Shown here: one piece after another, positions 1-64,000 of the stretch
Layout: each line of letters begins with the position of its first letter
Numbering within the stretch: position 1 is the stretch's first letter
Source of the DNA: Candidatus Latescibacterota bacterium
Lineage (GTDB): Bacteria; Latescibacterota; UBA2968; UBA8231
Assembly: GCA_965221775.1 (NCBI GenBank)
Contig: CBDCSU010000004.1
Coordinates: forward strand, 672,001 to 736,000
Length of the DNA stretch: 64,000 nt
Direction: 5' to 3'
Program-made: the position numbers and the translations under genes
Notes under the pieces: model-generated
Database searches by the model: none
Seen by the model: only the letters and a program-made list of their open reading frames with translations
What the model was told of the DNA's origin: nothing

Positions 1-5
1 TGATC

Positions 6-500
6 ATGGCCCACGTGACCGCCTTCTACGACGACTACCGCGCCGCGGGCGGCGAGTTCTTCGCCTACCCCGACTTCTTCACCTTCCAGCGCTCCCCCGG
101 GACCGCCAACTACTCGATGCTCGACATCTGGCCGAATCACAAGAACGTCTCCATCGGCCCCGCGCCCGGCGACTGCGTCGACGCCGTGACCGACCGCGCC
201 GTCGACGTGCTCCTCGTGCCCGAGGGCGGGACCGGCGAGCCGGAGCTGCAGCCGGTACAGGAAGCCGCCCTGCGCCGCCTGGTGCGCGACTGCTACCTCT
301 ACGGCCCCGGCGGCGGCGTCGACGACGCGGACCTGACCGTCTCCTGTCCGCGGGACCCGGTGGCCGGATGGATGGAGAGCGTGCGCTCCAGCCTCGACGG
401 CGGGAACGGCGGCGGGAGTCCGGCCGAGGAGGACGGGTCCGAGGTCATCAGCCAGTCCTACCGCCGTCTCACTCTCGACCAGGCGCTGGCCCGCCTGTAG
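6..500 (+). CDS. hypothetical protein (may extend past the window edge)
   Basis: 164 aa ORF with normal amino-acid composition and GC3-rich codons; stop lies 5 nt before the next start; the frame is open to the window edge. Confidence 0.7.
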   Translation: MAHVTAFYDDYRAAGGEFFAYPDFFTFQRSPGTANYSMLDIWPNHKNVSIGPAPGDCVDAVTDRAVDVLLVPEGGTGEPELQPVQEAALRRLVRDCYLYGPGGGVDDADLTVSCPRDPVAGWMESVRSSLDGGNGGGSPAEEDGSEVISQSYRRLTLDQALARL

Positions 501-505
501 CCCCG

Positions 506-2989
506 GTGGCCTCCGTCCTCCACCCGCCCGGGCTGCTCAAGCGCTTGCGCGCCGACGACGGGGTCCGCGCCCGCGCCGAGGAGCGCGCCCGGCCCTGGGG
601 CGGATACTCCCTCGACGATCTGTGGTCGATGGTCTTCGGCCCCCGGATCACGCGCTCGTGGATGGTGTGGTCCGACGGCGACTGCCCGGCCTGCCGCCGG
701 CCGGTGAACATGTACGCCTGGCAGATCGACCCCTTCGCCGAGCCGTGGAAGCTGCGCTGCCCCCACTGCGGAGAGCGGTTCCCGAAGAACGACTTCGCCG
801 CCTTCCACGAGTCCGGCCTCGACGAGGCGGGTCTCTTCGATCCGGACCGCGCCGACCGCGGACTGCTGTTCAACGCCGACCACCCGGACCCGGGGGACCC
901 GCTGCGGAGCTTAGGCGTCGACGATGGCGGCGGCTTCCCCGGCGACGGCGGGCGCTGGCGGTTCATCGGCACCTGGCTGGTCTACGGCCAGTGGAAGGGG
1001 CTCATCGTCGACGGCGTCGAGCGGCTGGCGGCGGCGTACGCGGCCACCGGCGATCCGGGGTACGCCCGCAAGGCGGGAGTGCTCCTCGACCGCGTGGCCG
1101 ACGTCTATCCCGCCTTCGACTTCGGCGAGCAGGCCATCCTCTACGAGAAGAAGGCCGACCGCGGCTACGTGTCGACCTGGCACGACGCCTGCGAGGAGGC
1201 GCAGCGGCTGGTCCTGGGGTACGACCAGGTGCGGCCGGCGCTGCTCGACGACGAGGAGTTCGCCGCCTTCGTGAGGGAGAAGGCCGGGCGCTGGCAGGTC
1301 CCCTCGCCGAAGGACTCGGGCGTGGAGATCTGCGCCCACATCGAGTCCCGCATCCTGCGCGACACCCTGGAGAACACGCCGAAGATCCAGTCGAACTTCC
1401 CCACCACCGACGTGGCCGGCCTCCTGATCCGCACGGTGCTGGGGGGGCGCGGCGGCCTGGAGGAGGTGTACGCTCTGCTCGACGAGGTGATCGAGAAGGC
1501 CACCCGCGTCGACGGCCTGACCGGCGAGAAGGGGATGGCCGGGTACGCGGCGATCTCCCCGCGAACGCTGGCCCGGTGCCTGTCGCTCTTCGCCCGCGCC
1601 GACGGCGCCTTCCTGCCCCGCCTGCTGGAGCGCCACCCGTCCCTCGGCCGCCACTGGCGGTTCCACGTGGACGCGTGGGTGGGGCAGCGGTTCTACCCCA
1701 ACATCGGCGACAGCGGCGCCGCCGGGGGCGGCCACCCCGCCTACTGCGGCGCCGTCTTCGACCGCGGCGGCGGCGATCCCCTGGCGCCCTCGGCCTTCAC
1801 CTTCTTCCAGCAGCTGCACGAGGCCACCGGCGACGCCGCCTTCTCCCAGGTCCTGCACCACGCCAACGGCGGCACCGTGGAGGGCCTCCCCCACGACCCG
1901 GGACACCCGGACCCGGCCGGGTTCCGCCGCGCCGTGGAGCAGGTCCTAGACGACCACGGCCCGCGGCCGGAGACGGGCTCCTTCAACCGGCCCCACTGGG
2001 GGCTGGCGGTGCTGCGCTCGGGGGACGACCGCCGCGCGCCGACGGTCTGGCTCGACACCGACTCCGGCGCCCCGGACAGCATCTACGGCCCGGCGAACCC
2101 CTCCGTGAGGGGACGCGGCGCCCACGGCCACGCCGACGGCATGAACCTCGGCCTCTACTACCGCGGCGTCGACCTGATGGTCGATCTCGGCTATCCCCCC
2201 GTGAACTACGGCGGCTGGGACTCCGCCCAGGCCGAGTGGTACCGGCGCACGGCGAGCCACAACACGGTCTGCGTCGACGGCCTCGACCAGGCGACGGCGG
2301 CCAGCGACACCCTCTGGTGGCTCGACGGGGACGAGGTGCGGGGGATCTGCGCCTCCTCGCCCGGCATGGTCGACGGCGGCCGCTTCGAGCGCACCCTGGT
2401 CCTGGTCAACACCGGCGCGGAGGACGCCTACCTCGTGGACGTGCACCGGGTGCGCGGCGGCGGCGACCACGCCCGCTTCCTGCACGCCGCCTTCGGGAGC
2501 CTGACCACCGACGGCCTGCGGACGGTGCCCGCGGAGGACTACGGCCACGGCACCCTGATGCGGGACTTCCGCGTCGACCCGGGCCCGGCCGAGGGCTGGA
2601 CCGCCGAGTGGCGGGTCGACGACGTGTACGGCCTGGCCCCGCCCGGGGCCGACCTGCGCCTGCGCTACACCGACGTGAGCCGCGGGCCGGCGGCGGGCAC
2701 CTGCGAGGGCTTCGCCCTCGTCGGCGACTACGGCGACCGCAACGAGCGCTGGCTCCCCCGCCTCGTGCAGCGGCACCGGGGCGAGGCGCCCCTGACCTCG
2801 GTCTTCGCCGGCGTCCTGGAGCCCTGCGACGGGCCGCCCGCCGTGCGCGGCGTGCGCCGCCTCGACAGCGGCGGCGGCGCCGACGTGGACGAGCCCGTGG
2901 AGCTGGAGATTGCCCTCGCCGGCGGCGGGGTCGACCGGATCACCGTCGGCGTCGGGGACCGCGTGCGGGTCCGGAGGAGCCCGCCGTGA
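506..2989 (+). CDS. heparinase II/III-like (polysaccharide lyase) family protein with N-terminal CxxC...CxxC motif
   Basis: HGHADGMNL and TASHNTV motifs typical of Hepar_II_III; start moved to GTG 506, just after the upstream stop; GTGA overlap with next gene. Confidence 0.75.
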   Translation: MASVLHPPGLLKRLRADDGVRARAEERARPWGGYSLDDLWSMVFGPRITRSWMVWSDGDCPACRRPVNMYAWQIDPFAEPWKLRCPHCGERFPKNDFAAFHESGLDEAGLFDPDRADRGLLFNADHPDPGDPLRSLGVDDGGGFPGDGGRWRFIGTWLVYGQWKGLIVDGVERLAAAYAATGDPGYARKAGVLLDRVADVYPAFDFGEQAILYEKKADRGYVSTWHDACEEAQRLVLGYDQVRPALLDDEEFAAFVREKAGRWQVPSPKDSGVEICAHIESRILRDTLENTPKIQSNFPTTDVAGLLIRTVLGGRGGLEEVYALLDEVIEKATRVDGLTGEKGMAGYAAISPRTLARCLSLFARADGAFLPRLLERHPSLGRHWRFHVDAWVGQRFYPNIGDSGAAGGGHPAYCGAVFDRGGGDPLAPSAFTFFQQLHEATGDAAFSQVLHHANGGTVEGLPHDPGHPDPAGFRRAVEQVLDDHGPRPETGSFNRPHWGLAVLRSGDDRRAPTVWLDTDSGAPDSIYGPANPSVRGRGAHGHADGMNLGLYYRGVDLMVDLGYPPVNYGGWDSAQAEWYRRTASHNTVCVDGLDQATAASDTLWWLDGDEVRGICASSPGMVDGGRFERTLVLVNTGAEDAYLVDVHRVRGGGDHARFLHAAFGSLTTDGLRTVPAEDYGHGTLMRDFRVDPGPAEGWTAEWRVDDVYGLAPPGADLRLRYTDVSRGPAAGTCEGFALVGDYGDRNERWLPRLVQRHRGEAPLTSVFAGVLEPCDGPPAVRGVRRLDSGGGADVDEPVELEIALAGGGVDRITVGVGDRVRVRRSPP

Positions 2990-4794
2990 GCGCGGCCCCC
3001 GGCAGCACCGCCCGCGAGGCGGCCGAGCGCCTGGCCGACGGCCTCTACCCGCACCAGGTGGAGGGCCTCGCCTTCCTCCTCGGCCGGCGGCGGTCGATCC
3101 TGGCCGACGACATGGGCCTGGGCAAGACCCGCCAGTCGGTCCTCGCCCTGGTCCACGCCGAGCCGCGGGGCCCCTGGCTGGTGGTCTGCCCCGCCTCGGT
3201 CAAGCGCAACTGGGAGCGCGAGATCCGCCTCGTCCTGCCGGACGCGGCCACCCGCGTCGCCGGGCCGGCGCCGGTGCCGGAGCCCGGCTTCCGCGGCTGG
3301 GTGATCATCAACTACGACATCCTCAAGCGGACCTTCGACGACCTGCTGCGCCACGAGTGGCGGGGGCTGGTCTTCGACGAGGCCCACTACCTGAAGAACC
3401 ACACCTCCCAGCGCTCGAAGCTGTCGACGCGGCTCGTCGACCGCACCGCCGGCGACCCCATGGTCCACGCCCTCACGGGCACGCCGCTGACCAACCGGCC
3501 CCGGGACCTGTTCCCGCTGCTGCAGCTCGTCGACCACTCCCTGGGGCGCTCGTTCTTCGGCTTCGCCAAACGCTACTGCGCCGCCGAGAAGAACGACTAC
3601 GGCCACTGGATCACCTCCGGCGCCAGCAACGTCGAGGAGCTGGCCGTGCAGCTCCACGGCATCATGCTGCGGCGCAACAAGGACGAGGTCCTCGACCTGC
3701 CCCCCAAGGTGCGCTCCTGGATCGACGTCGACATACCCGAGAAGGCCCGGGAGGCCCTCGACGAGGCGGTGCGCGCCTTCCTCGGCGAGAATGGGGAGGC
3801 GCCCCAACGCGACACCCGGGGCCGGCGCATGGGGATCGGCATGCTCGCCTCGGCGCGCAAGCACATGGCCATCGCCAAGAGCCGCCACACCCTGGAGTAC
3901 GTGCAGGGCGCCGTCGACCAGGGCGAGAAGGTCCTCGTCTTCACCGGCTTCACCAACCCGGGCCGGCGGTTCATGCGCCACTTCGGGGACCAGGCCGTGG
4001 CGGTCACCGGCAAGACCCCGGTCAACCAGCGCCAGGAGCAGATCGACCGCTTCCAGGAGGACGAGTCGGTGCGCGTCTACGTGGGCCAGATCCACGCCGG
4101 CGGCACCGGCGTCAACCTGACGGCGGCGCGCCAGGTGGTGTTCAACGACCTCGACTGGGTGCCCGCCAACCACTGGCAGGCCGAGGACCGCGCCCACCGC
4201 ATCGGCCAAGGGGGCACGGTGAACGTGACCTACATGGTCGCACGCGGCACGATCGAGGAGTTCGTGCGCACCGTGCTGGAGAACAAGGCGCGCATCGTCG
4301 ACGAGCTGGTGGAGGGCCGCTCCCTCGGCGACCTCGACGCCGACGTGATGGGCGAGCTGCAGCGCATGCTCAGGAGGCTGGACGTGAGCGCCGACAGCCT
4401 GCGCGCCGGCGAGCACGGCCGCGAGCACCTGGCCGAGGTGCTGAGGGATGCCGGCGAGGAGTACATCCGCGAGCAGGGGGAACGCCTCGGGCCGGAGACG
4501 AAGGCCGCCCTCGTGCCGGTCTCGGAGGGGGCGATCCAGGCCCTGGCGGCGGTCCTGGCCGGCCCCCGGGAGCGGGTCTACCGCATCGCCAGCTCCCGCG
4601 ACCCGGGGGTGCGCTACACCCTCGAGGTGATCGGCGCCGACGTCACCTGCGACTGCCGCGGCTTCCACTACCGCGGCGCCTGCAGCCACGCCCGGACCCT
4701 GAAGGAGAGCCTGGTGGCCGGCGGTCCCGTGCCGCCGGCCTACGAACCGGTGGAGGCGGCCGCGGCCCCGGCGGAAGCCGCCTCCCCCTCATGA
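2986..4794 (+). CDS. SNF2-family (HARP/SMARCAL1-like) helicase with C-terminal SWIM zinc finger
   Basis: LADDMGLGKT, DEAH, LTGTP, QAEDRAHRIGQ; C-terminal CDC-x7-CSH; GTG 2986 overlaps upstream stop (the long N-terminal part of the ORF track is shadow frame). Confidence 0.9.
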   Translation: MSAAPGSTAREAAERLADGLYPHQVEGLAFLLGRRRSILADDMGLGKTRQSVLALVHAEPRGPWLVVCPASVKRNWEREIRLVLPDAATRVAGPAPVPEPGFRGWVIINYDILKRTFDDLLRHEWRGLVFDEAHYLKNHTSQRSKLSTRLVDRTAGDPMVHALTGTPLTNRPRDLFPLLQLVDHSLGRSFFGFAKRYCAAEKNDYGHWITSGASNVEELAVQLHGIMLRRNKDEVLDLPPKVRSWIDVDIPEKAREALDEAVRAFLGENGEAPQRDTRGRRMGIGMLASARKHMAIAKSRHTLEYVQGAVDQGEKVLVFTGFTNPGRRFMRHFGDQAVAVTGKTPVNQRQEQIDRFQEDESVRVYVGQIHAGGTGVNLTAARQVVFNDLDWVPANHWQAEDRAHRIGQGGTVNVTYMVARGTIEEFVRTVLENKARIVDELVEGRSLGDLDADVMGELQRMLRRLDVSADSLRAGEHGREHLAEVLRDAGEEYIREQGERLGPETKAALVPVSEGAIQALAAVLAGPRERVYRIASSRDPGVRYTLEVIGADVTCDCRGFHYRGACSHARTLKESLVAGGPVPPAYEPVEAAAAPAEAASPS

Positions 4795-4840
4795 TCCCGC
4801 CATCCCCCAGCCGCCGGCGCCGCCGGCGCACGGAGATCCC

Positions 4841-6196
4841 ATGACGACACTCGACGCCGCCGAGCTGAGACAGCTCGACGGAGACCACTGCTGGCATCCG
4901 CTGTTTCAGCACGGACCGCGAGGCTCCGACAACCCGCTCCTCGTCTTCGAGCGCGGCGAGGGCAGCACCCTCTACGACGCCGAGGGACGGGCCTATCTCG
5001 ACGCCGGCGGCGGGTTGTGGAACGTCAACGTCGGCTACGGCCGAGCGGAGATCTCCGAGGCCGCCTTCGAGCAGCTGCAGCGCCTGCCGTTCTACCCGCA
5101 CTCGCAGATCAACGAGCCGGCGGCGCGGCTGGCGGCGCGGCTGGCGGAGCGGCTGCCCGGAGGGCTGTCCCGCACCTTCTACACCAACAGCGGCTCCGAG
5201 GCCAACGAGACCGCCTTCAAGATCGCCCGCCAGTGCCAGCGCCAGCGCCACCCCGGGCAGAACCGCTACAAGATCCTGGCCCGCTACCAGGGCTACCACG
5301 GCTTCACCTTCGGGGCCCTGTCGGCCACCGGGCAGGTCGGACGCCGCCAGCCCTACGAGCCCCTGGTGCCCGGCTTCCTCCACGTCGATCCGCCCTACTG
5401 CTACCGCTGCCCCCTGAACCTGCGCTACCCGGAGTGCGGCCTCGCCTGCGTCGACGAGTTCGACGAGCTGATCCGCCGCGAGGGGCCGGAGACGGTGGCC
5501 GCCGTGGTCGTCGAGCCCGTCATCGGCGGCGGCGGCGTCATCGTGCCGCCCGACGACTACCTGCCCCGGCTGCGCCGGATCTGCGACCGCTACGAGGTGC
5601 TGCTGATCACCGACGAGGTGATCACCGGCTGGGGGCGCACGGGGCGGCTCTTCGCCTGCGAGCACTGGGGGGTGGTCCCCGACATCATGGTGCTGGCCAA
5701 GGGCATCACCTCCGGGTACCTGCCCCTGGGGGCGACGGTGGTGACCGAGGAGATCTTCGACGCCTTCCGCGGCGAGGCCGGCGACGGCCGCGAGTTCGCC
5801 CAGGTCTGCACCTACGGCGGCCACCCCGCCTGCTGCGCCGCGGCCCTGGCCAACATCGACATCCTCACCGGCGAGCGGCTGTGGGAGAGGTCCGCCGAGG
5901 TCGGGGCGAGTCTGCTGGAGGGCCTGAAGGGGCTCTCGTCGCCGGTGATCGGCGAGGTCCGCGGCCTCGGCCTGATGCTCGCCGTGGAGCTGGTGGACGA
6001 AAGCGGCGCCCTGCTCGACGCCGGGCGCACGGCGGCGGTGAAGGGGGCCCTGCGCGACGAGGGGGTGCTGGTGGGGCAGATGAGCCACGCCGTGCGCGGG
6101 CCCAACAGCGTCCTGACCCTGTCGCCGCCGCTGGTCCTGGGCCGGGACGAGGCGGACCGCATCGTCGAGGCCTTCGAGCGGGCCCTGCCCGGCTGA
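4841..6196 (+). CDS. class III PLP-dependent aminotransferase (omega-amine type)
   Basis: SGSEANE, YHG, DEVITGWGRTG, PDIMVLAKG; GGAG RBS upstream. Confidence 0.93.
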   Translation: MTTLDAAELRQLDGDHCWHPLFQHGPRGSDNPLLVFERGEGSTLYDAEGRAYLDAGGGLWNVNVGYGRAEISEAAFEQLQRLPFYPHSQINEPAARLAARLAERLPGGLSRTFYTNSGSEANETAFKIARQCQRQRHPGQNRYKILARYQGYHGFTFGALSATGQVGRRQPYEPLVPGFLHVDPPYCYRCPLNLRYPECGLACVDEFDELIRREGPETVAAVVVEPVIGGGGVIVPPDDYLPRLRRICDRYEVLLITDEVITGWGRTGRLFACEHWGVVPDIMVLAKGITSGYLPLGATVVTEEIFDAFRGEAGDGREFAQVCTYGGHPACCAAALANIDILTGERLWERSAEVGASLLEGLKGLSSPVIGEVRGLGLMLAVELVDESGALLDAGRTAAVKGALRDEGVLVGQMSHAVRGPNSVLTLSPPLVLGRDEADRIVEAFERALPG

Positions 6197-6212
6197 AGGC
6201 GGGACCCCCGAC

Positions 6213-6581
6213 TCAGGCGTAGCCCAGGGCCTCCAGCTGCTCCTCGTCGAAGCCCATGTAGTGGGCGATCTCGTGGACGAGGGTGATCTCCAGCTCCTCC
6301 TCCAGGTCGGCGAGGTCGGGGAAGTCATACTCCAGGGCGGCCTGGTAGATGCGGATCACGGCGGGCAGGTCGCCGGAGTCCTCCACCCGGCGCTCGGGCA
6401 GCGGCGTGCCGGAGAACAGGCCGTACACGTAGGTCTCCGGGTCGCCGTACATCTCGTCCATCAGCTCCCGTTCGGGCCAGTCCTCGACGATGACGGCGAG
6501 GTTGTCCATCGCCTCCCGGAAGGGCTCGGGGATGCGGGCCAGGGCGGCCTCCACCAGCGCCTCGAAGCGCTTGCGGTTCAC
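6213..6581 (-). CDS. Zincin_1 (DUF1025) minimal metallopeptidase
   Basis: TLVHEIAHYMGFDEE, GLFSG, FEALVEAAL pattern. Confidence 0.88.
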   Translation of the reverse strand: MNRKRFEALVEAALARIPEPFREAMDNLAVIVEDWPERELMDEMYGDPETYVYGLFSGTPLPERRVEDSGDLPAVIRIYQAALEYDFPDLADLEEELEITLVHEIAHYMGFDEEQLEALGYA

Positions 6582-6594
6582 GGCTTGTCCGGTC

Positions 6595-9333
6595 CTATCG
6601 CAGCAGGAGCATCCGCCGGCGCAGGTAGAGACCGCCGACGAAGAGCTCGCAGTAGTAGTAGCCGCTGGCCGCCCGCAGGCCGCGCTCGTCGCGGCCGTCC
6701 CACTCGATCTGGAACACCCCCGGCGCCGCCTCCTGGTCGAGCAGGCGGCGCACCAGGCCGCCGAGGAGGGTGCGCACCTCCAGGGTCATGGGGCCGCTGC
6801 CGCCGAGGGAGGCCGGCAGGGGGGGCACACTGAACTCGATCACCGTGGTCTCGATGAAGGGGTTCGGGTAGTTCTGGGCCAGCTCGAAGCCGACGGGCCG
6901 CCGCGGGTCGGAGTTGAGGAAGGGGTTCCAGTCCACCGGGCCCGCCATGCGGGTCTCGATCTCCCCGGCCTCGGCCGTTCCCCACCAGTTGCGCCGCGCG
7001 TCGATACGGTGGGGCGTGGTGTTGACCACCAGGACCCCGGCCTCGACGACGGTGTTGAGCTGCAGGCGCAGGGGCACCGGGAAGCCCTCGGCCACGACCA
7101 CCGTGTCGACCTGGGCGAAGCGGTTGCGCAGGATCCGGGGCGCCGCGTGGGTGGACCGCAGGGCCAGCCGGTAGCCGGCCAGGTCGTTGCCCTCCAGCAG
7201 CACGGCCTCGGTGCGGCGCAGGTGCAGACCCAGCCCGGACCCGGAGAAGCGGTTGCCGTTGATGGTTCCCCGGGCCCCGTTCGCCATCACCAGGTCGGGG
7301 CCGGCCGAACCGGGGCCGTTCTCCCGCAGGTCCGAACCGGAGAGAAGCAGGAAGCCGCCCTCGCAGACGAGCCCCTGTCCACAGTGGCGCACCGAGAGGT
7401 CGTCGGCCTCGACGGGGGCGCCGCCGCGGAGGGCGATCCCCGCGCCGCCGGCGCCGGTCACCTCGACGCCGTGGAGGCGGACCGGACCGTCGACGGACTC
7501 CAGGAGCAGACCCGTGGCCGCCGGGTGCCGGATCTCCACCCTCGACAGGTTCTGGTGGCGCCCCGCCCCCTGGATGGTCAGGCCGTCGGTGGCGTGCTCG
7601 ATGGCGACCTCGTGCAGGTCCAGGACGCCGCTGGCCGAGACCTGGATGCCTCCCCAGTCCCCGGGGGCCGGCTGCGCCGCGGCGGAGGCGAAGAGCACGG
7701 GGCCGGTGGTGGTCAGGACGCCGTCGACGACGATCTGCCCCCGGTCGGGGTCGGTGCCGGCGCCGAGGCCGTCGGGCCCGACGAGGACGACGGTGCCGGC
7801 CTCCATGTGCAGGGCGGAGCCCGCGGGGACGCGCACGTCGCCGACGATCTCCACCGTGTCCCGCCACACCAGGTCGCGGACCCGCCCCGCCCGCCTCGGG
7901 TCCTCCACGGTCAGGTCGGCGGCGAAGCCGTCGGCGGTGCGCCGGATGCGGTTGACGTTCACCCGGTTGAAGGCCGGATTGGTCAGCGGCGACAGCTCGG
8001 TGAAGCGGACCCCGTCGTAGGGGTCGGTGGCGTCGCCCAGGTTGCCGGCGTGGGTCTCGTTGTACCCGGCGTCGAGGGACCAGAAGTCGAGGTTGTCCCC
8101 GCCCAGGGACGCCGAGGGGCCGGTGCCGAGGGGAAAGCCGGCGTCGGTGTAGCGTCCGTCGGCGCAGACCAGGTCGACGAGCTTGCGCCGCTCCAGGTCG
8201 TTGCTGCCGGCGGCCTCCTGGACGTGCCAGATGAGCACCCCGCTGGCGGGCAGGTCGCGGTCGTAGTGGCTGCCCCCGGCGCCGCGGTGCTCCACCAGCA
8301 GGTACTCGCCGTCTTCCACCGGCAGCTCGTAGACCCTGCCGCCGCGGTTCACGTCGGCCAGCGGCGCCCCCTCCATGGAGCCGGTCACCCGCACGAGACG
8401 CTCGTTGTCCTGGCCCAGCCATCCGAGCTGCCTGAGGCTCCAGGCGCAGAACGGGTTGGGACCGCGGTTGCTGTCGTTCCATCCCCGGAGGCCGTGGGCC
8501 ATCAGCCCCCAGTAGCCGATGCCGCCGGAGTGGCGGTCCAGCTCCGAGGCCGGATCGTAGCGCCGCACGTCGAGATCGTAGAGGTCGGGCAGGCCGAGGA
8601 GGTGGCCGATCTCGTGGGCGATGATGCCGGCCGCCTCGCCGAAGCTGCGGCCCCGCTGCAGGGTCCCGCCGCCGTCGGCGTCGGCGCGGACGCGGATGGG
8701 GTGCCCCCCCCGGCCCGTGTCCGAGGTACGGAAGGCGGTGGCGAGCCCCAGGCTGGCGACGCCGTTGGCGTCTCCGCGGATGAACCCCGTCGGCGTGGAC
8801 TGCACCACGAGGAGCACGAGGTCCACGTAGCCGTCGTCGTCGCCGGAGTCCGGCACGAGGTCCGGACCGTCGTCGTCGAAACGGCGGAAGTCGACGCCGG
8901 GGTCGGCATCGGCGGCGGCGAGGATCTGGCGGCTGAAGTTGCCGAAGAGGCCCGAGTCCCCCGCCAGGTAGTCCGAGGCGGGACCGGTGGAGGTGTAGAC
9001 CTTCGGCAGAACCTCCCCCTGCAGCCGGAACTGGCCGTGGGACATCTCGTGGAAGAAGTGGGAGAGGCTGCCCGGCAGGCCGGGGTCGAAGAGATCGCCG
9101 GCCCAGGAGGGCGCCTCCGAGGGCCCTTCCTCGCCGCGGAAGCGGGCGAAGACGACCAGCGCCCGCAGGCGGCCCTTGGAGGGCAGGGAGGCCGCCGCCG
9201 GGCGCAGGGCGGGGTCGAGGGCGTGACCGGAGAGACCGGCCGGGGCCGGCGCCGGGGCCAGGAGGCCGCACCCCGGCAGGAGCAGGGCGAGACGGACGAA
9301 GGTGATCCTGCAGCGTTGCCGGCCGGGGCCCAT
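6595..9333 (-). CDS. secreted M6 (immune inhibitor A)-type metalloprotease with beta-helix region and FlgD-Ig/T9SS-type C-terminal domain
   Basis: HEIGHLLGLPDLYD, GIGYWGLM, EYLLVEHR, GVLIWHV; NWWG beta-helix end; LAQNYPNPF...WDGRD tail; ATG 9333 followed by signal-like hydrophobic stretch. Confidence 0.85.
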   Translation of the reverse strand: MGPGRQRCRITFVRLALLLPGCGLLAPAPAPAGLSGHALDPALRPAAASLPSKGRLRALVVFARFRGEEGPSEAPSWAGDLFDPGLPGSLSHFFHEMSHGQFRLQGEVLPKVYTSTGPASDYLAGDSGLFGNFSRQILAAADADPGVDFRRFDDDGPDLVPDSGDDDGYVDLVLLVVQSTPTGFIRGDANGVASLGLATAFRTSDTGRGGHPIRVRADADGGGTLQRGRSFGEAAGIIAHEIGHLLGLPDLYDLDVRRYDPASELDRHSGGIGYWGLMAHGLRGWNDSNRGPNPFCAWSLRQLGWLGQDNERLVRVTGSMEGAPLADVNRGGRVYELPVEDGEYLLVEHRGAGGSHYDRDLPASGVLIWHVQEAAGSNDLERRKLVDLVCADGRYTDAGFPLGTGPSASLGGDNLDFWSLDAGYNETHAGNLGDATDPYDGVRFTELSPLTNPAFNRVNVNRIRRTADGFAADLTVEDPRRAGRVRDLVWRDTVEIVGDVRVPAGSALHMEAGTVVLVGPDGLGAGTDPDRGQIVVDGVLTTTGPVLFASAAAQPAPGDWGGIQVSASGVLDLHEVAIEHATDGLTIQGAGRHQNLSRVEIRHPAATGLLLESVDGPVRLHGVEVTGAGGAGIALRGGAPVEADDLSVRHCGQGLVCEGGFLLLSGSDLRENGPGSAGPDLVMANGARGTINGNRFSGSGLGLHLRRTEAVLLEGNDLAGYRLALRSTHAAPRILRNRFAQVDTVVVAEGFPVPLRLQLNTVVEAGVLVVNTTPHRIDARRNWWGTAEAGEIETRMAGPVDWNPFLNSDPRRPVGFELAQNYPNPFIETTVIEFSVPPLPASLGGSGPMTLEVRTLLGGLVRRLLDQEAAPGVFQIEWDGRDERGLRAASGYYYCELFVGGLYLRRRMLLLR

Positions 9334-9570
9334 GGGCCTTAGACGAGCTGGGTCGAAGCGTGGTTCCGGGGGGCCTTGCCGAGCATGGGCAGCAACCCGA
9401 GGGCGACGGATCCGGCGAGCGGCGGGAGAGACGGGGAGTCGTCCCAATAAAGCCGGCCTCGCACTCGGCCGCGAGGGTTCCGCGGACTTTGACACGGGGA
9501 CGGTCCCCGGCTTCCTTCGGCGATGTCTGCAAACCCCATCATCTCCCGATTCTCACGGAAAGCAGGGATC

Positions 9571-10980
9571 ATGGCCGACGTCGACACCGTGCTCAAGATG
9601 ATCACCGATGGCAACCTGGAGTTCGTGGATCTCCGCTTCACCGATCCGAGGGGGCGCTGGCACCACGTGACCATGACCGCCGACGCCTTCGACGAGGACG
9701 CCTTCGAGGACGGCGTCATGTTCGACGGCTCCTCCATCAACGGCTGGAAGAGCATCGACCAGTCCGACATGGCCCTGCTCCCGGACCCGGACACCGCGAG
9801 CCTCGATCCCTTCATGACCGACCCGACCCTGTACCTCATCTGCAACGTCCACGAGCCGACCACGGGCGAGCGCTACTCGCGCTGCCCCCGGTGCACCGCC
9901 CGCGACGCCGAGGCCCACCTGCAGTTCTCCGGCATCGGCGACACCGCCTACTTCGGCCCCGAGCCGGAGTTCTTCCTCTTCGACGACGTGCGCTTCGGCG
10001 TCGAGGCGGACCACACCTTCTATTCCCTGGACGACGCCGAGGGGCCCTACAACCGGGGCCGCGAGGTCGAAGGCGGCAACAAGGGGCACCGGCCGCGCAC
10101 CAAGGGCGGCTACTTCCCGCTGCCGCCGGTCGACTCCGCCCAGGACATCCGCGCCGACATGCTCAAGGCCCTGCGCAGCGCCGGCGTCCCCGTCGAGAAG
10201 CACCACCACGAGGTCGCCGCCAGCCAGCACGAGCTGGGCATCGAGTTCGCGCCCCTGACGGTCATGGGCGACAAGCTCCAGGTCTACCGCTACGTCGTCC
10301 TCAACGTGGCCGGACAGCACGGCAAGTCGGCCACCTTCATGCCCAAGCCCGTGGTCGGCGACAACGGCTCCGGCATGCACATCAACCAGTCGCTGTGGAA
10401 GGACGGCGAGACCCTGTTCTCCGGGTCGGGGTACGCCGACCTCTCCGAGACCGCCCTCCACTACATCGCCGGCATCATGAAGCACGCCCGCGCCATCAAC
10501 GCCTTCGCCAATCCCAGCACCAACAGCTACAAGCGCCTGGTGCCCGGCTTCGAGGCCCCCGTGCTGCTGGCCTACTCCGCCCAGAACCGCTCGGCCTCGT
10601 GCCGCATTCCGCACTCGGCCTCGCCGCGGGCCAAGCGCGTCGAGATCCGCTTCCCCGACGCCACCGCCAACCCCTACCTGGCGTTCTCGGCCATGCTCAT
10701 GGCGGGCCTCGACGGCATCGAGAACCGCATCGATCCCGGCCCTCCCATGGACAAGGACCTGTACGCGCTCCCCCCCGAGGAGCTGAAGGACATCCCCACG
10801 GTGGCCGACTCCCTGCGCGGCGCCCTGGAGGCCCTCGACGCCGACCACGAGTTCCTGACGCGGGGCGACGTGTTCACCAGGGACCAGATCGACGCCTACA
10901 TCGAGCTCAAGGAGGAGGAGGTGGTGCGCTTCGAGCAGGCCCCCCACCCCGTCGAGTTCGACATGTACTACTCGATCTGA
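9571..10980 (+). CDS. glnA: type I glutamine synthetase
   Basis: [43 protein letters not shown]; adenylylation-site DKDLY retained. Confidence 0.97.
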
Positions 10981-10998
10981 AGCGCCGCCGGAGGCGAG

Positions 10999-13956
10999 AT
11001 GACGGGCGCGCCGCCGTCGAGCGTTCTGGCCGTTGCCGCCGGGACCCCGGGGTTCCAAGACCTGCGGGGTCACCGGCCGGACCAGGCCGCGGCCGGGATC
11101 GACCGGCTGGCGGAGGCGGCCGGCCGCGCCGGTCGCGAGACCCTCGCCGCAGCCCTGGAGTCCCCCGAGGGCCGGGTCTTCTTCTCCTTCCTCTGCGGCA
11201 ACAGCCCCTACCTGAGCCGCCTCCTGCTGCGGGACCTGGAGTTCACCCAGTCGCTGGTGGAAGAAGCCCCCGAGGCGGTCACCCGGCGGTTCCTCGCCGA
11301 GCTCGCCGCGGCCGACCCGGCCATGGACCGCGACCGGCTGATGAAGTTCCTGCGGCGCCAGCGCGGCCGCGCGGCCGTCGTCGCCGCGGTCTACGACTGC
11401 TTCGGTCTCCGCGGCGTCATGGAGTGCGCCGGGCTGCTGTCCGACATGGCCGATCACGCCGTGCGCCTCGCCGTGGCCCATCTCCTGCTGGGCCGGGTGC
11501 GGCGCGGCGACCTGGAGGCGCCCGCGGAAGAGGGCGGGTGGGGATACTTCGTCCTCGCCATGGGCAAGCACGGCTCCCGCGAGCTGAACTACTCCTCCGA
11601 CATCGATCTCATCGTCCTCTACGACCCGTCCCGCGTGCGCTACACCGGCCGCAAGAGCCCGGGCGACTGCTTCGCGCGGGTCACGCGCGACCTGACGGGC
11701 ATCCTGCAGTCCCGCACCGGCGACGGCTACGTCTTCCGCACCGACCTGCGCCTGCGCCCCGACCCCTCCTCGACGCCCCCGGCCGTCACCGTCGACTTCG
11801 CCCTCGACTACTACCTCCGCTTCGGCCGCACCTGGGAGCGCACCGCCCTGATCAAGGCCCGCCCCGTGGCCGGGGACCTGGCCGCGGGCGAGGCCTTCCT
11901 GGAGGAGCTGGCGCCGTTCATCTGGGACGAGGGGCTCGACTTCGCCTCGGTCGACGAGATCCGCTCCATGAGCCAGCAGATCCACGACTTCCACGGCCAC
12001 GGAGCCGTGACCGCCGCCGGCCACGACGTCAAGCTGGGGCGGGGCGGCATCCGCGAGATCGAGTTCTTCGTGCACATGCACCAGCTCGCCTTCGGGAGCC
12101 GCAACCGCCGCCTGAGGGGCCCCCGGCTGCTGGCGATGCTGGAGGTCCTCGACGGCGAGCACCACATCCTGCCGGCGGAGGCGGCCACCCTGCGCCGGGC
12201 CTACCTGCTGCTGCGGCGCGTCGAGCACCGCCTGCAGATGATCAACGACGACCAGACGCAGAAGCTGCCGGAGTCGACCGACGGCCTGGAGCACGTGGCC
12301 GCCCTAATGGGCCTGGCCTCGGCGCAGGAGCTGGAGGGCCTCGTCGAGCAGGCCTGCCTGGAGGTCCACGACCTCTACCGCACCCGCTTCGACGTCCCCG
12401 AGAGCGAGCAGGACATCACCGCGGTGATCCTCGACGGGCCGGAGGGCGGCAACCCCGACGCCGTGGAGCGGCTCGAGGCCGCCGGCTTCGCGCGGGCCCC
12501 CACGGCCGTCGAGATCCTCCGCGGATGGGCCGCGGGCCACCATCCCTCGACCGCCCCGGAGCGCTCCCGCGCCATCCTCCGCGAGATCCTCCACGAGATC
12601 ATCGAGGCCCTGGCGCGGACCCCCGACCCGGACCGCGCCCTGGCGCGCATGGACCGGTTCCTGGAGGCCCTCCCGGAGGAGATCTCGCTGTTCCCCATGC
12701 TCCGGGCCAACACCTGGCTCCTCCGTCTCGTGGCCATGGTGATGGGCAGCGCCCCCCGCATCGCCGACACCCTCGGCGGCCATCCCGGGCTCCTGAGGGC
12801 CGTCCTCGAGCCCGGCTTCTTCCTGCCGATCCCGGGCCGCGAGCAGCTGGCCGGCGAGCTGGGGGAACGCCTGGAGGGGCCGGAGGAGCCCGGGGAGCGC
12901 ATCGCGCAGGTGGCGGGCTGGGCCGGGGACCGCCGTTTCCAGGTGGGCGTGCAGTCCCTGGAGAACCTGATCACCGTGGACGAGGCCTCGGCCTCCCTCT
13001 CGCACGTGGCCGAGGTGGTCGTCGAGGTCCTCTTCCGGGACGTGCTCGCCGAGCTGGAGGCCCATCACGGCAGGCCCGGCGGGGGCTGCGCCGTGGTCGC
13101 CATGGGCAAGCTCGGGGCCGGGGAGATGACCTTCGAGTCCGACCTCGACCTGATGCTGGTGGCCGACGCCCCGGACGACGGGGAGACCACCGCCGGCCCC
13201 GCCCCCATCGAGGCGCGGCGCTTCTACGGGCGCGCCGCCCAGCGCCTCATCGCCGCTCTCGGGAGCCGCTCGGCCTCGGGCCCGCTCTACGAGGTCGACA
13301 TGCGCCTGCGGCCCTCGGGCGAGAGCGGGCCCCTGGTGACCACCCTGGAGGCTTTCCGCGAGTACCAGGCCGGCGCGGCGTGGACCTGGGAGCACATGTC
13401 GCTGACGCGGGCCCGCGTCCTCTGCGGCGACGCGGCCACGGCCGAGGCCGCGGGCCGGGAGATCCGGCAGGTCCTGACCCGCCCCCGCGACCCCGCGGCG
13501 CTGCTGCGGGACGTGGCCCGCATGCGCGACCGCATCGCCGCCGAGTACCCGCCGGGCGACCCCTTCGAGCTGAAGTACGCCCGCGGCGGCCTCGTCGACC
13601 TGGAGTTCACCGCCCAGTACCTGCAGCTGCTGCACGCCCACGACCGTCCCGAAGTCCTGGCCGGAGGCACCGCGGCCTGCTTCGAGGCCCTCGCCGACGC
13701 CGGCCTCGTCGAGGCGGAGGAAGCGCGTTTCCTCGCCGACGCCGTGCGCATGCAGCGCACCCTTCAGGCCCTGGTGCGGCTCACCTGGAACCAGGAGACC
13801 CCGGTGCGCGAGGCCCCCGAACCCTTGCGCCGGAAGCTGGCGGCGGCCCTGGCATGCACGGGATTCGACGAGCTGGAAGCCCGGCTCCGCGCCGCCCAGG
13901 AGAGGGCCTTCGGCCTCTACCAGGAGCGCATCGGCGGGCCGGCGGAGAGGGGGTAG
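10999..13956 (+). CDS. glnE: glutamine synthetase adenylyltransferase/deadenylylase
   Basis: two NTase halves: MGKHGSRELNYSSDIDL and MGKLGAGEMTFESDLDL; DLRLRP/DMRLRP; GGIREIEF; adjacent to glnA. Confidence 0.95.
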   Translation: MTGAPPSSVLAVAAGTPGFQDLRGHRPDQAAAGIDRLAEAAGRAGRETLAAALESPEGRVFFSFLCGNSPYLSRLLLRDLEFTQSLVEEAPEAVTRRFLAELAAADPAMDRDRLMKFLRRQRGRAAVVAAVYDCFGLRGVMECAGLLSDMADHAVRLAVAHLLLGRVRRGDLEAPAEEGGWGYFVLAMGKHGSRELNYSSDIDLIVLYDPSRVRYTGRKSPGDCFARVTRDLTGILQSRTGDGYVFRTDLRLRPDPSSTPPAVTVDFALDYYLRFGRTWERTALIKARPVAGDLAAGEAFLEELAPFIWDEGLDFASVDEIRSMSQQIHDFHGHGAVTAAGHDVKLGRGGIREIEFFVHMHQLAFGSRNRRLRGPRLLAMLEVLDGEHHILPAEAATLRRAYLLLRRVEHRLQMINDDQTQKLPESTDGLEHVAALMGLASAQELEGLVEQACLEVHDLYRTRFDVPESEQDITAVILDGPEGGNPDAVERLEAAGFARAPTAVEILRGWAAGHHPSTAPERSRAILREILHEIIEALARTPDPDRALARMDRFLEALPEEISLFPMLRANTWLLRLVAMVMGSAPRIADTLGGHPGLLRAVLEPGFFLPIPGREQLAGELGERLEGPEEPGERIAQVAGWAGDRRFQVGVQSLENLITVDEASASLSHVAEVVVEVLFRDVLAELEAHHGRPGGGCAVVAMGKLGAGEMTFESDLDLMLVADAPDDGETTAGPAPIEARRFYGRAAQRLIAALGSRSASGPLYEVDMRLRPSGESGPLVTTLEAFREYQAGAAWTWEHMSLTRARVLCGDAATAEAAGREIRQVLTRPRDPAALLRDVARMRDRIAAEYPPGDPFELKYARGGLVDLEFTAQYLQLLHAHDRPEVLAGGTAACFEALADAGLVEAEEARFLADAVRMQRTLQALVRLTWNQETPVREAPEPLRRKLAAALACTGFDELEARLRAAQERAFGLYQERIGGPAERG

Positions 13957-13975
13957 CGGGAAGGGCGGTGCACAC

Positions 13976-14018
13976 AAAAAAACCGGTACCGGCCTGGAGC
14001 GAATCCGGCCGGTACCGG
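13976..14018 (-). terminator. intrinsic terminator of the convergent minus-strand gene
   Basis: ccggtaccggcc(t)gga-gcgaa-tccggccggtaccgg hairpin next to an A7 run (U7 on the minus strand). Confidence 0.85.
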
Positions 14019-14056
14019 CGAAAATGGGTACTTCCGAACCCGCTTGAGGGCCCGGC

Positions 14057-14698
14057 CTAACGGCGCGAGTTCGCCTTCAGGGCGCCCCAGCTCATCTCGC
14101 TCACAGCGGTCCCGGCGTCGGCGACTCGCTGGTACTGCATCGTCTCCTCTCCCCCTTCCTCGGTGGCAGCGGTGATGGAGAGGGTATCGCCTTCGACGGC
14201 CCAGGTCACTTCCTCGCCGGAGAACTCGGCGAGGAAGTCCTGCTCACTCATCTCGCCGAGGAAGTCGTTGACGAAGGCCGCCTCGAAGGCCGGGTAGTCC
14301 TCCTCGGAGACGCCGGCGAACCCCGCGGCAATGGCGGCCAGGGCCCTGGCCACCTCGGTGAGGACTTCCATCATGGGGCGGCCGTCGACGAGCAACACCA
14401 ACTCGGTGACTTCGACCTGCATCTTGTCGCCGTCGATCTGGTAGGTGCCGGTGGCGTCCACGGTAATCGCCTCCACGGCAATGTCAGTGGAAGCGACCAC
14501 GCCCTGGAAGGCGGGGCCGAGCATGACCTTCTGGCTCATCTGGAATCCCCCGTCGGCGGTGAAGGTCAGGGTCACATCGACGTTGTTGCCCTCCTCGTCG
14601 ACGTGGCTCCCCTCCCAGGAGCCGTGGAGGGCCTCCTCGCCATGGAGCGGAAGGGCGAGCAGAGAGAGAAGCGGGACGGTGAACAGAATGCGGCGCAT
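14057..14698 (-). CDS. secreted lipocalin-like hypothetical protein with C-terminal TAVxxxSWGxxK tail
   Basis: signal peptide MRRILFTVPLLSLLALPLHG; LHGSW, GTYQIDGD; GGAGG RBS; own terminator. Confidence 0.8.
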   Translation of the reverse strand: MRRILFTVPLLSLLALPLHGEEALHGSWEGSHVDEEGNNVDVTLTFTADGGFQMSQKVMLGPAFQGVVASTDIAVEAITVDATGTYQIDGDKMQVEVTELVLLVDGRPMMEVLTEVARALAAIAAGFAGVSEEDYPAFEAAFVNDFLGEMSEQDFLAEFSGEEVTWAVEGDTLSITAATEEGGEETMQYQRVADAGTAVSEMSWGALKANSRR

Positions 14699-14734
14699 GG
14701 GCCACCTCCTAATTGGGGTTTCTCGATGCGGGTG

Positions 14735-15034
14735 CTACATCTCCTTCACTTCCGCGACCTCCACCGGGGCGATGACGAGGAAGGGGCAGGATCTGGCGAT
14801 CTCCACGGCGGCCTCCAGGCTGTCGGCGCGGACGATGGAGAACCCCTGCAGGTTGACTCCCCCCTCCTCCGACACGCCCTCGGAGGTGACCACCTTGGAC
14901 GGACCGAGAGGGGTGCCGGGGTTGACCACGGCGTCGCCGAGGCCGCCGAGCCAGGCCATGAACTGAGCCCGGTGTCCCTCGGGGTCTTCCGGCATCTCGC
15001 CGCCGCCGTGATAGGCGATGATGTACTCGGCCAT
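14735..15034 (-). CDS. YciI/DGPF-like protein
   Basis: AWLGGLGDAVVNPGTPL, GFSIVRADSLEAAVEIARSCP; ATG 15034 with AAGGA RBS. Confidence 0.8.
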   Translation of the reverse strand: MAEYIIAYHGGGEMPEDPEGHRAQFMAWLGGLGDAVVNPGTPLGPSKVVTSEGVSEEGGVNLQGFSIVRADSLEAAVEIARSCPFLVIAPVEVAEVKEM

Positions 15035-15291
15035 GGGAGGATCCTTCTTCCTGTCAAATGGCAGACCCTTCAGACCAGGATGGGTTTCCTGGCAAGGGCG
15101 CCGAAGATGAGTTGCAAGGCGTCGCCACGGCGCCAGCCGGAGCGTGATTCCGTGCTCGCGCACCACGCCGGCTGCCGGAGGAAGCCATCAATCGATCTGA
15201 CAAAGGGGATGTGCCAAAAGAACGGGGTTTCCCGTAGATTGTCAAAGCGATGGGCCGCCGCCGCGGTCCACCCGGAACGAGGAGAGATCCG

Positions 15292-16155
15292 ATGCCCGCC
15301 CAGCTTCTCGAAGGAGCCCCCGTCGCCGACAGGATTCTCGCCGAGGTCGCCGAGAGGGTTGCGCGCCTGAAGGAGCGGGGGCACTCCGTCGGCCTCGGCA
15401 CGATCCTGGTGGGAGAGGACGCGCCGAGCGCCGGGTACGTGCGCAAGAAACACGAGACGGCGCGGCAGGTGGGCATCGAGTCATACCACCGCGAGCTGTC
15501 CTCGACCGCGTCCCCGGACGACCTGATCTACGCGGTGCGGGAGTACAACGACGACGACGGCGTCGACGCCTACCTGATCCAGTATCCCGTGCCCCCGGGG
15601 TTCGACTATGCCGCCGCCGTGGCCGCCATGGCGCCGGAAAAGGACGGCGACGGACTGCACCCCGAGAACCTCGGCCGCCTGGTGCTGCAGGAGCCGGGGC
15701 CGGTCCCGGCGACACCGGCGGGCATCCGCGAGATGCTCCTCCACTACGGGATCCCCGTCGAGGGGCGGGAGGTGGTGATCGTCGGCCGCGGGCCCACCCT
15801 CGGCCGCCCCCTGGCCCTGCTGCTGTCGCAGAAGGCGCCGGGGGCCAACGCCGCGGTCACCGTGGTTCACACCGGCGTCCGCCACATGGCCGCCTACACC
15901 CGGCGGGCCGACGTCCTCATCGCCGCCGCGGGCGTCCCCGGCATCGTCACCCGCGGGATGGTCCGCGAGGGAGCGGCGGTGGTCAGCGGCGGCATCACCT
16001 GGAAGGGGAAGCGCCTGATCCCCGACGTGGACGAGGACGTGGGCGAGGTCGCCTCGTGGATCACCCCGCGCCTGGGCGGCGTGGGACCGACGACGGTGGC
16101 CATGCTTCTGCGCAACGCCGTGACCTGCGCCGAGCGGCGCCGGGGACTCGCCTGA
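15292..16155 (+). CDS. folD: methylenetetrahydrofolate dehydrogenase/cyclohydrolase
   Basis: YVRKK, EKDGDGLHPENLG, TPAGI, ITPRLGGVGPTTVAMLLRN; GAGGAG RBS. Confidence 0.95.
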   Translation: MPAQLLEGAPVADRILAEVAERVARLKERGHSVGLGTILVGEDAPSAGYVRKKHETARQVGIESYHRELSSTASPDDLIYAVREYNDDDGVDAYLIQYPVPPGFDYAAAVAAMAPEKDGDGLHPENLGRLVLQEPGPVPATPAGIREMLLHYGIPVEGREVVIVGRGPTLGRPLALLLSQKAPGANAAVTVVHTGVRHMAAYTRRADVLIAAAGVPGIVTRGMVREGAAVVSGGITWKGKRLIPDVDEDVGEVASWITPRLGGVGPTTVAMLLRNAVTCAERRRGLA

Positions 16156-16161
16156 AGCCGG

Positions 16162-17526
16162 CTACCCGGTCCAGGGCCCGGTGATGGCCAGGGTGATCCC
16201 GGGCGACTGGATGTTGGCGTACAGGGTGCGGCCGTCGGGCGAGAACGTGGCGCCGGCGAACTCGGACCCGTTGAAGGCGTTGCGGCCGAGCTTGAAGATC
16301 CCCCCCTCGGGGGTGACCCCCACCAGGTGGTTGTCGCCGCCGCCGTCCTCGCAGAGCACGAGGTCCCCCCAGGGCGCCACCGTCAGGTTGTCGCAGTTCT
16401 CCACCAGCTCGGCGTCGTCGGGCTCGATGAACAGCTCCAGGGTGCCGGGCGCGGCCGCTTCCTCGGCGGTCCCCTCGTGGGGGCTCGGCTCGTAGCGCCA
16501 GACCTGCCCCTTCTTCTTCTTGCCGCCGCTGGTGCAGGCGAAGTAGATCGCCTCGCGGCCGTACCACATGCCCTCGCCCCGGGCGAAGCGGGCGGCGCCC
16601 TTGTCGAAGCCCTGGTCGCGCAGGTCGTCGGCCGGGGACTCCACGTCCTCCATGTCGACCCAGGCCGCGGCCAAGCGGTCGCCGGGAGCCACGTCCCGCG
16701 ACTTCCAGTTGCGCGTGTCCAGGCCCGGCCGGTCGAGGACCCTGAGCGCCTGCAGCCGCCCCCCCGCCGCCAGTCGGCCCGGCTCGTCGGGCAGGTAGCG
16801 GTAGATCAGCCCGTCGCCGGCGTCCTCGGTCTCGTAGACGATGCCGGAGGCCGGGTGCACGGCCACCGCCTCGTGGTTGAAGCGGCCCATCGCCTTCAGG
16901 GCCACCGGCTCCACCGGCCCCGCGGCGGCGGCGGCGACCTCGAAGTTGTAGCCGTGGTCCTTCTCGTGGTTGTCGTCGGCGCGCTGCGTCGTCTCCTCGC
17001 AGGTGATCCAGCTGCCCCACGGGGTGAGGCCGCCGGCGCAGTTGCGCACGGTGCCGGCGAGGCTGAGGTAGTGCCTCTCCACCTCGCCGCCGGAGCCGAT
17101 GACGAAGGTCGACGTCCCTCCCTGGGGCGGGTCGCCGTGGCCCCAGTCGTAGAACCGCTCCCGCGGCAGCTTGCCGAGACGCTCGTTCTCCTCGCCGAAG
17201 GCGCCGACCTTGCGGGCCCCCGCGGTCAGCTCGTGGTTGCAGACGAGCAGGGTGCGCCCCTCCGCCCCCGGGAAGGCGGCCATGGCGTCGGGCAGCCCCG
17301 GCACGAGCAGGCCGTCGTCCATCTCGTCGCCGGTGCGGGAAAGGACCCCGTAGGTGAAGCCGGCGGGCAGGTCGACGATCTCCCCCGGATCCGGCCTCAG
17401 GGGGCCGTAACCGGCGGCGATCCCCTCGTCGGAGGTTTCGCCCCGGACCACGTGGGCCTGCAGGCCCTGGAAGCCGAGGCTCACGGCGGCGGCGGACTTC
17501 AGGAACTCACGTCGGGTAACCGGCAT
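16162..17526 (-). CDS. Tat-exported PhoX-family (DUF839) alkaline phosphatase
   Basis: TRREFLK twin-arginine signal; LVCNHE, NCAGGLTPWGSWITCEE, GRFNHEA, CDNL, SEFAGATFSPDG. Confidence 0.92.
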   Translation of the reverse strand: MPVTRREFLKSAAAVSLGFQGLQAHVVRGETSDEGIAAGYGPLRPDPGEIVDLPAGFTYGVLSRTGDEMDDGLLVPGLPDAMAAFPGAEGRTLLVCNHELTAGARKVGAFGEENERLGKLPRERFYDWGHGDPPQGGTSTFVIGSGGEVERHYLSLAGTVRNCAGGLTPWGSWITCEETTQRADDNHEKDHGYNFEVAAAAAGPVEPVALKAMGRFNHEAVAVHPASGIVYETEDAGDGLIYRYLPDEPGRLAAGGRLQALRVLDRPGLDTRNWKSRDVAPGDRLAAAWVDMEDVESPADDLRDQGFDKGAARFARGEGMWYGREAIYFACTSGGKKKKGQVWRYEPSPHEGTAEEAAAPGTLELFIEPDDAELVENCDNLTVAPWGDLVLCEDGGGDNHLVGVTPEGGIFKLGRNAFNGSEFAGATFSPDGRTLYANIQSPGITLAITGPWTG

Positions 17527-17581
17527 CGGGTCGATCCTTTCTTCGCGTTGCGGGAGGGGTGAGTAAACTACCCGTTCCCGG

Positions 17582-18472
17582 TTACGGTGGCGAGACGAGG
17601 CGCAGGGCGTTGCCCGAGAACAGCTTGCGCAGCAGCGCCGGCGCCAGCTCCTGACCGAGGAGCCAGGAGCGCAGCTCGTCGCCGGGGGCGTCGCGGCCGA
17701 AGAGCAGGCGGTCCTGGTAGCGATCGAGGAACCCCCGCGCGTGGGCCGGGTCGCGGCGCATCGCCCCGAGGCCGGAGCCGGCGGACAGATCCGCCCACAG
17801 GTTGTCGAAGGTGTCGAGCAGGCGGATCAGCTCGCCCCCCGGCTGCACGGGACCGGTGGGGTACACCGCCGTCTCGGCGGCCTCGTCGCCTGAGATGTAG
17901 CGCCAGAACCCGGGGGCGTGGCCGATGAACACCGTCTCCGGGCAGGCCCGCAGGGTGCGCTCCAGGGGCCCGGCGCCGCCGCCGTACCAGCGCGGCTGGT
18001 ACCGCGGCCGGCCGCCTTCCGGGTCGGGCAGGAAGGGCACATCGAGGTGCAGCACCACGGGCATGCCGAGGTCCCCCGCCGTCCGGAAGACCTCCCACGC
18101 CCGCGGGTCGTCGAGGAGCATGCGGTAGCTCCACTCGCCGCAGACGCGGAAGCCGTGGACCTCGTGGGCCCGCCGCAGCTGCTCCGGCGCCGAGTCCTCC
18201 CTCGGACAGGGACAGAACCCGCCCACGAAGCGGTCCGGGAACGCCTGGCACGCCTCGATCACGTCGGGCAGGGGACACCCGGCGTGGGTGCCGTCGGGGC
18301 GCAGGTTCCTCGGGTGGAAGCCGCCCTGCCATCCGGGCGCGTGCTCGTCGGGGGGCAGGTACCAGGTGAGGGCCCAGCAGCGCTCGATGCCGAAGGCGTC
18401 CATCTCGCCGACCACCTCCGCCGGCCCGAGGCCGTGGTACCAGACGTGGTTGTGGGCGTCGATAATCCGCAT
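17582..18472 (-). CDS. amidohydrolase_2 family protein
   Basis: IIDAHNH, MPVVLH, FIGHA, LLFGRD. Confidence 0.85.
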   Translation of the reverse strand: MRIIDAHNHVWYHGLGPAEVVGEMDAFGIERCWALTWYLPPDEHAPGWQGGFHPRNLRPDGTHAGCPLPDVIEACQAFPDRFVGGFCPCPREDSAPEQLRRAHEVHGFRVCGEWSYRMLLDDPRAWEVFRTAGDLGMPVVLHLDVPFLPDPEGGRPRYQPRWYGGGAGPLERTLRACPETVFIGHAPGFWRYISGDEAAETAVYPTGPVQPGGELIRLLDTFDNLWADLSAGSGLGAMRRDPAHARGFLDRYQDRLLFGRDAPGDELRSWLLGQELAPALLRKLFSGNALRLVSPP

Positions 18473-18473
18473 C

Positions 18474-19664
18474 TCAGGCCGCTTTCCGGCGCAGGGTCTC
18501 CGGCACCAGGGTGGCCAGCAGCACCGCGCCGAGGACTCCCACCGCGGCGATCACCAGGGGCGCCGTGTGCAGATCGGCCGCCTCGGCCACCCCGCCCACC
18601 ACCACGGGGCCGGCCGCCGAGCCGCTGTCGCCGACGAAGCGCCACAGGCCGAGGAACTCGCCTCGGCCCCGGTCCGGCGACAGGTCCGCCCCCAGGGTCA
18701 GCATCGTCCCGGAGCCGAGGCCGTTGGCGGCCCCCAGGGCCATGGTGGTCAGGGCCAGGGTCCAGAACGTCTCCGTCACGGGGATCAGGGCCATGGCCGC
18801 TGACTGGAGGAGGAAGGAGGGCACATAGGCGTACTTGCGTCCGCGGCGGTCCATGATCTGCCCGGCGGGGACGAACATGAGCATGTCCACGCCGTACGAC
18901 AGGCTGAGCATGAGCCCCACGGCGGCCGTCTCCAGCCCCAGGACCTCGGCGGCGTAGAGGGGGATCACGGCCGTGCGGGCGCCGCGGATCATCTGGCCGC
19001 AGAGCTGCCCCGAGCCGGCGGCGGCCAGCACCTTCCATTGGGCGCGCAGGACCTGGGCCACCGAGGACCGCCCGCTCCGCTGCCCGGCCCTCTCCTGGAC
19101 CCACAGCAACGCCGCGGCCACCCCCGCCAGCCTCACGAGGGCCACCAGCAGGAAGGGCACGCGCAGCCCGAAAGCCTCGGCCGCCAGGCCCCCGAGGGCC
19201 GGCCCCACGAAGGAGGTGATGCGGCCGATGCCCCCGAAGGTCGAGTAGATGCGGCCCCGCTGGGCCACCGGGACGACATCGGTCATGTAGGTGTGGCGGG
19301 CGATGTTCCAGAGGGCCATGAAGGCCCCGGCCAGAAGCCCGTAGGCGAGCAACTCCACCAGGCTCCGGGCCTGGAACATGGCCGCGGACATGGCCGCCAT
19401 GCCCAGGCCGCCCACCATCATGGTGCGCTTCTGCCCGAAGCGGCTGGTGGCCATGCCCGCGGGCACGTTCAGGAGCAGGTTGCCCAGCCCCTCGGCGGCC
19501 AGCACGACGCCCACGAGGCTGTAGCCGGCCTCGAAGGAGAGGGCGAAGAAGGGCAGCACGGGCAGCATGAGCCCGCGGCTGAGGGCGATGCAGGCCGAGG
19601 GCAGCCAGATGGAGAGCACCACCCGCCGGTTGACCATCCGCGCCCTGGGCGGCGGGGAGGTCAC
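18474..19664 (-). CDS. MFS transporter
   Basis: ~12 hydrophobic helices; GxxxxRFG and GQIMDRRGRK loop motifs. Confidence 0.9.
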   Translation of the reverse strand: MTSPPPRARMVNRRVVLSIWLPSACIALSRGLMLPVLPFFALSFEAGYSLVGVVLAAEGLGNLLLNVPAGMATSRFGQKRTMMVGGLGMAAMSAAMFQARSLVELLAYGLLAGAFMALWNIARHTYMTDVVPVAQRGRIYSTFGGIGRITSFVGPALGGLAAEAFGLRVPFLLVALVRLAGVAAALLWVQERAGQRSGRSSVAQVLRAQWKVLAAAGSGQLCGQMIRGARTAVIPLYAAEVLGLETAAVGLMLSLSYGVDMLMFVPAGQIMDRRGRKYAYVPSFLLQSAAMALIPVTETFWTLALTTMALGAANGLGSGTMLTLGADLSPDRGRGEFLGLWRFVGDSGSAAGPVVVGGVAEAADLHTAPLVIAAVGVLGAVLLATLVPETLRRKAA

Positions 19665-21043
19665 GGGCGGCTGGACGGCGCGTTGTGCTCGTTGTTGCGG
19701 AAGGCCTCCGACTCGTAGCAGGCGGAATCGCGCCCGCCGGTCTCACGCCACCAGGCGTCGGCCTGCTCCGCGAGGCGGCTCTCGACCCCGGCGTGGTCCG
19801 GGCGGCCGGAGAGGTTGGTCAGCTCGTGGGGATCCGCCGCCAGGTGGTAAAGCTCGGTGGCCCCCTCCTCCCCTTCCCCGAAGTATCGGACGTACTTCCA
19901 GTCGCGGGTGCGCACCCCGTAGAAGGGGTGCACGCCCCAGTAGGCGGCGTAGTGCTCGAAGAACACGGCCTCCTGCGCGGGATGGCCCCCGGCCGCCAGC
20001 GCCGCGCACAGGTCCCCGTGAGGGAAGCCGGCTTCCACCCCGGCGAGGGCGGCCAGCGTGCCGGCCACCTGCACGGAGGAAACCAGATCGTCCACCTGCC
20101 GCCGGCGCGGGACCTCGCCCCGGGGCGGCTTCAGCAGAAAGGGGACGCGGTACAGCTCGTCATAGGGCAGGGTCCCCTTCAGCCGCATGCGGTGGCCGGC
20201 CATCATGTCTCCGTGATCGCTGATGACGGCCACCATCGTGTCGTCCCACGGGCCGAGGCGGCGGAACTCGGCGGCCACCTCGCCGAAGTGGGCGTCGGCC
20301 TGGGCGATCATCGAGTAGTACTGCGCCAGCATCTCCCGCGCCTCCTCCCCGGAGCCGGCGCCGTGGCGGCCGTCGGCGGCGTGGGCGGCCTGGAAGGCGG
20401 GCTTGCCCTCGAAGCTCTCGGCCTCGTAGCTGGCCGGCAGCTCGAGCGAGGCGGCGTCGAAGCGGTCCCGGAAGGCGGGCTCGTGGAAGAAGGGCGGATG
20501 CGGCAGGTTGGTTGAGAAGGTGAGGAACAGCGGCCGGCCGTCGGGCTCGTACCCGCGCAGCCACTGCACCGTGTCCCGCGCCGCCACGTAGTCCCGGCGC
20601 AGCCCGGCGGGCACGTGAGCGATGCCGGTGCGCTCCGCCTCGCCGTCGTCGACGCGCACCCCGTCGTGGTCGATCCCCTCGTCGTAGCCAAGTTCCGCCA
20701 GAGGCACGCCGAAGTGGCACTTGCCGAAGTACGCGGTGCGGTAGCCGGCCTCGCGGAAGACCTGCCCCAGGGTGGGGAACCTCGTCGGGGAGAGGCGGCC
20801 CTGGTGGCCGTGGAAGCCGTAGTTGACGATCACCCCGCACTCGTGGGGATAGCGGCCGGTGACCAAGGACGCGCGCGACGGCACGCACTGGCCGTGGGCG
20901 CTGATCATGTGGGTGAAGTGGACCCCCTCCGCGGCCAGGGAATCGAGGAAGGGGGTGTGCGCCACCGGATCGCCGGCGCAGCCCATGCGCGGCGCCTGCA
21001 TCTGGTCGCACAGGAGGAGCAGGACGTGCGGGCGGCCGCCCAC
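19661..21043 (-). CDS. Cys-type sulfatase / sulfatase-like hydrolase
   Basis: CVPSRASLVTG formylglycine motif; GYRTAYFGKCH, SDHGD, ELYHLAADPHE. Confidence 0.92.
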   Translation of the reverse strand: MGGRPHVLLLLCDQMQAPRMGCAGDPVAHTPFLDSLAAEGVHFTHMISAHGQCVPSRASLVTGRYPHECGVIVNYGFHGHQGRLSPTRFPTLGQVFREAGYRTAYFGKCHFGVPLAELGYDEGIDHDGVRVDDGEAERTGIAHVPAGLRRDYVAARDTVQWLRGYEPDGRPLFLTFSTNLPHPPFFHEPAFRDRFDAASLELPASYEAESFEGKPAFQAAHAADGRHGAGSGEEAREMLAQYYSMIAQADAHFGEVAAEFRRLGPWDDTMVAVISDHGDMMAGHRMRLKGTLPYDELYRVPFLLKPPRGEVPRRRQVDDLVSSVQVAGTLAALAGVEAGFPHGDLCAALAAGGHPAQEAVFFEHYAAYWGVHPFYGVRTRDWKYVRYFGEGEEGATELYHLAADPHELTNLSGRPDHAGVESRLAEQADAWWRETGGRDSACYESEAFRNNEHNAPSSRP

Positions 21044-21044
21044 C

Positions 21045-21962
21045 TCAGACCCGCAGCCGCTCGAGCTCGTCCTCGGAGAGCTCGTCGTCGCCGGCGGCGG
21101 CGTTCATGGCGGCCTGCTCCGGCGACTTGGCGCCGGGGATGGCCACCGGGTTCACCGGGTGGGAGATGACGTAGCCCAGGGCGGTGGAGATCATGTCCTG
21201 CGGCTCCACGCGCTCGCGCAGGAGGTCGACCTGCCGCAGCTGCTCCAGGTACTGCTCGCGGCCGGCTCCCCCCTCGTTGTACCCGGAGCGGATGTCGTCG
21301 GTGAAGACCGACTCCGGGGTGTAGCGCCCCGACAGCAGGCCCTTGGCCAGCGGCCCCCGCACCATGACGGCGATCTCCTGGGCCCGGCAGTAGGGCAGCA
21401 GCTCGGCCTCGCAGCGGCGCTGGATGATCGACCAGTCGACCTGCACCACCTTGCAGCCGCCGTCGTGGTTGAAGCGCCGCAGCACCTCCAGGCTGTTGGT
21501 GGAGATGCCGAAGCAGCGCAGCCGGCCCTCCTCCTGCAGGGCGCGGAAGCCGTCGAGATAGACCGACGGGTCCTCGATCTCGCCGTCGTGGCAGAGGAGG
21601 ACATCGTGGTAGTCGGTGCGCAGGCGGTGGAGGGAGGCGTGGGCGCAGAGGCGGATCATGTCGACCGAGGTCTTGGGAACCCCCTGGCCGGTGCGCTTGC
21701 CCCAGTTGCCGATCTTGCTGACCACGTGGACCTCGTGGCGGATGCCGGCCAGGGCCCGGCCCAGGCGCTCCTCGGAGAGGCCGTTGGGGAGGCCGTACGA
21801 CTCGGCCGTGTCGAAGAGGTTCATGCCGTGGTCGAAGGCGGCGCGCACGGTGGCGAAGGCCGTGGGGTCGTCCACCGGCCCCCACTGGTTGCCGATGTTC
21901 CAGGTCCCGAGGCCGATGGCCGAGACCTTCCACCCGGTGCGTCCGAAGTCCCGGTACAGCAT
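21045..21962 (-). CDS. aldo/keto reductase
   Basis: GLGTW, FDTAESYG, SLHRLRTDY, PLAKGLLSG, AIPGAK. Confidence 0.93.
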   Translation of the reverse strand: MLYRDFGRTGWKVSAIGLGTWNIGNQWGPVDDPTAFATVRAAFDHGMNLFDTAESYGLPNGLSEERLGRALAGIRHEVHVVSKIGNWGKRTGQGVPKTSVDMIRLCAHASLHRLRTDYHDVLLCHDGEIEDPSVYLDGFRALQEEGRLRCFGISTNSLEVLRRFNHDGGCKVVQVDWSIIQRRCEAELLPYCRAQEIAVMVRGPLAKGLLSGRYTPESVFTDDIRSGYNEGGAGREQYLEQLRQVDLLRERVEPQDMISTALGYVISHPVNPVAIPGAKSPEQAAMNAAAGDDELSEDELERLRV

Positions 21963-22084
21963 CAGAGCCTCTCCCCCGAGGTATATTCCCTGGTCATGGA
22001 AGCGCCATCCGAAGGCCGCGGCGCCGCGCGCGGCTCGAATCTAACGCCGCCCCCGGGCCGGCACCACGACGGCGGCTCCCGCCC

Positions 22085-23143
22085 GTGAACGTCGCCCTGC
22101 TGCTCTCCGGCGGCGTCGACAGCTCCGTCGCCCTGCACCTGCTCCAGGAGTCGGGGGAGCACGAGATCACCGCCTTCTACCTGAAGGTCTGGCTCGAGGA
22201 CGAGGTCCACACCTTCGGCGGCGGCTGCCCCTGGGAGGAGGACCTGCGCTACGTGCGAGCCACCTGCGAGGCCGCCGGGGTCCCGCTGCGCATCGTGCCC
22301 CTCCAGGCGGAGTACCGCGAGCGCGTCGTCGAGCAGGTCCTGGCCGAGCTGCGCCGCGGCGGCACCCCGAGCCCGGACATCCTCTGCAACCGGCGGGTCA
22401 AGTTCGGCGCCTTCCTCGACCACCTGGACGGCGGCGCCGACCGGATCGCCTCCGGTCACTACGCCCGCGTCGAGCGCGGCCCCGGCGGCCGCTGCCGCCT
22501 GCTGCGCGGCGCCGACCCGGTGAAGGACCAGACCTACTTCCTCTCCCACGTCACCCAGGACCAGCTCTCGCGCCTGGTCTTCCCCGTGGGCCACCTGGCC
22601 AAGAGCGAGGTCCGCCGCCTGGCCCGAGGCTTCGGCCTGCCGGCGCGCCGGCGCCCCGACAGCCAGGGGATCTGCTTCCTCGGCAAGATCGATTACCGGG
22701 AGTTCGTCGAGTTTCACCTCGGGCGGCGGCCGGGAGCGATCGTCGACGCCGACACCGGGCGGCGCCTGGGCGAGCACCGGGGCTACTGGTTCCACACCAT
22801 CGGCCAGCGCTTCGGCCTCGGCCTGAGCGGCGGCCCTTGGTACGTGGTGGACAAGGAGGTGGAGGAGAACCTGATCCGCGTCGTCCACGGCGACCGCCGG
22901 CGGGAGCGCAGCCGCCGCGTCCTCGAGGTGGCGGACGCCAACTGGATCGACGGGCCGCCCGCCGCCGAGAGGCTGCAGGTCCGGCTGCGGCACGGGCCCG
23001 GGAGCATCGGCTGCCTCCTGGAGCCGGCCGCCCCCGGCCGCTGGCGCATCACCCTCGACGAGGCGGATTCGGGCGTGGCCCCCGGCCAGCACGCCGTGCT
23101 CTACGACGGCGAGACCTGCCTCGGCGGCGCCGTCATCCGCTGA
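22085..23143 (+). CDS. mnmA: tRNA 2-thiouridine(34) synthase
   Basis: SGGVDSS, TPSPDILCN, SGHYA, KDQTYFL, DSQGICF, HTIGQR, APGQ. Confidence 0.96.
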   Translation: MNVALLLSGGVDSSVALHLLQESGEHEITAFYLKVWLEDEVHTFGGGCPWEEDLRYVRATCEAAGVPLRIVPLQAEYRERVVEQVLAELRRGGTPSPDILCNRRVKFGAFLDHLDGGADRIASGHYARVERGPGGRCRLLRGADPVKDQTYFLSHVTQDQLSRLVFPVGHLAKSEVRRLARGFGLPARRRPDSQGICFLGKIDYREFVEFHLGRRPGAIVDADTGRRLGEHRGYWFHTIGQRFGLGLSGGPWYVVDKEVEENLIRVVHGDRRRERSRRVLEVADANWIDGPPAAERLQVRLRHGPGSIGCLLEPAAPGRWRITLDEADSGVAPGQHAVLYDGETCLGGAVIR

Positions 23144-23144
23144 C

Positions 23145-23924
23145 ATGGAGGCCGCGGGCAGGACCGGTCCCGAGGAGCTGACGGCGCTCCTGCGCGAGGC
23201 CTCGCGGATCTTCCTGTTCACCGGCGCCGGCATCTCCACCGGCAGCGGCATCCCCGACTTCCGCGGCCCCCGGGGCGTCTGGAGGACGCGGCGCCCCGTG
23301 TACTACCAGGACTTCCTGCGCTCCGAGGAGGCCCGCGTCGAGCACTGGGACTTCAAGCTCGAGGGCTGGCCCCTCTTCCGCGACGCCGCGCCGACCCCCG
23401 CCCACGAGGCGGTCGCCGCCCTGGAACGGGCCGGCAAGGTCGGCCTGGTGGTCACCCAGAACGTGGACGGCCTCCACGCCCGCGCCGGCACCTCCCCGGA
23501 GAGGCTGGTGGAGATCCACGGCACCAACGACGCCGTCGAGTGCCTGACCTGCGGGAGCCGCTCCGACCCGGAGCCGCACCTGGAGGCCTTCGAGCGCACC
23601 CGGGTGCCGCCCCGCTGCGCCTGTGGCGGCCTGCTGAAGTCGGCCACCATCAGCTTCGGACAGGACTTGGTGGCCGCCGACCTCGAGCGCGCCGCCGCCG
23701 GCGCCCGGAGCGCGGACCTGGCCGTCTCCCTCGGCTCGACCCTGTCGGTGTACCCGGCCGCCTCCCTGCCCCTGGCGGCGGCCGCCGGCGGCGCCCCCTA
23801 CGCCATCATCAACCGCGGCGAGACCGAGCACGACGGCCGTCCCGAGGTCAGCCTGCGCCTGGAGGGCGACGTGCAGGAGCTGTTCCCGCCGGCGGTGGAG
23901 GCGGCCCTGGCCGGCGGCGGCTGA
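23145..23924 (+). CDS. Sir2-family NAD-dependent protein deacylase
   Basis: GAGISTGSGIPDFRG, TQNVDGLH, HG, CxxC/CxC zinc motif, GSTLSVYPA. Confidence 0.93.
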   Translation: MEAAGRTGPEELTALLREASRIFLFTGAGISTGSGIPDFRGPRGVWRTRRPVYYQDFLRSEEARVEHWDFKLEGWPLFRDAAPTPAHEAVAALERAGKVGLVVTQNVDGLHARAGTSPERLVEIHGTNDAVECLTCGSRSDPEPHLEAFERTRVPPRCACGGLLKSATISFGQDLVAADLERAAAGARSADLAVSLGSTLSVYPAASLPLAAAAGGAPYAIINRGETEHDGRPEVSLRLEGDVQELFPPAVEAALAGGG

Positions 23925-24243
23925 TCCGGGGGCCACGGGTCCGGCAACTCCGGGCACCAGCCCCTCCGCGGGGAGCGGGTTGCGCAGATTGGCGCCCGCC
24001 CGGGGGGACCACCTGGCGCCGGGGAGGCTTCCCGGCACCGTCCGGCCTCCCGGGGCCCCGGCCTCTGCGCCGGGAGCGGGTCACGCCGGCGGCCGGCCCC
24101 CGAGGGGCCTGGATGCCCCGCCAGACTCGAACTCGAGCCCGTCCGCCGGCGGTGGCGGCAGCCCTTACCGACGGCACCTGATCCGGCGGGGGCCCTGAAG
24201 ACCCCCGGGACAGGCGTCCCCGGCTTCCCTATCTTCGGCCGCC

Positions 24244-24993
24244 ATGGAGCCATCCGACACCGACGGCAGCCCCTACCGAGCCCTCTCGGCCGACCAGATC
24301 GAGACCTTCCGCCGGCAGGGGTTCGTGGTCCCCGGGATCCGGCTGGAGGCGGAGGAGGTGGAGTCCCTCGGCCGCGAGTACGACCGCGTCTTCGCCGAGG
24401 CCCGCGGCTCCGAGCGCCTGCGCAATCTCTCCGGCGAGGACGCCGACGAGGAGATGCTGCAGATCACCCAGGTCTGCGAGCGCAGCCTGGAGTTCCGCCG
24501 GCTCCTGTACCACCCGCGCATCCTCGACGCGGTGGAGGACCTGCTCGGCCCCAACATCCAGCTCTTCCACGACCAGGCCCTCTACAAGCCCGCCCACCAC
24601 GGCGGCCCCATCCACTGGCACCAGGACAACGCCTACTGGCAGTGCCTGCCCGCGGACCTGGTGAGCTGCTGGCTCACCTTCGACGAGGTCAACGCCGACA
24701 ACGGCGCCATGCACCTGATCCCGGGCTCGCACGTGGCCCCCGTCGAGCACCAACGCGGCGACGTCCTCCTGGACGCCGGCACCGACGGCGCCGACTCCGC
24801 CTTCGTCGCCGACCTGCCGGCGGGGGGTTTCATGTTCCACCACTGCCAGACCCTGCACCACACCCGGCCGAACCGCACCGGCCGCAGACGCCGCGCCTTC
24901 GCCATCCACTACATGCGGCCGGGGACCCGTTCCTCCCGTGTGGGAGAGATGCCGATCAGCTTCTCCTGCCCTCTGTTGCGCTGCCGTATCTAA
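24244..24993 (+). CDS. phytanoyl-CoA dioxygenase (PhyH) family 2OG-Fe(II) oxygenase
   Basis: WHQD, NGAMHLIPGSH, TLH...NRT..RRA. Confidence 0.9.
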   Translation: MEPSDTDGSPYRALSADQIETFRRQGFVVPGIRLEAEEVESLGREYDRVFAEARGSERLRNLSGEDADEEMLQITQVCERSLEFRRLLYHPRILDAVEDLLGPNIQLFHDQALYKPAHHGGPIHWHQDNAYWQCLPADLVSCWLTFDEVNADNGAMHLIPGSHVAPVEHQRGDVLLDAGTDGADSAFVADLPAGGFMFHHCQTLHHTRPNRTGRRRRAFAIHYMRPGTRSSRVGEMPISFSCPLLRCRI

Positions 24994-25001
24994 CTGCTTC
25001 T

Positions 25002-26456
25002 GTGAAGTCCCGCCCCACGCTTTCCGGCCCTCTCCTCGACGATCTCCGGTCGATCCTCGGGGACCGCCTGAGCACCTCCGCCGCCGACCGCGAGGCCCGC
25101 GCCCGGGACGCCTCCCACCACCGCCCGGAGCCGCCCGACGCCGTCGCCTTCCCCACCTCCACCGGCGAGATCGCCCGGCTCCTGGCCGCCTGCTCCCGCC
25201 ACCGCTTCCCCGTCATCCCCCACGGGGCCGGCACCGCCGTGGAGGGCGGGATCGTCGCCGTCCACGGCGGCCTCTGCCTGGACCTGCGGCGCATGGACCG
25301 CATCCTCGAGGTGAACGCCGCCGACATGGATGTCCGCGTCGAGGCCGGCGTGCGCCGCAAGCAGCTCAACCGCCACCTCGAGGAGACCGGCACGGGGCTG
25401 CACTTCCCCGTCGATCCCGGCGCCGACGCCACCCTCGGCGGCATGGCCGCCACCCGCGCCTCCGGCACCGAGGCCGTGGGCTACGGCACCATGCGCGAGA
25501 ACGTCCTCGGCCTCACGGCGGTGCTCGCCGACGGCCGCGTGGTGCGCACCGGCACCCGGGCCCGCAAGTCCGCCGCCGGCTACGACCTGACCCGCCTCCT
25601 CGTCGGCTCCGAGGGCACCCTGGCGGTGATCACCGAGGTCGGCCTGCGCCTGGCGCCGGTGCCGCCGGCGACGGCGGCCGCCGTCTGCCCCTTCCCCGCG
25701 GTGGCGGCGGCCGTGGACTGCGTCCTCGAGCTGCTCCCCGGTCCGGCGCCGGCCCGCTGCGAGCTGCTCGACGAGGTGCAGATGGAGGCGACCCGCCGCT
25801 ACGCCGGCCTCGACCACGATCCGCGGCCGACCCTGTTCCTGGAGTTCCACGGCACCGCCGAGCGCGTCGAGGAGGCCGCCCGGGCCGCGGACGGGATCGC
25901 CTCCCGCTTCGGCGGCGGGCCCTTCCGCTGGGCCACCGAGCCGGCCGAGCGCGAGCGCCTGTGGCAGGCGCGGCACGACGGCTACTACGCCAGCCTCGCC
26001 CTGCGGCCGGGGTCGGTGGGGTACGTGACCGACGTCTGCGTCCCCGTGTCGAGCCTGGCCGAGTGCATCGACCGCACCCGGCGCGAGATCGACGCCTGCG
26101 GCCTGACGGCACCCCTCTACGGCCACGTGGGGGACGGCAACTTCCACGTGGTCGTCCTCATCGATCCGGACGACCCCGGGGAGCTGGACACGGCCCGCCG
26201 CCTCGGCGAGCGGATCGTCGATCACGCCCTCGACCTGGGGGGCACGTGCAGCGGCGAGCACGGCATCGGCCTCGGCAAGGTCGACGCCCTGGAGCGCGAG
26301 TGCGGCGACGCCGTGGAGGTCATGGCCGCCATCAAGGCGGCCCTCGATCCGGCGGGCCTCCTCAACCCCGGCAAGGTGCTGCGGCCCCGGGGGGATTGTG
26401 CTATCGTAGGCCGCCCCGAACCGCCCCCGAACCCCATGAAGGCCACGAACCCATGA
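25002..26456 (+). CDS. FAD-linked oxidase (GlcD/D-lactate dehydrogenase family)
   Basis: FPVDPGADATLGGM, GSEGTL, GHVGDGNFH, SGEHGIG, LNPGK; GTG 25002 in frame. Confidence 0.92.
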   Translation: MKSRPTLSGPLLDDLRSILGDRLSTSAADREARARDASHHRPEPPDAVAFPTSTGEIARLLAACSRHRFPVIPHGAGTAVEGGIVAVHGGLCLDLRRMDRILEVNAADMDVRVEAGVRRKQLNRHLEETGTGLHFPVDPGADATLGGMAATRASGTEAVGYGTMRENVLGLTAVLADGRVVRTGTRARKSAAGYDLTRLLVGSEGTLAVITEVGLRLAPVPPATAAAVCPFPAVAAAVDCVLELLPGPAPARCELLDEVQMEATRRYAGLDHDPRPTLFLEFHGTAERVEEAARAADGIASRFGGGPFRWATEPAERERLWQARHDGYYASLALRPGSVGYVTDVCVPVSSLAECIDRTRREIDACGLTAPLYGHVGDGNFHVVVLIDPDDPGELDTARRLGERIVDHALDLGGTCSGEHGIGLGKVDALERECGDAVEVMAAIKAALDPAGLLNPGKVLRPRGDCAIVGRPEPPPNPMKATNP

Positions 26457-27670
26457 AGATCACCGACGTCGAGACGATCCTCATCAACCTGAAGCTGGCG
26501 GCGCGCAACGCCGGCCAGAAGCCCCGCTTCAGCGGCATCGACACGCAGACGATCTACAAGGTCGTCCTCGACAACGGCGTCGTCGGCTGGGGGGACACGC
26601 GCGGCCACGCCGCCATGTCCGACGACGGCAAGGCCGCCCTCGTGGGCACGAACCCGGTCCTGCACCTCTCCGCCGACCATCCCACGGGGCTCCACGGCGC
26701 CCTCTACGACGCCGTCGGCAAGAGCCTGGAGGTGCCGGCCTGGGCGCTGATGGGGCGCAAGCACCGGGACCGCGTCCCCGTCGCCGCCTGGACCCGCCCC
26801 GCCTCCCCGGAGGACCTGGCCGCCGAGGTGCAGCGCTCGGTGGACGAGGGCTACATGTACTTCAAGGTCCACACCTGCGACTACTACTGCGTCATCGAGC
26901 AGACCCGCGCCGTGGAGGACGTGGCGCCCGCCGGCTTCAAGATGCACTACGACTTCAACCACAACCGCACCTCGACCTCGGTCATGCGCCTCGTCGACGA
27001 GATCGAGAAGTCGTGGGTCGTGGGCGTGCTGGAGGACCCCCTCGTGTGGCGCGACGTCGACGGCTGGCGGCGGCTCCGGGAGAAGACCTCCCTGCCCCTG
27101 CTCATGCACGTGCCCGCCCTCGGCGCCGGCCCCGAGATCATCAATGGCTGCGCCGACCTCTACATGATCGGCGAGCACGGCATCCCCCTCTCCATCCGCC
27201 GCGGCCACGCCTGCGCCGAGGCCAACGTCTCCACCGTCATCCAGCTCACCGGGGGCACCCTGAGCAAGGCGATGGGCCTGCACCTGGCCGCGGTCCTGCC
27301 CAACGTGAGCCACATGACCAACCTCGACGACCAGTACGACGAGGACGTCACCGGGGGCCGCATCGAGGTCGCCGAGGGCAGCTCCCCCATCCCCGACGGC
27401 CCCGGACTCGGCGTCGAGGTGGACGAGAGCGAACTCGAGCGCATCCGCAGAAACCCCAAGACCGTGATCCCCCAGCACATCTGCGTCCTCCACATGCCGC
27501 GGGGAGGCCGCTACTACACGCGGGGCTACCCCGGCGTCGAGAGGATGACCGGCTTCCCCGAGGGCAATGTCCGGGGGATCCGCCTGGAAGTGTGGGAGGA
27601 GGACGGCTCCGAGGCCTGGCGGCAGCGATGGGAGAGCCTGGCCGGCGGCTGGGTGCTGGAGACGAGCTGA
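26453..27670 (+). CDS. mandelate racemase/muconate lactonizing enzyme family protein
   Basis: MKITDVET start, ALYDAVGKSLEVP, DFN, LEDP, PDGPGLGVEVDE; ATGA coupling. Confidence 0.85.
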   Translation: MKITDVETILINLKLAARNAGQKPRFSGIDTQTIYKVVLDNGVVGWGDTRGHAAMSDDGKAALVGTNPVLHLSADHPTGLHGALYDAVGKSLEVPAWALMGRKHRDRVPVAAWTRPASPEDLAAEVQRSVDEGYMYFKVHTCDYYCVIEQTRAVEDVAPAGFKMHYDFNHNRTSTSVMRLVDEIEKSWVVGVLEDPLVWRDVDGWRRLREKTSLPLLMHVPALGAGPEIINGCADLYMIGEHGIPLSIRRGHACAEANVSTVIQLTGGTLSKAMGLHLAAVLPNVSHMTNLDDQYDEDVTGGRIEVAEGSSPIPDGPGLGVEVDESELERIRRNPKTVIPQHICVLHMPRGGRYYTRGYPGVERMTGFPEGNVRGIRLEVWEEDGSEAWRQRWESLAGGWVLETS

Positions 27671-27690
27671 CGGCGCCCGGCGCCGACCTC

Positions 27691-28527
27691 GTGACTCACG
27701 GGCCCCGCTTCGAGCCGGAGGTCTTCCCGCCGGCGGGCGACCTCGGCCGGTGCCTGTTCTTCGCCTTCCGCGGCGACCTGCTGCTCTACCGCGCCGAGTC
27801 GGCCCACGGCGACGGTCTGCTGCCGAAGGCGGCCTCCTTCGAGGAGATCGCCCCCGCCTTCGGGGACCCCCACTATCTCGGCCGCAGCGGCGGCCTCCAC
27901 TGCTTCGCCGTCGATCTCGGCGACGACGCCGAGCCCCCGGCGGGGATGGATCTGCAGGGCCTGCGCAGCCTCTACGGCGCCCTCGACGAGGAGACCTTCC
28001 AGCTCGCCGGGCGCGCCTTCCAGATCCTCGACTGGGACCGCACCCACCGGTTCTGCGGCCGCTGCGGCGCCGCCACCCGGCCCCACGACAGCGACCGCGC
28101 CCGCCAGTGCCCGGCCTGCGGCCTGCTCTGCTTCCCGCGGGTGGCGCCGGCGGTGATCACCCTGATCCACAAGGGGGCGGAGTTCCTGCTGGCGCGCAAC
28201 GCCCGTTTCCCCCGGGGCCGCTACTCGATCATCGCCGGCTTCGTCGAGCCCGGCGAGACCCTGGAGGAGGCCGTGGCCCGCGAGATCCGCGAGGAGGTGG
28301 GCCTGGAGGTCACCGAGATCGCGTACCAGTCCAGCCAGCCCTGGCCCTTCCCGCACTCCCTCATGGTCGGGTTCCGGGCGCGCTGGGCCGGCGGCGAGAT
28401 CGCCGTCGACGACGACGAGATCGTCGACGCCGGCTGGTACAGCGCCCGCCGGCTGCCGCCATCGCTGCCCGACCCGATCAGCATCTCCCGGCGCCTGATC
28501 GACGCCTTTCTCGCCGAGCACCCGTGA
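27691..28527 (+). CDS. nudC: NADH pyrophosphatase
   Basis: RFCGRCG/CPACG zinc ribbon, Nudix box GFVEPGETLEEAVAREIREEVG, SQPWPFPHS. Confidence 0.95.
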   Translation: MTHGPRFEPEVFPPAGDLGRCLFFAFRGDLLLYRAESAHGDGLLPKAASFEEIAPAFGDPHYLGRSGGLHCFAVDLGDDAEPPAGMDLQGLRSLYGALDEETFQLAGRAFQILDWDRTHRFCGRCGAATRPHDSDRARQCPACGLLCFPRVAPAVITLIHKGAEFLLARNARFPRGRYSIIAGFVEPGETLEEAVAREIREEVGLEVTEIAYQSSQPWPFPHSLMVGFRARWAGGEIAVDDDEIVDAGWYSARRLPPSLPDPISISRRLIDAFLAEHP

Positions 28528-29180
28528 TGGCCGCGGCCCGGGCGCTGACCAAGGCCGAGAAGGCGGCCTTCATCCTGGAGACCCTCGACGGCCTCTACCC
28601 GATGCCGCCGATCCCGCTGTCCCACCGCAGCCCCTACGAGCTGCTCATCGCCGTGCTGCTCTCGGCGCAGACCACGGACGTCAAGGTCAACGAGGTGACC
28701 CCCGCCCTCTTCGCCCGCGCCGACACGCCCGAGAAGATGGTGAAGCTGGAGGTGGAGGAGATCCTGGAGATCGTGCGCACCGTGGGGCTGGCCCCGGGCA
28801 AGTCGAGGAACATCCACCGCCTCTCGGAGCTGCTCCTGGAGCGCCACGACGGCCGGGTGCCGGAGAGCCTGGAGGAGCTGGAGGCCCTGCCCGGCGTCGG
28901 CCACAAGACCGCCTCCGTCGTCGTCGCCCAGGCCTTCGGGAAGCCCGCCTTCCCCGTGGACACCCACATCCACCGCCTCGCCTTTCGCTGGGGACTGTCG
29001 AGCGGCCGCAACGTCGAGCAGACCGAGAAGGACCTGAAGCGCGTCTTCCCCGAGGAGACCTGGAACCGCCTCCACCTGCAGATCATCTACTTCGGCCGCG
29101 AGCACTGCCCGGCCCGCGGCCACGACCTCGCCTCCTGCCCCCTGTGCAGCGTCGTGGGGCGGCGGAGCCTGCTGAAGTAG
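28527..29180 (+). CDS. nth: endonuclease III
   Basis: LLSAQTTD, HhH LPGVGHKTA, VDTH, C-terminal Cys cluster. Confidence 0.95.
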   Translation: MAAARALTKAEKAAFILETLDGLYPMPPIPLSHRSPYELLIAVLLSAQTTDVKVNEVTPALFARADTPEKMVKLEVEEILEIVRTVGLAPGKSRNIHRLSELLLERHDGRVPESLEELEALPGVGHKTASVVVAQAFGKPAFPVDTHIHRLAFRWGLSSGRNVEQTEKDLKRVFPEETWNRLHLQIIYFGREHCPARGHDLASCPLCSVVGRRSLLK

Positions 29181-29183
29181 CTC

Positions 29184-29396
29184 GTGGCAAGCCAATCCGA
29201 GACGAGACAGGGAGGGTCTCGACAACTTCGCGCGGAGCGCAGTCGTCGGATAGCCGAGGTGGAGGACCCCGACGCCGGCTTGGAGATACGCGTAGTATTC
29301 GCCGGCCAGTTGAGGGAGGCACTGAAGACTGCAGCTCGGGGCGGCGCAACTCTTTCGGCCGCTCAGGCAGCCAGGAGACAGGGCCTGTCCTGGTGA
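29184..29396 (+). pseudogene. probable degenerate antitoxin-like small protein remnant
   Basis: C-terminal EDPDAGLEIR...AAQAARRQGLSW resembles, from recall, a small putative-antitoxin family (DPDxGLEL...A.RLGL.W); N-terminus looks non-coding. Confidence 0.4.
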
Positions 29397-29484
29397 CCCG
29401 AGAGCGCGTCTTCCCTACGTCGGCCGAGAGCACTGCCTGGCGGGCTTGCCCTCTATGGAGTGGTGATTGACAATCACTATCGCC

Positions 29485-30146
29485 ATGGAAACCCGGGGGA
29501 TGGAGGATGTCTTCGTGGCCGCGGCGCGGCTGTGGAGTTGGTGCCCGACGCCGTTCTGGTCGGTGGTTCCGCGGCCGTTCACCACGCCGGACACCGGGTA
29601 TCGCTCGACGACGGCCATGTCCTCCAGAACCTGCGCGATCGCTTCGACGATGTTCTGGCCGATCTCGAGGCAACCGAGGGTTGGATCACGGCGCGAGTGC
29701 AGCGGCCGGTGCTGATCCTGGGACGTCTCGACGGTGTGGAAACGGGGATCCGGAACCTCGTCCGCCGGCGGCCCCTGGAGGTCGAAGAGGCGGCGGTCGG
29801 AGAACGCAGCTTGCGGGTGCCGACCCTGTCCGAGATCGCCCGCATCAAGGCGTGGCTCTGCCTGATGCGGAATGCAACCCGCGACTATCTCGATTTCGCC
29901 GCCCTTGGCGACCGACTTGGCGACCGGGAGGCGGTTGGCGTGATCGTGGAGATGGACCGCTACTACGCCGATCAACTCGGGCCCGGCGGCCGCCGTGTCG
30001 CCACCCAGGTGGCCAGGCAACTGGCCGAACCCCGTCCCGACGACCTGTCGGAAGTGGATCGATGGCGCGACTGGCGGACCGTGGCCGACGCCTGCCGCCG
30101 GATCGCCGTCGGAGCCCTCGATCGGCTCGCGGGGGATTCGCCGTGA
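29485..30146 (+). pseudogene. frameshifted AbiEii/MenT-like nucleotidyltransferase
   Basis: METRGMEDVFVAAARL (frame of 29485) joins ELVPDAVLVGGSA...HRVSLDDGH...K...RNATRDYLD in another frame at ~29533. Confidence 0.6.
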
Positions 30147-30466
30147 ACCACCGTCACCTGGAGGTCGTCTCCGGCACTCCGGCCGAAGCGCTGCCGCTGG
30201 CGGCCATCGTCGATATTCTGCAACGAGGCGATCTCGATGACTGGCGGCCGATAGCCAGGGCCATCCGCCGGGATCCGATGGGTGAGCTCGCCGGCAAGGT
30301 GCTGCGCCTGGTGGACGCCTACCCGATGTACGGGACCTCGTCTCTCTGGCGGTCTTGGATCGACCGTTGCCGGGCGCGCGCCGAGGGCGCCGCGCCGTCG
30401 AAGGAGGTGTTCTCGGGCGACGGCAGGACGGCCATCCGGCTGGACAGCGAGGAGCCCAATCCATGA
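30143..30466 (+). CDS. putative antitoxin partner of the NTase (possibly internally deleted)
   Basis: GTGA coupling; HRHL...AAIVDILQRGDLDDW motif; ATGA overlap with next gene. Confidence 0.55.
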   Translation: MNHRHLEVVSGTPAEALPLAAIVDILQRGDLDDWRPIARAIRRDPMGELAGKVLRLVDAYPMYGTSSLWRSWIDRCRARAEGAAPSKEVFSGDGRTAIRLDSEEPNP

Positions 30467-31845
30467 ACCGCGAATCCGAGAACCTCGTCTTCCGGGACAG
30501 CCGCCTGCCCGAGAATCCGTCCCCGGCCGACCTGCGGGCGGCGGCGGCCGACTACGAGGCGATCTGCCTGGCCAACATCCAGGCCGTGGTCGAGCGCTGG
30601 GAGCGCCACGGCGGCGCCTACCCCTTCGTCGATACCAAGCTCGACCTGCGCACCGGGCGCGACCACCCGGCCGGGGACTTGGTCCGGGGGCGGGACACGA
30701 TCTACGGCTGGATCCAGGGCCGCGGGCTGGAGGCCGTGGCCGGTCACGCCCTCTGGGCCGAGGCCGACCCCCGCCCCCCGCTGCGGGAGCTGGCCCCGCG
30801 GCTGCGCGCCATGGCCGCCGCCGTCCTCGGCTCGGTGCGCCGGCTGCGGGACCGCAACGAGGGCCACCTGTTCTTCTTCATGTCCCCCGACGGCTCGCCC
30901 TTCGCCCTCGGCCCCGGGGACCGCCGCGAGCCGGTGGAGATCACCGCCGCCACGCCGAGCGGCTTCAGCGACCTCTTCGGCGCCAGGGGCCTCTTCGCCG
31001 GCGCCCGCCTCCTCGGGGATTCCGCCGCCGAGGCCGAGGCCGTGGAGTGGATGGAGCGGGTCTCGGCCGACATCTGGTCGCGGCGTTTCGCCAGCGACCA
31101 GCAGCCCCTCGACCCGACGAACCCGATCGAGACCCTGCCCGGCCGCCACGGCCACGGGCCGTACATGATCCAGCTCGGGGCCGCCGCCCTGGGCGCCCGG
31201 GCCGGGCTTCCCGGCGCCGCCGACGACGGGCTGCGCATGGTCCGCCACGTCCTCGACAACCACGCCAACCTGGAGGGCCGCCCGGGGTTCCAGGAGGGCG
31301 ACTTCTGGGAGTTCGTCGACGACGAGGGACAGCCCCTGCTCGACGAGGGCTGCATCCTCTCCGACCCGGGCCACGCCCTGGAGTTCGTCGGACTCGCCTT
31401 CAAGCTCCTGGGTGAGGCGGGGAGCCGGCCCGAGGACGCCGGCCCGACCGCTGATCTCTTCCGGGTGATGGACCAGGTCTTCGGCTACGGCTTCCAGCCG
31501 GGGCCCGGCGGCATCTGCAAGGCGTATGACCTGGTGGCCCGACGCCCGATCCACACCGACATGCCCTGGTGGAGCCTGCCCGAGACGATCCGCACCGCGG
31601 CCCTCGGCTGGCGGGCCCTGGACGACGCCGGGGCGAAGCGCCGCTGCCTGCGCATCTGGGCCGCCTGCCACAACGCCTTCTTCGAGCACTTCCTGCGGCC
31701 CGAGGTCCACCTCATGGCGGTGCAGATGCGCGCCGCCGACGGCTCCGTCTCCCCGGCGATCCCGGGCACGGCCGACGCCGACCCGGGTTACCACACGGGG
31801 CTGAGCCTCCTCGATGTGGTCGAAGCGGTGAGGACGGCCCCGTGA
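30463..31845 (+). CDS. AGE (N-acylglucosamine 2-epimerase) superfamily epimerase/isomerase-like protein
   Basis: DPGHALEF, PWWSLPE, DPGYH motifs of the (alpha/alpha)6 AGE fold. Confidence 0.7.
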   Translation: MNRESENLVFRDSRLPENPSPADLRAAAADYEAICLANIQAVVERWERHGGAYPFVDTKLDLRTGRDHPAGDLVRGRDTIYGWIQGRGLEAVAGHALWAEADPRPPLRELAPRLRAMAAAVLGSVRRLRDRNEGHLFFFMSPDGSPFALGPGDRREPVEITAATPSGFSDLFGARGLFAGARLLGDSAAEAEAVEWMERVSADIWSRRFASDQQPLDPTNPIETLPGRHGHGPYMIQLGAAALGARAGLPGAADDGLRMVRHVLDNHANLEGRPGFQEGDFWEFVDDEGQPLLDEGCILSDPGHALEFVGLAFKLLGEAGSRPEDAGPTADLFRVMDQVFGYGFQPGPGGICKAYDLVARRPIHTDMPWWSLPETIRTAALGWRALDDAGAKRRCLRIWAACHNAFFEHFLRPEVHLMAVQMRAADGSVSPAIPGTADADPGYHTGLSLLDVVEAVRTAP

Positions 31846-33398
31846 GCTGGGACACCGTCCTCGTCGGCGCCGGCGCCGCCGGCTGCGTGCTCGCCGCGCG
31901 CCTCTCCGCGGCCGGCCGGCGGGTGCTGCTGCTGGAGGCGGGCCCCGACTTCCCCGACCCGGAGGACCTGCCCGCGGAGGTGCGGCGGGCCTACGGCGAG
32001 CCGGGCATCTGGTCCCGGGCCTTCGGCTACAACACCCGCTTCGGCTGGGGCTACCGGGCGCGCGCCACCGACAGCCACCCGGACATGTACGTCCCCCGGG
32101 GCCGTCTGGTGGGCGGCTCCAGCGCCGTCAACGCCCAGATCTTCCTGCGCGGCGTCCCGGAGGACTACGACGGCTGGGCCGCGGCCGGCAACCCGGAGTG
32201 GGCCTGGGAGAAGGTCCTGCCCTGCCTGAAGCGGATCGAGGCCGACCCCGACTTCGACGGCGACTTCCACGGCGCCGAGGGGCCGATCCCAGTCCACCGC
32301 TTCCGTTACGAGGCCTGCGCCGCCGAGCAGAAGGCCTTCTACGACGCCCTGCGCGACCGGGGCCAGGCGGACTGCCCGGACCACAACGACCCGGACTCCA
32401 CCGGCGTCGGCCCCCTGCCGCTGAACAACGCCGGCGGCATCCGCTGGAGCGCCGCCCTCGGCTACCTGACCGCCGAGGTTCGGGCGCGCCCGAACCTGGA
32501 GATCCGCGGCGACGCCCCGGCCGGGCGGGTCCTCGTCGAAGGGGGCCGCGCCGCGGCCGTTGAGGTCCGCGGTCCCGCCGGCGCGGAGCGCATCGCCGCC
32601 GGTGAGATCCTGCTCACGGGCGGGGCCATCGGCTCCCCCCAGCTGCTGCTGCTCTCCGGCATCGGACCCGCCGGTGACCTGGAGGCCCTCGGCATCCCGG
32701 TGCAGGCGGACCTGCCGGGGGTGGGCGGCAACCTGCGCTGTCACCCCCAGTGCGGCCTCAGCGTCGAGGCGGAGCCCGCCTTCCTCGGCACCGGGGAAGG
32801 TCCGGCCCTCCAGATGGGGTGCCGCTACACCGCCGCCGGCTCCAACCTGCGCAACGACATGTTCCTCCACCCCGGCTCCAGCGCCCCCCGGGGCGGCTAC
32901 TACAACGACGCCGAGATCGTCGGCTTCAACCTGGTGGCCTCCATCTACCTGGCCGCCGGCGCCGGCAGCCTGCGCCTGGCCTCCGCCGATCCCGGGCGCC
33001 GGCCGCTGCTCGACTACAACTACCTCGCAGAGTCCGTCGATCTCGACCGCATGCGCGAGGGGGTGCGGATCCTGCTCGACCTGATCGAGCACGAGGCCTT
33101 CCGCGGGATCTCCCGGGGGCCGCTGAACATCTCCCCCGCCGACACCGCCTCCGACGCCGCCCTCGACGACTGGATGCGCCGCGTCGTGGCCACCAGCCAC
33201 CACGTCTCGGGCACCTGCAAGATGGGCCCCGACAGCGACGCCGCGGCCGTCGTCGACGAGTGCGGCCGGGTGAAGGGGGTGGAGGGCCTGCGGGTGGCCG
33301 ACGCCTCGATCATGCACGACTGCATCCGCGCCAACACCAACTACACGACCATGATGATCGCCGAGCGCCTAGCCGACCTCATGGCCGAAGGCCGCTGA
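31842..33398 (+). CDS. GMC oxidoreductase (choline dehydrogenase-like)
   Basis: VGAGAAG, GRLVGGSSAVN, GAIGSPQLLLLSGIG, HVSGTCKMG, LRVADAS, NTN. Confidence 0.93.
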   Translation: MSWDTVLVGAGAAGCVLAARLSAAGRRVLLLEAGPDFPDPEDLPAEVRRAYGEPGIWSRAFGYNTRFGWGYRARATDSHPDMYVPRGRLVGGSSAVNAQIFLRGVPEDYDGWAAAGNPEWAWEKVLPCLKRIEADPDFDGDFHGAEGPIPVHRFRYEACAAEQKAFYDALRDRGQADCPDHNDPDSTGVGPLPLNNAGGIRWSAALGYLTAEVRARPNLEIRGDAPAGRVLVEGGRAAAVEVRGPAGAERIAAGEILLTGGAIGSPQLLLLSGIGPAGDLEALGIPVQADLPGVGGNLRCHPQCGLSVEAEPAFLGTGEGPALQMGCRYTAAGSNLRNDMFLHPGSSAPRGGYYNDAEIVGFNLVASIYLAAGAGSLRLASADPGRRPLLDYNYLAESVDLDRMREGVRILLDLIEHEAFRGISRGPLNISPADTASDAALDDWMRRVVATSHHVSGTCKMGPDSDAAAVVDECGRVKGVEGLRVADASIMHDCIRANTNYTTMMIAERLADLMAEGR

Positions 33399-33421
33399 GG
33401 GACGCGGCCGCACCGAGGGGG

Positions 33422-36109
33422 CTACGGGCCCAGGTACACCGTCTTCCGCACGCTCTCCAATCCGCCCTCGAGATAGAGGGCGATGAAATAGACTCCCGAT
33501 CCTCTTTCCCGGGGGGTCCACTCGAACCGGCTCACTCCCGCGCCGAGGACCTCGTCCACCAGTACTTCCTCAAGCTGGCCAAGGGTGTTGTAGACCTCGA
33601 GGGTAACCGCTTTCGGGCTGCCCAGAGTGAGATCGAGCCCAACTGTAGAGAAAGACGGATTGGGATACGCCTCTGACAGATCGAACTCTCTGCTCCCGAG
33701 GGGCCCGTACACGCTGTTGACCTGACCCGGGGTCCCCCCCTCCTCCAAGGAAGCCAGCCACTGAAGGGGATCGGCATTGTCCCCTCCAGGGCCACGCAAC
33801 TCCAGCGTGGTACCATCCCTGCGAATCTCCTCCGGCCACGGCCAACGGTCCGAATAGGTGACGGAGTCGACCAGCCGTCCCTGGCGGTCGTAGAGGCGGA
33901 CCCGCTCTCCACTGCTTCGGAACCCGAATTCGAAGTCTCCCACACAGTCCACCCCCAGAAGCGCTTCCAGCGCCCCCCCATCCTGACACAGCACGAGGAA
34001 CCCGCGCGGCAGGACAACCGTGCCATGGGGAAGCACGAAGGAGTGCTGGTCATCGTCATCCTGCAGGTACCACCCCGAGAGATTCACGATGGCATCACTC
34101 GGGTTGTGGAGTTCGACCCAATCTCCCGTATCCAGGTCATCCGCGGAGTGGTAGTCTATCTCATTGATCACGACACCGGCCTGCACCAGACCGACGGAGC
34201 GGTCCTGTCGATTGACGCGAGCCACGATCGTTCCCAGGGCCGGCGTGAGCAGCTTCATCGTGTCGCCAAGGGCGATGTCGAAGAAGAGATCCCCCAGTAT
34301 CCGGTCACCCCCCAAAGAGTCCGTAGCCGCCGCCCTGTCCGTGGTGAGCAGGAGGTCGGCTCCCGCAGCAATCTCAGTCCCCGGTGGAAACATGAAGCGG
34401 TTGAAGTACTCCCCGGACTGGAAGCTGCAATAGGAAAGATCCAGCCTCGACTCGCCGGTATTGGCTATCCTGACGGAATGCTCCTTGCCCCTTCGCTGAG
34501 GGTCCTCGATTCGCAGGTGCCGATAGTCCTCGATACCGGCGTTGTTCACATTCAAGGCGAAGGTCTTCGTAGCCGTGTAGTTGATGTAGTACAGGCCATT
34601 GTGGGGATACCTGTACTCTCCCGCTCTGAAGCAGTAGGGAACGAGGCCGGTGTACCCCTCCGGCAAGCGCAGACGGTTGCCGTAGACGAGATCTCCCGCC
34701 AGCAAGTCATCATGCTGGCCATCGTCGAAGAGGACGAGTTCCTGCACCGTAATCGGCTCCCCCCGAGTCCCGTAGGAGGACAAGTCCGTGACGTACTCGA
34801 CCACCAGGCTCTGGGGTTCTGGAGAAGTGGCGCGAAAGACCACGCTTCGATCCTCGCCACGGGGTGAGGGAAATGGATTCGAACAGTACAGATTCGTCAG
34901 GGGTCTTGTCTCGAAGAATCTGAAATCCGTCAGGAACGACTTCCTCGCCGCCAGGAAGTCCTTCACGCGTCTTACCTCCATGTCGAATTCCGCGTTGGTC
35001 CCGACCTTGGCCGGATCCCGGTAGACGTCCGATCTGATCAGCTCGTACGTCAGGTCGATCTGCGCTTCCAAGGCGTCGAAGCCGTAGTCGATGACGACAC
35101 TCACCTGCCTCCAGAACGACTCTCGCCACTGCTCGTGTTCCATCAGCCTCCGAAAGAGCAGATGGTTGCTGAGGAATCGACTCTGGAAGATCGTCTCATA
35201 GTATGGCCGGTATTGACCCGTCCAGTGGTTGCCGAAGGAGCTGTCCTGATCCCAGGGGAATATCCGATGGCGATTCTCCTTCGGGTCGAAGAACAGCAAG
35301 GTGTTCTTCGTCAGAGAATCGAAGCTGGAGATCGAGTAGGCGACGGCGAAGAACCGAAGCACGTCTTCCACGTCCAGCAGGAGAGGCGCCTGCTCTTCAA
35401 AGTCCTCATGGCTCAGGTAGAACAGCTGGTTCAAGAGTCGCTGGACATCGGAGTAATCCGAGTCATCCCCTACTTTCTTGTTCCAGGTGGAACGGTAGCT
35501 GTCGTAGTCCAGTAGGGGTGCGGTGCTGCCCCCGTGATCTTCGGACTTGTAGAGGTCACCGCCTTCATGGCCGTAGCGGCGCAGGAAGTCGCGATTCGGC
35601 TCTTCGAGATGGACAAAGACGCCCATGTACTGATCGTTTACGATCAGGTTGACGTGCCTGGCATTCGGAGCTGCATGGCCGAGGAACTGATACAGCTTCA
35701 TGGCAAGGGTGTTGCGCATCAGCGAGATGTCTCTGTACTCGGCGTTGAGATTGAGCTCCTTGCTTGCGAACGGATTGGATCGATCTTCAAACCAGACCTT
35801 CCAGCTCTTCTTTGGAAGAGTCCGGACCGTGGCGCCGCGGAATCGCACCTCGCACTCGTAGCTCTGTCCTGCCCAGAGCATCCGGGCAGGATAGCGAACC
35901 GCGCTGCGGGGAGAGCCGTACAGGGCCTTCAGATGGCCGGGATCGATAGTCAGACGATAGACGGGCAGGTTGAACTCCTGATCCTGGGCGTGCAGGCACA
36001 TCGCCTGCATGCTCGAGAGCAAGCAGGCCCAGAGACTCAGGGCCGGGAGGTTCTCCCTGAACCTGGACACGCCGGTCGGACTCTTCCGCGGATCAGACCG
36101 CAACGTCAT
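33422..36109 (-). CDS. secreted CotH-family kinase with choice-of-anchor-X-like motif, lamin-tail domain and FlgD/T9SS-type tail
   Basis: RFRG..R..PKKSWKV, D.SLMRN, YMGVF...E, KN, FPWDQDSSFG; LFDDGQHDDLLAGD; VVINEIDY..DWVELHN; AYPNP; GGGGAG RBS. Confidence 0.88.
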   Translation of the reverse strand: MTLRSDPRKSPTGVSRFRENLPALSLWACLLSSMQAMCLHAQDQEFNLPVYRLTIDPGHLKALYGSPRSAVRYPARMLWAGQSYECEVRFRGATVRTLPKKSWKVWFEDRSNPFASKELNLNAEYRDISLMRNTLAMKLYQFLGHAAPNARHVNLIVNDQYMGVFVHLEEPNRDFLRRYGHEGGDLYKSEDHGGSTAPLLDYDSYRSTWNKKVGDDSDYSDVQRLLNQLFYLSHEDFEEQAPLLLDVEDVLRFFAVAYSISSFDSLTKNTLLFFDPKENRHRIFPWDQDSSFGNHWTGQYRPYYETIFQSRFLSNHLLFRRLMEHEQWRESFWRQVSVVIDYGFDALEAQIDLTYELIRSDVYRDPAKVGTNAEFDMEVRRVKDFLAARKSFLTDFRFFETRPLTNLYCSNPFPSPRGEDRSVVFRATSPEPQSLVVEYVTDLSSYGTRGEPITVQELVLFDDGQHDDLLAGDLVYGNRLRLPEGYTGLVPYCFRAGEYRYPHNGLYYINYTATKTFALNVNNAGIEDYRHLRIEDPQRRGKEHSVRIANTGESRLDLSYCSFQSGEYFNRFMFPPGTEIAAGADLLLTTDRAAATDSLGGDRILGDLFFDIALGDTMKLLTPALGTIVARVNRQDRSVGLVQAGVVINEIDYHSADDLDTGDWVELHNPSDAIVNLSGWYLQDDDDQHSFVLPHGTVVLPRGFLVLCQDGGALEALLGVDCVGDFEFGFRSSGERVRLYDRQGRLVDSVTYSDRWPWPEEIRRDGTTLELRGPGGDNADPLQWLASLEEGGTPGQVNSVYGPLGSREFDLSEAYPNPSFSTVGLDLTLGSPKAVTLEVYNTLGQLEEVLVDEVLGAGVSRFEWTPRERGSGVYFIALYLEGGLESVRKTVYLGP

Positions 36110-36863
36110 CTCCCCTGCCGATTCGTTCCAGACAGCTGTCGATGACGTAGCGGTACTTCGAGTATCCGCGCTGCACCAGGGAGAAGCGTTTCACCAGGTC
36201 CAGGGCCCAGAAAGGCACCAGGGACTCGGTCTTGATCTCCACGACGACGGGAGAGCCCGCCCACTGCGCGGTGACCTCGTCGTCGTAGTAGCTCATCTCC
36301 TCGTCCCGGCTCCACAGGTCGTATGAACCGCTCATCAGCCGGTAGCGCATGGCGCGGTCGAAGGTTATGCGGCCGTAGGCGTCGACCTCGCTCACGTAGG
36401 GCTCCCGCTCATAGCGCACGTGAAGGACCGGTTCGGTACCGTACAGGTGGTGCAGGTCGACGAAGGAACGGGGCATGGTCTCGTGGCGGGGCGACGTGCG
36501 ATCCTCCCTGGCCACTTGAAGCACCCCGGGCCACTCGCTCGTGGCAATGCGCTCGCGGACCTTCCAGACGGTGTGGCTGTGCCGGTACTTGACCTCGAGG
36601 GTAGCCGAGCCGGCTTGGCCGGTTCCGTAGTAGCGGACCCTCGGCTTGAAGCGCAACAGCTGGCGTAGCCTGGTGTCGTTGTAGAAACGCAACCCCGGAG
36701 TGTCCATGTACACGCTGTTCACCGTGTAGTGTGCCTGCTCCGCGGGGAGGTTGGCGTCGAGGGTGAACAGCGGTTGAATGAACTGGCGGATCTCCGCAGC
36801 CAGTTCCTCGGTCACGGTGTATTTCAACTCGTACCGGTGGATGGGAGAGAGGTCAATCGCCAT
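36093..36863 (-). CDS. VTC-domain polyphosphate polymerase
   Basis: RYELKY, YTVNSVYMDT, RFKPRVRYY, LEVK, YEREPY, RITFD, VVEIK, SKY. Confidence 0.9.
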   Translation of the reverse strand: MAIDLSPIHRYELKYTVTEELAAEIRQFIQPLFTLDANLPAEQAHYTVNSVYMDTPGLRFYNDTRLRQLLRFKPRVRYYGTGQAGSATLEVKYRHSHTVWKVRERIATSEWPGVLQVAREDRTSPRHETMPRSFVDLHHLYGTEPVLHVRYEREPYVSEVDAYGRITFDRAMRYRLMSGSYDLWSRDEEMSYYDDEVTAQWAGSPVVVEIKTESLVPFWALDLVKRFSLVQRGYSKYRYVIDSCLERIGRGDDVAV

Positions 36864-38163
36864 GGCCCCTCGCCTGCCGCGGCAGCGACTGCGGACCGCC
36901 GATCCCCAGCTCGTAGTACAGGAAGTAGAGGGCGTGGGACAGATTGCGCTCGCCCTCGGCGATGGCGACCCGTGCATCCATGATCGTGCGCTCCAGCTCC
37001 AGGATCTCGTCCGCCGGCACCGTGGGATGGTCGTGCGTCCGGACCACCACGAGCGACGCGGCCTGGATGATGGTTTCGGCCTCCCGTCGAGTCAGGTTGC
37101 GGGCGAGCAACGCCTCGGTGTAGTCCGAGAGACCCTCGCAGACCTCGTCGGCAATGCGCTCCCGAACCGATTCCGCCTCCCGCTCGCTCTCCGACACCGC
37201 AAGGGAGAGGCCGGCGAGGTTGTCCGCATTGCGGTTGAACAGAGGGAGCTCTACCCCGAAGGTCAGCTCGTGCCAGTCGTCTTCGGCCCTCTCGACATGT
37301 CGCGACATCTCCAGGAAGGACAACTGCGGCAGCAGCCGCCGGCTCTCGAAGTGGCGCCGGTCGAGGGCGAGCCGATGCCTCTCCTCCGCCAGCCGAAGCT
37401 CCGGGCGGTTGGCCCAGGCGAGGGCCACGAGCTCTTCCTCACTCCCAACGATCTCCGGAAGCGGCTCGGCGGCCAGCTGGATCCGCGCAGAGACGCCCGT
37501 CAGGCGCCGCAGCCTGCGTTCCTCCTCCCGCAGCGCATGCAGGCTTCGAAGGTGGGTCTGCCGCGCCTCGGCGACGGCGGTCCTGGCCTTGGTGAAGTAC
37601 ACAATCGACCGCCGGCCGAGATCGACCATGGTCTCGATCTGGGAGATCCGCCGGCTCTCGTTGTCGATCCGCCCGGCTGCCAGGCGTGCCAGCTCAGCGT
37701 ACATGGTGAGGTCGGCGCAGGACCGGCGCACCCGCGAGGCCAGCCAGTGCCGTCCGCGGATCGCCTCGGCCCTGCGCTCCCACATGGTCACCTGCTTCCG
37801 CTGTCTGCGCATCCTCGCTTCGCCAGGTGCTGGCGGACGCCAGCGGATGCCGATCTCGAGCTCGTCGACTCGGGCCCTCCCGCGCCGGGCGGCCAGGTTG
37901 CGCACGCGGATCTCGGGATTGTCGATCCAGTCGAGGGAGCGCATGCGGTACGTGCGGAGATCGGCCTCCGACTCGAGCAAGCCAACGCGGGGGTTGTTGC
38001 GCAGACCGATGGCCACCGTCTCTTCGATGGTCAGAGTCAGCTCCTCCCTGCCGCCGCCGGCGGCCCCCGGGTCCTGGCCGCCCTCGCTCGGGGCCGCAGT
38101 CGAGCAGAGGCTGACGCCGAAGGGGACCAGCACAGCCGCGAGAGACCGGCCGCCGCGCTTCAT
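36853..38163 (-). CDS. TolC-family outer membrane efflux protein
   Basis: signal peptide; LTIEETVAIGLRNNP, NRPEL, LPQLS, GVELPLFNRN. Confidence 0.8.
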   Translation of the reverse strand: MKRGGRSLAAVLVPFGVSLCSTAAPSEGGQDPGAAGGGREELTLTIEETVAIGLRNNPRVGLLESEADLRTYRMRSLDWIDNPEIRVRNLAARRGRARVDELEIGIRWRPPAPGEARMRRQRKQVTMWERRAEAIRGRHWLASRVRRSCADLTMYAELARLAAGRIDNESRRISQIETMVDLGRRSIVYFTKARTAVAEARQTHLRSLHALREEERRLRRLTGVSARIQLAAEPLPEIVGSEEELVALAWANRPELRLAEERHRLALDRRHFESRRLLPQLSFLEMSRHVERAEDDWHELTFGVELPLFNRNADNLAGLSLAVSESEREAESVRERIADEVCEGLSDYTEALLARNLTRREAETIIQAASLVVVRTHDHPTVPADEILELERTIMDARVAIAEGERNLSHALYFLYYELGIGGPQSLPRQARGHGD

Positions 38164-39215
38164 GGGCCCGCTCTCCCGAGCACGGAGGATCGATCGATGA
38201 AGCCCACGCGCACAGACTCACCAGGCAGCAGAAGGTGACCGGCCTCGAGGACGACGCGGACCTTCCGGGCCCACAGCATCTGCCCGCGAAGCCACAGCCG
38301 CTCCGGCATCGGTGAGTACCCTGGATGGACGAAGTCGATCCGCCCCCGGGCGTCGAAGTCGCCCGACCGTCTCGACATCACTTCCACCGCCTGGCCGACC
38401 TGCAACTGCAGGTCCTCCGTCTCCGGGACGTAGACTTCCACCACGGAGGCCTGGGCACTCTCCACGGTGACGATGGGCAGGAAGGCGTCGACCGTACTGC
38501 CCGGCAGAGCCAGGATCCGGGAAACCAGGCCATTGGAAGGCGACCGGACCGTTCGATACTCGATGCGCTGGTCGATGAGCGTGATCGACTGACGGACCTC
38601 GTGGATGCGCTGCAGGCGGTCTCCGAGAAGTGAGGTCAGGATACTGTCGCCGAAGGCGGCCGAATCGTCGCTGCCGAGGTGCACCACTTCGGGCCGGATG
38701 AGCGCCGACTGTTCGGCGACGGACCGCGCCAGGACATCGCGGCGAATGGTCATGCGGGTCAGATCGCGGTCATGGCCCAGGCCGGCCTTCTCCGCGGCCA
38801 CCAGCGCCTCGATCTCCCGGCTGAGGGCATCGAGCTCGGCTTCCTCCGCCTGTACCTGGGCGTATCGCTCGGACACGCGCAGCCGCAGCAGGTCGTACTC
38901 GACGTGGTAGCGGCGCCGGTCCGCCGCCGCGATCGACTCCAGGACGGCCAGCTCTTCCGCACGCAGCCGCCTCTCCGCCGACAGGTCCGACACGTCCAGG
39001 CGAGCCAGGACCTGTCCGGCCGCGACGGCCTGGCCCACTGCGGCGTGCATCTCGTGGATGGTTCCCCCCTCGCGGGCCCCCACCGACTGCACCGTGGACA
39101 CGACGGTGCCCACCAGGTACGGATCGACCTGCCACTGCCAGTAGCCGTAGACGGCCGCCATCACGGCCACCGCCCACAGGGCACGGAAGGAGTTCCTCGT
39201 CAGCCAACGCTTCAT
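38160..39215 (-). CDS. HlyD-family periplasmic adaptor
   Basis: N-terminal TM; lipoyl halves VGQAVAAGQVLARLD and VRSPSNGLV; coiled coil; LLPGESV. Confidence 0.85.
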   Translation of the reverse strand: MKRWLTRNSFRALWAVAVMAAVYGYWQWQVDPYLVGTVVSTVQSVGAREGGTIHEMHAAVGQAVAAGQVLARLDVSDLSAERRLRAEELAVLESIAAADRRRYHVEYDLLRLRVSERYAQVQAEEAELDALSREIEALVAAEKAGLGHDRDLTRMTIRRDVLARSVAEQSALIRPEVVHLGSDDSAAFGDSILTSLLGDRLQRIHEVRQSITLIDQRIEYRTVRSPSNGLVSRILALPGSTVDAFLPIVTVESAQASVVEVYVPETEDLQLQVGQAVEVMSRRSGDFDARGRIDFVHPGYSPMPERLWLRGQMLWARKVRVVLEAGHLLLPGESVRVGFIDRSSVLGRAGP

Positions 39216-39218
39216 GGG

Positions 39219-39899
39219 CTACACCTCCACTGCAGAGGTGTGGTTCATGAAGGTCAACCCGCGAAGGCCCTCGATCCGTCCCAAGGCCTCGATCAATCGC
39301 GTCGAGTCCGCCTCCCGGACGAGCTTGACCTGGTATGTGCAGTCCACGAGATCGCCCTGGGCCACGTCGCGCATCGTCACCAGGCCGAAGGTCCGCGGTA
39401 TCTGCTGAAACACCTGGGCCACCTGGGCGGCGAAGTCCGGCGCCGCCGGGATCTGGAAGCGCACGAGTCCATCGAACTTCATGCGCGTGCCGAAGAGAGA
39501 GGAGTGCATGAGCACGGCGGTGGTACAGAACAGGGCGGTGGCGAGGGTGGCAGCGATGTAGCTCTGCACCCCGCTGGCCACGCCCGCACCGAGAGCGGCG
39601 AAGAGGAACACCAGGTCCCGGGGATCGCGCAGGTTGGTGCGGAAGCGGATGATCGCCAGCGATCCCACGATACCGATGCCCCTGGCCACGTTGTCGCCGA
39701 TGGCGATCATCAGCAGACAGGTGATGAGGCTGCCCAGCCCCATGGTCTCCATCAGACCCCGCGACCAGGACAGGCCATGGAACGTCCACTCGTACACCAT
39801 TGCGATCGTGCTCGACAGGCAGAAGGCGAATACCAGGGAGAGCAGCACCGTATTCCAGTGGAGCTTGATCGTCCCGAAATCGAGCAGCAGACTGTCCAT
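39219..39899 (-). CDS. DUF4956 family membrane protein
   Basis: IGDNVARGIGIVGSLAIIRFRTNLRDPRDLVFLF; AAAGGAG RBS before ATG 39899. Confidence 0.9.
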   Translation of the reverse strand: MDSLLLDFGTIKLHWNTVLLSLVFAFCLSSTIAMVYEWTFHGLSWSRGLMETMGLGSLITCLLMIAIGDNVARGIGIVGSLAIIRFRTNLRDPRDLVFLFAALGAGVASGVQSYIAATLATALFCTTAVLMHSSLFGTRMKFDGLVRFQIPAAPDFAAQVAQVFQQIPRTFGLVTMRDVAQGDLVDCTYQVKLVREADSTRLIEALGRIEGLRGLTFMNHTSAVEV

Positions 39900-39935
39900 C
39901 AGCTGGTCTCCTTTGGCGTCGTGCCACGTGTGGCA

Positions 39936-39951
39936 TGCAAGAATTGTGCCG
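39936..39951 (-). promoter_or_regulatory. sigma54 -24/-12 promoter of the DUF4956 operon
   Basis: minus strand CGGCACAATTCTTGCA = GG-N10-GC, matches TGGCAC-N5-TTGCW; 36 nt upstream of the ATG. Confidence 0.8.
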
Positions 39952-40068
39952 TCCACAGGGCCGCCTGCCGCAGCACCCGCCACCGGCCAGTCTCTGCCCG
40001 CACCCCCGACTGTGGGCCTGCAGAGGCAGGGCGCATCGGAGCTCTCCGGCTCTCGGGACAACCGCCTC

Positions 40069-40125
40069 TTCCGCTTTCCTGGACGGGCACTCGGCCCAGT
40101 GGGGGGTCAGTCCGATTCTCCGGAC
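40069..40125. promoter_or_regulatory. putative enhancer (bEBP) boxes
   Basis: GTCCG-attctc-CGGAC at 40110-40125 and degenerate TTCCG-ctttcc-TGGAC at 40069-40084; a third weak copy at 40044-40059. Confidence 0.6.
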
Positions 40126-40398
40126 CGGTGCTCTTGACCCATCCGCCAAGGGACGCACCCAGCTGGCACGGGGCATTGAAGACCGCCGGCCGCACCGGTC
40201 CGGCGCGGCCAAGGGCAGGAGATCAGGGTGCTGGCGCTATCGGCGCGCTACGAAGGAGAGCGCCGAGCGCTTCTCAAGAGGCGAGTACTCGCGCCGAGGG
40301 GCGTACGAGGAACCAGCTTCACGGCATGCATGGGGCTGCAGGAGGACGAGCGGGTCGAGGACGACGCAGAGGTCGCGTCTCCCCGGGACTGGCGCCAA

Positions 40399-43300
40399 CT
40401 AGTCCCGGGAGGCCGGGACCACCTGTAGGAGCTGGCGCTGTCGCAGGTCTCCATCCTCCAGGTACACACAGACGTACAGTCCAGGGGAGACCAACCGCCC
40501 CCCGCGGTCGGTTCCATCCCAGGCGAGGGTGCGGCTCTCCGGACCTGCCGTCAGTCTCTCCACCAACTCGCCGGCCGTGTTGAAGATCCGTATCTCGACT
40601 CTTCCCGAGCCACGGAACCAGAAGGTCGTAGGCTGTCCCCGGGAGACCGGATTGGGATAGTTGTAGACCGCGATCTGCTCGTCGATCACCTGCGCCGTCA
40701 GGATCACGGTCCGGGTGCCCCCGTCGCCGGTCAGGCTCAGGACCTCCTGAACCTTCTCCGACTTCCCCGATAGACCGTCGTCGATGGCCGACCTGAAGAG
40801 GACCCACACCTCCGCCGTGTCCCCGGATGCCAGGCTGAGGGACGACATTTCCGCGGCGAACTGGCGGGTCCCTTCGACCGTCGGTGGATCCAGGTTGAGC
40901 CGTGCATCACCGCGGTTGTGCACCGGCAGGGCCTTCCACAGGGAGTCGCCCACGGAGACGCCGCCGAAGTCCAGGGTATCGGCAAGCACTTCCAGCACCG
41001 GCGCTACGCCCGTGAGCGTGAAGGAGACCTGGATTGTCGGTTGGTCGGGATCATTGCTCTCTATGGTCAGGATGCTCACATGCGGGCCGAGCCGACCGGG
41101 AGAGACGGGGACCGTGACCTCGCTGCTTTCCCCGGGTTCCAGGGGCCAGGGAAAGCGGTCTTCCAGAGCCTCCATGGGCTCACCGTCCCAGAGGAGTTCC
41201 TCGATGACCAGCTCCGCCTCACCCGCGTTGGTAAGGGTCAAGATCACCGGGACGGCCTCATCTGCCCTGACCTCGCCCAATTCCACCAGGCGCGGCTCGA
41301 CTTCCAGGCGCGGCTTGATTCCACGCCCCCTCAGCGGCAAGTCGAGGAAGCTGTTGTCAGGGTCGTTGCTGGTCAGTCCCAACGATGCCTCCACGGTACT
41401 GGCGTCGCGAGGACTGAAGGTGATCACCACGGTCGTATCCCTCCCCGGTTCCAGGTCAAAGGACTGAGGCGATACCCTGAATTGCTCGTCCGTCGTGGCT
41501 GCGTCCACACCCAGCAGACCTGTGCCGCTGTTTTCCACGACCAGAGTCCTTTCGGCGGACTTGCTCACGGCCACTTCTCCGAAGAAGACCGTGTCGGAGA
41601 CCGATACCTGGATCTGCGGCTTCTGGCTGCCGGCCTTGAGATCGATGATGATCACCGGCGCATTGGGATCGTTGGTTGTGAGCACCAGCGCCGCCTCAAT
41701 CCTCGGGAAGTTGGTCGAGGGATCGAATTTCAGCTCCATGACCAGACTGTCACCCGGACTGATGCTGATCCCGGGGCCGGGGCTCTCCACCTCGAACTCC
41801 GGTTTGGTCGTGATGAGCTGATTGATCACCAGATCGGCCTCGCCCCTGTTGTAGAGCACCAGTTCTCTGTGGACAGGGTCGCCGGAAATGCCGAAATCGA
41901 CGCGATCGGAGGACAGATCTATCTCGGGGATCAGCTGGGACATGACAATGCTCACGCTATCGCTCTTGAGCCCCGGGGCGGAGGCCTTCACCGTGGCGAT
42001 TCCGGGCAACGTGCCCGCTGTAAAGGAGACGCTGGCCATGCCCTGCACTACTACGGCGCTGGATACCTCCAGGTGGCCCAGATCCTCGGGACCTTCGACA
42101 ACCGCAAAGGACACCTCCGTGCTGTTGTCGGTCTTGAGCCGCCCCCCGAGGGAGTCCTGCACCACGGCGGTCAGGATCGATCTGTCCTCGCCGTTGGCTC
42201 TGATGCTCGCGGATGAGGCCTCCAGGACGATCTTGAACCGGCTCAGGACGATACCGAAGACCCCTCCACCAACGGTGCCGGCGTAGACTTGCCGGGGGCG
42301 AGAGCGCCCCATTGCCACGGTCAGCACATCGGGGTGGGTCAGACCCGGCTCGACGGGCTGCCAGCTGTCGCCGCGGTCCAGGCTGCGGAAGACCCCGCCG
42401 CGAGTGCCGGCGTACAGGTGCAGTGAATCGGCCGGGTCCAAGGCCAGGGCGCGAATCGACGAAGGGGTCAGCCCCGCGTTGATCTCCTCCCAGGTGAGGC
42501 CGTGGTCCAGGCTGCGGAAGATCCCGCCGTCGGTGCCGGCAAAGACGGCACGGCCCGCCGCATCCAGGGCCAGGGCCCGCACCGACAATCCCCCCATGCC
42601 GTCGCTCGAGGGCGTCCAGCTCGAGCCCCCGTCGCCGCTGCGGAAGACCCCCTCCCCGGTGCCCGCAAAGACCAACTCCCCCCCCGGATGCAGCGCCAGG
42701 GACTGCACCGACAGGGCAGCCAGCCCCTGGCTGCCGGACGACCAGCTCAATCCCCCGTCGAGGCTGCGATAGACCCCCTTCTCCGTGCCCGCAAAGACGG
42801 CCGTCCCCGTCGCCCCCACCGCCAGGGCTTGCACGGACAGAGTATCGAGTGCCTCGGCGGCTGACGACCATGTCGAGCCGCCATCGAGGCTGCGGTAGAC
42901 CCCGGCATGAGTGCCGGCGAACATCCGTGGAGGCGAACCCGGGTCGACCAGGAGCGCATGGACTTCCAGACCGGCCTGACTGCGCGTCCAGGAGGCGCCT
43001 CCGTCGAGGCTGTTGAAGATCCCGGACTCGCCCCCCGCGTACAGGCGCAGCGCATCGGAAGGATCCACGGCCAGTGTCCGCACCGACAAGGCGGACAGAC
43101 CTTTGTTGGCCTCCCCCCAACTCGTCCCCCCATCGAGGCGGAAGACCCCGGCCCGGGTACCCGCAAACAGCCGCGAGCCGTCGAGCGGGTCCAGCCACAA
43201 GGCTCGCACGGGCACCGTGGGCAAACCCTGGTCGAGAGCGGTCCACGTAGCGCCCCCGTCGAGGCTGCGGAAGACCCCGGACTCGCCCCCCGCGTAGAGC

Positions 43301-44082
43301 CGCAGGCCATCAGAGGGGTCGACGCCTACAGCGTTGACGGCTGACAGCCGCAACCCCTCGCCGACCGGCTCCCAGCTGGCGCCCCGGTCGCTGCTGCGGA
43401 ACAGGCCGGCGTCCGTACCGGCGTACACCCATCCCGAGCCGCCGTCCACGGCCAGGACCCATACCCCGGCCCCGCCCAGCCCCTCGCTGGCGCCGGTCCA
43501 CGTCTGCCCCCTGTCCTCGCTCAGGAAGACGCCCGCCTCTGTACCCGCGTACAGGCGCAGCGTATCGGCGGCCTCCACGGCCAGGGCTCGCACGGGACCG
43601 ACCAGCCCCTGGCTGGAGATGTTCCACTCCAACCCCCCGTCCGCAGTCGACAGGAAGCCGGCGTCCGTGCCCGCGTAGGCGCGCAGGGTGTCGCGGGGAT
43701 CGATGGCCAGGGCCGCCACCGACAGGAGCTCCAACTCCTCCCCGGTGGACCACGTCGAGCCACCATCGAGGCTGCGGAACAGCCCGGCATCGGTGCCGGC
43801 CAACAGGTACAGAGGACGTTCCGGATCCACGGCGAAGCTCCGCACGACCCGGCCGGCGATGCCGGAGGCGATCCAGGTCGCGCCCCCGTCGAGGCTGCGG
43901 AAGACCCCATCCATCGTGCCGGCATAGACGACGTGCCCGGCGTCAGGCCGCGTTGCCAGGGCCGCCACCGGCCCCCCGAAGAGACCGAACGGACTCCAGA
44001 CATTCTCCGCGCCCCAGGCCCTCGGCGCGGCTCCGAGGAGCATCATGCTCGCGAGCAGGCTTCGCCTCCCCCGCCCCGTCAC
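40399..44082 (-). CDS. large secreted protein: BNR/Asp-box double beta-propeller, invasin-type Big_1, four choice-of-anchor-D/ASH domains, FlgD-Ig tail
   Basis: signal peptide; repeated YAGT..GVFRSLDGG.W; IRANGEDRSILTAVVQD; N.G...L / TNDP, SNDP; YNYPNP...WDGTD. Confidence 0.85.
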   Translation of the reverse strand: MTGRGRRSLLASMMLLGAAPRAWGAENVWSPFGLFGGPVAALATRPDAGHVVYAGTMDGVFRSLDGGATWIASGIAGRVVRSFAVDPERPLYLLAGTDAGLFRSLDGGSTWSTGEELELLSVAALAIDPRDTLRAYAGTDAGFLSTADGGLEWNISSQGLVGPVRALAVEAADTLRLYAGTEAGVFLSEDRGQTWTGASEGLGGAGVWVLAVDGGSGWVYAGTDAGLFRSSDRGASWEPVGEGLRLSAVNAVGVDPSDGLRLYAGGESGVFRSLDGGATWTALDQGLPTVPVRALWLDPLDGSRLFAGTRAGVFRLDGGTSWGEANKGLSALSVRTLAVDPSDALRLYAGGESGIFNSLDGGASWTRSQAGLEVHALLVDPGSPPRMFAGTHAGVYRSLDGGSTWSSAAEALDTLSVQALAVGATGTAVFAGTEKGVYRSLDGGLSWSSGSQGLAALSVQSLALHPGGELVFAGTGEGVFRSGDGGSSWTPSSDGMGGLSVRALALDAAGRAVFAGTDGGIFRSLDHGLTWEEINAGLTPSSIRALALDPADSLHLYAGTRGGVFRSLDRGDSWQPVEPGLTHPDVLTVAMGRSRPRQVYAGTVGGGVFGIVLSRFKIVLEASSASIRANGEDRSILTAVVQDSLGGRLKTDNSTEVSFAVVEGPEDLGHLEVSSAVVVQGMASVSFTAGTLPGIATVKASAPGLKSDSVSIVMSQLIPEIDLSSDRVDFGISGDPVHRELVLYNRGEADLVINQLITTKPEFEVESPGPGISISPGDSLVMELKFDPSTNFPRIEAALVLTTNDPNAPVIIIDLKAGSQKPQIQVSVSDTVFFGEVAVSKSAERTLVVENSGTGLLGVDAATTDEQFRVSPQSFDLEPGRDTTVVITFSPRDASTVEASLGLTSNDPDNSFLDLPLRGRGIKPRLEVEPRLVELGEVRADEAVPVILTLTNAGEAELVIEELLWDGEPMEALEDRFPWPLEPGESSEVTVPVSPGRLGPHVSILTIESNDPDQPTIQVSFTLTGVAPVLEVLADTLDFGGVSVGDSLWKALPVHNRGDARLNLDPPTVEGTRQFAAEMSSLSLASGDTAEVWVLFRSAIDDGLSGKSEKVQEVLSLTGDGGTRTVILTAQVIDEQIAVYNYPNPVSRGQPTTFWFRGSGRVEIRIFNTAGELVERLTAGPESRTLAWDGTDRGGRLVSPGLYVCVYLEDGDLRQRQLLQVVPASRD
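42250..44000 (-). repeat. 13 full and 1 partial ~42-aa propeller-blade repeats
   Basis: counted in the translation; also visible in DNA as recurring ggctgcggaa(g/c)a. Confidence 0.85.
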
Positions 44083-45680
44083 GGCGGTTCCGCCTGTCCC
44101 CTCAGCAGCTCGAAGAGGCGGTTGCTCCCTTCTCCCTTCTGCAAGTACTCCAGCTGCGACAGTCCGGCAAGGTCCACCCGGCGGCCGGCCAGCTCGATGG
44201 GATCGCCGCGGCTGAGTCTGGCCGCTTCGCGATAGCAGTTGGCAGCGCCGGTGAAGTCACCGGAGAGTTCCGACAGCAGGCCGGCCACGTAGTAGGTGTG
44301 GGGGTAGCTGGGGTCCCGTCGCGCGGCTGTCAACAGCCACCGCTCCGAGTGGGAGGTCTCGCGGCTCTCCAACCGGCTGTAGGCCCTCGCCACCGCGGCG
44401 ACGGCCTCGGGGTGGTGCTCCAGGGCAAAGGAGCCCCGCAACCGCACCCGCTCCTCCAGCAGAATCTCAAAGGCATATCGCCCCTCGAGCAGATAGCCGC
44501 TGCCCTCAAGCCAGTCCGCGGCGGGCTGGAAGGGAAAGGCGACCCCGTGGTCGGACAGGTGCAGATCATCCGCACGGACCTCTTCCAGAACCACCCCGTC
44601 GGGGCCGTAGAGGATCAGTTTCAGACGTCGATGGTCCCAATCCCGGGCCGAGGTGGGATAGCGAAGCTCGATCTGCAACAGGGCTTCATCCGCCGGCCGC
44701 AGACGGGCCTCGGGGACCGGCTCTCCGTCGCGCTGCAGGCGCCAGCCATCGAAGTGGAGCGGAAACTGGTAGCGCCCCCAGGAGGCGGCCACCCCCAGGG
44801 TCCTGGTGTCGCCCAGGAAAGGCCGGTCCTCCACGATGTACTGCGCGGTGCCGCGGCCCGAGCCCACGGTCAGACCCAGGCGCCAGCTCGTGCCCACGCC
44901 CGAGGTCCGCTCGATGGCGCCGCCCAGGCTCAGGTCGAGAGGCCCTGGCGCCAGGGGCGCGCTGACACCAAGGGTCCAGCGCCCGCTGCGCGGCTGACAG
45001 CCGATCGACAGCAGCGGGCCTTTCCTCACCACGGCCGCGCTCAGAATCGGGCTCCATGGCGCTCCGTCCAAGGTCGACCAGGCATTGCGCACCGTCGCTC
45101 CCAGGCGCAGTTCGAAGGCTTGGTCGAGTGCCAGGGCAGCCAGTCCTCCGACGTCCAGCCCGACGTCACTCCAGCTCTGGCTGCCGGTATCGACCCGGAG
45201 CCAGTGGATCCCCAGACCGAGTTGGGGCGGGCCTGCATCGGTCCAGGGCCGCAGCCCCTCAAAAGCCTTGCCCGCTGCCATCACGACCCGGGCTTCGCCA
45301 TGGGATCCGTAGCCCTCGATATTCCCTTGAGGATCGGACCGCAGCACGCGGCTGGTGCCCAGGCGATCCAGGCCGATTCCCCCGCCCCACGAGTTGTTGC
45401 TGCGCACGAGACTGACCAGGTCGTGGCCGAGGTCCAGCCCGTCGAATACCTCGGCGTGCGAGAAGGCCGCGTGGTACCGTCGCTCCAGCCTTGCCAGACC
45501 CGCTGGATTCCAGTAGAGCCCACCCTGGTCCGCGGCCACCGCCACAGAAGCCGGCCCCAGCACCGCTGCCCGTCCCCAGGCCGCGGGATGGGCGAAGGCC
45601 CCCTCGACCTGGCCCTGGACCCGCCCGGCGCTCACCAGCAGGAGCGGCCCGGCCCACAGCAAGGTCCGGGCGCGGCTCAT
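44079..45680 (-). CDS. PorV/PorQ-like outer membrane beta-barrel with C-terminal TPR-like extension
   Basis: GRAAVLG...LYWNPAGLA hallmark, GLDVGG, LGATVRNA; C-terminal DPSYPHTYYVAG...AANCYREA TPR-like. Confidence 0.7.
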   Translation of the reverse strand: MSRARTLLWAGPLLLVSAGRVQGQVEGAFAHPAAWGRAAVLGPASVAVAADQGGLYWNPAGLARLERRYHAAFSHAEVFDGLDLGHDLVSLVRSNNSWGGGIGLDRLGTSRVLRSDPQGNIEGYGSHGEARVVMAAGKAFEGLRPWTDAGPPQLGLGIHWLRVDTGSQSWSDVGLDVGGLAALALDQAFELRLGATVRNAWSTLDGAPWSPILSAAVVRKGPLLSIGCQPRSGRWTLGVSAPLAPGPLDLSLGGAIERTSGVGTSWRLGLTVGSGRGTAQYIVEDRPFLGDTRTLGVAASWGRYQFPLHFDGWRLQRDGEPVPEARLRPADEALLQIELRYPTSARDWDHRRLKLILYGPDGVVLEEVRADDLHLSDHGVAFPFQPAADWLEGSGYLLEGRYAFEILLEERVRLRGSFALEHHPEAVAAVARAYSRLESRETSHSERWLLTAARRDPSYPHTYYVAGLLSELSGDFTGAANCYREAARLSRGDPIELAGRRVDLAGLSQLEYLQKGEGSNRLFELLRGQAEPP

Positions 45681-47578
45681 TCGAACAGTCCCACCAGGTC
45701 GTCCCTCCCCAGCATTCTCGCCAGGACCGCAGCCCTGTGGGCATTCTCCGCGGACAGCCCGCCGCGCCGCGCGATGCGCAGCATCTCCACCCAGGCCTGT
45801 CCAACCGTCACCGGCACCAACACTTCGACCACGGCGCCGGGATCGACCTGCAGACGCTCGACGTAGTCGGCCTGGCCGGGACGCAGGACGTGCAGCTTGT
45901 AGGTCCCGGGCAGGAGAGTCGAGAGGCGGATGGGCAAACGGTCGCCGAAGCGGTTCTCCTCGGTCGCCTCCTGAAGGAAGAGCCCGGCCTCAAAGGCGAC
46001 CTCATCCCCCAGATCGAGGGTATCGACCCGCGCTCTGACGCGCAGTCGGGCCGGCTCCTGCTCGAGGAGGATCCGCACCGTGGTTTCGTCGACCACCTCG
46101 ATACGCTCGGGGGCGACCGGATAGCCGACCCCGTACTGAGCCGCCCGCAGCTGCAGCAGCGTCAGGTTCGCCCGACCGCGGATCAGGCGCTCGTCGAAGA
46201 CCACGAGGCCCCTTGAATCCGCCCGGCCCAGCAAGAGATCCGCGGCCCACAGCTCGATACCGGGCCAGGGTACCCCCTGCCCGCCGACCACGGTCACTGC
46301 CACGGGCTTGGGCTCGAACACGACCCGCAGATCGTAGACGCCCGGCTCGCGAGACTCGGTGGCAAAGCGGCCCCGCTCGAAGGCGAGCCCCAACTGGACG
46401 AGGCTGATCGCTTCGAGTTCGTCGGGGGCCAGTCGCTTTCTGACCCGCACCCGCCCCCGGCGGTTCGTGGTGCCGGCCGCCTCTCCGTTGAGCAGGACGT
46501 CGACGTCGGGGAAGAGCCGCCCGGAGGTGTCCAGCACCTCGATGGTGAACAGGTTCTCGGCCGGGCGCAGCAGAACCGACCTGTGGATGCGGCCCGGACG
46601 GAGCATCTCCACCACGGGCGAGGTCGGACTGGCTTCGTACCCGGGCCGCACCACGGCGAAGGTGTGGCGGCCAGGCTCCACGAGAAAGACCCCCGGGGTC
46701 ACTCCGAGGGTGTCGCCGTCGAGCACGACGATCGAGCCGGGGGGGTCGGAGTCCACCTGGAGGAGGGGCGGCACGATCGAAAAGCTGCGCACGGCCTCCT
46801 CATTCGACAGCCGGGGCCCCTCCCCGTCCGGGTCGGTCACCCGGACCGCGACCTCCCCGAGGCCGACGTGACCATCGCCGTCTTCATCGCGGCCCGTCTT
46901 CAGCTCCTGGAGCAGGCGCGCAGTGAACCCGCCGTCCACGGCGGGCCGGCGGCCGACTTCGACCACGCCAGCGCTCTCCGGAAGGAAGTCCCCCCGGTGT
47001 CCGCCGGGGGTGAAGCCGTCGTACTCCCGGTCGTCCGCCGGCGAATCGGGGCTGGTGAAACCCTTGCCGCCCATGTCCCCGCTGTACGAGGCGTCGATGA
47101 CCGCGCAGGTCCGAGTCGTTCTCAGGCGCTGGAGGAACTGGCCTATCTCGTCGTCGCGCAGGAAGCTCTCCCCCGTCGCCCCCTGGGCGTCAAAGGGCAA
47201 GAGGCACTCGTCGTACTGATCGACCTGCTCGTCGAGAAACAGATCGTCCTCGAGGCGGGAACCGCGCCCCGAGAAGTAGAACAGGAACAGATCGTCCCCG
47301 CCCACCTGGCTGATGAGCGCCTGAAAGGCCCGATGAATGCCCTCGTAGGTGGCGGCCGAATCGGTGAGAGCCACGATGCGGTCGAACCCGCCTTCAACCG
47401 TCAGGAAGCGCTGCAGAGCGCCGACTTCGGACACCGGGTGCTCCAAGGGCGGCACGCCCGATCTCTCGGGATAGGCCGCCACGCCCACCAGCATGGCCCA
47501 GCGTTGAGCGCTCCAGGAGGCTTGACACAGACCCAGGAGCAGGACCGCCACAGCCATTCCCCTCCGCCGGCCGCCCAT
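45677..47578 (-). CDS. secreted peptidase C14 (caspase-like) pseudo-protease with PEGA and further beta domains
   Basis: signal peptide; RWAMLVGVAAY, FYFSGRG (His->Arg), DECLLPFD, IDASYSG (Cys->Ser); PEGA LQVDSDPPGS..GVTP..PGRH. Confidence 0.82.
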   Translation of the reverse strand: MGGRRRGMAVAVLLLGLCQASWSAQRWAMLVGVAAYPERSGVPPLEHPVSEVGALQRFLTVEGGFDRIVALTDSAATYEGIHRAFQALISQVGGDDLFLFYFSGRGSRLEDDLFLDEQVDQYDECLLPFDAQGATGESFLRDDEIGQFLQRLRTTRTCAVIDASYSGDMGGKGFTSPDSPADDREYDGFTPGGHRGDFLPESAGVVEVGRRPAVDGGFTARLLQELKTGRDEDGDGHVGLGEVAVRVTDPDGEGPRLSNEEAVRSFSIVPPLLQVDSDPPGSIVVLDGDTLGVTPGVFLVEPGRHTFAVVRPGYEASPTSPVVEMLRPGRIHRSVLLRPAENLFTIEVLDTSGRLFPDVDVLLNGEAAGTTNRRGRVRVRKRLAPDELEAISLVQLGLAFERGRFATESREPGVYDLRVVFEPKPVAVTVVGGQGVPWPGIELWAADLLLGRADSRGLVVFDERLIRGRANLTLLQLRAAQYGVGYPVAPERIEVVDETTVRILLEQEPARLRVRARVDTLDLGDEVAFEAGLFLQEATEENRFGDRLPIRLSTLLPGTYKLHVLRPGQADYVERLQVDPGAVVEVLVPVTVGQAWVEMLRIARRGGLSAENAHRAAVLARMLGRDDLVGLFE

Positions 47579-47583
47579 GGGAC

Positions 47584-49614
47584 TCACGGCTGCTTGAGAC
47601 GGTACTTGCGGATCAGGTCGTAGAGGCGGCTGCGCGACAGGCCCAGATCGCTGGCCACGATTTCCAGCTGCCAGTCCTTCTCCTCGAGCTTGTCCAGGAT
47701 CCACTTGCGATCGAATTGCTCTCGGGCCTTGCGCAAGGTCAGGTCCCTGTCGAGGTCGAGCTCCGCCGCTTCCCCGGGCTCCTTCTGCAGGCGGCCCCAG
47801 AGATGGAGGACCTGCAGGCGCTCTCCCCCGGCCATGACCCGGGCGCTGGTCAACTGATTCTCCAGCTCGCGGATATTCCCCGGCCACTGATAGCCTCTGA
47901 GCAGCTCCATGGCTGCCGGGTCGATCCCGGCGGGGTAGTCGGCCAGGAAGTGCTCCACCAGCAGCGGGACATCGATGAGCCGCTGACGCAAGGGCGGCAG
48001 GGGGATGACCAACACGTAGAGGCGGTAGAACAGATCGGCTCGGAACCGCCCCTCGGCCACTTCCTTTTCCAGGTCCCGGTTGGTGGCGCAGACCAGGCGC
48101 ACGTCCACCGGGCGCGGGTGCTCCTCCCCCACCCGCTGTACCTCCCCCTCTTGCAGCACCCGCAACAGCTTCACCTGGGTGGACGGGCTGGTCTCGCTGA
48201 TCTCGTCGAGGAGCAGAGTGCCCCCGGTCGCTGCCTCGAACAGTCCCTTGCGATCCTCGAAGGCCCCGGTGTAGGCCCCCTTCTTGTGACCGAACAGTTC
48301 GCTCTCGAGCAGACTCTCGGTGAGGGCGCCGCAGTTGATGCCGAGGAACCGCCCGTGGCGCCGGGCGCTCGTGCGGTGGATTGTGCGCGCCACCTCCTCC
48401 TTCCCCGTGCCCGTCTCACCGTGCACCAGTACGGTGATGTCCGACTCACTCGCTTTCTGCATGAGGACGAAGACGCGACGCATGGTGCGGCTCTGACCGA
48501 TGATGTGGGGGAATGGCTGCTCCCCCTGGGGCACGGGTTCGACCTGGGGCAGATGCACACCCCCGCCCGCCGGAACCGGAAACTCTTCGGCTCCGGTTCC
48601 ACCCCGATCCTCTGCGCGCCGGAGGGCTTCTTCCAGCAGTCTGTTGCGAATGCGGCAGAGACCATCGTCCCCCCGGCGAATGGCTCCCAGCAGTTCCAGT
48701 TGGGTAACCAACGGGGAGGTGCGGTCGTGGCGCGGTTGCTTTCTGCCCTCGAGTAGAGCTCTGAGCCACTGGGAGCCCTCGGCAGAACGCGTGAGACCCG
48801 CCACGACCCGCTGGAGATTGTCGTCGCCGCGGCTGAGCAAGCGCTCCGCTGCCTCTCCGACCTTCAGGTCGGGATCGGCTCCGAGGAGCACACAGAGGCG
48901 CGCCGTGAGATTGGGGTGCCCCTGGGCCCACTCGTGGACCGGGCCGGTGAGAGCCCCCCCTCTGGCGTCGGCTCGCTCGAGGAGTTGCAGCATCTGCCCA
49001 ACCCCCTCGATATCGAAGTCGGTGGTGTAGACCTCCTCGCTGATGTTGAAGGGCGACAGACCGCTTTCGGGAGCGATGAGGGTTCGCGGATCCGTGGCCC
49101 CGGCAAGGACGAAGACGTAACGCTCGAACTCGGGCTGGGTAGCGCGTTCGTTGTACACCGTGCGGATGGTGCCGAAAAAGCCCTCCCGCCAGGGCTGGGG
49201 AACCGCCTCGAACTCGTCGAGACTCACGACGATGCGCTTCACCCCTGCGCAACCCGCTATGGTCTTGAGGTCCTGGTAGAACCCGATCGATTCGGCGCCG
49301 GCCTGCACCGTACTCCGCTCCGCCACGGACAGGGCCCCGGCAATGCGATCACCGACAAAGCCGTAGAGCTGGGCACATCCGGCGTCTTTCACCGGGGTCA
49401 GGTCGATCGGCACCGAGACGTACATATCGGCTGACAGACGGCGGTGCAGGTGGTACAGGAGGCTCGTCTTGCCCGTCTGGCGGGCCCCCAGGACGGTCAC
49501 GTAGTGGCCGCGCCGGACCAGTTCCAGCACTTCGTCGTCCACCGGTCTTTCCACGTAGAGGCTCTGCTCGGGATCGGCGATGGGGCCGCGCGTCTGGATC
49601 TTCCTGAGTGCCAT
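47584..49614 (-). CDS. AAA_35/STAND-like NTPase fused to sigma54-dependent activator and Fis-type HTH
   Basis: LYVERPVD, GARQTGKT, LDEFE, SPFNI, W.QGHP.LT; then GETGTGKE, ESELFGHKKGAYTGA, LDEISE, FRADLFYRL, WPGNIRELEN, LGLSRSRLY. Confidence 0.9.
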   Translation of the reverse strand: MALRKIQTRGPIADPEQSLYVERPVDDEVLELVRRGHYVTVLGARQTGKTSLLYHLHRRLSADMYVSVPIDLTPVKDAGCAQLYGFVGDRIAGALSVAERSTVQAGAESIGFYQDLKTIAGCAGVKRIVVSLDEFEAVPQPWREGFFGTIRTVYNERATQPEFERYVFVLAGATDPRTLIAPESGLSPFNISEEVYTTDFDIEGVGQMLQLLERADARGGALTGPVHEWAQGHPNLTARLCVLLGADPDLKVGEAAERLLSRGDDNLQRVVAGLTRSAEGSQWLRALLEGRKQPRHDRTSPLVTQLELLGAIRRGDDGLCRIRNRLLEEALRRAEDRGGTGAEEFPVPAGGGVHLPQVEPVPQGEQPFPHIIGQSRTMRRVFVLMQKASESDITVLVHGETGTGKEEVARTIHRTSARRHGRFLGINCGALTESLLESELFGHKKGAYTGAFEDRKGLFEAATGGTLLLDEISETSPSTQVKLLRVLQEGEVQRVGEEHPRPVDVRLVCATNRDLEKEVAEGRFRADLFYRLYVLVIPLPPLRQRLIDVPLLVEHFLADYPAGIDPAAMELLRGYQWPGNIRELENQLTSARVMAGGERLQVLHLWGRLQKEPGEAAELDLDRDLTLRKAREQFDRKWILDKLEEKDWQLEIVASDLGLSRSRLYDLIRKYRLKQP

Positions 49615-49639
49615 GGATGCTCTCTTCGGTGGCTGGTGC

Positions 49640-52600
49640 CTACGCAGAGGCAAGGTCCCGGGAGAACCCCGTTCCGGGCTTCACTTGTTCGATGGCCTCG
49701 TCGATGTTCTTCACTCTGTGGAGGATTTCCGGGAAGGCCTTGGCGGTGAAGGCATAGGGGGGACGATCCGTCTCCAGGATGGCGCACATGTGGAGATTGG
49801 ACAAGGCCGTGTCCAGAGCCGCTCCCGGAACCTCCAGGCCGGCGCGCCGCAAACCCTCTTCCAGCCCTTCCCGCGACAGCCCGGGGCCGCCAGGCGCCTC
49901 GGCCATGACCAGGGTCACGGTGCGTTCGAGGGGATCGCCCTGGCCCCAGATGGTCTCGATGAACTCGGCCTGGAACTCGCCCGAATCGAGCACGCTCTGG
50001 CAGTGGTACGGGGTGACCCGCCGGCTCTGCTCGCGGGCCATGCGGCGCACGAGCCGGTCGCACAGGTACTGGATGATGCGCGGATGGCAGGAGGAGACAC
50101 CGAGAATCCGTCCCACGAGGTCTTCGGCATCGACCAGCTCTATGTCCATCAGCTCCATGGGCTCGACGACGATGCGCCGGGCATTGGCCGGATCGAGATA
50201 GCGCAGAGGCAGGGCGTCACAGAAATTGAGCATGGGCGAGGCCAGGTCGTGGAGCTGACCGTGGAGAATGCGCTCACCGCTGAACACGAAGCGGCACTTG
50301 CCCTCTTCCGACAGGGCCCTGAAGGTCTTGAAGAGGAGCTCGTCGTGATGGGTGTCAAAGCGCAGCAGGGCGTCCATCTCGTCCATGAGGAAGACGATCG
50401 TCTTCTCCTCTTCCTCGTATAGCCGGGTGATGAGCTGGTGGAAGCGCTCGGGCTCCTCCCCCTCCACCTGCAGGCCCCAGTTGCTGCGCACGTGGGCGAA
50501 GAAAGCCTGGTAGTTGGTCACCGCCTGATAGTTGGCGTAGAAGGGCCGGTAGTCGCTGGCGGGAAGCCTGAAGGTGCGGTACACCTTCTGCAACACGGAA
50601 GTCTTGCCGATGCGGCGCCCCCCGACGATGCCGATGTTCTTGGTATGGAGCGTCTGGACGATGGTCTTGATCTCCTCTTCGCGGCCGAAGAAGATCGTGT
50701 CCGGCACAGGTCCCGTCGTGACATAGGGAGAGACGACGATGAGATCGACCTGTTGCAGCACCGGGCGCATGAAGACACGGTGGCGGAAGTGGTCGGTGGA
50801 AGCGGCGATCCTCCTGATCTCCGCCTGGCTCAGAACTATGAAGTCGTATCCCAGGCCCTGGGCCTGGGTCCTGATGGTGAAGCGGGCCTCCAGCTCGTTC
50901 AGGTAGACCACCACCAGGGCAAAGCGGCCGATGAGCCCGAAGGACTCCATCAAGGTCCGCAGATGGGACAGGTCCTCCGCCTCGAAGACCGGGCGCTGGA
51001 GGAAGATCAGGGGAAAGGGTGATGGGATCTTGGCGCCCCGCAGCGATGTGGTGTGGACGACAGTGCCCCAGAAAGGCCCACTCCGCCGGCCCGCTTCCTC
51101 GTCCACGGTGAAGCCCAGGGTCCTGCACAGCAGGTCGGCCCCCTGTCCCGCGGCCTCGGCAAAGGCCCGGAGCGCGGACGGACGGCTGGCGTTCAGCAGG
51201 CCGAGCCCCTGTCGCCAGTGCTCGTCGAACTGCCGCAGAACCTGGCGCTGCGCCGGGGCAAAGGCGATGTGCTCGCCGTCGACCTCCAGGTCGAACTCCT
51301 CGTGTTCGGCCATGTAGCGCTGTCCGGCGTACGAGCGGTGGATGCGGGGAATGCCCCCCAGGTGAAACCGGCCCACCGATCTCCCATCCTCGTGCGGGCC
51401 GGTCCCCTGGTCGAGATCGTCGTTCCACACTCCGAGGAGCCCTTCCTCGATCTGCCGGTCCCAATTGGGGTAGCTGCGCCGCCGGTCCTCCTTCACCTGC
51501 CGCTGGCGCCGGATGCGGTACCCCAGACAGGCGGCGACCAGCAGGGCTGCCCCGCTGCCCGCCACGATCCGGTCCCAGGGCCGCGCGGTGGGCGGCGGCT
51601 TCAAGCGTGCCCGGACGGGCTCCTGGCGGTTGGAGCCATCCACGGTGAGCTCCTTCTTCCAGACCGCCTCTCCCTTGCTGACCCGCAGGGTGTGGGTGCC
51701 CGGTTCCAGGAAGACCTCCACCGGCGTCGTCAGGTCGACCAGGCGGTCGTCGATCCACACCTGGGAGTGGAGGGAGTCGGAATCGATGACCAGGGTCGCA
51801 CCGGCCAGGGGCAGACTGCGGAACAGGCGATTGGCCGGCTGCAGACGGGGCCGTGCCGTCTCTCGGAGCCGGCCCAGCTCGTGCAGCGACTCGTACACCT
51901 CGCCCAACCTCACCACGTGGTCGGCCTCCCGCAGCTGCGCGGCCAGAGGCACGGTGAACACGCCCTCCCGGATCGCCTCGGCCGGACCGCCGGCGCTGAG
52001 CACGGCGGCGTCTGCCGGCAGGTAGTCGGTCCGGGTGATGCCGTCCAGGAAGCCGGCTTCCGCCATTTTCTCCAAGGGGCTCGTCACACCCTTGTCCGAC
52101 AGCCCGTCGCCGGTGTACCCGGCGTCGATGGCGACGACCGTGTAGCGCCCCCGCAGTCTGCGCAACTGGCGCCCCAACTCGTCGTCGCGCCAGTACGTGT
52201 CCGTCTGTCCATGGACGGCATCGACCAACAGCAGGCACTCGTCGAGCCGGTCCGGTTCCATATCCGGATAGAGGTCGTCCCTTGTGCGTGTGCCGCGGCC
52301 TGAGAAATAGAAGAAGACCAGGTCCTCCTCCCCCACCTGGTCGGACAGACGGGCGAAGAGCGTTTGCAGGGAGGCCCGGGTGGCCTCGGAGTCGACCAGG
52401 CTGCTGATGCGCTCGGGGTCAAAGGCGGCGCCCTCGATCAGGGCCTGCCGCACGAGTTCGACATCGAGCGGGGCTCGCTCCAGGGGTTGGAAGCCCGAGT
52501 CGGGACCATAGGCTCCGACACCGACCAGAATGGCCCAGCGTTGGCGGAAGGAGAGGTGCTCGTACTGGCTGCTGGCCGCGGCATCGGCCAGCGGCAGGGC

Positions 52601-52666
52601 CAGGATCAACGTCAACACGCCTGTCAGGCGGCACCGAGGGCCTGGGACGGCAAGTCCCTGGGTCAT
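49640..52666 (-). CDS. membrane receptor-like protein: exported pseudo-caspase and PEGA, one TM helix, cytoplasmic alpha/beta domain and STAND-type NTPase
   Basis: signal peptide; FYFSGRG, IDAGYTG; TM at ~51511-51570 followed by RIRRQRQ; SPYVTTGPV..FFGRE, GGRRIGKTS, LMDEMD, HPRIIQ; GGAGG RBS before ATG 52666. Confidence 0.85.
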   Translation of the reverse strand: MTQGLAVPGPRCRLTGVLTLILALPLADAAASSQYEHLSFRQRWAILVGVGAYGPDSGFQPLERAPLDVELVRQALIEGAAFDPERISSLVDSEATRASLQTLFARLSDQVGEEDLVFFYFSGRGTRTRDDLYPDMEPDRLDECLLLVDAVHGQTDTYWRDDELGRQLRRLRGRYTVVAIDAGYTGDGLSDKGVTSPLEKMAEAGFLDGITRTDYLPADAAVLSAGGPAEAIREGVFTVPLAAQLREADHVVRLGEVYESLHELGRLRETARPRLQPANRLFRSLPLAGATLVIDSDSLHSQVWIDDRLVDLTTPVEVFLEPGTHTLRVSKGEAVWKKELTVDGSNRQEPVRARLKPPPTARPWDRIVAGSGAALLVAACLGYRIRRQRQVKEDRRRSYPNWDRQIEEGLLGVWNDDLDQGTGPHEDGRSVGRFHLGGIPRIHRSYAGQRYMAEHEEFDLEVDGEHIAFAPAQRQVLRQFDEHWRQGLGLLNASRPSALRAFAEAAGQGADLLCRTLGFTVDEEAGRRSGPFWGTVVHTTSLRGAKIPSPFPLIFLQRPVFEAEDLSHLRTLMESFGLIGRFALVVVYLNELEARFTIRTQAQGLGYDFIVLSQAEIRRIAASTDHFRHRVFMRPVLQQVDLIVVSPYVTTGPVPDTIFFGREEEIKTIVQTLHTKNIGIVGGRRIGKTSVLQKVYRTFRLPASDYRPFYANYQAVTNYQAFFAHVRSNWGLQVEGEEPERFHQLITRLYEEEEKTIVFLMDEMDALLRFDTHHDELLFKTFRALSEEGKCRFVFSGERILHGQLHDLASPMLNFCDALPLRYLDPANARRIVVEPMELMDIELVDAEDLVGRILGVSSCHPRIIQYLCDRLVRRMAREQSRRVTPYHCQSVLDSGEFQAEFIETIWGQGDPLERTVTLVMAEAPGGPGLSREGLEEGLRRAGLEVPGAALDTALSNLHMCAILETDRPPYAFTAKAFPEILHRVKNIDEAIEQVKPGTGFSRDLASA

Positions 52667-52732
52667 GGCCGCCTCCGCGTGCCGGCGTGGTCCGAGTCCG
52701 AGGGTGAGGAGGTCTGCATGTTCAGCCAAGCT

Positions 52733-52748
52733 AGCAATATGCGTGCCG
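52733..52748 (-). promoter_or_regulatory. sigma54 -24/-12 promoter of the receptor operon
   Basis: minus strand CGGCACGCATATTGCT = GG-N10-GC, matches TGGCACG-N4-TTGCW. Confidence 0.8.
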
Positions 52749-52821
52749 GCGACAAACCGCTCGAAAACGTCCAACGGCGGGGCATGTAGCGTGCGGCGGC
52801 CAGCCTGGCTCGCCGGACTTC

Positions 52822-52877
52822 ATGCGGTTTTCTGGACAGGGCAGCCCCGGATCGGTCGTCTGTCCGATTTTCCGGAC
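52822..52877. promoter_or_regulatory. putative enhancer (bEBP) boxes
   Basis: (T)GTCCG-attttc-CGGAC(A) at 52862-52877 and degenerate ATGCG-gttttc-TGGAC at 52822-52837. Confidence 0.62.
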
Positions 52878-52984
52878 AGCCGCCGCTCGGGCTTGACCGT
52901 TCTTGCGGAAACGGCCTGTATCGGGGCATGCGGTGTGCCCCACCGCGTCGCCGGAGATCAGAGCCTGCTCCCTGCCAGCAAGCC

Positions 52985-54652
52985 ATGAGCACGACCGACC
53001 TGCACATTCAGCTCGACCTGCGGATCCCCATGCGCGACGGCGTCGAGCTGTACGCCGCCCTGTACCGCCCTCGCCACGGGGAGCGGTTCCCGGTGCTGCT
53101 GATCCGCTCGCCCTACAGCACCCAGCGTCAGCGCTACGTCGACTGGTCCGTGCGCTTCGCCGCCGCCGGCTACGCCGTGGTCATGCAGGACTGCCGCGGC
53201 CGCTACGAGTCGGAGGGCAAGTGGCGGCCCTACATCGATGAGACCGACGACGGCTACGACACCTGCCAGTGGCTCGGGGCCCAGCCCTGGTGCGACGGCC
53301 ACATCGGCACCTTCGGCGTCTCCTACCCCGGCTTCACGCAGATCCTGCCCGCCCACCTGCGCAGCCCGTACGTGAAGGGCCTGGTGCCGATCGCCAACCA
53401 GGAGGACAACTACGGGCACATGCGCTGCGACGGCGTCCTGCAGCTGCAGAACGCGATGAACTTCATCTGGCTCGGGGACCGCACCAACCAGGACGCGCCC
53501 CGGGACCTGATCGACTGGGACGAGGTCTACCGCCGCCTGCCGCTGGTGAGCGCCCTCGACGACCTCGGCGAGCGCCCCTTCTACCGGGAGATCGTGCGCC
53601 ACAGCCGCTTCGACGAGTTCTGGACCTCGTACAGCATGAAGGAGCGCTATCCCGAGGTGGAGACGCCGGCGTACTTCATCACCGGCTGGTACGACAACCT
53701 GCTCCACGAGGGCTTCAAGTGCTTCCACGGCTTCCGCAACCGCGCCCGCGAGCCGGCCCGCCGGCACACCCGACTCCTCGTGGGGCCCTGGACCCACACC
53801 GCCATCGGCGACAGCGCCCCCTTCGGCGACATCGGCTTCGGCGCCGAGGCGGCCGTCGACATCCCCGCCGAGCACCTGCGCTGGTACGACCAGCGGCTGC
53901 GGGGCATCGACACCGGGATCGACGACGAGCCGCCGGTGCGGATCTTCGTGATGGGCGCCAACCGCTGGCGCACCGGCCACGAGTGGCCCCTGGCCGGCAC
54001 CCGCTGCACCCCCTTCTACCTGCGCGGCTCGGGACGGGCCAACTCCCTCTTCGGCGACGGCCGCCTGTCGACGCGGGCCCCGGCCGAGGCGGAACCGCCC
54101 GACACCTTCACCTACGACCCGGAGGACCCGGTGCCGACCTGGGGCGGGCAGAGCATGTTCGTTGAGAACACGGGCCCCCGGGACCGCCGGCCCATGCAGC
54201 GGCGCGACGATGTCCTGGTCTACACCAGCGATCCCCTGGAGCAGGACCTGGAGGTCACCGGGCCGGTGGAGCTGGTCCTCCACGCCGCCTCGGACGCGCC
54301 GGACACCGACTTCACCGCCACCCTGGTGGACGTGCACCCCGGCGGCGCGGCGATCCACCTGTGCGAGGGGATCGTGCGCGCCCGCTTCCGCGAGTCCTTC
54401 ACCGAGCCGAGCCTCATCGAGCCGGGGCGCGCATACGAGTACCGCATCCGCCTGTGGGAGACGAGCAACCTCTTCCGCCGCGGCCACCGCATCCGCCTGG
54501 AGGTCTCGAGCAGCAACTTCCCGCGCTTCGACCGCAACCTCAACACCGGCGCGGACCCGGCCGACGACGACCAGCCGAGGCCGGCCGCGCAGACGGTGTA
54601 CCACGACCCCGCGCGCCCGTCCCACCTGATCCTGCCCGTGATGCCCGCGTGA
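52985..54652 (+). CDS. CocE/NonD family serine hydrolase
   Basis: IPMRDGVEL, RSPY, QDCRGRYESEG, GVSYPG nucleophile, GWYD, GPWTH, VSSSNFPRFDRN. Confidence 0.95.
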   Translation: MSTTDLHIQLDLRIPMRDGVELYAALYRPRHGERFPVLLIRSPYSTQRQRYVDWSVRFAAAGYAVVMQDCRGRYESEGKWRPYIDETDDGYDTCQWLGAQPWCDGHIGTFGVSYPGFTQILPAHLRSPYVKGLVPIANQEDNYGHMRCDGVLQLQNAMNFIWLGDRTNQDAPRDLIDWDEVYRRLPLVSALDDLGERPFYREIVRHSRFDEFWTSYSMKERYPEVETPAYFITGWYDNLLHEGFKCFHGFRNRAREPARRHTRLLVGPWTHTAIGDSAPFGDIGFGAEAAVDIPAEHLRWYDQRLRGIDTGIDDEPPVRIFVMGANRWRTGHEWPLAGTRCTPFYLRGSGRANSLFGDGRLSTRAPAEAEPPDTFTYDPEDPVPTWGGQSMFVENTGPRDRRPMQRRDDVLVYTSDPLEQDLEVTGPVELVLHAASDAPDTDFTATLVDVHPGGAAIHLCEGIVRARFRESFTEPSLIEPGRAYEYRIRLWETSNLFRRGHRIRLEVSSSNFPRFDRNLNTGADPADDDQPRPAAQTVYHDPARPSHLILPVMPA

Positions 54653-56742
54653 GTTCGAGGGCGGTGCGCATCGGCGCCGACGTGGGCGGCACCTTCACCG
54701 ACGTCGTCCTCATCGACGGCGAGGGCCGGGTCCACACCCACAAGGCGCCCTCCACCCCGCCCGGGTACGAGCGCGGCGTCCTCGACGCCGTGGCCCATCT
54801 CCTCGAGACGGCGGAGACCGGCGGCGGTCAGGTGCGGCAGGTCGCCCACGGGACGACGGTGGCCACCAACGCCGTCCTCGAGCGCCGCGGGGCGCGCACG
54901 GCCCTGGTCACGACCCGCGGCTTCCGGGACGTCCTCGAGCTGCGCCGCATCCGGGCGCCGCAGATCTACGACCTGTTCTTCACCAAGCCGCCGCCCCTGG
55001 TGGAGCGCTCCCTGCGGATCGAGGCGGACGAGCGCATGGCCGCCGACGGAGAGGTGCTGGAGCCGCTCACCGAGGCAGGCCTGGATGAGCTGGTCGAGCG
55101 GCTGCGGGGCGAGGCCGTGGAGTCGGTGGCCGTCTGCCTGCTCCACTCCTACGCCTGGCCGGCCCACGAGGAGGCCGTCGGCGAGCGCCTCCGCCGCGAC
55201 TTGGCCGGCGTCCCGGTGTCGCTGTCGTGCGAGGTCCTGCCCGAGCGCAAGGAGTACGAGCGCTCGGCCACGACCGTGGTCAACGCCTACGTCCGCCCGG
55301 TGATGGAGCGCTATCTCGGGTCGATGCGCGCCGGCCTGGGCCGCCTCGGGGCCGAGGCGCCGCTGCTGATCATGCAGTCCGCCGGGGGTCTCACGCCCGA
55401 GGCGGACGCGGCCACGCGGCCGGTCTTCGCCCTGGAGTCGGGCCCGGCCGCCGGGGTCCTGGCCGCGGCCCTGACCTGCGAAGCGGCGGGCGAGCCGAAC
55501 CTGATCACCCTGGACATGGGCGGCACCACCGCCAAGGCGTCGATCATCGAGGAGGGCGAACTCTCCTACAGCCCCCAGTACGAGGTCGGGGCGTCGCTGT
55601 CTACAGGGGGCCGGCTGCTGGGCGGCGCCGGGGAGCTGATCCGGGCGCCGAGCATCGACATCGCCGAGGTCGGCGCCGGCGGCGGCAGCGTCGCCTGGCT
55701 GGACCGGGCCGGCGGCCTCCAGGTGGGGCCGCGCAGTGCCGGCGCCGTGCCCGGCCCGGTCTGCTACGGCCGCGGCGGCACCGAGCCGACCCTGACCGAC
55801 GCCAACGTCGTCCTCGGGTACATCCGCGGCGGCGAGCTGGCCGGGGGCGAGGTGAGCATCGACCCGGAAGCCGCGCACCGGGCGGTCCACGACCGCATCG
55901 CCGCCCCCCTCTCCCTGGGCCTGCTGGAGGCGGCCGAGGGCATCCACCGCATCGCCAACGCCCGCACCATGCGGGCCTTGCGCTCGGTCTCCACCGAGCG
56001 CGGGCGCGACCCCCGGGAGTTCGCCCTCATGGCCTTCGGCGGGGCGGGGCCCGTGCATGCCGCCGGCCTCGGGCGGGAGCTGGGGATCGGCCGCCTCTAC
56101 GTGCCCCCCATGCCGGGGCTGTTCAGCGCCTTCGGCCTGCTGTTCTCCGGCGTCGAGCACCACGCCGTGCGCAGCTGCCTGCTCTCCGGGGAGGAGCTGC
56201 GCGCCGGGCCGATCCAGCGGCTCCGGGACGAGCTGGCGGCGGAGCTGGTCGAGCGCTTCGCCGGGGAGGGCTTCGCCGCCGGCGAGGTGAGCCTGAGCGC
56301 CGGGGTCGACGTGCGCTTCCGCGGACAGACCTCCGACATCGCCGTCCCCCTGGCCGCGGAGGTCCTCACCGCCGAGGGCCTGGACCGGGCGCGGGCGGCC
56401 TTCGTCGCCGAGCACGAGCGCCTCTACGGGCACCGCTCCGATCCCGCCAACCCGGTGGAGGTCACCGCCGTGCGCGTGGTCGGCCGGGCCGGGGAGCGGG
56501 GCCTGCCCGGCACCCTGGAGGCGGCCCGGACCGCCCCCGGCGAGGGCAGCCGCCCGGCCTGCTTCGACCCCCGGGAGGGGGCGGTGGAGACCCGCGTGGC
56601 GGCGAGGCGGGACCTGGCGGACGGGGACGAGGGCCCACTGCTGATCGACGAGTACGACTCGACGATCGTCGTGCCCCCCGGGGTGGGGGTGAGGACCGAC
56701 GATCTGGGCAACATCGTCATGGAGCTGCCGCGAGAGAGATGA
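54649..56742 (+). CDS. hydantoinase/oxoprolinase subunit A
   Basis: DVGGTFTD, HGTTVATN, SGPAAG, DMGGTT, GAGGGS, FGGAG; GTGA coupling. Confidence 0.95.
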   Translation: MSSRAVRIGADVGGTFTDVVLIDGEGRVHTHKAPSTPPGYERGVLDAVAHLLETAETGGGQVRQVAHGTTVATNAVLERRGARTALVTTRGFRDVLELRRIRAPQIYDLFFTKPPPLVERSLRIEADERMAADGEVLEPLTEAGLDELVERLRGEAVESVAVCLLHSYAWPAHEEAVGERLRRDLAGVPVSLSCEVLPERKEYERSATTVVNAYVRPVMERYLGSMRAGLGRLGAEAPLLIMQSAGGLTPEADAATRPVFALESGPAAGVLAAALTCEAAGEPNLITLDMGGTTAKASIIEEGELSYSPQYEVGASLSTGGRLLGGAGELIRAPSIDIAEVGAGGGSVAWLDRAGGLQVGPRSAGAVPGPVCYGRGGTEPTLTDANVVLGYIRGGELAGGEVSIDPEAAHRAVHDRIAAPLSLGLLEAAEGIHRIANARTMRALRSVSTERGRDPREFALMAFGGAGPVHAAGLGRELGIGRLYVPPMPGLFSAFGLLFSGVEHHAVRSCLLSGEELRAGPIQRLRDELAAELVERFAGEGFAAGEVSLSAGVDVRFRGQTSDIAVPLAAEVLTAEGLDRARAAFVAEHERLYGHRSDPANPVEVTAVRVVGRAGERGLPGTLEAARTAPGEGSRPACFDPREGAVETRVAARRDLADGDEGPLLIDEYDSTIVVPPGVGVRTDDLGNIVMELPRER

Positions 56743-58466
56743 CCCGCACCGATCCGATCACCCGCGAGATCGTCCGGAACGCCCTCGCCTCGGCCGCCGA
56801 CGAGATGGCCGTCGCCCTCTACCGGACCGCCTACTCCACCGTGGTGCGCGACTGCCTCGACTACTCCACCTCCCTGTGCGACGCCGACGGCGAGATGATC
56901 GCCCAGGGGGTGACGATCCCCCTGCACCTGGGGGCGGTGCCGTACGCCATGGAGACCCTCTTCGCCCGCTTCGGCGACGACATCGATCCCGGCGACGTCT
57001 TCATCCTCAACGATCCCTTCGACGGCGGCATGCACATCCCCGACATCTTCGTGGTGCAGCCCGTCTTCCGGGAGGGGGAGCGGGTCGCCTTCGCCGTGAG
57101 CACCGCCCACCACCTGGACCTCGGCGGCCGCCTGCCGGGCAGCTCGGCGTGCGACAACACCGAGATCTTCCAGGACGGCCTGCGCATCCCCTGGCTCAAG
57201 CTCTACCGCCGCGGCGAGCCCGACGAGAGCCTCTTCACCTTGCTGAGGGCGAACGTCCGCGTGCCGCACATGACGATCGGCGACCTGCGGGCCCAGCTCG
57301 CCGCCTGCCACATGGGCGAGCGCGCCATCCACGAGCTGATCGACCGCTACGGGTGCGAGACCTTCCGGCGCTGCGCCGCCGACCTGATCGACTACACCGA
57401 GCGCCTGGTGCGCGCCGAGATCGCCTCCTGGCCCGACGGCAGCCAGACCTTCGTCGACCACATGGACGACGACGGCGTCGGCGGCGGCTCCGTGCGCCTG
57501 CAGGTCAAGATCACCGTTGACGGCGACCGGCTCACCGCCGACTTCACCGGCTCGGCGCCCCAGGTGCGCGGCGCTCTGAACAACACCCTCTCCTTCACCG
57601 CCTCGGTGGTGGGCCTGTGCGTGCGCTCGGTCCTGCGCGGGGAGGTGCCGAACACGTCGGGCATGTTCCGGCCCCTGGAGATCATCGCCCCCGAGGGGAC
57701 GGTGGTGCACGGGGCCATGCCCGCGGCCTCGTCCATGCGCGGGGTCACCGGCTTCCGCCTCGTCGACACGGTCCTGGGCGCTCTCTCCGGCCTGCTCCCC
57801 GACCGGGTGATGGCCGCCGGCGAGGGCGGCAACTCCCTCGTCGTCTTCGGCGGCGCCCGCGACGACGGCGAGCCCTACGTCTACTACGAGCTGATGTCGG
57901 GGACCTGGGGCGGGCGGCCGGACCGCGACGGCAACGACGGCCTGTGCAACCCCGCCAACGTGGCCAGCAACATCCCCGTGGAGCAGGCCGAGTCGGAGTA
58001 CCCCATCCGCATCGAGCGTTACGGGTACGTGCCCGACAGCGGCGGCGGCGGGACCTTCCGCGGCGGCCTCGGCCTGGAGCGGGAGTGGCGCCTGCTCTCC
58101 GGGGAGGCGCACCTGGCGATCCGCTCGGACCGCCGGCGGCACCCGCCGTACGGCCTCTACGGCGGGCGGCCGGGCCGGCCCTCCCACACGGTGCTCCACC
58201 GCGAGGGGGGCGAGGAGGTGCTGCCGACGATGATCTCCACGAGGATCGGCGCCGGCGAGCGCGTCCACCACCGGCAGGCCGGCGGCGGCGGCTGGGGCGA
58301 CCCCCTGGGCCGGGACCCGCGGGCGGTGGCCGACGACGTGCGCAACGGCAAGGTCAGCGCCGAGGCGGCGCGGAACGAGCACGGGGTGGTGCTGGAGGCG
58401 GGGACCGGGGAGGTGGATACGGCGGCTACGGAGGCCCTGCGCCGGCGGATGTCGGAGGAGGGATAG
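56739..58466 (+). CDS. hydantoinase/oxoprolinase subunit B
   Basis: RTAYS.VVRD, NDPFDGGMHIPD, HHLDLGG..PGS, DSGG.G.FRGG, GGGGWGDP; ATGA coupling. Confidence 0.95.
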   Translation: MTRTDPITREIVRNALASAADEMAVALYRTAYSTVVRDCLDYSTSLCDADGEMIAQGVTIPLHLGAVPYAMETLFARFGDDIDPGDVFILNDPFDGGMHIPDIFVVQPVFREGERVAFAVSTAHHLDLGGRLPGSSACDNTEIFQDGLRIPWLKLYRRGEPDESLFTLLRANVRVPHMTIGDLRAQLAACHMGERAIHELIDRYGCETFRRCAADLIDYTERLVRAEIASWPDGSQTFVDHMDDDGVGGGSVRLQVKITVDGDRLTADFTGSAPQVRGALNNTLSFTASVVGLCVRSVLRGEVPNTSGMFRPLEIIAPEGTVVHGAMPAASSMRGVTGFRLVDTVLGALSGLLPDRVMAAGEGGNSLVVFGGARDDGEPYVYYELMSGTWGGRPDRDGNDGLCNPANVASNIPVEQAESEYPIRIERYGYVPDSGGGGTFRGGLGLEREWRLLSGEAHLAIRSDRRRHPPYGLYGGRPGRPSHTVLHREGGEEVLPTMISTRIGAGERVHHRQAGGGGWGDPLGRDPRAVADDVRNGKVSAEAARNEHGVVLEAGTGEVDTAATEALRRRMSEEG

Positions 58467-58960
58467 ACCGCTTGGCGTCAGCCGCCGGGGGCTTTTCGCT
58501 ACGCATAAGGGACGGGAGGGCGGCCGCCCGCCGGCGCCCCCCCGGAGAGCCGGGGTAGACCCGACGTGGCCGGTTCATCCGGCGATGCCCGGACCTTCGC
58601 TGCGCGGAGGCAGGCATCGTCACGGAGAGTATGGGGTGCCGACCGCTGTCGACACCCCGGGTACCAGGGAAGACCCGGCTTGTCAGGCTCATCTGGCCGC
58701 CGGGGCCGACCTCCTGCTGCGCGCAGGCACGGTGGTGGACGGCACCGGACCGTTGGCCGCCGGCGTCCCGGAGAGCGGGTAGACTGACGTGACAGCTTCA
58801 CCCGGCCGTGTCGTGGAGGGCACGCGCCGACCGACGTCGACGACCCGGAGACCAGGGGGTAGACCCGACTTGACAGGCTCATCCGGCCGGCGGGCCGACC
58901 TCCTCCTGCGCGGAGGCACCGTGGTGGACGGCACCGGCGCGCTTCCGGTGGCCGCCGACG
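58452..58960 (+). repeat. degenerate tandem duplications of the deacylase translation-start region
   Basis: core ccggaga..ggggtagacccgac(t/g)tg.cagg.tcatccggc at ~58542, 58657, 58768 and 58845; copies 2 and 4 also share gccgacctcct.ctgcgcg.aggcac.gtggtggacggcaccgg. Confidence 0.8.
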
Positions 58961-60486
58961 TGGCCGTGGGCGGCGGGCGCATCCTCGAAATCGGTCCCAC
59001 CCTCGGGCTGACCGCCGCCGAGACCCTGGACGTCTCCGGCCTTCTCGTGACCCCCGGGTTCATCGACATCCACAGCCACTCCGACTTCACCCTCACCGTC
59101 GATCCGCGGGCGGTCAGCGCCATCGCCCAGGGGGTGACCCTGGAGGTGGTGGGCAACTGCGGCCACGGATGCGCCCCCGTCGCCGACCCGGAGGCCGTGA
59201 AGGGGAGCGTCTACGGGTACTCGGAGGAGCATCCCATCCGCTGGCGCACGGTGGCCGAGTACCTCGACGTGCTGGAGGCGGGAGGGCCGGCGGTCAACGT
59301 CCTCACCCTGGTGCCCAACGGCAACCTGCGCCTGGCCGCCGCCGCGGACCTCGACCGGCCGAGCACCGACGCCGAGCTGGGACAGATGGAGCGCCTCCTG
59401 GAGCAGGGCCTGGAGGAGGGCGCCTTCGGATTCTCCACCGGCCTGGAGTACGGTCCCGAGCGGGCCTGCTCCGAGGAGGAGGTGACCCGCCTGTGCCGCG
59501 CAACCGCCCGGGCCGGGGGTTTCTACGCCACCCACACCCGCAACCGCGCCGGCCAGGCGCGGGAGACCGTGGCCGAGGCGATCCGCACGGCCGAGGCTTC
59601 CGGGGTGCCGCTGCAGGTCTCCCACATCTCGGTGGTGGCGCGGCTGGCCGCGGACGGGGGCCGGGCGGTGGCCGAGGCGGTGGAGCAGGTCGACGCGGCC
59701 CGGCGCCGCGGGGTGGACGCCGGCTTCGACATGCACACCCGCCTCTTCGGCACCACCAACCTGAGCGCCGTGCTGCCCCCCGAGGCCCTGGCCGGCTCGC
59801 GGCGGGAGATCTCCGCCCGGCTGTCCGGGGCCTCCGCCCGCCGGGAGCTGAAACGCTACCCGAGCATCGTCCACGCGCTGGCCCGCGGCGACTGGAGCCG
59901 CATCCTGCTGGCCGAGTGCAGCGACCCCGAGCTGTGCCACCGGAGCGTGGCCGAGGTCGCCGAGGCCCGCGGCCTGGAGCCCCTGGACGCGGTCTACGAC
60001 ATGCTCCTGGAGGAGATCGAGGACCTGCACCGGCCGATGATCCTCGCCTTCTGCTACCGCGAGGAGGAGACCCGCCCCGCCTTCGAGCACCCGGACTGCA
60101 TGGTCGGCTCCGACGCCACCGCACTGGCCCCGGACGGCCCGCTGGCCGGGTCCGTCTTCCACGGCGCCTACACCTGGGCCGCCTGGTTCTACCGCCACTT
60201 CGTCACCGACCTCGGGCTGCTGCGGCCCGAGGAGGCGGTCCGGCGCCTGACCTCGCTGCCGGCGGATCGCCTGGGGCTGACCGACCGGGGGCGCATCCGT
60301 CCCGGTGCCTGGGCCGACCTTGTGGTGCTGGAGCCGCAGGGGTTCGCCGAACGGGGCACGACCCGCGACCCGAACCGCACCGCCGCCGGGGTGCGCCACG
60401 TCCTGGTCAACGGCCGGATGGCCCTGCGCGACGGCGCCCTCACCGCCGAGCGCGGGGGGCGGGTCCTGCGCCGGGCCTCCTCCTGA
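58870..60486 (+). CDS. N-acyl-D-amino-acid deacylase (amidohydrolase 3)
   Basis: DLLLRGGTVVDGTG, PGFIDIHSHSD, VGNCG, STGLEY, GSDA, RGRI..GAWADLV; TTG 58870 preferred (alternative GTG 58789 lies in a repeat copy). Confidence 0.92.
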   Translation: MTGSSGRRADLLLRGGTVVDGTGALPVAADVAVGGGRILEIGPTLGLTAAETLDVSGLLVTPGFIDIHSHSDFTLTVDPRAVSAIAQGVTLEVVGNCGHGCAPVADPEAVKGSVYGYSEEHPIRWRTVAEYLDVLEAGGPAVNVLTLVPNGNLRLAAAADLDRPSTDAELGQMERLLEQGLEEGAFGFSTGLEYGPERACSEEEVTRLCRATARAGGFYATHTRNRAGQARETVAEAIRTAEASGVPLQVSHISVVARLAADGGRAVAEAVEQVDAARRRGVDAGFDMHTRLFGTTNLSAVLPPEALAGSRREISARLSGASARRELKRYPSIVHALARGDWSRILLAECSDPELCHRSVAEVAEARGLEPLDAVYDMLLEEIEDLHRPMILAFCYREEETRPAFEHPDCMVGSDATALAPDGPLAGSVFHGAYTWAAWFYRHFVTDLGLLRPEEAVRRLTSLPADRLGLTDRGRIRPGAWADLVVLEPQGFAERGTTRDPNRTAAGVRHVLVNGRMALRDGALTAERGGRVLRRASS

Positions 60487-60768
60487 AGCCGGTAGAACCA
60501 GGATGCCCGCTCCTACCTTGGCATCGACGACCAGGCGTCAGGCGATGAGCGGGACACCTCAGCGACGGAGCGGCCTCGGCGGCGCTATCGACCGCCGGAT
60601 TCACAATGGACGGAACGTCGAGGTGACTCTACAGTTGCCGTGAGGCGGCATGGAACGGGGAAGGCCCATGCGGATTCCCAGCCCGCCCGCGAATCGGCGC
60701 GACGCTCATCTCGACCGGTACTCCCGTCCGGCGCGGCGTGCGGAGTGCCGGGGAGGAGTGAGGACGAG

Positions 60769-61094
60769 GTGACCAGCGGACGGATCATTCGGGATCGCAT
60801 CACGCGCACCGACCTGGCGCACCTAGCCGAGGAGCAGTTCGGGGACTGGATCAAGGCCGTGGTCGACGTGTCGCGTGAGATCATGGCGATCGGCGGGGAT
60901 CTGCACGCCGACGACGAGGCAGTGCTCCTGGCGGATGGATCCCGCCAGCGCGATCTCTGGGGAATCAATCTCTTGAGTTCGACTCGATGATCAATCTGCG
61001 CCCGAGCCAGGGAAACCGTTCGCTGGGCGTCGACGACGAATCGATCCAGGCCCGAATCCGCGAGGTGGTCGAATCCCTGGTTCCACCGGAATGA
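60769..61094 (+). pseudogene. frameshifted DUF5674-family protein
   Basis: KAVVDV..EIMAIGGDLHADDE..LL..GS.Q.DLWGINL continues as EFDSMINLRPSQGNRS...IREVV in another frame at ~60973. Confidence 0.75.
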
Positions 61095-61107
61095 GAGTTT
61101 CCGCGCC

Positions 61108-61485
61108 GTGACCAGGGTCCTGCACAAGAACGCCGCGGAGGGCTGGGGGCGGCTGGAGCTCGTGGAGCAGCTCGGGAACGTGGGCAGCGAGGTGGAGCGC
61201 GCGATCCGGGCCCACGAGGCCGGCCGAACCGACCGGTTCGAGAGCGCTCTCGAGCGCGCCCTGGAGCTGTTCGATCTGACCGCCTCCGACCCCCGCTGGC
61301 GGGGTCACCGCTGCCAGGAGATCCTGCGCGCACGGGAGGAGTTCTGCCGCCTGTTCTTCGATCCCGACGTGCCGGCCGACTCGGCCCGCGGGCTCAGGCG
61401 CTACTTCTTCGGATTCGCGTGGGCCGCCCGGGCGCTTCATCATCGCCGCCAGTCCGGGGCCCACGAGGTCGAACGCCAGTCCTGA
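61108..61485 (+). CDS. conserved helical hypothetical protein (DUF5674 partner)
   Basis: W..L.L.EQLGNVGSEVERA...ERALELFDLT..DP..EI.R.RE; recalled as a usual neighbour of DUF5674. Confidence 0.7.
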   Translation: MTRVLHKNAAEGWGRLELVEQLGNVGSEVERAIRAHEAGRTDRFESALERALELFDLTASDPRWRGHRCQEILRAREEFCRLFFDPDVPADSARGLRRYFFGFAWAARALHHRRQSGAHEVERQS

Positions 61486-61503
61486 TGGTGCTCGGGTTTA
61501 CGC

Positions 61504-63120
61504 ATGCCGGCGGTCGGTCCAGAGCTCGGTTCCGCCGGCCGGAGCCTACCCCAAGTGCCCATCACTGACAGCACAACGGGGCCATCGAGTGGCCCTCCCC
61601 CATCCGACGCTGGACAGGACGTAGGCGCCCACGGCTCTACCGGGCTCATCCGCGCCGCCGCCGTGACCCTGGCCGCGGCCGGGTTCTACCGCCTCCTCCA
61701 GCAGCTTGTCACCGTCCCTGGCCTGGATCCGTCGGTCCTGGCCGAGTATGGACCGGACGCTCCGAAGGGATTGCCCACAGGCGGGGCCGTGCACCTCGTG
61801 GCGCCGTGGATGCCCCACGCCGTCTCGGGTACCGCGGCCATCGGCACCTATGTCAGTGCCTCGGTCCTGGTCCTGCTCCTGAGCGGTGTGCTCCCCGCCC
61901 TGCGGCGCCTGCGGGAGGCGGGTGTCTCGAACCAGGCCGCCTTCCAGCGGGTCATCGCGGCGGCGACGGCCCTCCTGGCCGCGGCGCACGGCCTCGGGAC
62001 GGCGCTCTACCTCGAGGGAATCCACGGACCGGCCTCCGGCCTGCCCGCGGTCCCCCATCCGGGATGGGCTTTCCGCACGGGGACGATGCTGACCCTGGCC
62101 GCGGCCGCTCTGCTGATCCTGTGGCTGGCGCGGCAGGTCACGGCCCGGGGTCTCGGCAACGGCGTGGTCCTGCTGCTGGCGGCCGACATCCTCGGCCGGT
62201 GGCACTCGGCGGCGCCGGCCCAGTGGCGGGACTGGTCGGGAGCCGCCGACCCGGTCTATCAGGGACTCCGGGCGGCCCTCTTCCTCCTGGCTCTGCTCGT
62301 GCTGGCGGTGATCCTGCTGAAGGGGCGGCGCCCCGGGCCCCTGGAACGGTCAGCCGGCGCCGGGCCAGAGGCTGGAGCGGCGCCGGCCCTGCCCCTGCGG
62401 ATCCATCCCGCCGGGGCCCTGCCCGTGGCAGCGGCGTCGGTGTGGCTCTTCGCTTTCGATCCGACCGGAGATCCCTCCCTGGTCTTCGGCCTCGCCTTCT
62501 GCCTTCTGGTGGCGCTGGCCGCCCACCTGTACGCCGTGAACGCCTTCCAGCCGCGCGACGCCGTCGAGCGCCTGGAGCGGCTCGGGTTCCGCCTTGCGGG
62601 CGCCGCTTCCCCGGAGGACGCCGTGCGCCGCCTGCGCGACGCTCAGCAGCGGGTCATGGTGCCCGGCACTCTCGGACTCTGCCTGCTGGGGTTCGCCCCC
62701 TGGATCGCGGACAGCGGATTGGGCCTGCACCCGGAATGGAGCCGTACCTGCGGACTCGACGCGCTCGTACTCGCCGCCGTGGGCGTGCACCTGCGGCAGC
62801 AGGTGCGGAGCAGGAGGTCCCTCGCCGGCCGCGAGGCGGTTGCGGTGATGGCCGCCGAGACGCGATTCGAGCTCGAACTCGCCGGCGACGTCCTGCGCCG
62901 GGCCGGCATCGACAGCCGGGTCCGCGACGACCGTGCGATCGCCGCCACCGGCACCCTCGCCCTCTGGGAGGTGAGCCGGCCGCGGTGGCCGAGCCTGACG
63001 GTGTACCCCCATCTCGGCGGCGGCCGGGCCCTGCTGTTGGTGGACGCCGCCGAGGCCGGGGCCGCGGAGGGAGTGCTGCGGGAGGCCGGCCAGGCCGGGC
63101 AGAGATCAAACGCCGGCTGA
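61504..63120 (+). CDS. divergent SecY paralogue with C-terminal DUF2007-like domain
   Basis: VPGLD, IGTYVSASVLVLLL, LTLAAAALLILWLARQVTARGLGNG, LPLRIHPAGALPV, F.P.D..E.L...G; tail ELAGDVLRRAGI...LLV...A..A..VL; start uncertain. Confidence 0.72.
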   Translation: MPAVGPELGSAGRSLPQVPITDSTTGPSSGPPPSDAGQDVGAHGSTGLIRAAAVTLAAAGFYRLLQQLVTVPGLDPSVLAEYGPDAPKGLPTGGAVHLVAPWMPHAVSGTAAIGTYVSASVLVLLLSGVLPALRRLREAGVSNQAAFQRVIAAATALLAAAHGLGTALYLEGIHGPASGLPAVPHPGWAFRTGTMLTLAAAALLILWLARQVTARGLGNGVVLLLAADILGRWHSAAPAQWRDWSGAADPVYQGLRAALFLLALLVLAVILLKGRRPGPLERSAGAGPEAGAAPALPLRIHPAGALPVAAASVWLFAFDPTGDPSLVFGLAFCLLVALAAHLYAVNAFQPRDAVERLERLGFRLAGAASPEDAVRRLRDAQQRVMVPGTLGLCLLGFAPWIADSGLGLHPEWSRTCGLDALVLAAVGVHLRQQVRSRRSLAGREAVAVMAAETRFELELAGDVLRRAGIDSRVRDDRAIAATGTLALWEVSRPRWPSLTVYPHLGGGRALLLVDAAEAGAAEGVLREAGQAGQRSNAG

Positions 63121-63158
63121 CTCCAGGGCGGACACGCCTGCGGGGAGTGCCCCCCTCG

Positions 63159-63545
63159 TCACCAGTGCCGGTTCACACCGTATCGGTCGAAGGCGCCGTC
63201 GATCGACACGATCGCCAGGTCGCGCGACAGGGCCTGGGCGATGAGCATCCGGTCGAAGGGATCGCGATGTGGTCCGGGCAGGCGTCCGGCTCGCTCGGCA
63301 TCGGCAACGCTGATGGCCAGCTCCTCGAACCCCTGGCTGGCAACGGCGCCGGCAATGTCGAGGGCCACAGCCTCGGTTACCGTCAGCTTGCCGAGCCGGA
63401 GCTTGGTGGCGATCTCCCAGGCGGAGGCCGCGCTGACCAGGATCGCGTTCGATTCGTCAGCCATCACGCGGCGCGCGGGGATCGACAGCCGCTCGCTGTC
63501 CGCGAGCCACCACAGGAACGCATGCGTGTCCAGAAGCGCTCGCAC
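63159..63545 (-). CDS. vapC: PIN-domain VapC toxin
   Basis: LLDTHAFLW, SAASAWEI, HRDPFDRMLIAQA. Confidence 0.93.
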   Translation of the reverse strand: MRALLDTHAFLWWLADSERLSIPARRVMADESNAILVSAASAWEIATKLRLGKLTVTEAVALDIAGAVASQGFEELAISVADAERAGRLPGPHRDPFDRMLIAQALSRDLAIVSIDGAFDRYGVNRHW

Positions 63546-63546
63546 C

Positions 63547-63780
63547 TCAGCTACCTTCCCAGGCTTCCAGCTCTTCTTCCGGCAGCGGGTCGAGGAAGCT
63601 GTCGGGAACGGTGACCTTGCCCTTCAGGACATCGGGCTGCCGCTTGCCTGGCGGCTTGCAGCCGACGAGCCGTGCCACGGGCTCGCCCCGGCGGGCGATC
63701 ACCACCTCCTCGCCGGTCTCGACTTGCGCCAGCAGCCGCGAGAGTTGGGTCTTGGCCTGATGAACATTGACGACAACCAT
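63547..63780 (-). CDS. Phd/YefM-family antitoxin
   Basis: VNVHQAKTQLSRLL..VE.GEEVVIARRGEPVARLV. Confidence 0.93.
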   Translation of the reverse strand: MVVVNVHQAKTQLSRLLAQVETGEEVVIARRGEPVARLVGCKPPGKRQPDVLKGKVTVPDSFLDPLPEEELEAWEGS

Positions 63781-63803
63781 GGCTCCTGCCCCCTTGAAGG
63801 ATG

Positions 63804-63843
63804 ATCTTAGCTAGATATATAGCTAAGATTGGATCCCGGTCAA
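63804..63843 (-). promoter_or_regulatory. TA promoter with palindromic operator
   Basis: ATCTTAGCTA-gatata-TAGCTAAGAT at 63804-63829 overlapping an AT-rich -10; TTGACC -35 at 63843-63838 on the minus strand. Confidence 0.75.
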
Positions 63844-64000
63844 GGCCAACCTCCCGCATCACCCGGACCTCATTGCCGGGACGGGATTGGCCCGCTCCGG
63901 CCGATCGCCTATGATGAGCGCCCGCCGCTGCCCCTTCGCCACGGAAAGCAACCAGATGCAAGCCCGATCTCCCCTCTTCATCCACTATGTCGCCGACATG

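Follow-up and report, generated by a model that had tools for sequence, protein, structure and literature searches.

How might a bacterial island that encodes a receptor, a sigma54 activator and an export-type gene cassette be wired, and do its parts belong together outside this genus? The window, the whole 64,000-nt stretch analysed here (GCA_965221775.1, contig CBDCSU010000004.1, 672,001-736,000 of the forward strand), comes from a sponge-associated Candidatus Latescibacterota bacterium and carries a 19.5-kb accessory island of its 5.36-Mb genome. Ten co-directional open reading frames, G1 to G10, lie at 33422-52774 in two tightly packed blocks, as the first-pass annotation of this DNA had described; these and all other features of the window given below are on the minus strand. 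Pfam supported its domain calls for the ten genes, including the DUF4956-HlyD-TolC-VTC-CotH series, and also its statement that the island encodes its own sigma54 activator without a histidine kinase or receiver, since neither family was matched by any of the ten genes. Starts were revised for G1 (ATG at 52666), G2 (49614), G3 (47578), G6 (39899) and G9 (36863).

An assembly chimera near 40.2 kb, named in the first-pass annotation as a possible flaw, was rejected: the junction recurs in two congener assemblies, and contigs from two independent DNA runs span it (X5 record 12, 39861-48174; X8 record 26, 38688-43201). A single DNA-run contig joins 33407 to 52986, showing that an island-free form coexists with the island-bearing one. 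The island is accessory and polymorphic, and it is low in GC. The only RNA-library contigs were 90-95% alike, and such contigs do not show transcription. All ten genes are under purifying selection (dN/dS 0.14-0.35). Synonymous divergence of G1-G6 is 0.17-0.24 in both congeners, while in G165 it reaches 1.2-1.3 for G10 compared to 0.15-0.30 for its neighbours G6-G9; G10 also has the lowest GC (0.597) and has diverged more than any other island gene.

G1 (49640..52666, 1008 aa) is a single-pass receptor with a signal peptide, as judged by Pfam and a transmembrane (TM) scan. It is composed of a periplasmic pseudo-caspase (Peptidase_C14, 33.8 bits) and PEGA domain, a TM helix (residues 367-385), a juxtamembrane region of ~215 aa and a STAND-like NTPase (AAA_22, 33.1 bits; nSTAND1, 23.7 bits, under its cut-off) with Walker A at 682-689 and Walker B at 758-763. 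In the G1 model (pLDDT 90.3), the NTPase part matches 2QEN (Z 23.5) and NLR resistosomes (Z 18-20). G3 (45677..47578, 633 aa) is a secreted paralogue of the G1 ectodomain, to which it is 38% identical, with a pseudo-caspase (C14, 45.8 bits), PEGA (51.5 bits) and Ig-like repeats; no TM helix was found beyond its signal peptide. The two proteins probably pair through the G1 ectodomain. Both caspase domains had been called dead, and across four loci the catalytic residues are indeed replaced: the histidine of the SGHG motif is arginine in all eight G1 and G3 sequences, and the cysteine is glycine in 4/4 G1 and serine in 4/4 G3. The cytoplasmic module of G1 recurs after a TM helix with varying ectodomains, of C14/PEGA type in four clusters (PEGA matched in three, SGRG present in all) and of BNR/Sortilin-propeller type in four, three of them with one TM helix directly upstream. 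The propeller-type cluster P0074 has six TM helices.

G2 (47584..49614, 676 aa) was identified as a sigma54 activator by Pfam, NCBIfam and motifs. Residues 1 to ~340 form an AAA_35/STAND-like NTPase (AAA_35, 47.7 bits; Walker A 43-50, Walker B 129-134), and the remainder comprises a sigma54 AAA+ domain (Sigma54_activat, 229.8 bits), whose GAYTGA loop is at 446, together with a lid and a helix-turn-helix at the C-terminus; with E up to 0.01, Pfam reported no HTH_8 for the window's copy of G2. The N-domain model (pLDDT 81.7) matches 2QEN, Cdc6/Orc1, CED-4, MalT and NRC. Both NTPase modules, in G1 and in G2, fold like ORC/Cdc6 and STAND NTPases, in line with the STAND-like assignment made earlier for receptor and activator. 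The AAA_35-sigma54 fusion is rare (3/30 relatives, 1/150 cluster representatives and 3/168 phylum genomes), and it was not described among the literature matches listed.

G1 and G2 are adjacent in 4/4 loci, including the distant locus L019. A model of their complex supports a receptor-activator contact, with a median score of 0.66 vs 0.00 for the best control, a partner pLDDT of at least 78 and at least 74% of contacts shared between runs. In the tool's own calibration, which applies just roughly here because custom alignments were used, 58 of 80 solved complexes reached this mark, as did 2 of 110 mismatched pairs. In this model the G2 N-domain would sit on the G1 nucleotide site, with Walker A/B residues of G1 (684-689, 762-763) placed against G2 148-161, a segment that includes R151, which is invariant, and R157, which is nearly so. 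Since both modules resemble Cdc6/Orc1 and other AAA+ oligomers, the score may reflect a general likeness to solved AAA+ ring interfaces alone rather than specific pairing.

Two genes of the first block remain. G4 (44079..45680) is a probable outer-membrane barrel with a TPR-like C-terminal part. No Pfam family was matched, and NCBIfam gave PorV2 (31.4 bits) and PorV_fam (25.3 bits) far under their cut-offs and over residues 36-83 alone; ESM Atlas look-alikes fall in TPR and UPF0164/PorV/PorP clusters (0.90-0.93). The likeness of G4 to PorV/UPF0164 is weak. G5 (40399..44082, 1227 aa) is a type IX cargo with BNR/Sortilin-type propellers, four HYDIN-type Ig domains and a C-terminal FlgD_ig by Pfam; NCBIfam added F510_1955 (254.5 bits, cut-off 175) and three choice-of-anchor D domains.

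The second block encodes the cassette. G6 (39219..39899), a DUF4956 membrane protein of 226 aa (Pfam, 40.6 bits; TM scan), is its only inner-membrane candidate. It is followed by G7 (38160..39215), a HlyD-type periplasmic adaptor (HlyD_D23, 48.6 bits; NCBIfam RND_mfp, 62.4 bits, under cut-off), G8 (36853..38163), a TolC/OEP-type outer-membrane factor (OEP, 28.7 bits, cut-off 22), and G9 (36093..36863), a VTC-domain protein (Pfam VTC, 99.5 bits). G10 (33422..36109) combines a CotH kinase-like domain (Pfam, 184.8 bits; aligned to B. cereus CotH, 5JD9, E 1.5e-31) with two lamin-tail (LTD) domains and, at the C-terminus, a type IX sorting domain (TIGR04183, 31.5 bits, cut-off 23). The catalytic tunnel of Vtc4, the polyphosphate polymerase of yeast, belongs to the VTC domain family. 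Together these proteins would form an envelope-spanning conduit, in which polyphosphate made by VTC passes the inner membrane through DUF4956 and leaves through HlyD-TolC, and the CotH protein may act as a kinase outside the cell.

A different use of the cassette is possible, though less likely in our view: VTC would use another triphosphate, CotH would phosphorylate matrix or coat-like proteins with ATP before or during secretion, and HlyD-TolC would export something else, for a matrix or biofilm role. The wider distribution of these families bears on both readings. VTC adjoins DUF4956 in 12/12 top phylum loci, so that VTC-DUF4956-CotH is a recurrent set, and these canonical loci are without HlyD/TolC between the genes, which favours the second reading. 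So does the lack of a sequence match between G9 and any solved structure. The trio moreover adjoins Gram-positive pel operons, and a regulatory kinase role was proposed for it, in the available portion of Whitfield et al. (2020, PLoS Pathog, PMC7112168). Export of the VTC product is favoured instead by the position of HlyD and TolC between DUF4956 and VTC, kept across genera at 63-88% identity, by the absence of another inner-membrane transporter from the cassette and by a fused DUF4956-HlyD form (P0241), the genes being tightly coupled. A VTC-DUF4956 fusion was searched for and none was found, a point against polyphosphate export.

At the head of each block lies a near-consensus sigma54 promoter preceded by the same boxes, and in this the earlier reading held. 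At operon 1, box A (52862..52877) is the 16-bp palindrome GTCCGGAAAATCGGAC, a proposed activator binding site; box B (52822..52837), a degenerate copy GTCCAGAAAACCGCAT, lies 40 bp downstream and the -24/-12 element cGGCACGCATATTGCT (52733..52748) is 67 nt upstream of the G1 ATG. At operon 2, box A (40110..40125) is GTCCGGAGAATCGGAC, box B (40069..40084) is GTCCAGGAAAGCGGAA, 41 bp downstream, and the -24/-12 element cGGCACAATTCTTGCA (39936..39951) stands 37 nt upstream of the G6 ATG, itself preceded by an AAGGAG ribosome-binding site. The 16-bp palindrome GTCCGGARAATCGGAC has exactly two matches in the 5.36-Mb genome, one at each operon head, operon 2 box A being the second. Strict GGCAC-N5-TTGCW elements number 21 on both strands of the genome, two of them heading the island blocks. 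In the window, a sigma54 search with a loose pattern gave 17 matches vs 16.1 expected, an absence of enrichment that speaks against a regulon, while the island yielded no sigma70-like promoter (1.4 expected), which speaks for one, as does the single rpoN gene of the genome. In the congeners G160 and G165, box A of operon 1 has 0-2 changes amid indel-rich flanks; box A of operon 2 is unchanged, its box B is kept in G165 and has one change in G160, and the -24/-12 elements of both operons are kept.

A third box pair was found outside the window. In a matrix scan, tandem pairs occurred three times in the genome vs none in the reversed-genome control; two of the three loci match by construction, the third being independent of matrix building. 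This pair is followed after 84 bp by the sigma54 element GGGCACGCTTCTTGCG and the ATG of a gene whose product, a VIT-VWA-FlgD_ig protein, is a type IX cargo. Boxes and -24/-12 elements are kept at all three loci in 3/3 island-bearing congeners, again with indel-rich flanks. In G167, a one-contig assembly in which the island is lacking and its site is empty, the VIT-VWA orthologue (85% identity) is kept without the entire ~230 bp regulatory stretch, in favour of a regulon. G166 points the other way, with boxes and promoter intact at VIT-VWA, yet the island site is empty and the island was not found in this assembly, which is 83% complete in 400 contigs. The VIT-VWA gene of G166 is split across two reading frames.

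These data also bear on whether G2 is the regulator that reads the boxes. Another host regulator might bind them, the island sharing a host regulon and G2 acting elsewhere or on its own operon alone; ~15 strong sigma54 activators are encoded in the genome, and the boxes of G166 stand without a detectable island. We consider this improbable, since the genome has just three box places, two of them within the island that encodes G2, since G167 lacks island and boxes alike, and since the C-terminal region of G2 shares no more than ~40% identity with that of any other activator. The G166 case is itself weakened by its fragmented assembly and by the DNA run that holds both island-bearing and island-free forms. 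Binding by G2 seems the better reading of the boxes, although L019, described below, encodes G2 without recognisable boxes.

L019 is the sole more distant readable locus (68-74% identity). Here G1-G5 occur by themselves, flanked by an ABC transporter and a TPP enzyme, and no operon 2 was found in the visible 2 kb downstream. Its best box match in the matrix scan is 9.7 bits, whereas the 12 training sites all score 23.9 or more, and its -24/-12 element is a weak candidate at most; the recognition helix of its G2 is almost identical even though boxes are not recognised there, which argues against the regulon. Conversely, the DUF4956-HlyD-TolC-VTC-CotH cassette has a second copy in the same genome and is present in four genomes of other genera. 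All five of these copies are without operon 1, boxes and sigma54 element, which counts in favour of the regulon. The link between the operons is therefore a genus-level capture, and since the genomes compared are kin rather than independent, joint occurrence in a single genus amounts to approximately one event. The wiring first proposed accordingly stands in its promoters, boxes, activator, dead caspases and NTPase folds, but not as a general operon 1-operon 2 system. Linked operons with shared boxes recur in the congeners G160 and G165, but not in the visible part of L019 or at the cassette copies of other genera.

We thus favour, at roughly even confidence, a two-part island joined in one genus, in which G2 under the control of G1 drives three sigma54 promoters for surface remodelling. 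The first part, G1-G5, would be a self-contained sensory and regulatory module. Upon sensing of a ligand, the cytoplasmic NTPase of G1 would touch the related N-terminal NTPase of G2, and this contact, through co-assembly or membrane release, would set the timing of sigma54 AAA+ ring assembly by G2, which would then bind the tandem GTCCnGnAAAnCGGAC boxes and open the promoters of its own operon, of the captured cassette and of the unlinked VIT-VWA gene. The output would consist of three type IX cargoes (G5, the CotH-LTD protein G10 and VIT-VWA) together with the conduit.

It is unlikely that G1-G3 are instead a diverged NTPase-caspase conflict module for defence, with G2 as a transcriptional effector of a protective surface change on phage or predator attack, in place of the sensing of an envelope or host cue: although the G2 N-domain has close AAA_35 relatives that carry fused TIR, CHAT, SpoIIE and metallophosphatase domains, the caspases weakly match the 'EACC1-associated' type (31.6 and 44.7 bits) and PADLOC 'caspase', the island is accessory, low-GC and polymorphic, and membrane-proximal STAND systems with PEGA are known (available portion of PMC7159879), the dyads are gone in 8/8 sequences and in four further C14-TM-NTPase clusters, so that no proteolytic effector is left, the NCBIfam scores are far under the 140-bit cut-off, PADLOC system models match single domains at most, and the outputs are secreted adhesin-like proteins and an exporter rather than toxins or nucleases.

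The two-part island controlled by G1 and G2 can be compared with known systems. As in PspF/PspA-type regulation, G2 is a sigma54 AAA+ activator that lacks a receiver and has upstream tandem sites and putative autoregulation, and its control would come via a membrane-associated partner rather than phosphorylation. It differs in that the input of G2 is a complete second NTPase module (AAA_35, ORC/STAND-like fold) at the N-terminus, and in that a receptor bearing a related NTPase is its proposed partner. MalT, restrained by MalK at the membrane, is likewise a case where a STAND-type NTPase governs assembly of a transcription activator, and the G1 and G2 modules both gave its structure, 8BOB, as one of their fold matches. 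MalT carries a LuxR-type DNA-binding domain and acts with sigma70, whereas the STAND-like domain of G2 is coupled to a sigma54 AAA+ motor. In FecA-FecR-FecI, an outer-membrane or surface component is co-encoded with a transducer that crosses the inner membrane once and with a dedicated transcription factor, and together they induce a small regulon. The island resembles this by analogy only, in its co-encoded surface component, single-pass transducer and dedicated regulator; the proteins are unrelated, and where FecA-FecR-FecI relies on an ECF sigma factor and proteolysis, the island has a sigma54 activator and a proposed NTPase contact.

With the set described in the available portion of PMC7112168, the island shares the three families VTC, DUF4956 and CotH in one operon. 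Compared to that set, the island has DUF4956 first, HlyD and TolC before VTC, a CotH protein with lamin-tail and type IX sorting domains, and a sigma54 promoter. Finally, NTPase-caspase conflict systems of multicellular bacteria (Kaur et al. 2020, eLife, PMC7159879), in whose main text the terms 'sigma-54' and 'AAA_35' are absent, have in common with the island a caspase, a STAND-like NTPase and a membrane-proximal PEGA domain. In contrast to the systems in the available portion of that paper, the caspases of the island are catalytically dead and its proposed output is transcription.

The ten ORFs of the island, all on the minus strand, occupy 33.4-52.9 kb, where the GC content ranges from 58 to 70% against about 72% window-wide (per gene from 0.60 in G10 up to 0.70, with flanks at 0.727). 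They form two blocks, operon 1 (G1-G5) and operon 2 or cassette (G6-G10), inside which neighbouring genes overlap or sit a few bases apart. According to Pfam, G1 (49640-52666) carries a C14 caspase domain, PEGA, one transmembrane (TM) helix and a P-loop NTPase (AAA_22 above cut-off), G2 (47584-49614) an AAA_35 domain followed by Sigma54_activat, and G3 (45677-47578) C14 and PEGA. G4 is without Pfam family, and G5 includes BNR/Sortilin repeats, four HYDIN-type Ig domains and FlgD_ig. In the cassette, DUF4956 (G6), HlyD (G7), OEP/TolC (G8) and VTC (G9) precede G10 (33422-36109), composed of CotH and two lamin-tail domains. All domains named in the first-pass annotation were borne out by Pfam, as was its statement that histidine kinases and receivers are lacking, since no kinase or receiver family was detected among the ten proteins. 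PADLOC returned matches to single domains only. An assembly chimera at 40.2 kb was ruled out, as the junction recurs in two congener assemblies and in contigs of independent DNA runs.

The association of sigma54 with enhancers is a textbook architecture. We defined a sigma54 promoter by GG and GC doublets ten bases apart (TGGCAC-N5-TTGCW), located upstream of a gene in a genome carrying rpoN. Both operon heads (52748-52733 and 39951-39936) present this sequence with 1 mismatch each, and the genome includes one rpoN gene (206.8 bits) and about 15 strong sigma54 activators. A loose consensus was not enriched in the window (17 found versus 16.1 expected). With both strands counted, the strict core GGCAC-N5-TTGCW is limited to 21 sites in the 5.36-Mb genome, and the operon heads account for two of them, so that the near-consensus promoters initially reported for each operon were confirmed. 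A terminator scan of the island gave 9 sites versus 6.7 expected, every one intragenic and none between G5 and G6, where read-through is likewise unsupported. Contigs of the metatranscriptome library X20 are 90-95% alike over parts of G1, G2, G3 and G5, with little coverage of operon 2; the presence of a contig does not equate to transcription.

A palindrome, GTCCGGA(A/G)AATCGGAC, lies upstream of both promoters, and a degenerate second box is located 40 or 41 bp downstream of each copy. Exact matches in the genome are limited to these two sites, upholding the shared palindromic boxes noticed at first reading, and allowing up to 2 mismatches gave nine matches against one for a reversed control pattern. 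We then scanned the genome for same-strand pairs 37-44 bp apart with a matrix built on twelve sites from three congeners. Exactly three tandem pairs were obtained and 0 in the reversed genome; two of the three match the matrix by construction while the third is independent of it. This third pair, outside the window on contig C6 near 1,117,350, consists of boxes CTGTCCGGGAAACCGGACGA and TTGTCCAGGAAACTGGAAGG, 41 bp apart, followed downstream by GGGCACGCTTCTTGCG and then the ATG start of a gene whose 808-aa product combines VIT, VWA and FlgD_ig domains. Box pair, sigma54 promoter and gene together span C6:1114738-1117360 (L020:14736-17360). After the VIT-VWA gene, on the same strand, come three short ORFs that match no Pfam family, as well as a gene for an LRR/PD40 propeller. 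Since a tandem pair and a sigma54 promoter also head the VIT-VWA gene, the regulon therefore counts three promoters and not two, and it is likely that the three form one G2-dependent sigma54 regulon.

The boxes and the -24/-12 elements of both operons are conserved in the two island-bearing congeners (G160 and G165), in the midst of indel-rich intergenic DNA. At window position 40248, between G5 and G6 and on the upstream side of box A, a 28-base insertion is present in three independent DNA runs; congeners also differ there by large indels, the boxes being unchanged. A separate inverted repeat, CCGTTTCCGCAAGAACGG (52897-52914), between operon 1 and a divergent S15 peptidase gene, is largely kept in both congeners with 2-3 changes, all central.

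The whole ten-gene island occupies the same site in these two congeners. Within the phylum, 3 of 168 genomes encode the G2 N-domain, and these belong to one genus (3/10 species); two public contigs titled Gemmatimonadaceae and Latescibacterota MAGs also contain it. For five further congeners, likeness to island DNA is limited to the sigma54 domain. G166 and G167 have an empty island site, recognised from the direct adjacency of the GMC oxidoreductase and S15 peptidase genes that otherwise flank the island. One contig of sequencing run X5 joins 33407 to 52986, skipping 19,578 bases, in agreement with these empty sites; island-bearing contigs are present in the same run, and the two forms may coexist in the same metagenome. 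Boxes and promoter at the VIT-VWA locus are present in all three island bearers (3/3). The VIT-VWA orthologue (85% identity) of G167, a single-contig island-free genome, is without any of the roughly 230-bp control region, which fits co-occurrence of boxes and activator. G166 does not fit: its VIT-VWA boxes and promoter are intact while the island was not found in this assembly, 83% complete and in 400 contigs. On its contig C271 (L025, L029) the VIT-VWA orthologue is split into two frames near residue 130, which could be decay or an assembly error. The runs containing the stretch are labelled sponge, marine and coral metagenomes (11 studies); as context, these sources fit a host-facing surface regulon.

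G2 matches Sigma54_activat with 229.8 bits against a cut-off of 20.2, and its GAFTGA-type loop reads GAYTGA at residue 446; a Phe-to-Tyr variant of this loop is expected to remain active. At the C-terminus, where enhancer-binding proteins have a Fis-type helix-turn-helix, HTH_8 was unlisted by Pfam at E up to 0.01. The NCBIfam NorR and AtoC models align with G2 through residue 674/676, and the orthologues P0002 and P0003 carry PF02954. The structural model of the N-domain (pLDDT 81.7) gave Foldseek matches to 2QEN, Cdc6/Orc1, CED-4, MalT, NRC, Avs3 and Apaf-1; with curated STAND models, nSTAND3 scored 21.8 bits, below its cut-off of 27.2. Fusion of AAA_35 to a sigma54 activator is rare: 3 of 30 relatives in a search of 5.8 billion proteins, and 1 among the best 150 representatives of 6374 matches in a search of 1.84 billion. 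Other close relatives of the N-domain carry TIR, CHAT, SpoIIE, winged-helix or phosphoesterase domains in place of sigma54.

Both ectodomain proteins belong to peptidase family C14 by sequence (33.8 bits for G1 and 45.8 for G3, cut-off 21.4). We take the metacaspase catalytic residues to be the His of SGHG and a Cys. In alignments to metacaspases 6W8R and 4AFR, SGHG is replaced by SGRG and the Cys position by Ser in G3 and Gly in G1. The dyad is lost in all 8 sequences (four loci), which rules out active caspases and bears out their first-pass description as dead. SGRG is also found in four further C14-TM-NTPase clusters of 35-58% identity. This Arg for the catalytic His, conserved across a small receptor family, suggests that the caspase fold may have been reused for binding.

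The cytoplasmic module of G1, about 590 aa, defines a family of 62 matches in which it is invariably C-terminal. It is preceded by a TM helix and, before that, by an ectodomain that varies, either C14/PEGA or a BNR/Sortilin propeller; other members carry a kinase-FHA or NACHT-HEAT region or an N-terminal TM helix alone. Propeller-TM-module fusions in other phyla echo the separate propeller protein G5 of operon 1. In the module model (pLDDT 90.3), fold searches covered the NTPase part, which follows the juxtamembrane domain (model residues 1 to about 215). The archaeal ATPase 2QEN matched at Z 23.5 (315 residues, rmsd 3.3), an NLR of wheat at Z 19.8 and one of Arabidopsis at Z 18.3, ORC/Cdc6 at Z about 16 and CED-4 at Z 15.1. 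An impression of a nuclease-like alpha/beta core in the juxtamembrane domain was set aside because no invariant polar residue appears in its alignment. Curated STAND models scored below cut-off on G1 (nSTAND1 23.7 bits for 27.1, nSTAND6 22.2 for 27.7), and the G1 relatives P0038 and P0043 exceed that of nSTAND1 (28.0 and 28.2 bits). In the models, both the G1 module and the G2 N-domain display the STAND order of P-loop, helical domain and winged helix, as in Apaf-1, CED-4, NLR proteins and MalT. They are thus predicted to be three-domain NTPases of a class we call ORC/STAND-like, because ORC/Cdc6 proteins score equally well.

Direct sequence likeness between the two NTPases is restricted to the P-loop region (E 0.002). 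Complex prediction of G1(420-1008) with G2(1-365) gave scores of 0.59, 0.72 and 0.66 versus 0.00 for the best control, to be read against a mark that 58 of 80 solved complexes attain, as do 2 of 110 mismatched pairs, a calibration that is rough here owing to custom alignments. Partner pLDDT was 78 or higher, and the runs agreed in no fewer than 74% of contacts. In the predicted interface, G2 residues 148-161, including the invariant R151, face the Walker A and B motifs of G1. This arrangement resembles neighbouring protomers of an AAA+ ring and, as modelled, supports a mixed assembly; the score may equally reflect recall of solved AAA+ rings. Control of G2 by G1 through direct NTPase contact belongs to the model we adopt, although it falls somewhat short of probable. 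Under such control, the STAND-like NTPase of a single-pass receptor would enter a mixed assembly with the STAND-like N-domain of the enhancer-binding protein, and what licenses the sigma54 AAA+ ring would be nucleotide-dependent oligomerisation at the membrane, in place of phosphorylation or of a domain for small molecules.

Operon 1 and the cassette have separate distributions. A more distant locus (L019, WLWI01000159.1, GC 62%) encodes G1-G5 in the same order with 53-74% protein identity, flanked by a divergent sugar ABC transporter on one side and a TPP enzyme on the other. No DUF4956, HlyD, TolC, VTC or CotH gene occurs in the 2 kb downstream of these genes, and inverted-repeat and matrix scans of the upstream region gave nothing box-like (best 9.7 bits). 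L019 is the sole more distant locus read, over 17.6 kb of a 92-kb contig. Conversely, contig C5 of the same genome as the window carries a second copy of the five-gene cassette (86/76/66/74/58% identity), and the cassette is found in four genomes of two other genera (63-88% identity), all without operon 1. These comparisons cover 5 loci in 4 genomes, picked for a VTC score like that of the window. The boxes and the sigma54 element are absent from all five other cassette copies checked; sigma70-like hexamers were recognised by eye upstream of two of the five. The second cassette (C5:704863-715308, outside the window) is preceded by another CotH-like gene, and some 5 kb beyond it there is a paralogue of the VIT-VWA gene with 30% identity. 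In three loci of other genera (L057, L058 and L059, in G104, G105 and G103, respectively) the cassette adjoins a gene for an S15-type peptidase with 35-36% identity to the flank gene of the window; two of these three also have an unrelated sigma54 activator no more than about 6 kb away.

VTC occurs in 41 of 168 phylum genomes and, within the genus, is restricted to the three island bearers. The commoner arrangement in the phylum is VTC directly followed by DUF4956 (12/12 loci examined, from 41 VTC-positive genomes), with CotH nearby in at least 4. Synonymous divergence across the island shows a mosaic: dS between congeners is 0.17-0.24 for G1-G6, reaches 0.66-0.89 for G7-G9 in G160 and 1.2-1.3 for G10 in both congeners, with dN/dS of 0.14-0.35 across the island genes. 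Among the island genes GC is lowest in G10 (0.597), which is only 57-59% identical to the syntenic congener genes versus 70% to a copy from another genus (L060), a pattern that points to recombination or transfer at the level of the cassette. Given the opposite distributions and the mosaic dS, the cassette is thus an exchangeable unit, which the genus placed behind operon 1 and fitted with the shared control region. Of the two-operon system proposed at first pass, the linkage with shared boxes stands in three congeners; operon 1 alone in L019 and box-free cassette copies elsewhere speak against a general pairing. The broad claim reduces to a lineage-specific regulatory capture, and the observation itself is solid and extended.

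Regarding the products of this regulon, G4 scored 25.3 bits with the PorV/PorQ family (cut-off 90) and 31.4 with PorV2 (325), over residues 36-83 only, far under the cut-offs, and a bona fide PorV member was ruled out. At best it is a PorV/UPF0164-like barrel that has diverged very far and ends in a TPR tail; its Atlas look-alikes serve as leads only. Type IX cargo signals were detected in G10 (TIGR04183, 31.5 bits, cut-off 23) and G5 (FlgD_ig, 27.1, cut-off 27), and the genome encodes type IX machinery above cut-off, namely two PorU and five PorV genes, G4 not among them. Adaptor and outer-membrane factor of a tripartite exporter are present (HlyD_D23 48.6 bits, cut-off 30; OEP 28.7, cut-off 22). 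Pfam detected no ABC, RND or MFS inner-membrane transporter among the ten proteins, leaving DUF4956 as the only membrane candidate. The VTC catalytic domain of G9 is clear (99.5 bits, cut-off 23), its sequence matching solved structures at chance level only. A search for DUF4956-VTC fusions found none, a blank that is weak evidence. In yeast, VTC couples polyphosphate synthesis to membrane passage. Export of polyphosphate by the cassette, as initially proposed, is on balance unlikely. CotH proteins have kinase activity; that domain in G10 can be aligned to 5JD9 across residues 48-396 (E 1.5e-31) and retains the FD..N and PWDxD stretches of the putative active-site region.

In the overall scheme, two units would have been captured by the module in sponge symbionts, namely a mobile cassette for polyphosphate/CotH export and the gene of a VIT-VWA adhesin, giving a host-facing surface regulon. 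We regard this scheme as a whole, in which a mixed assembly of the pseudo-caspase receptor NTPase with the G2 N-domain licenses the ring in a new sigma54 route and cassette and VIT-VWA were captured in sponge symbionts, as tentative and rather doubtful. Sigma54 activators are modular and receive signals via receiver, GAF, PAS, V4R or FHA domains. If the input were instead a STAND-like NTPase that works with a related one on a transmembrane receptor, sigma54 control would gain a new logic, and the G1-G2 pairing would tie it to the oligomerising switches of STAND/NLR proteins. The island shows regulatory capture under way: boxes and a sigma54 promoter stand before a widespread cassette of five genes whose other copies have upstream regions free of both, and an unlinked adhesin-like (VIT-VWA) gene has acquired this 230-bp control region as well. 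Through the cassette, the VTC-DUF4956-CotH set of bacteria, so far unstudied, also becomes accessible to investigation.

In the literature searched, mostly outside subscription journals and supplements, we found no published account of a STAND-like NTPase as sigma54-activator input, nor of the pairing of such an activator with a pseudo-caspase receptor NTPase. The same literature gave no account of the HlyD/TolC-bearing form of the cassette, and no functional study of DUF4956 was found in it. The parts themselves have known relatives. NTPase-caspase-PEGA combinations are described as conflict systems in PMC7159879, and these have NTPase, caspase and PEGA in common with the island. Likewise, in PMC7112168, a VTC-DUF4956-CotH set is noted beside Gram-positive pel operons; it shares the same three families with the island, whose cassette is the HlyD/TolC-bearing form.
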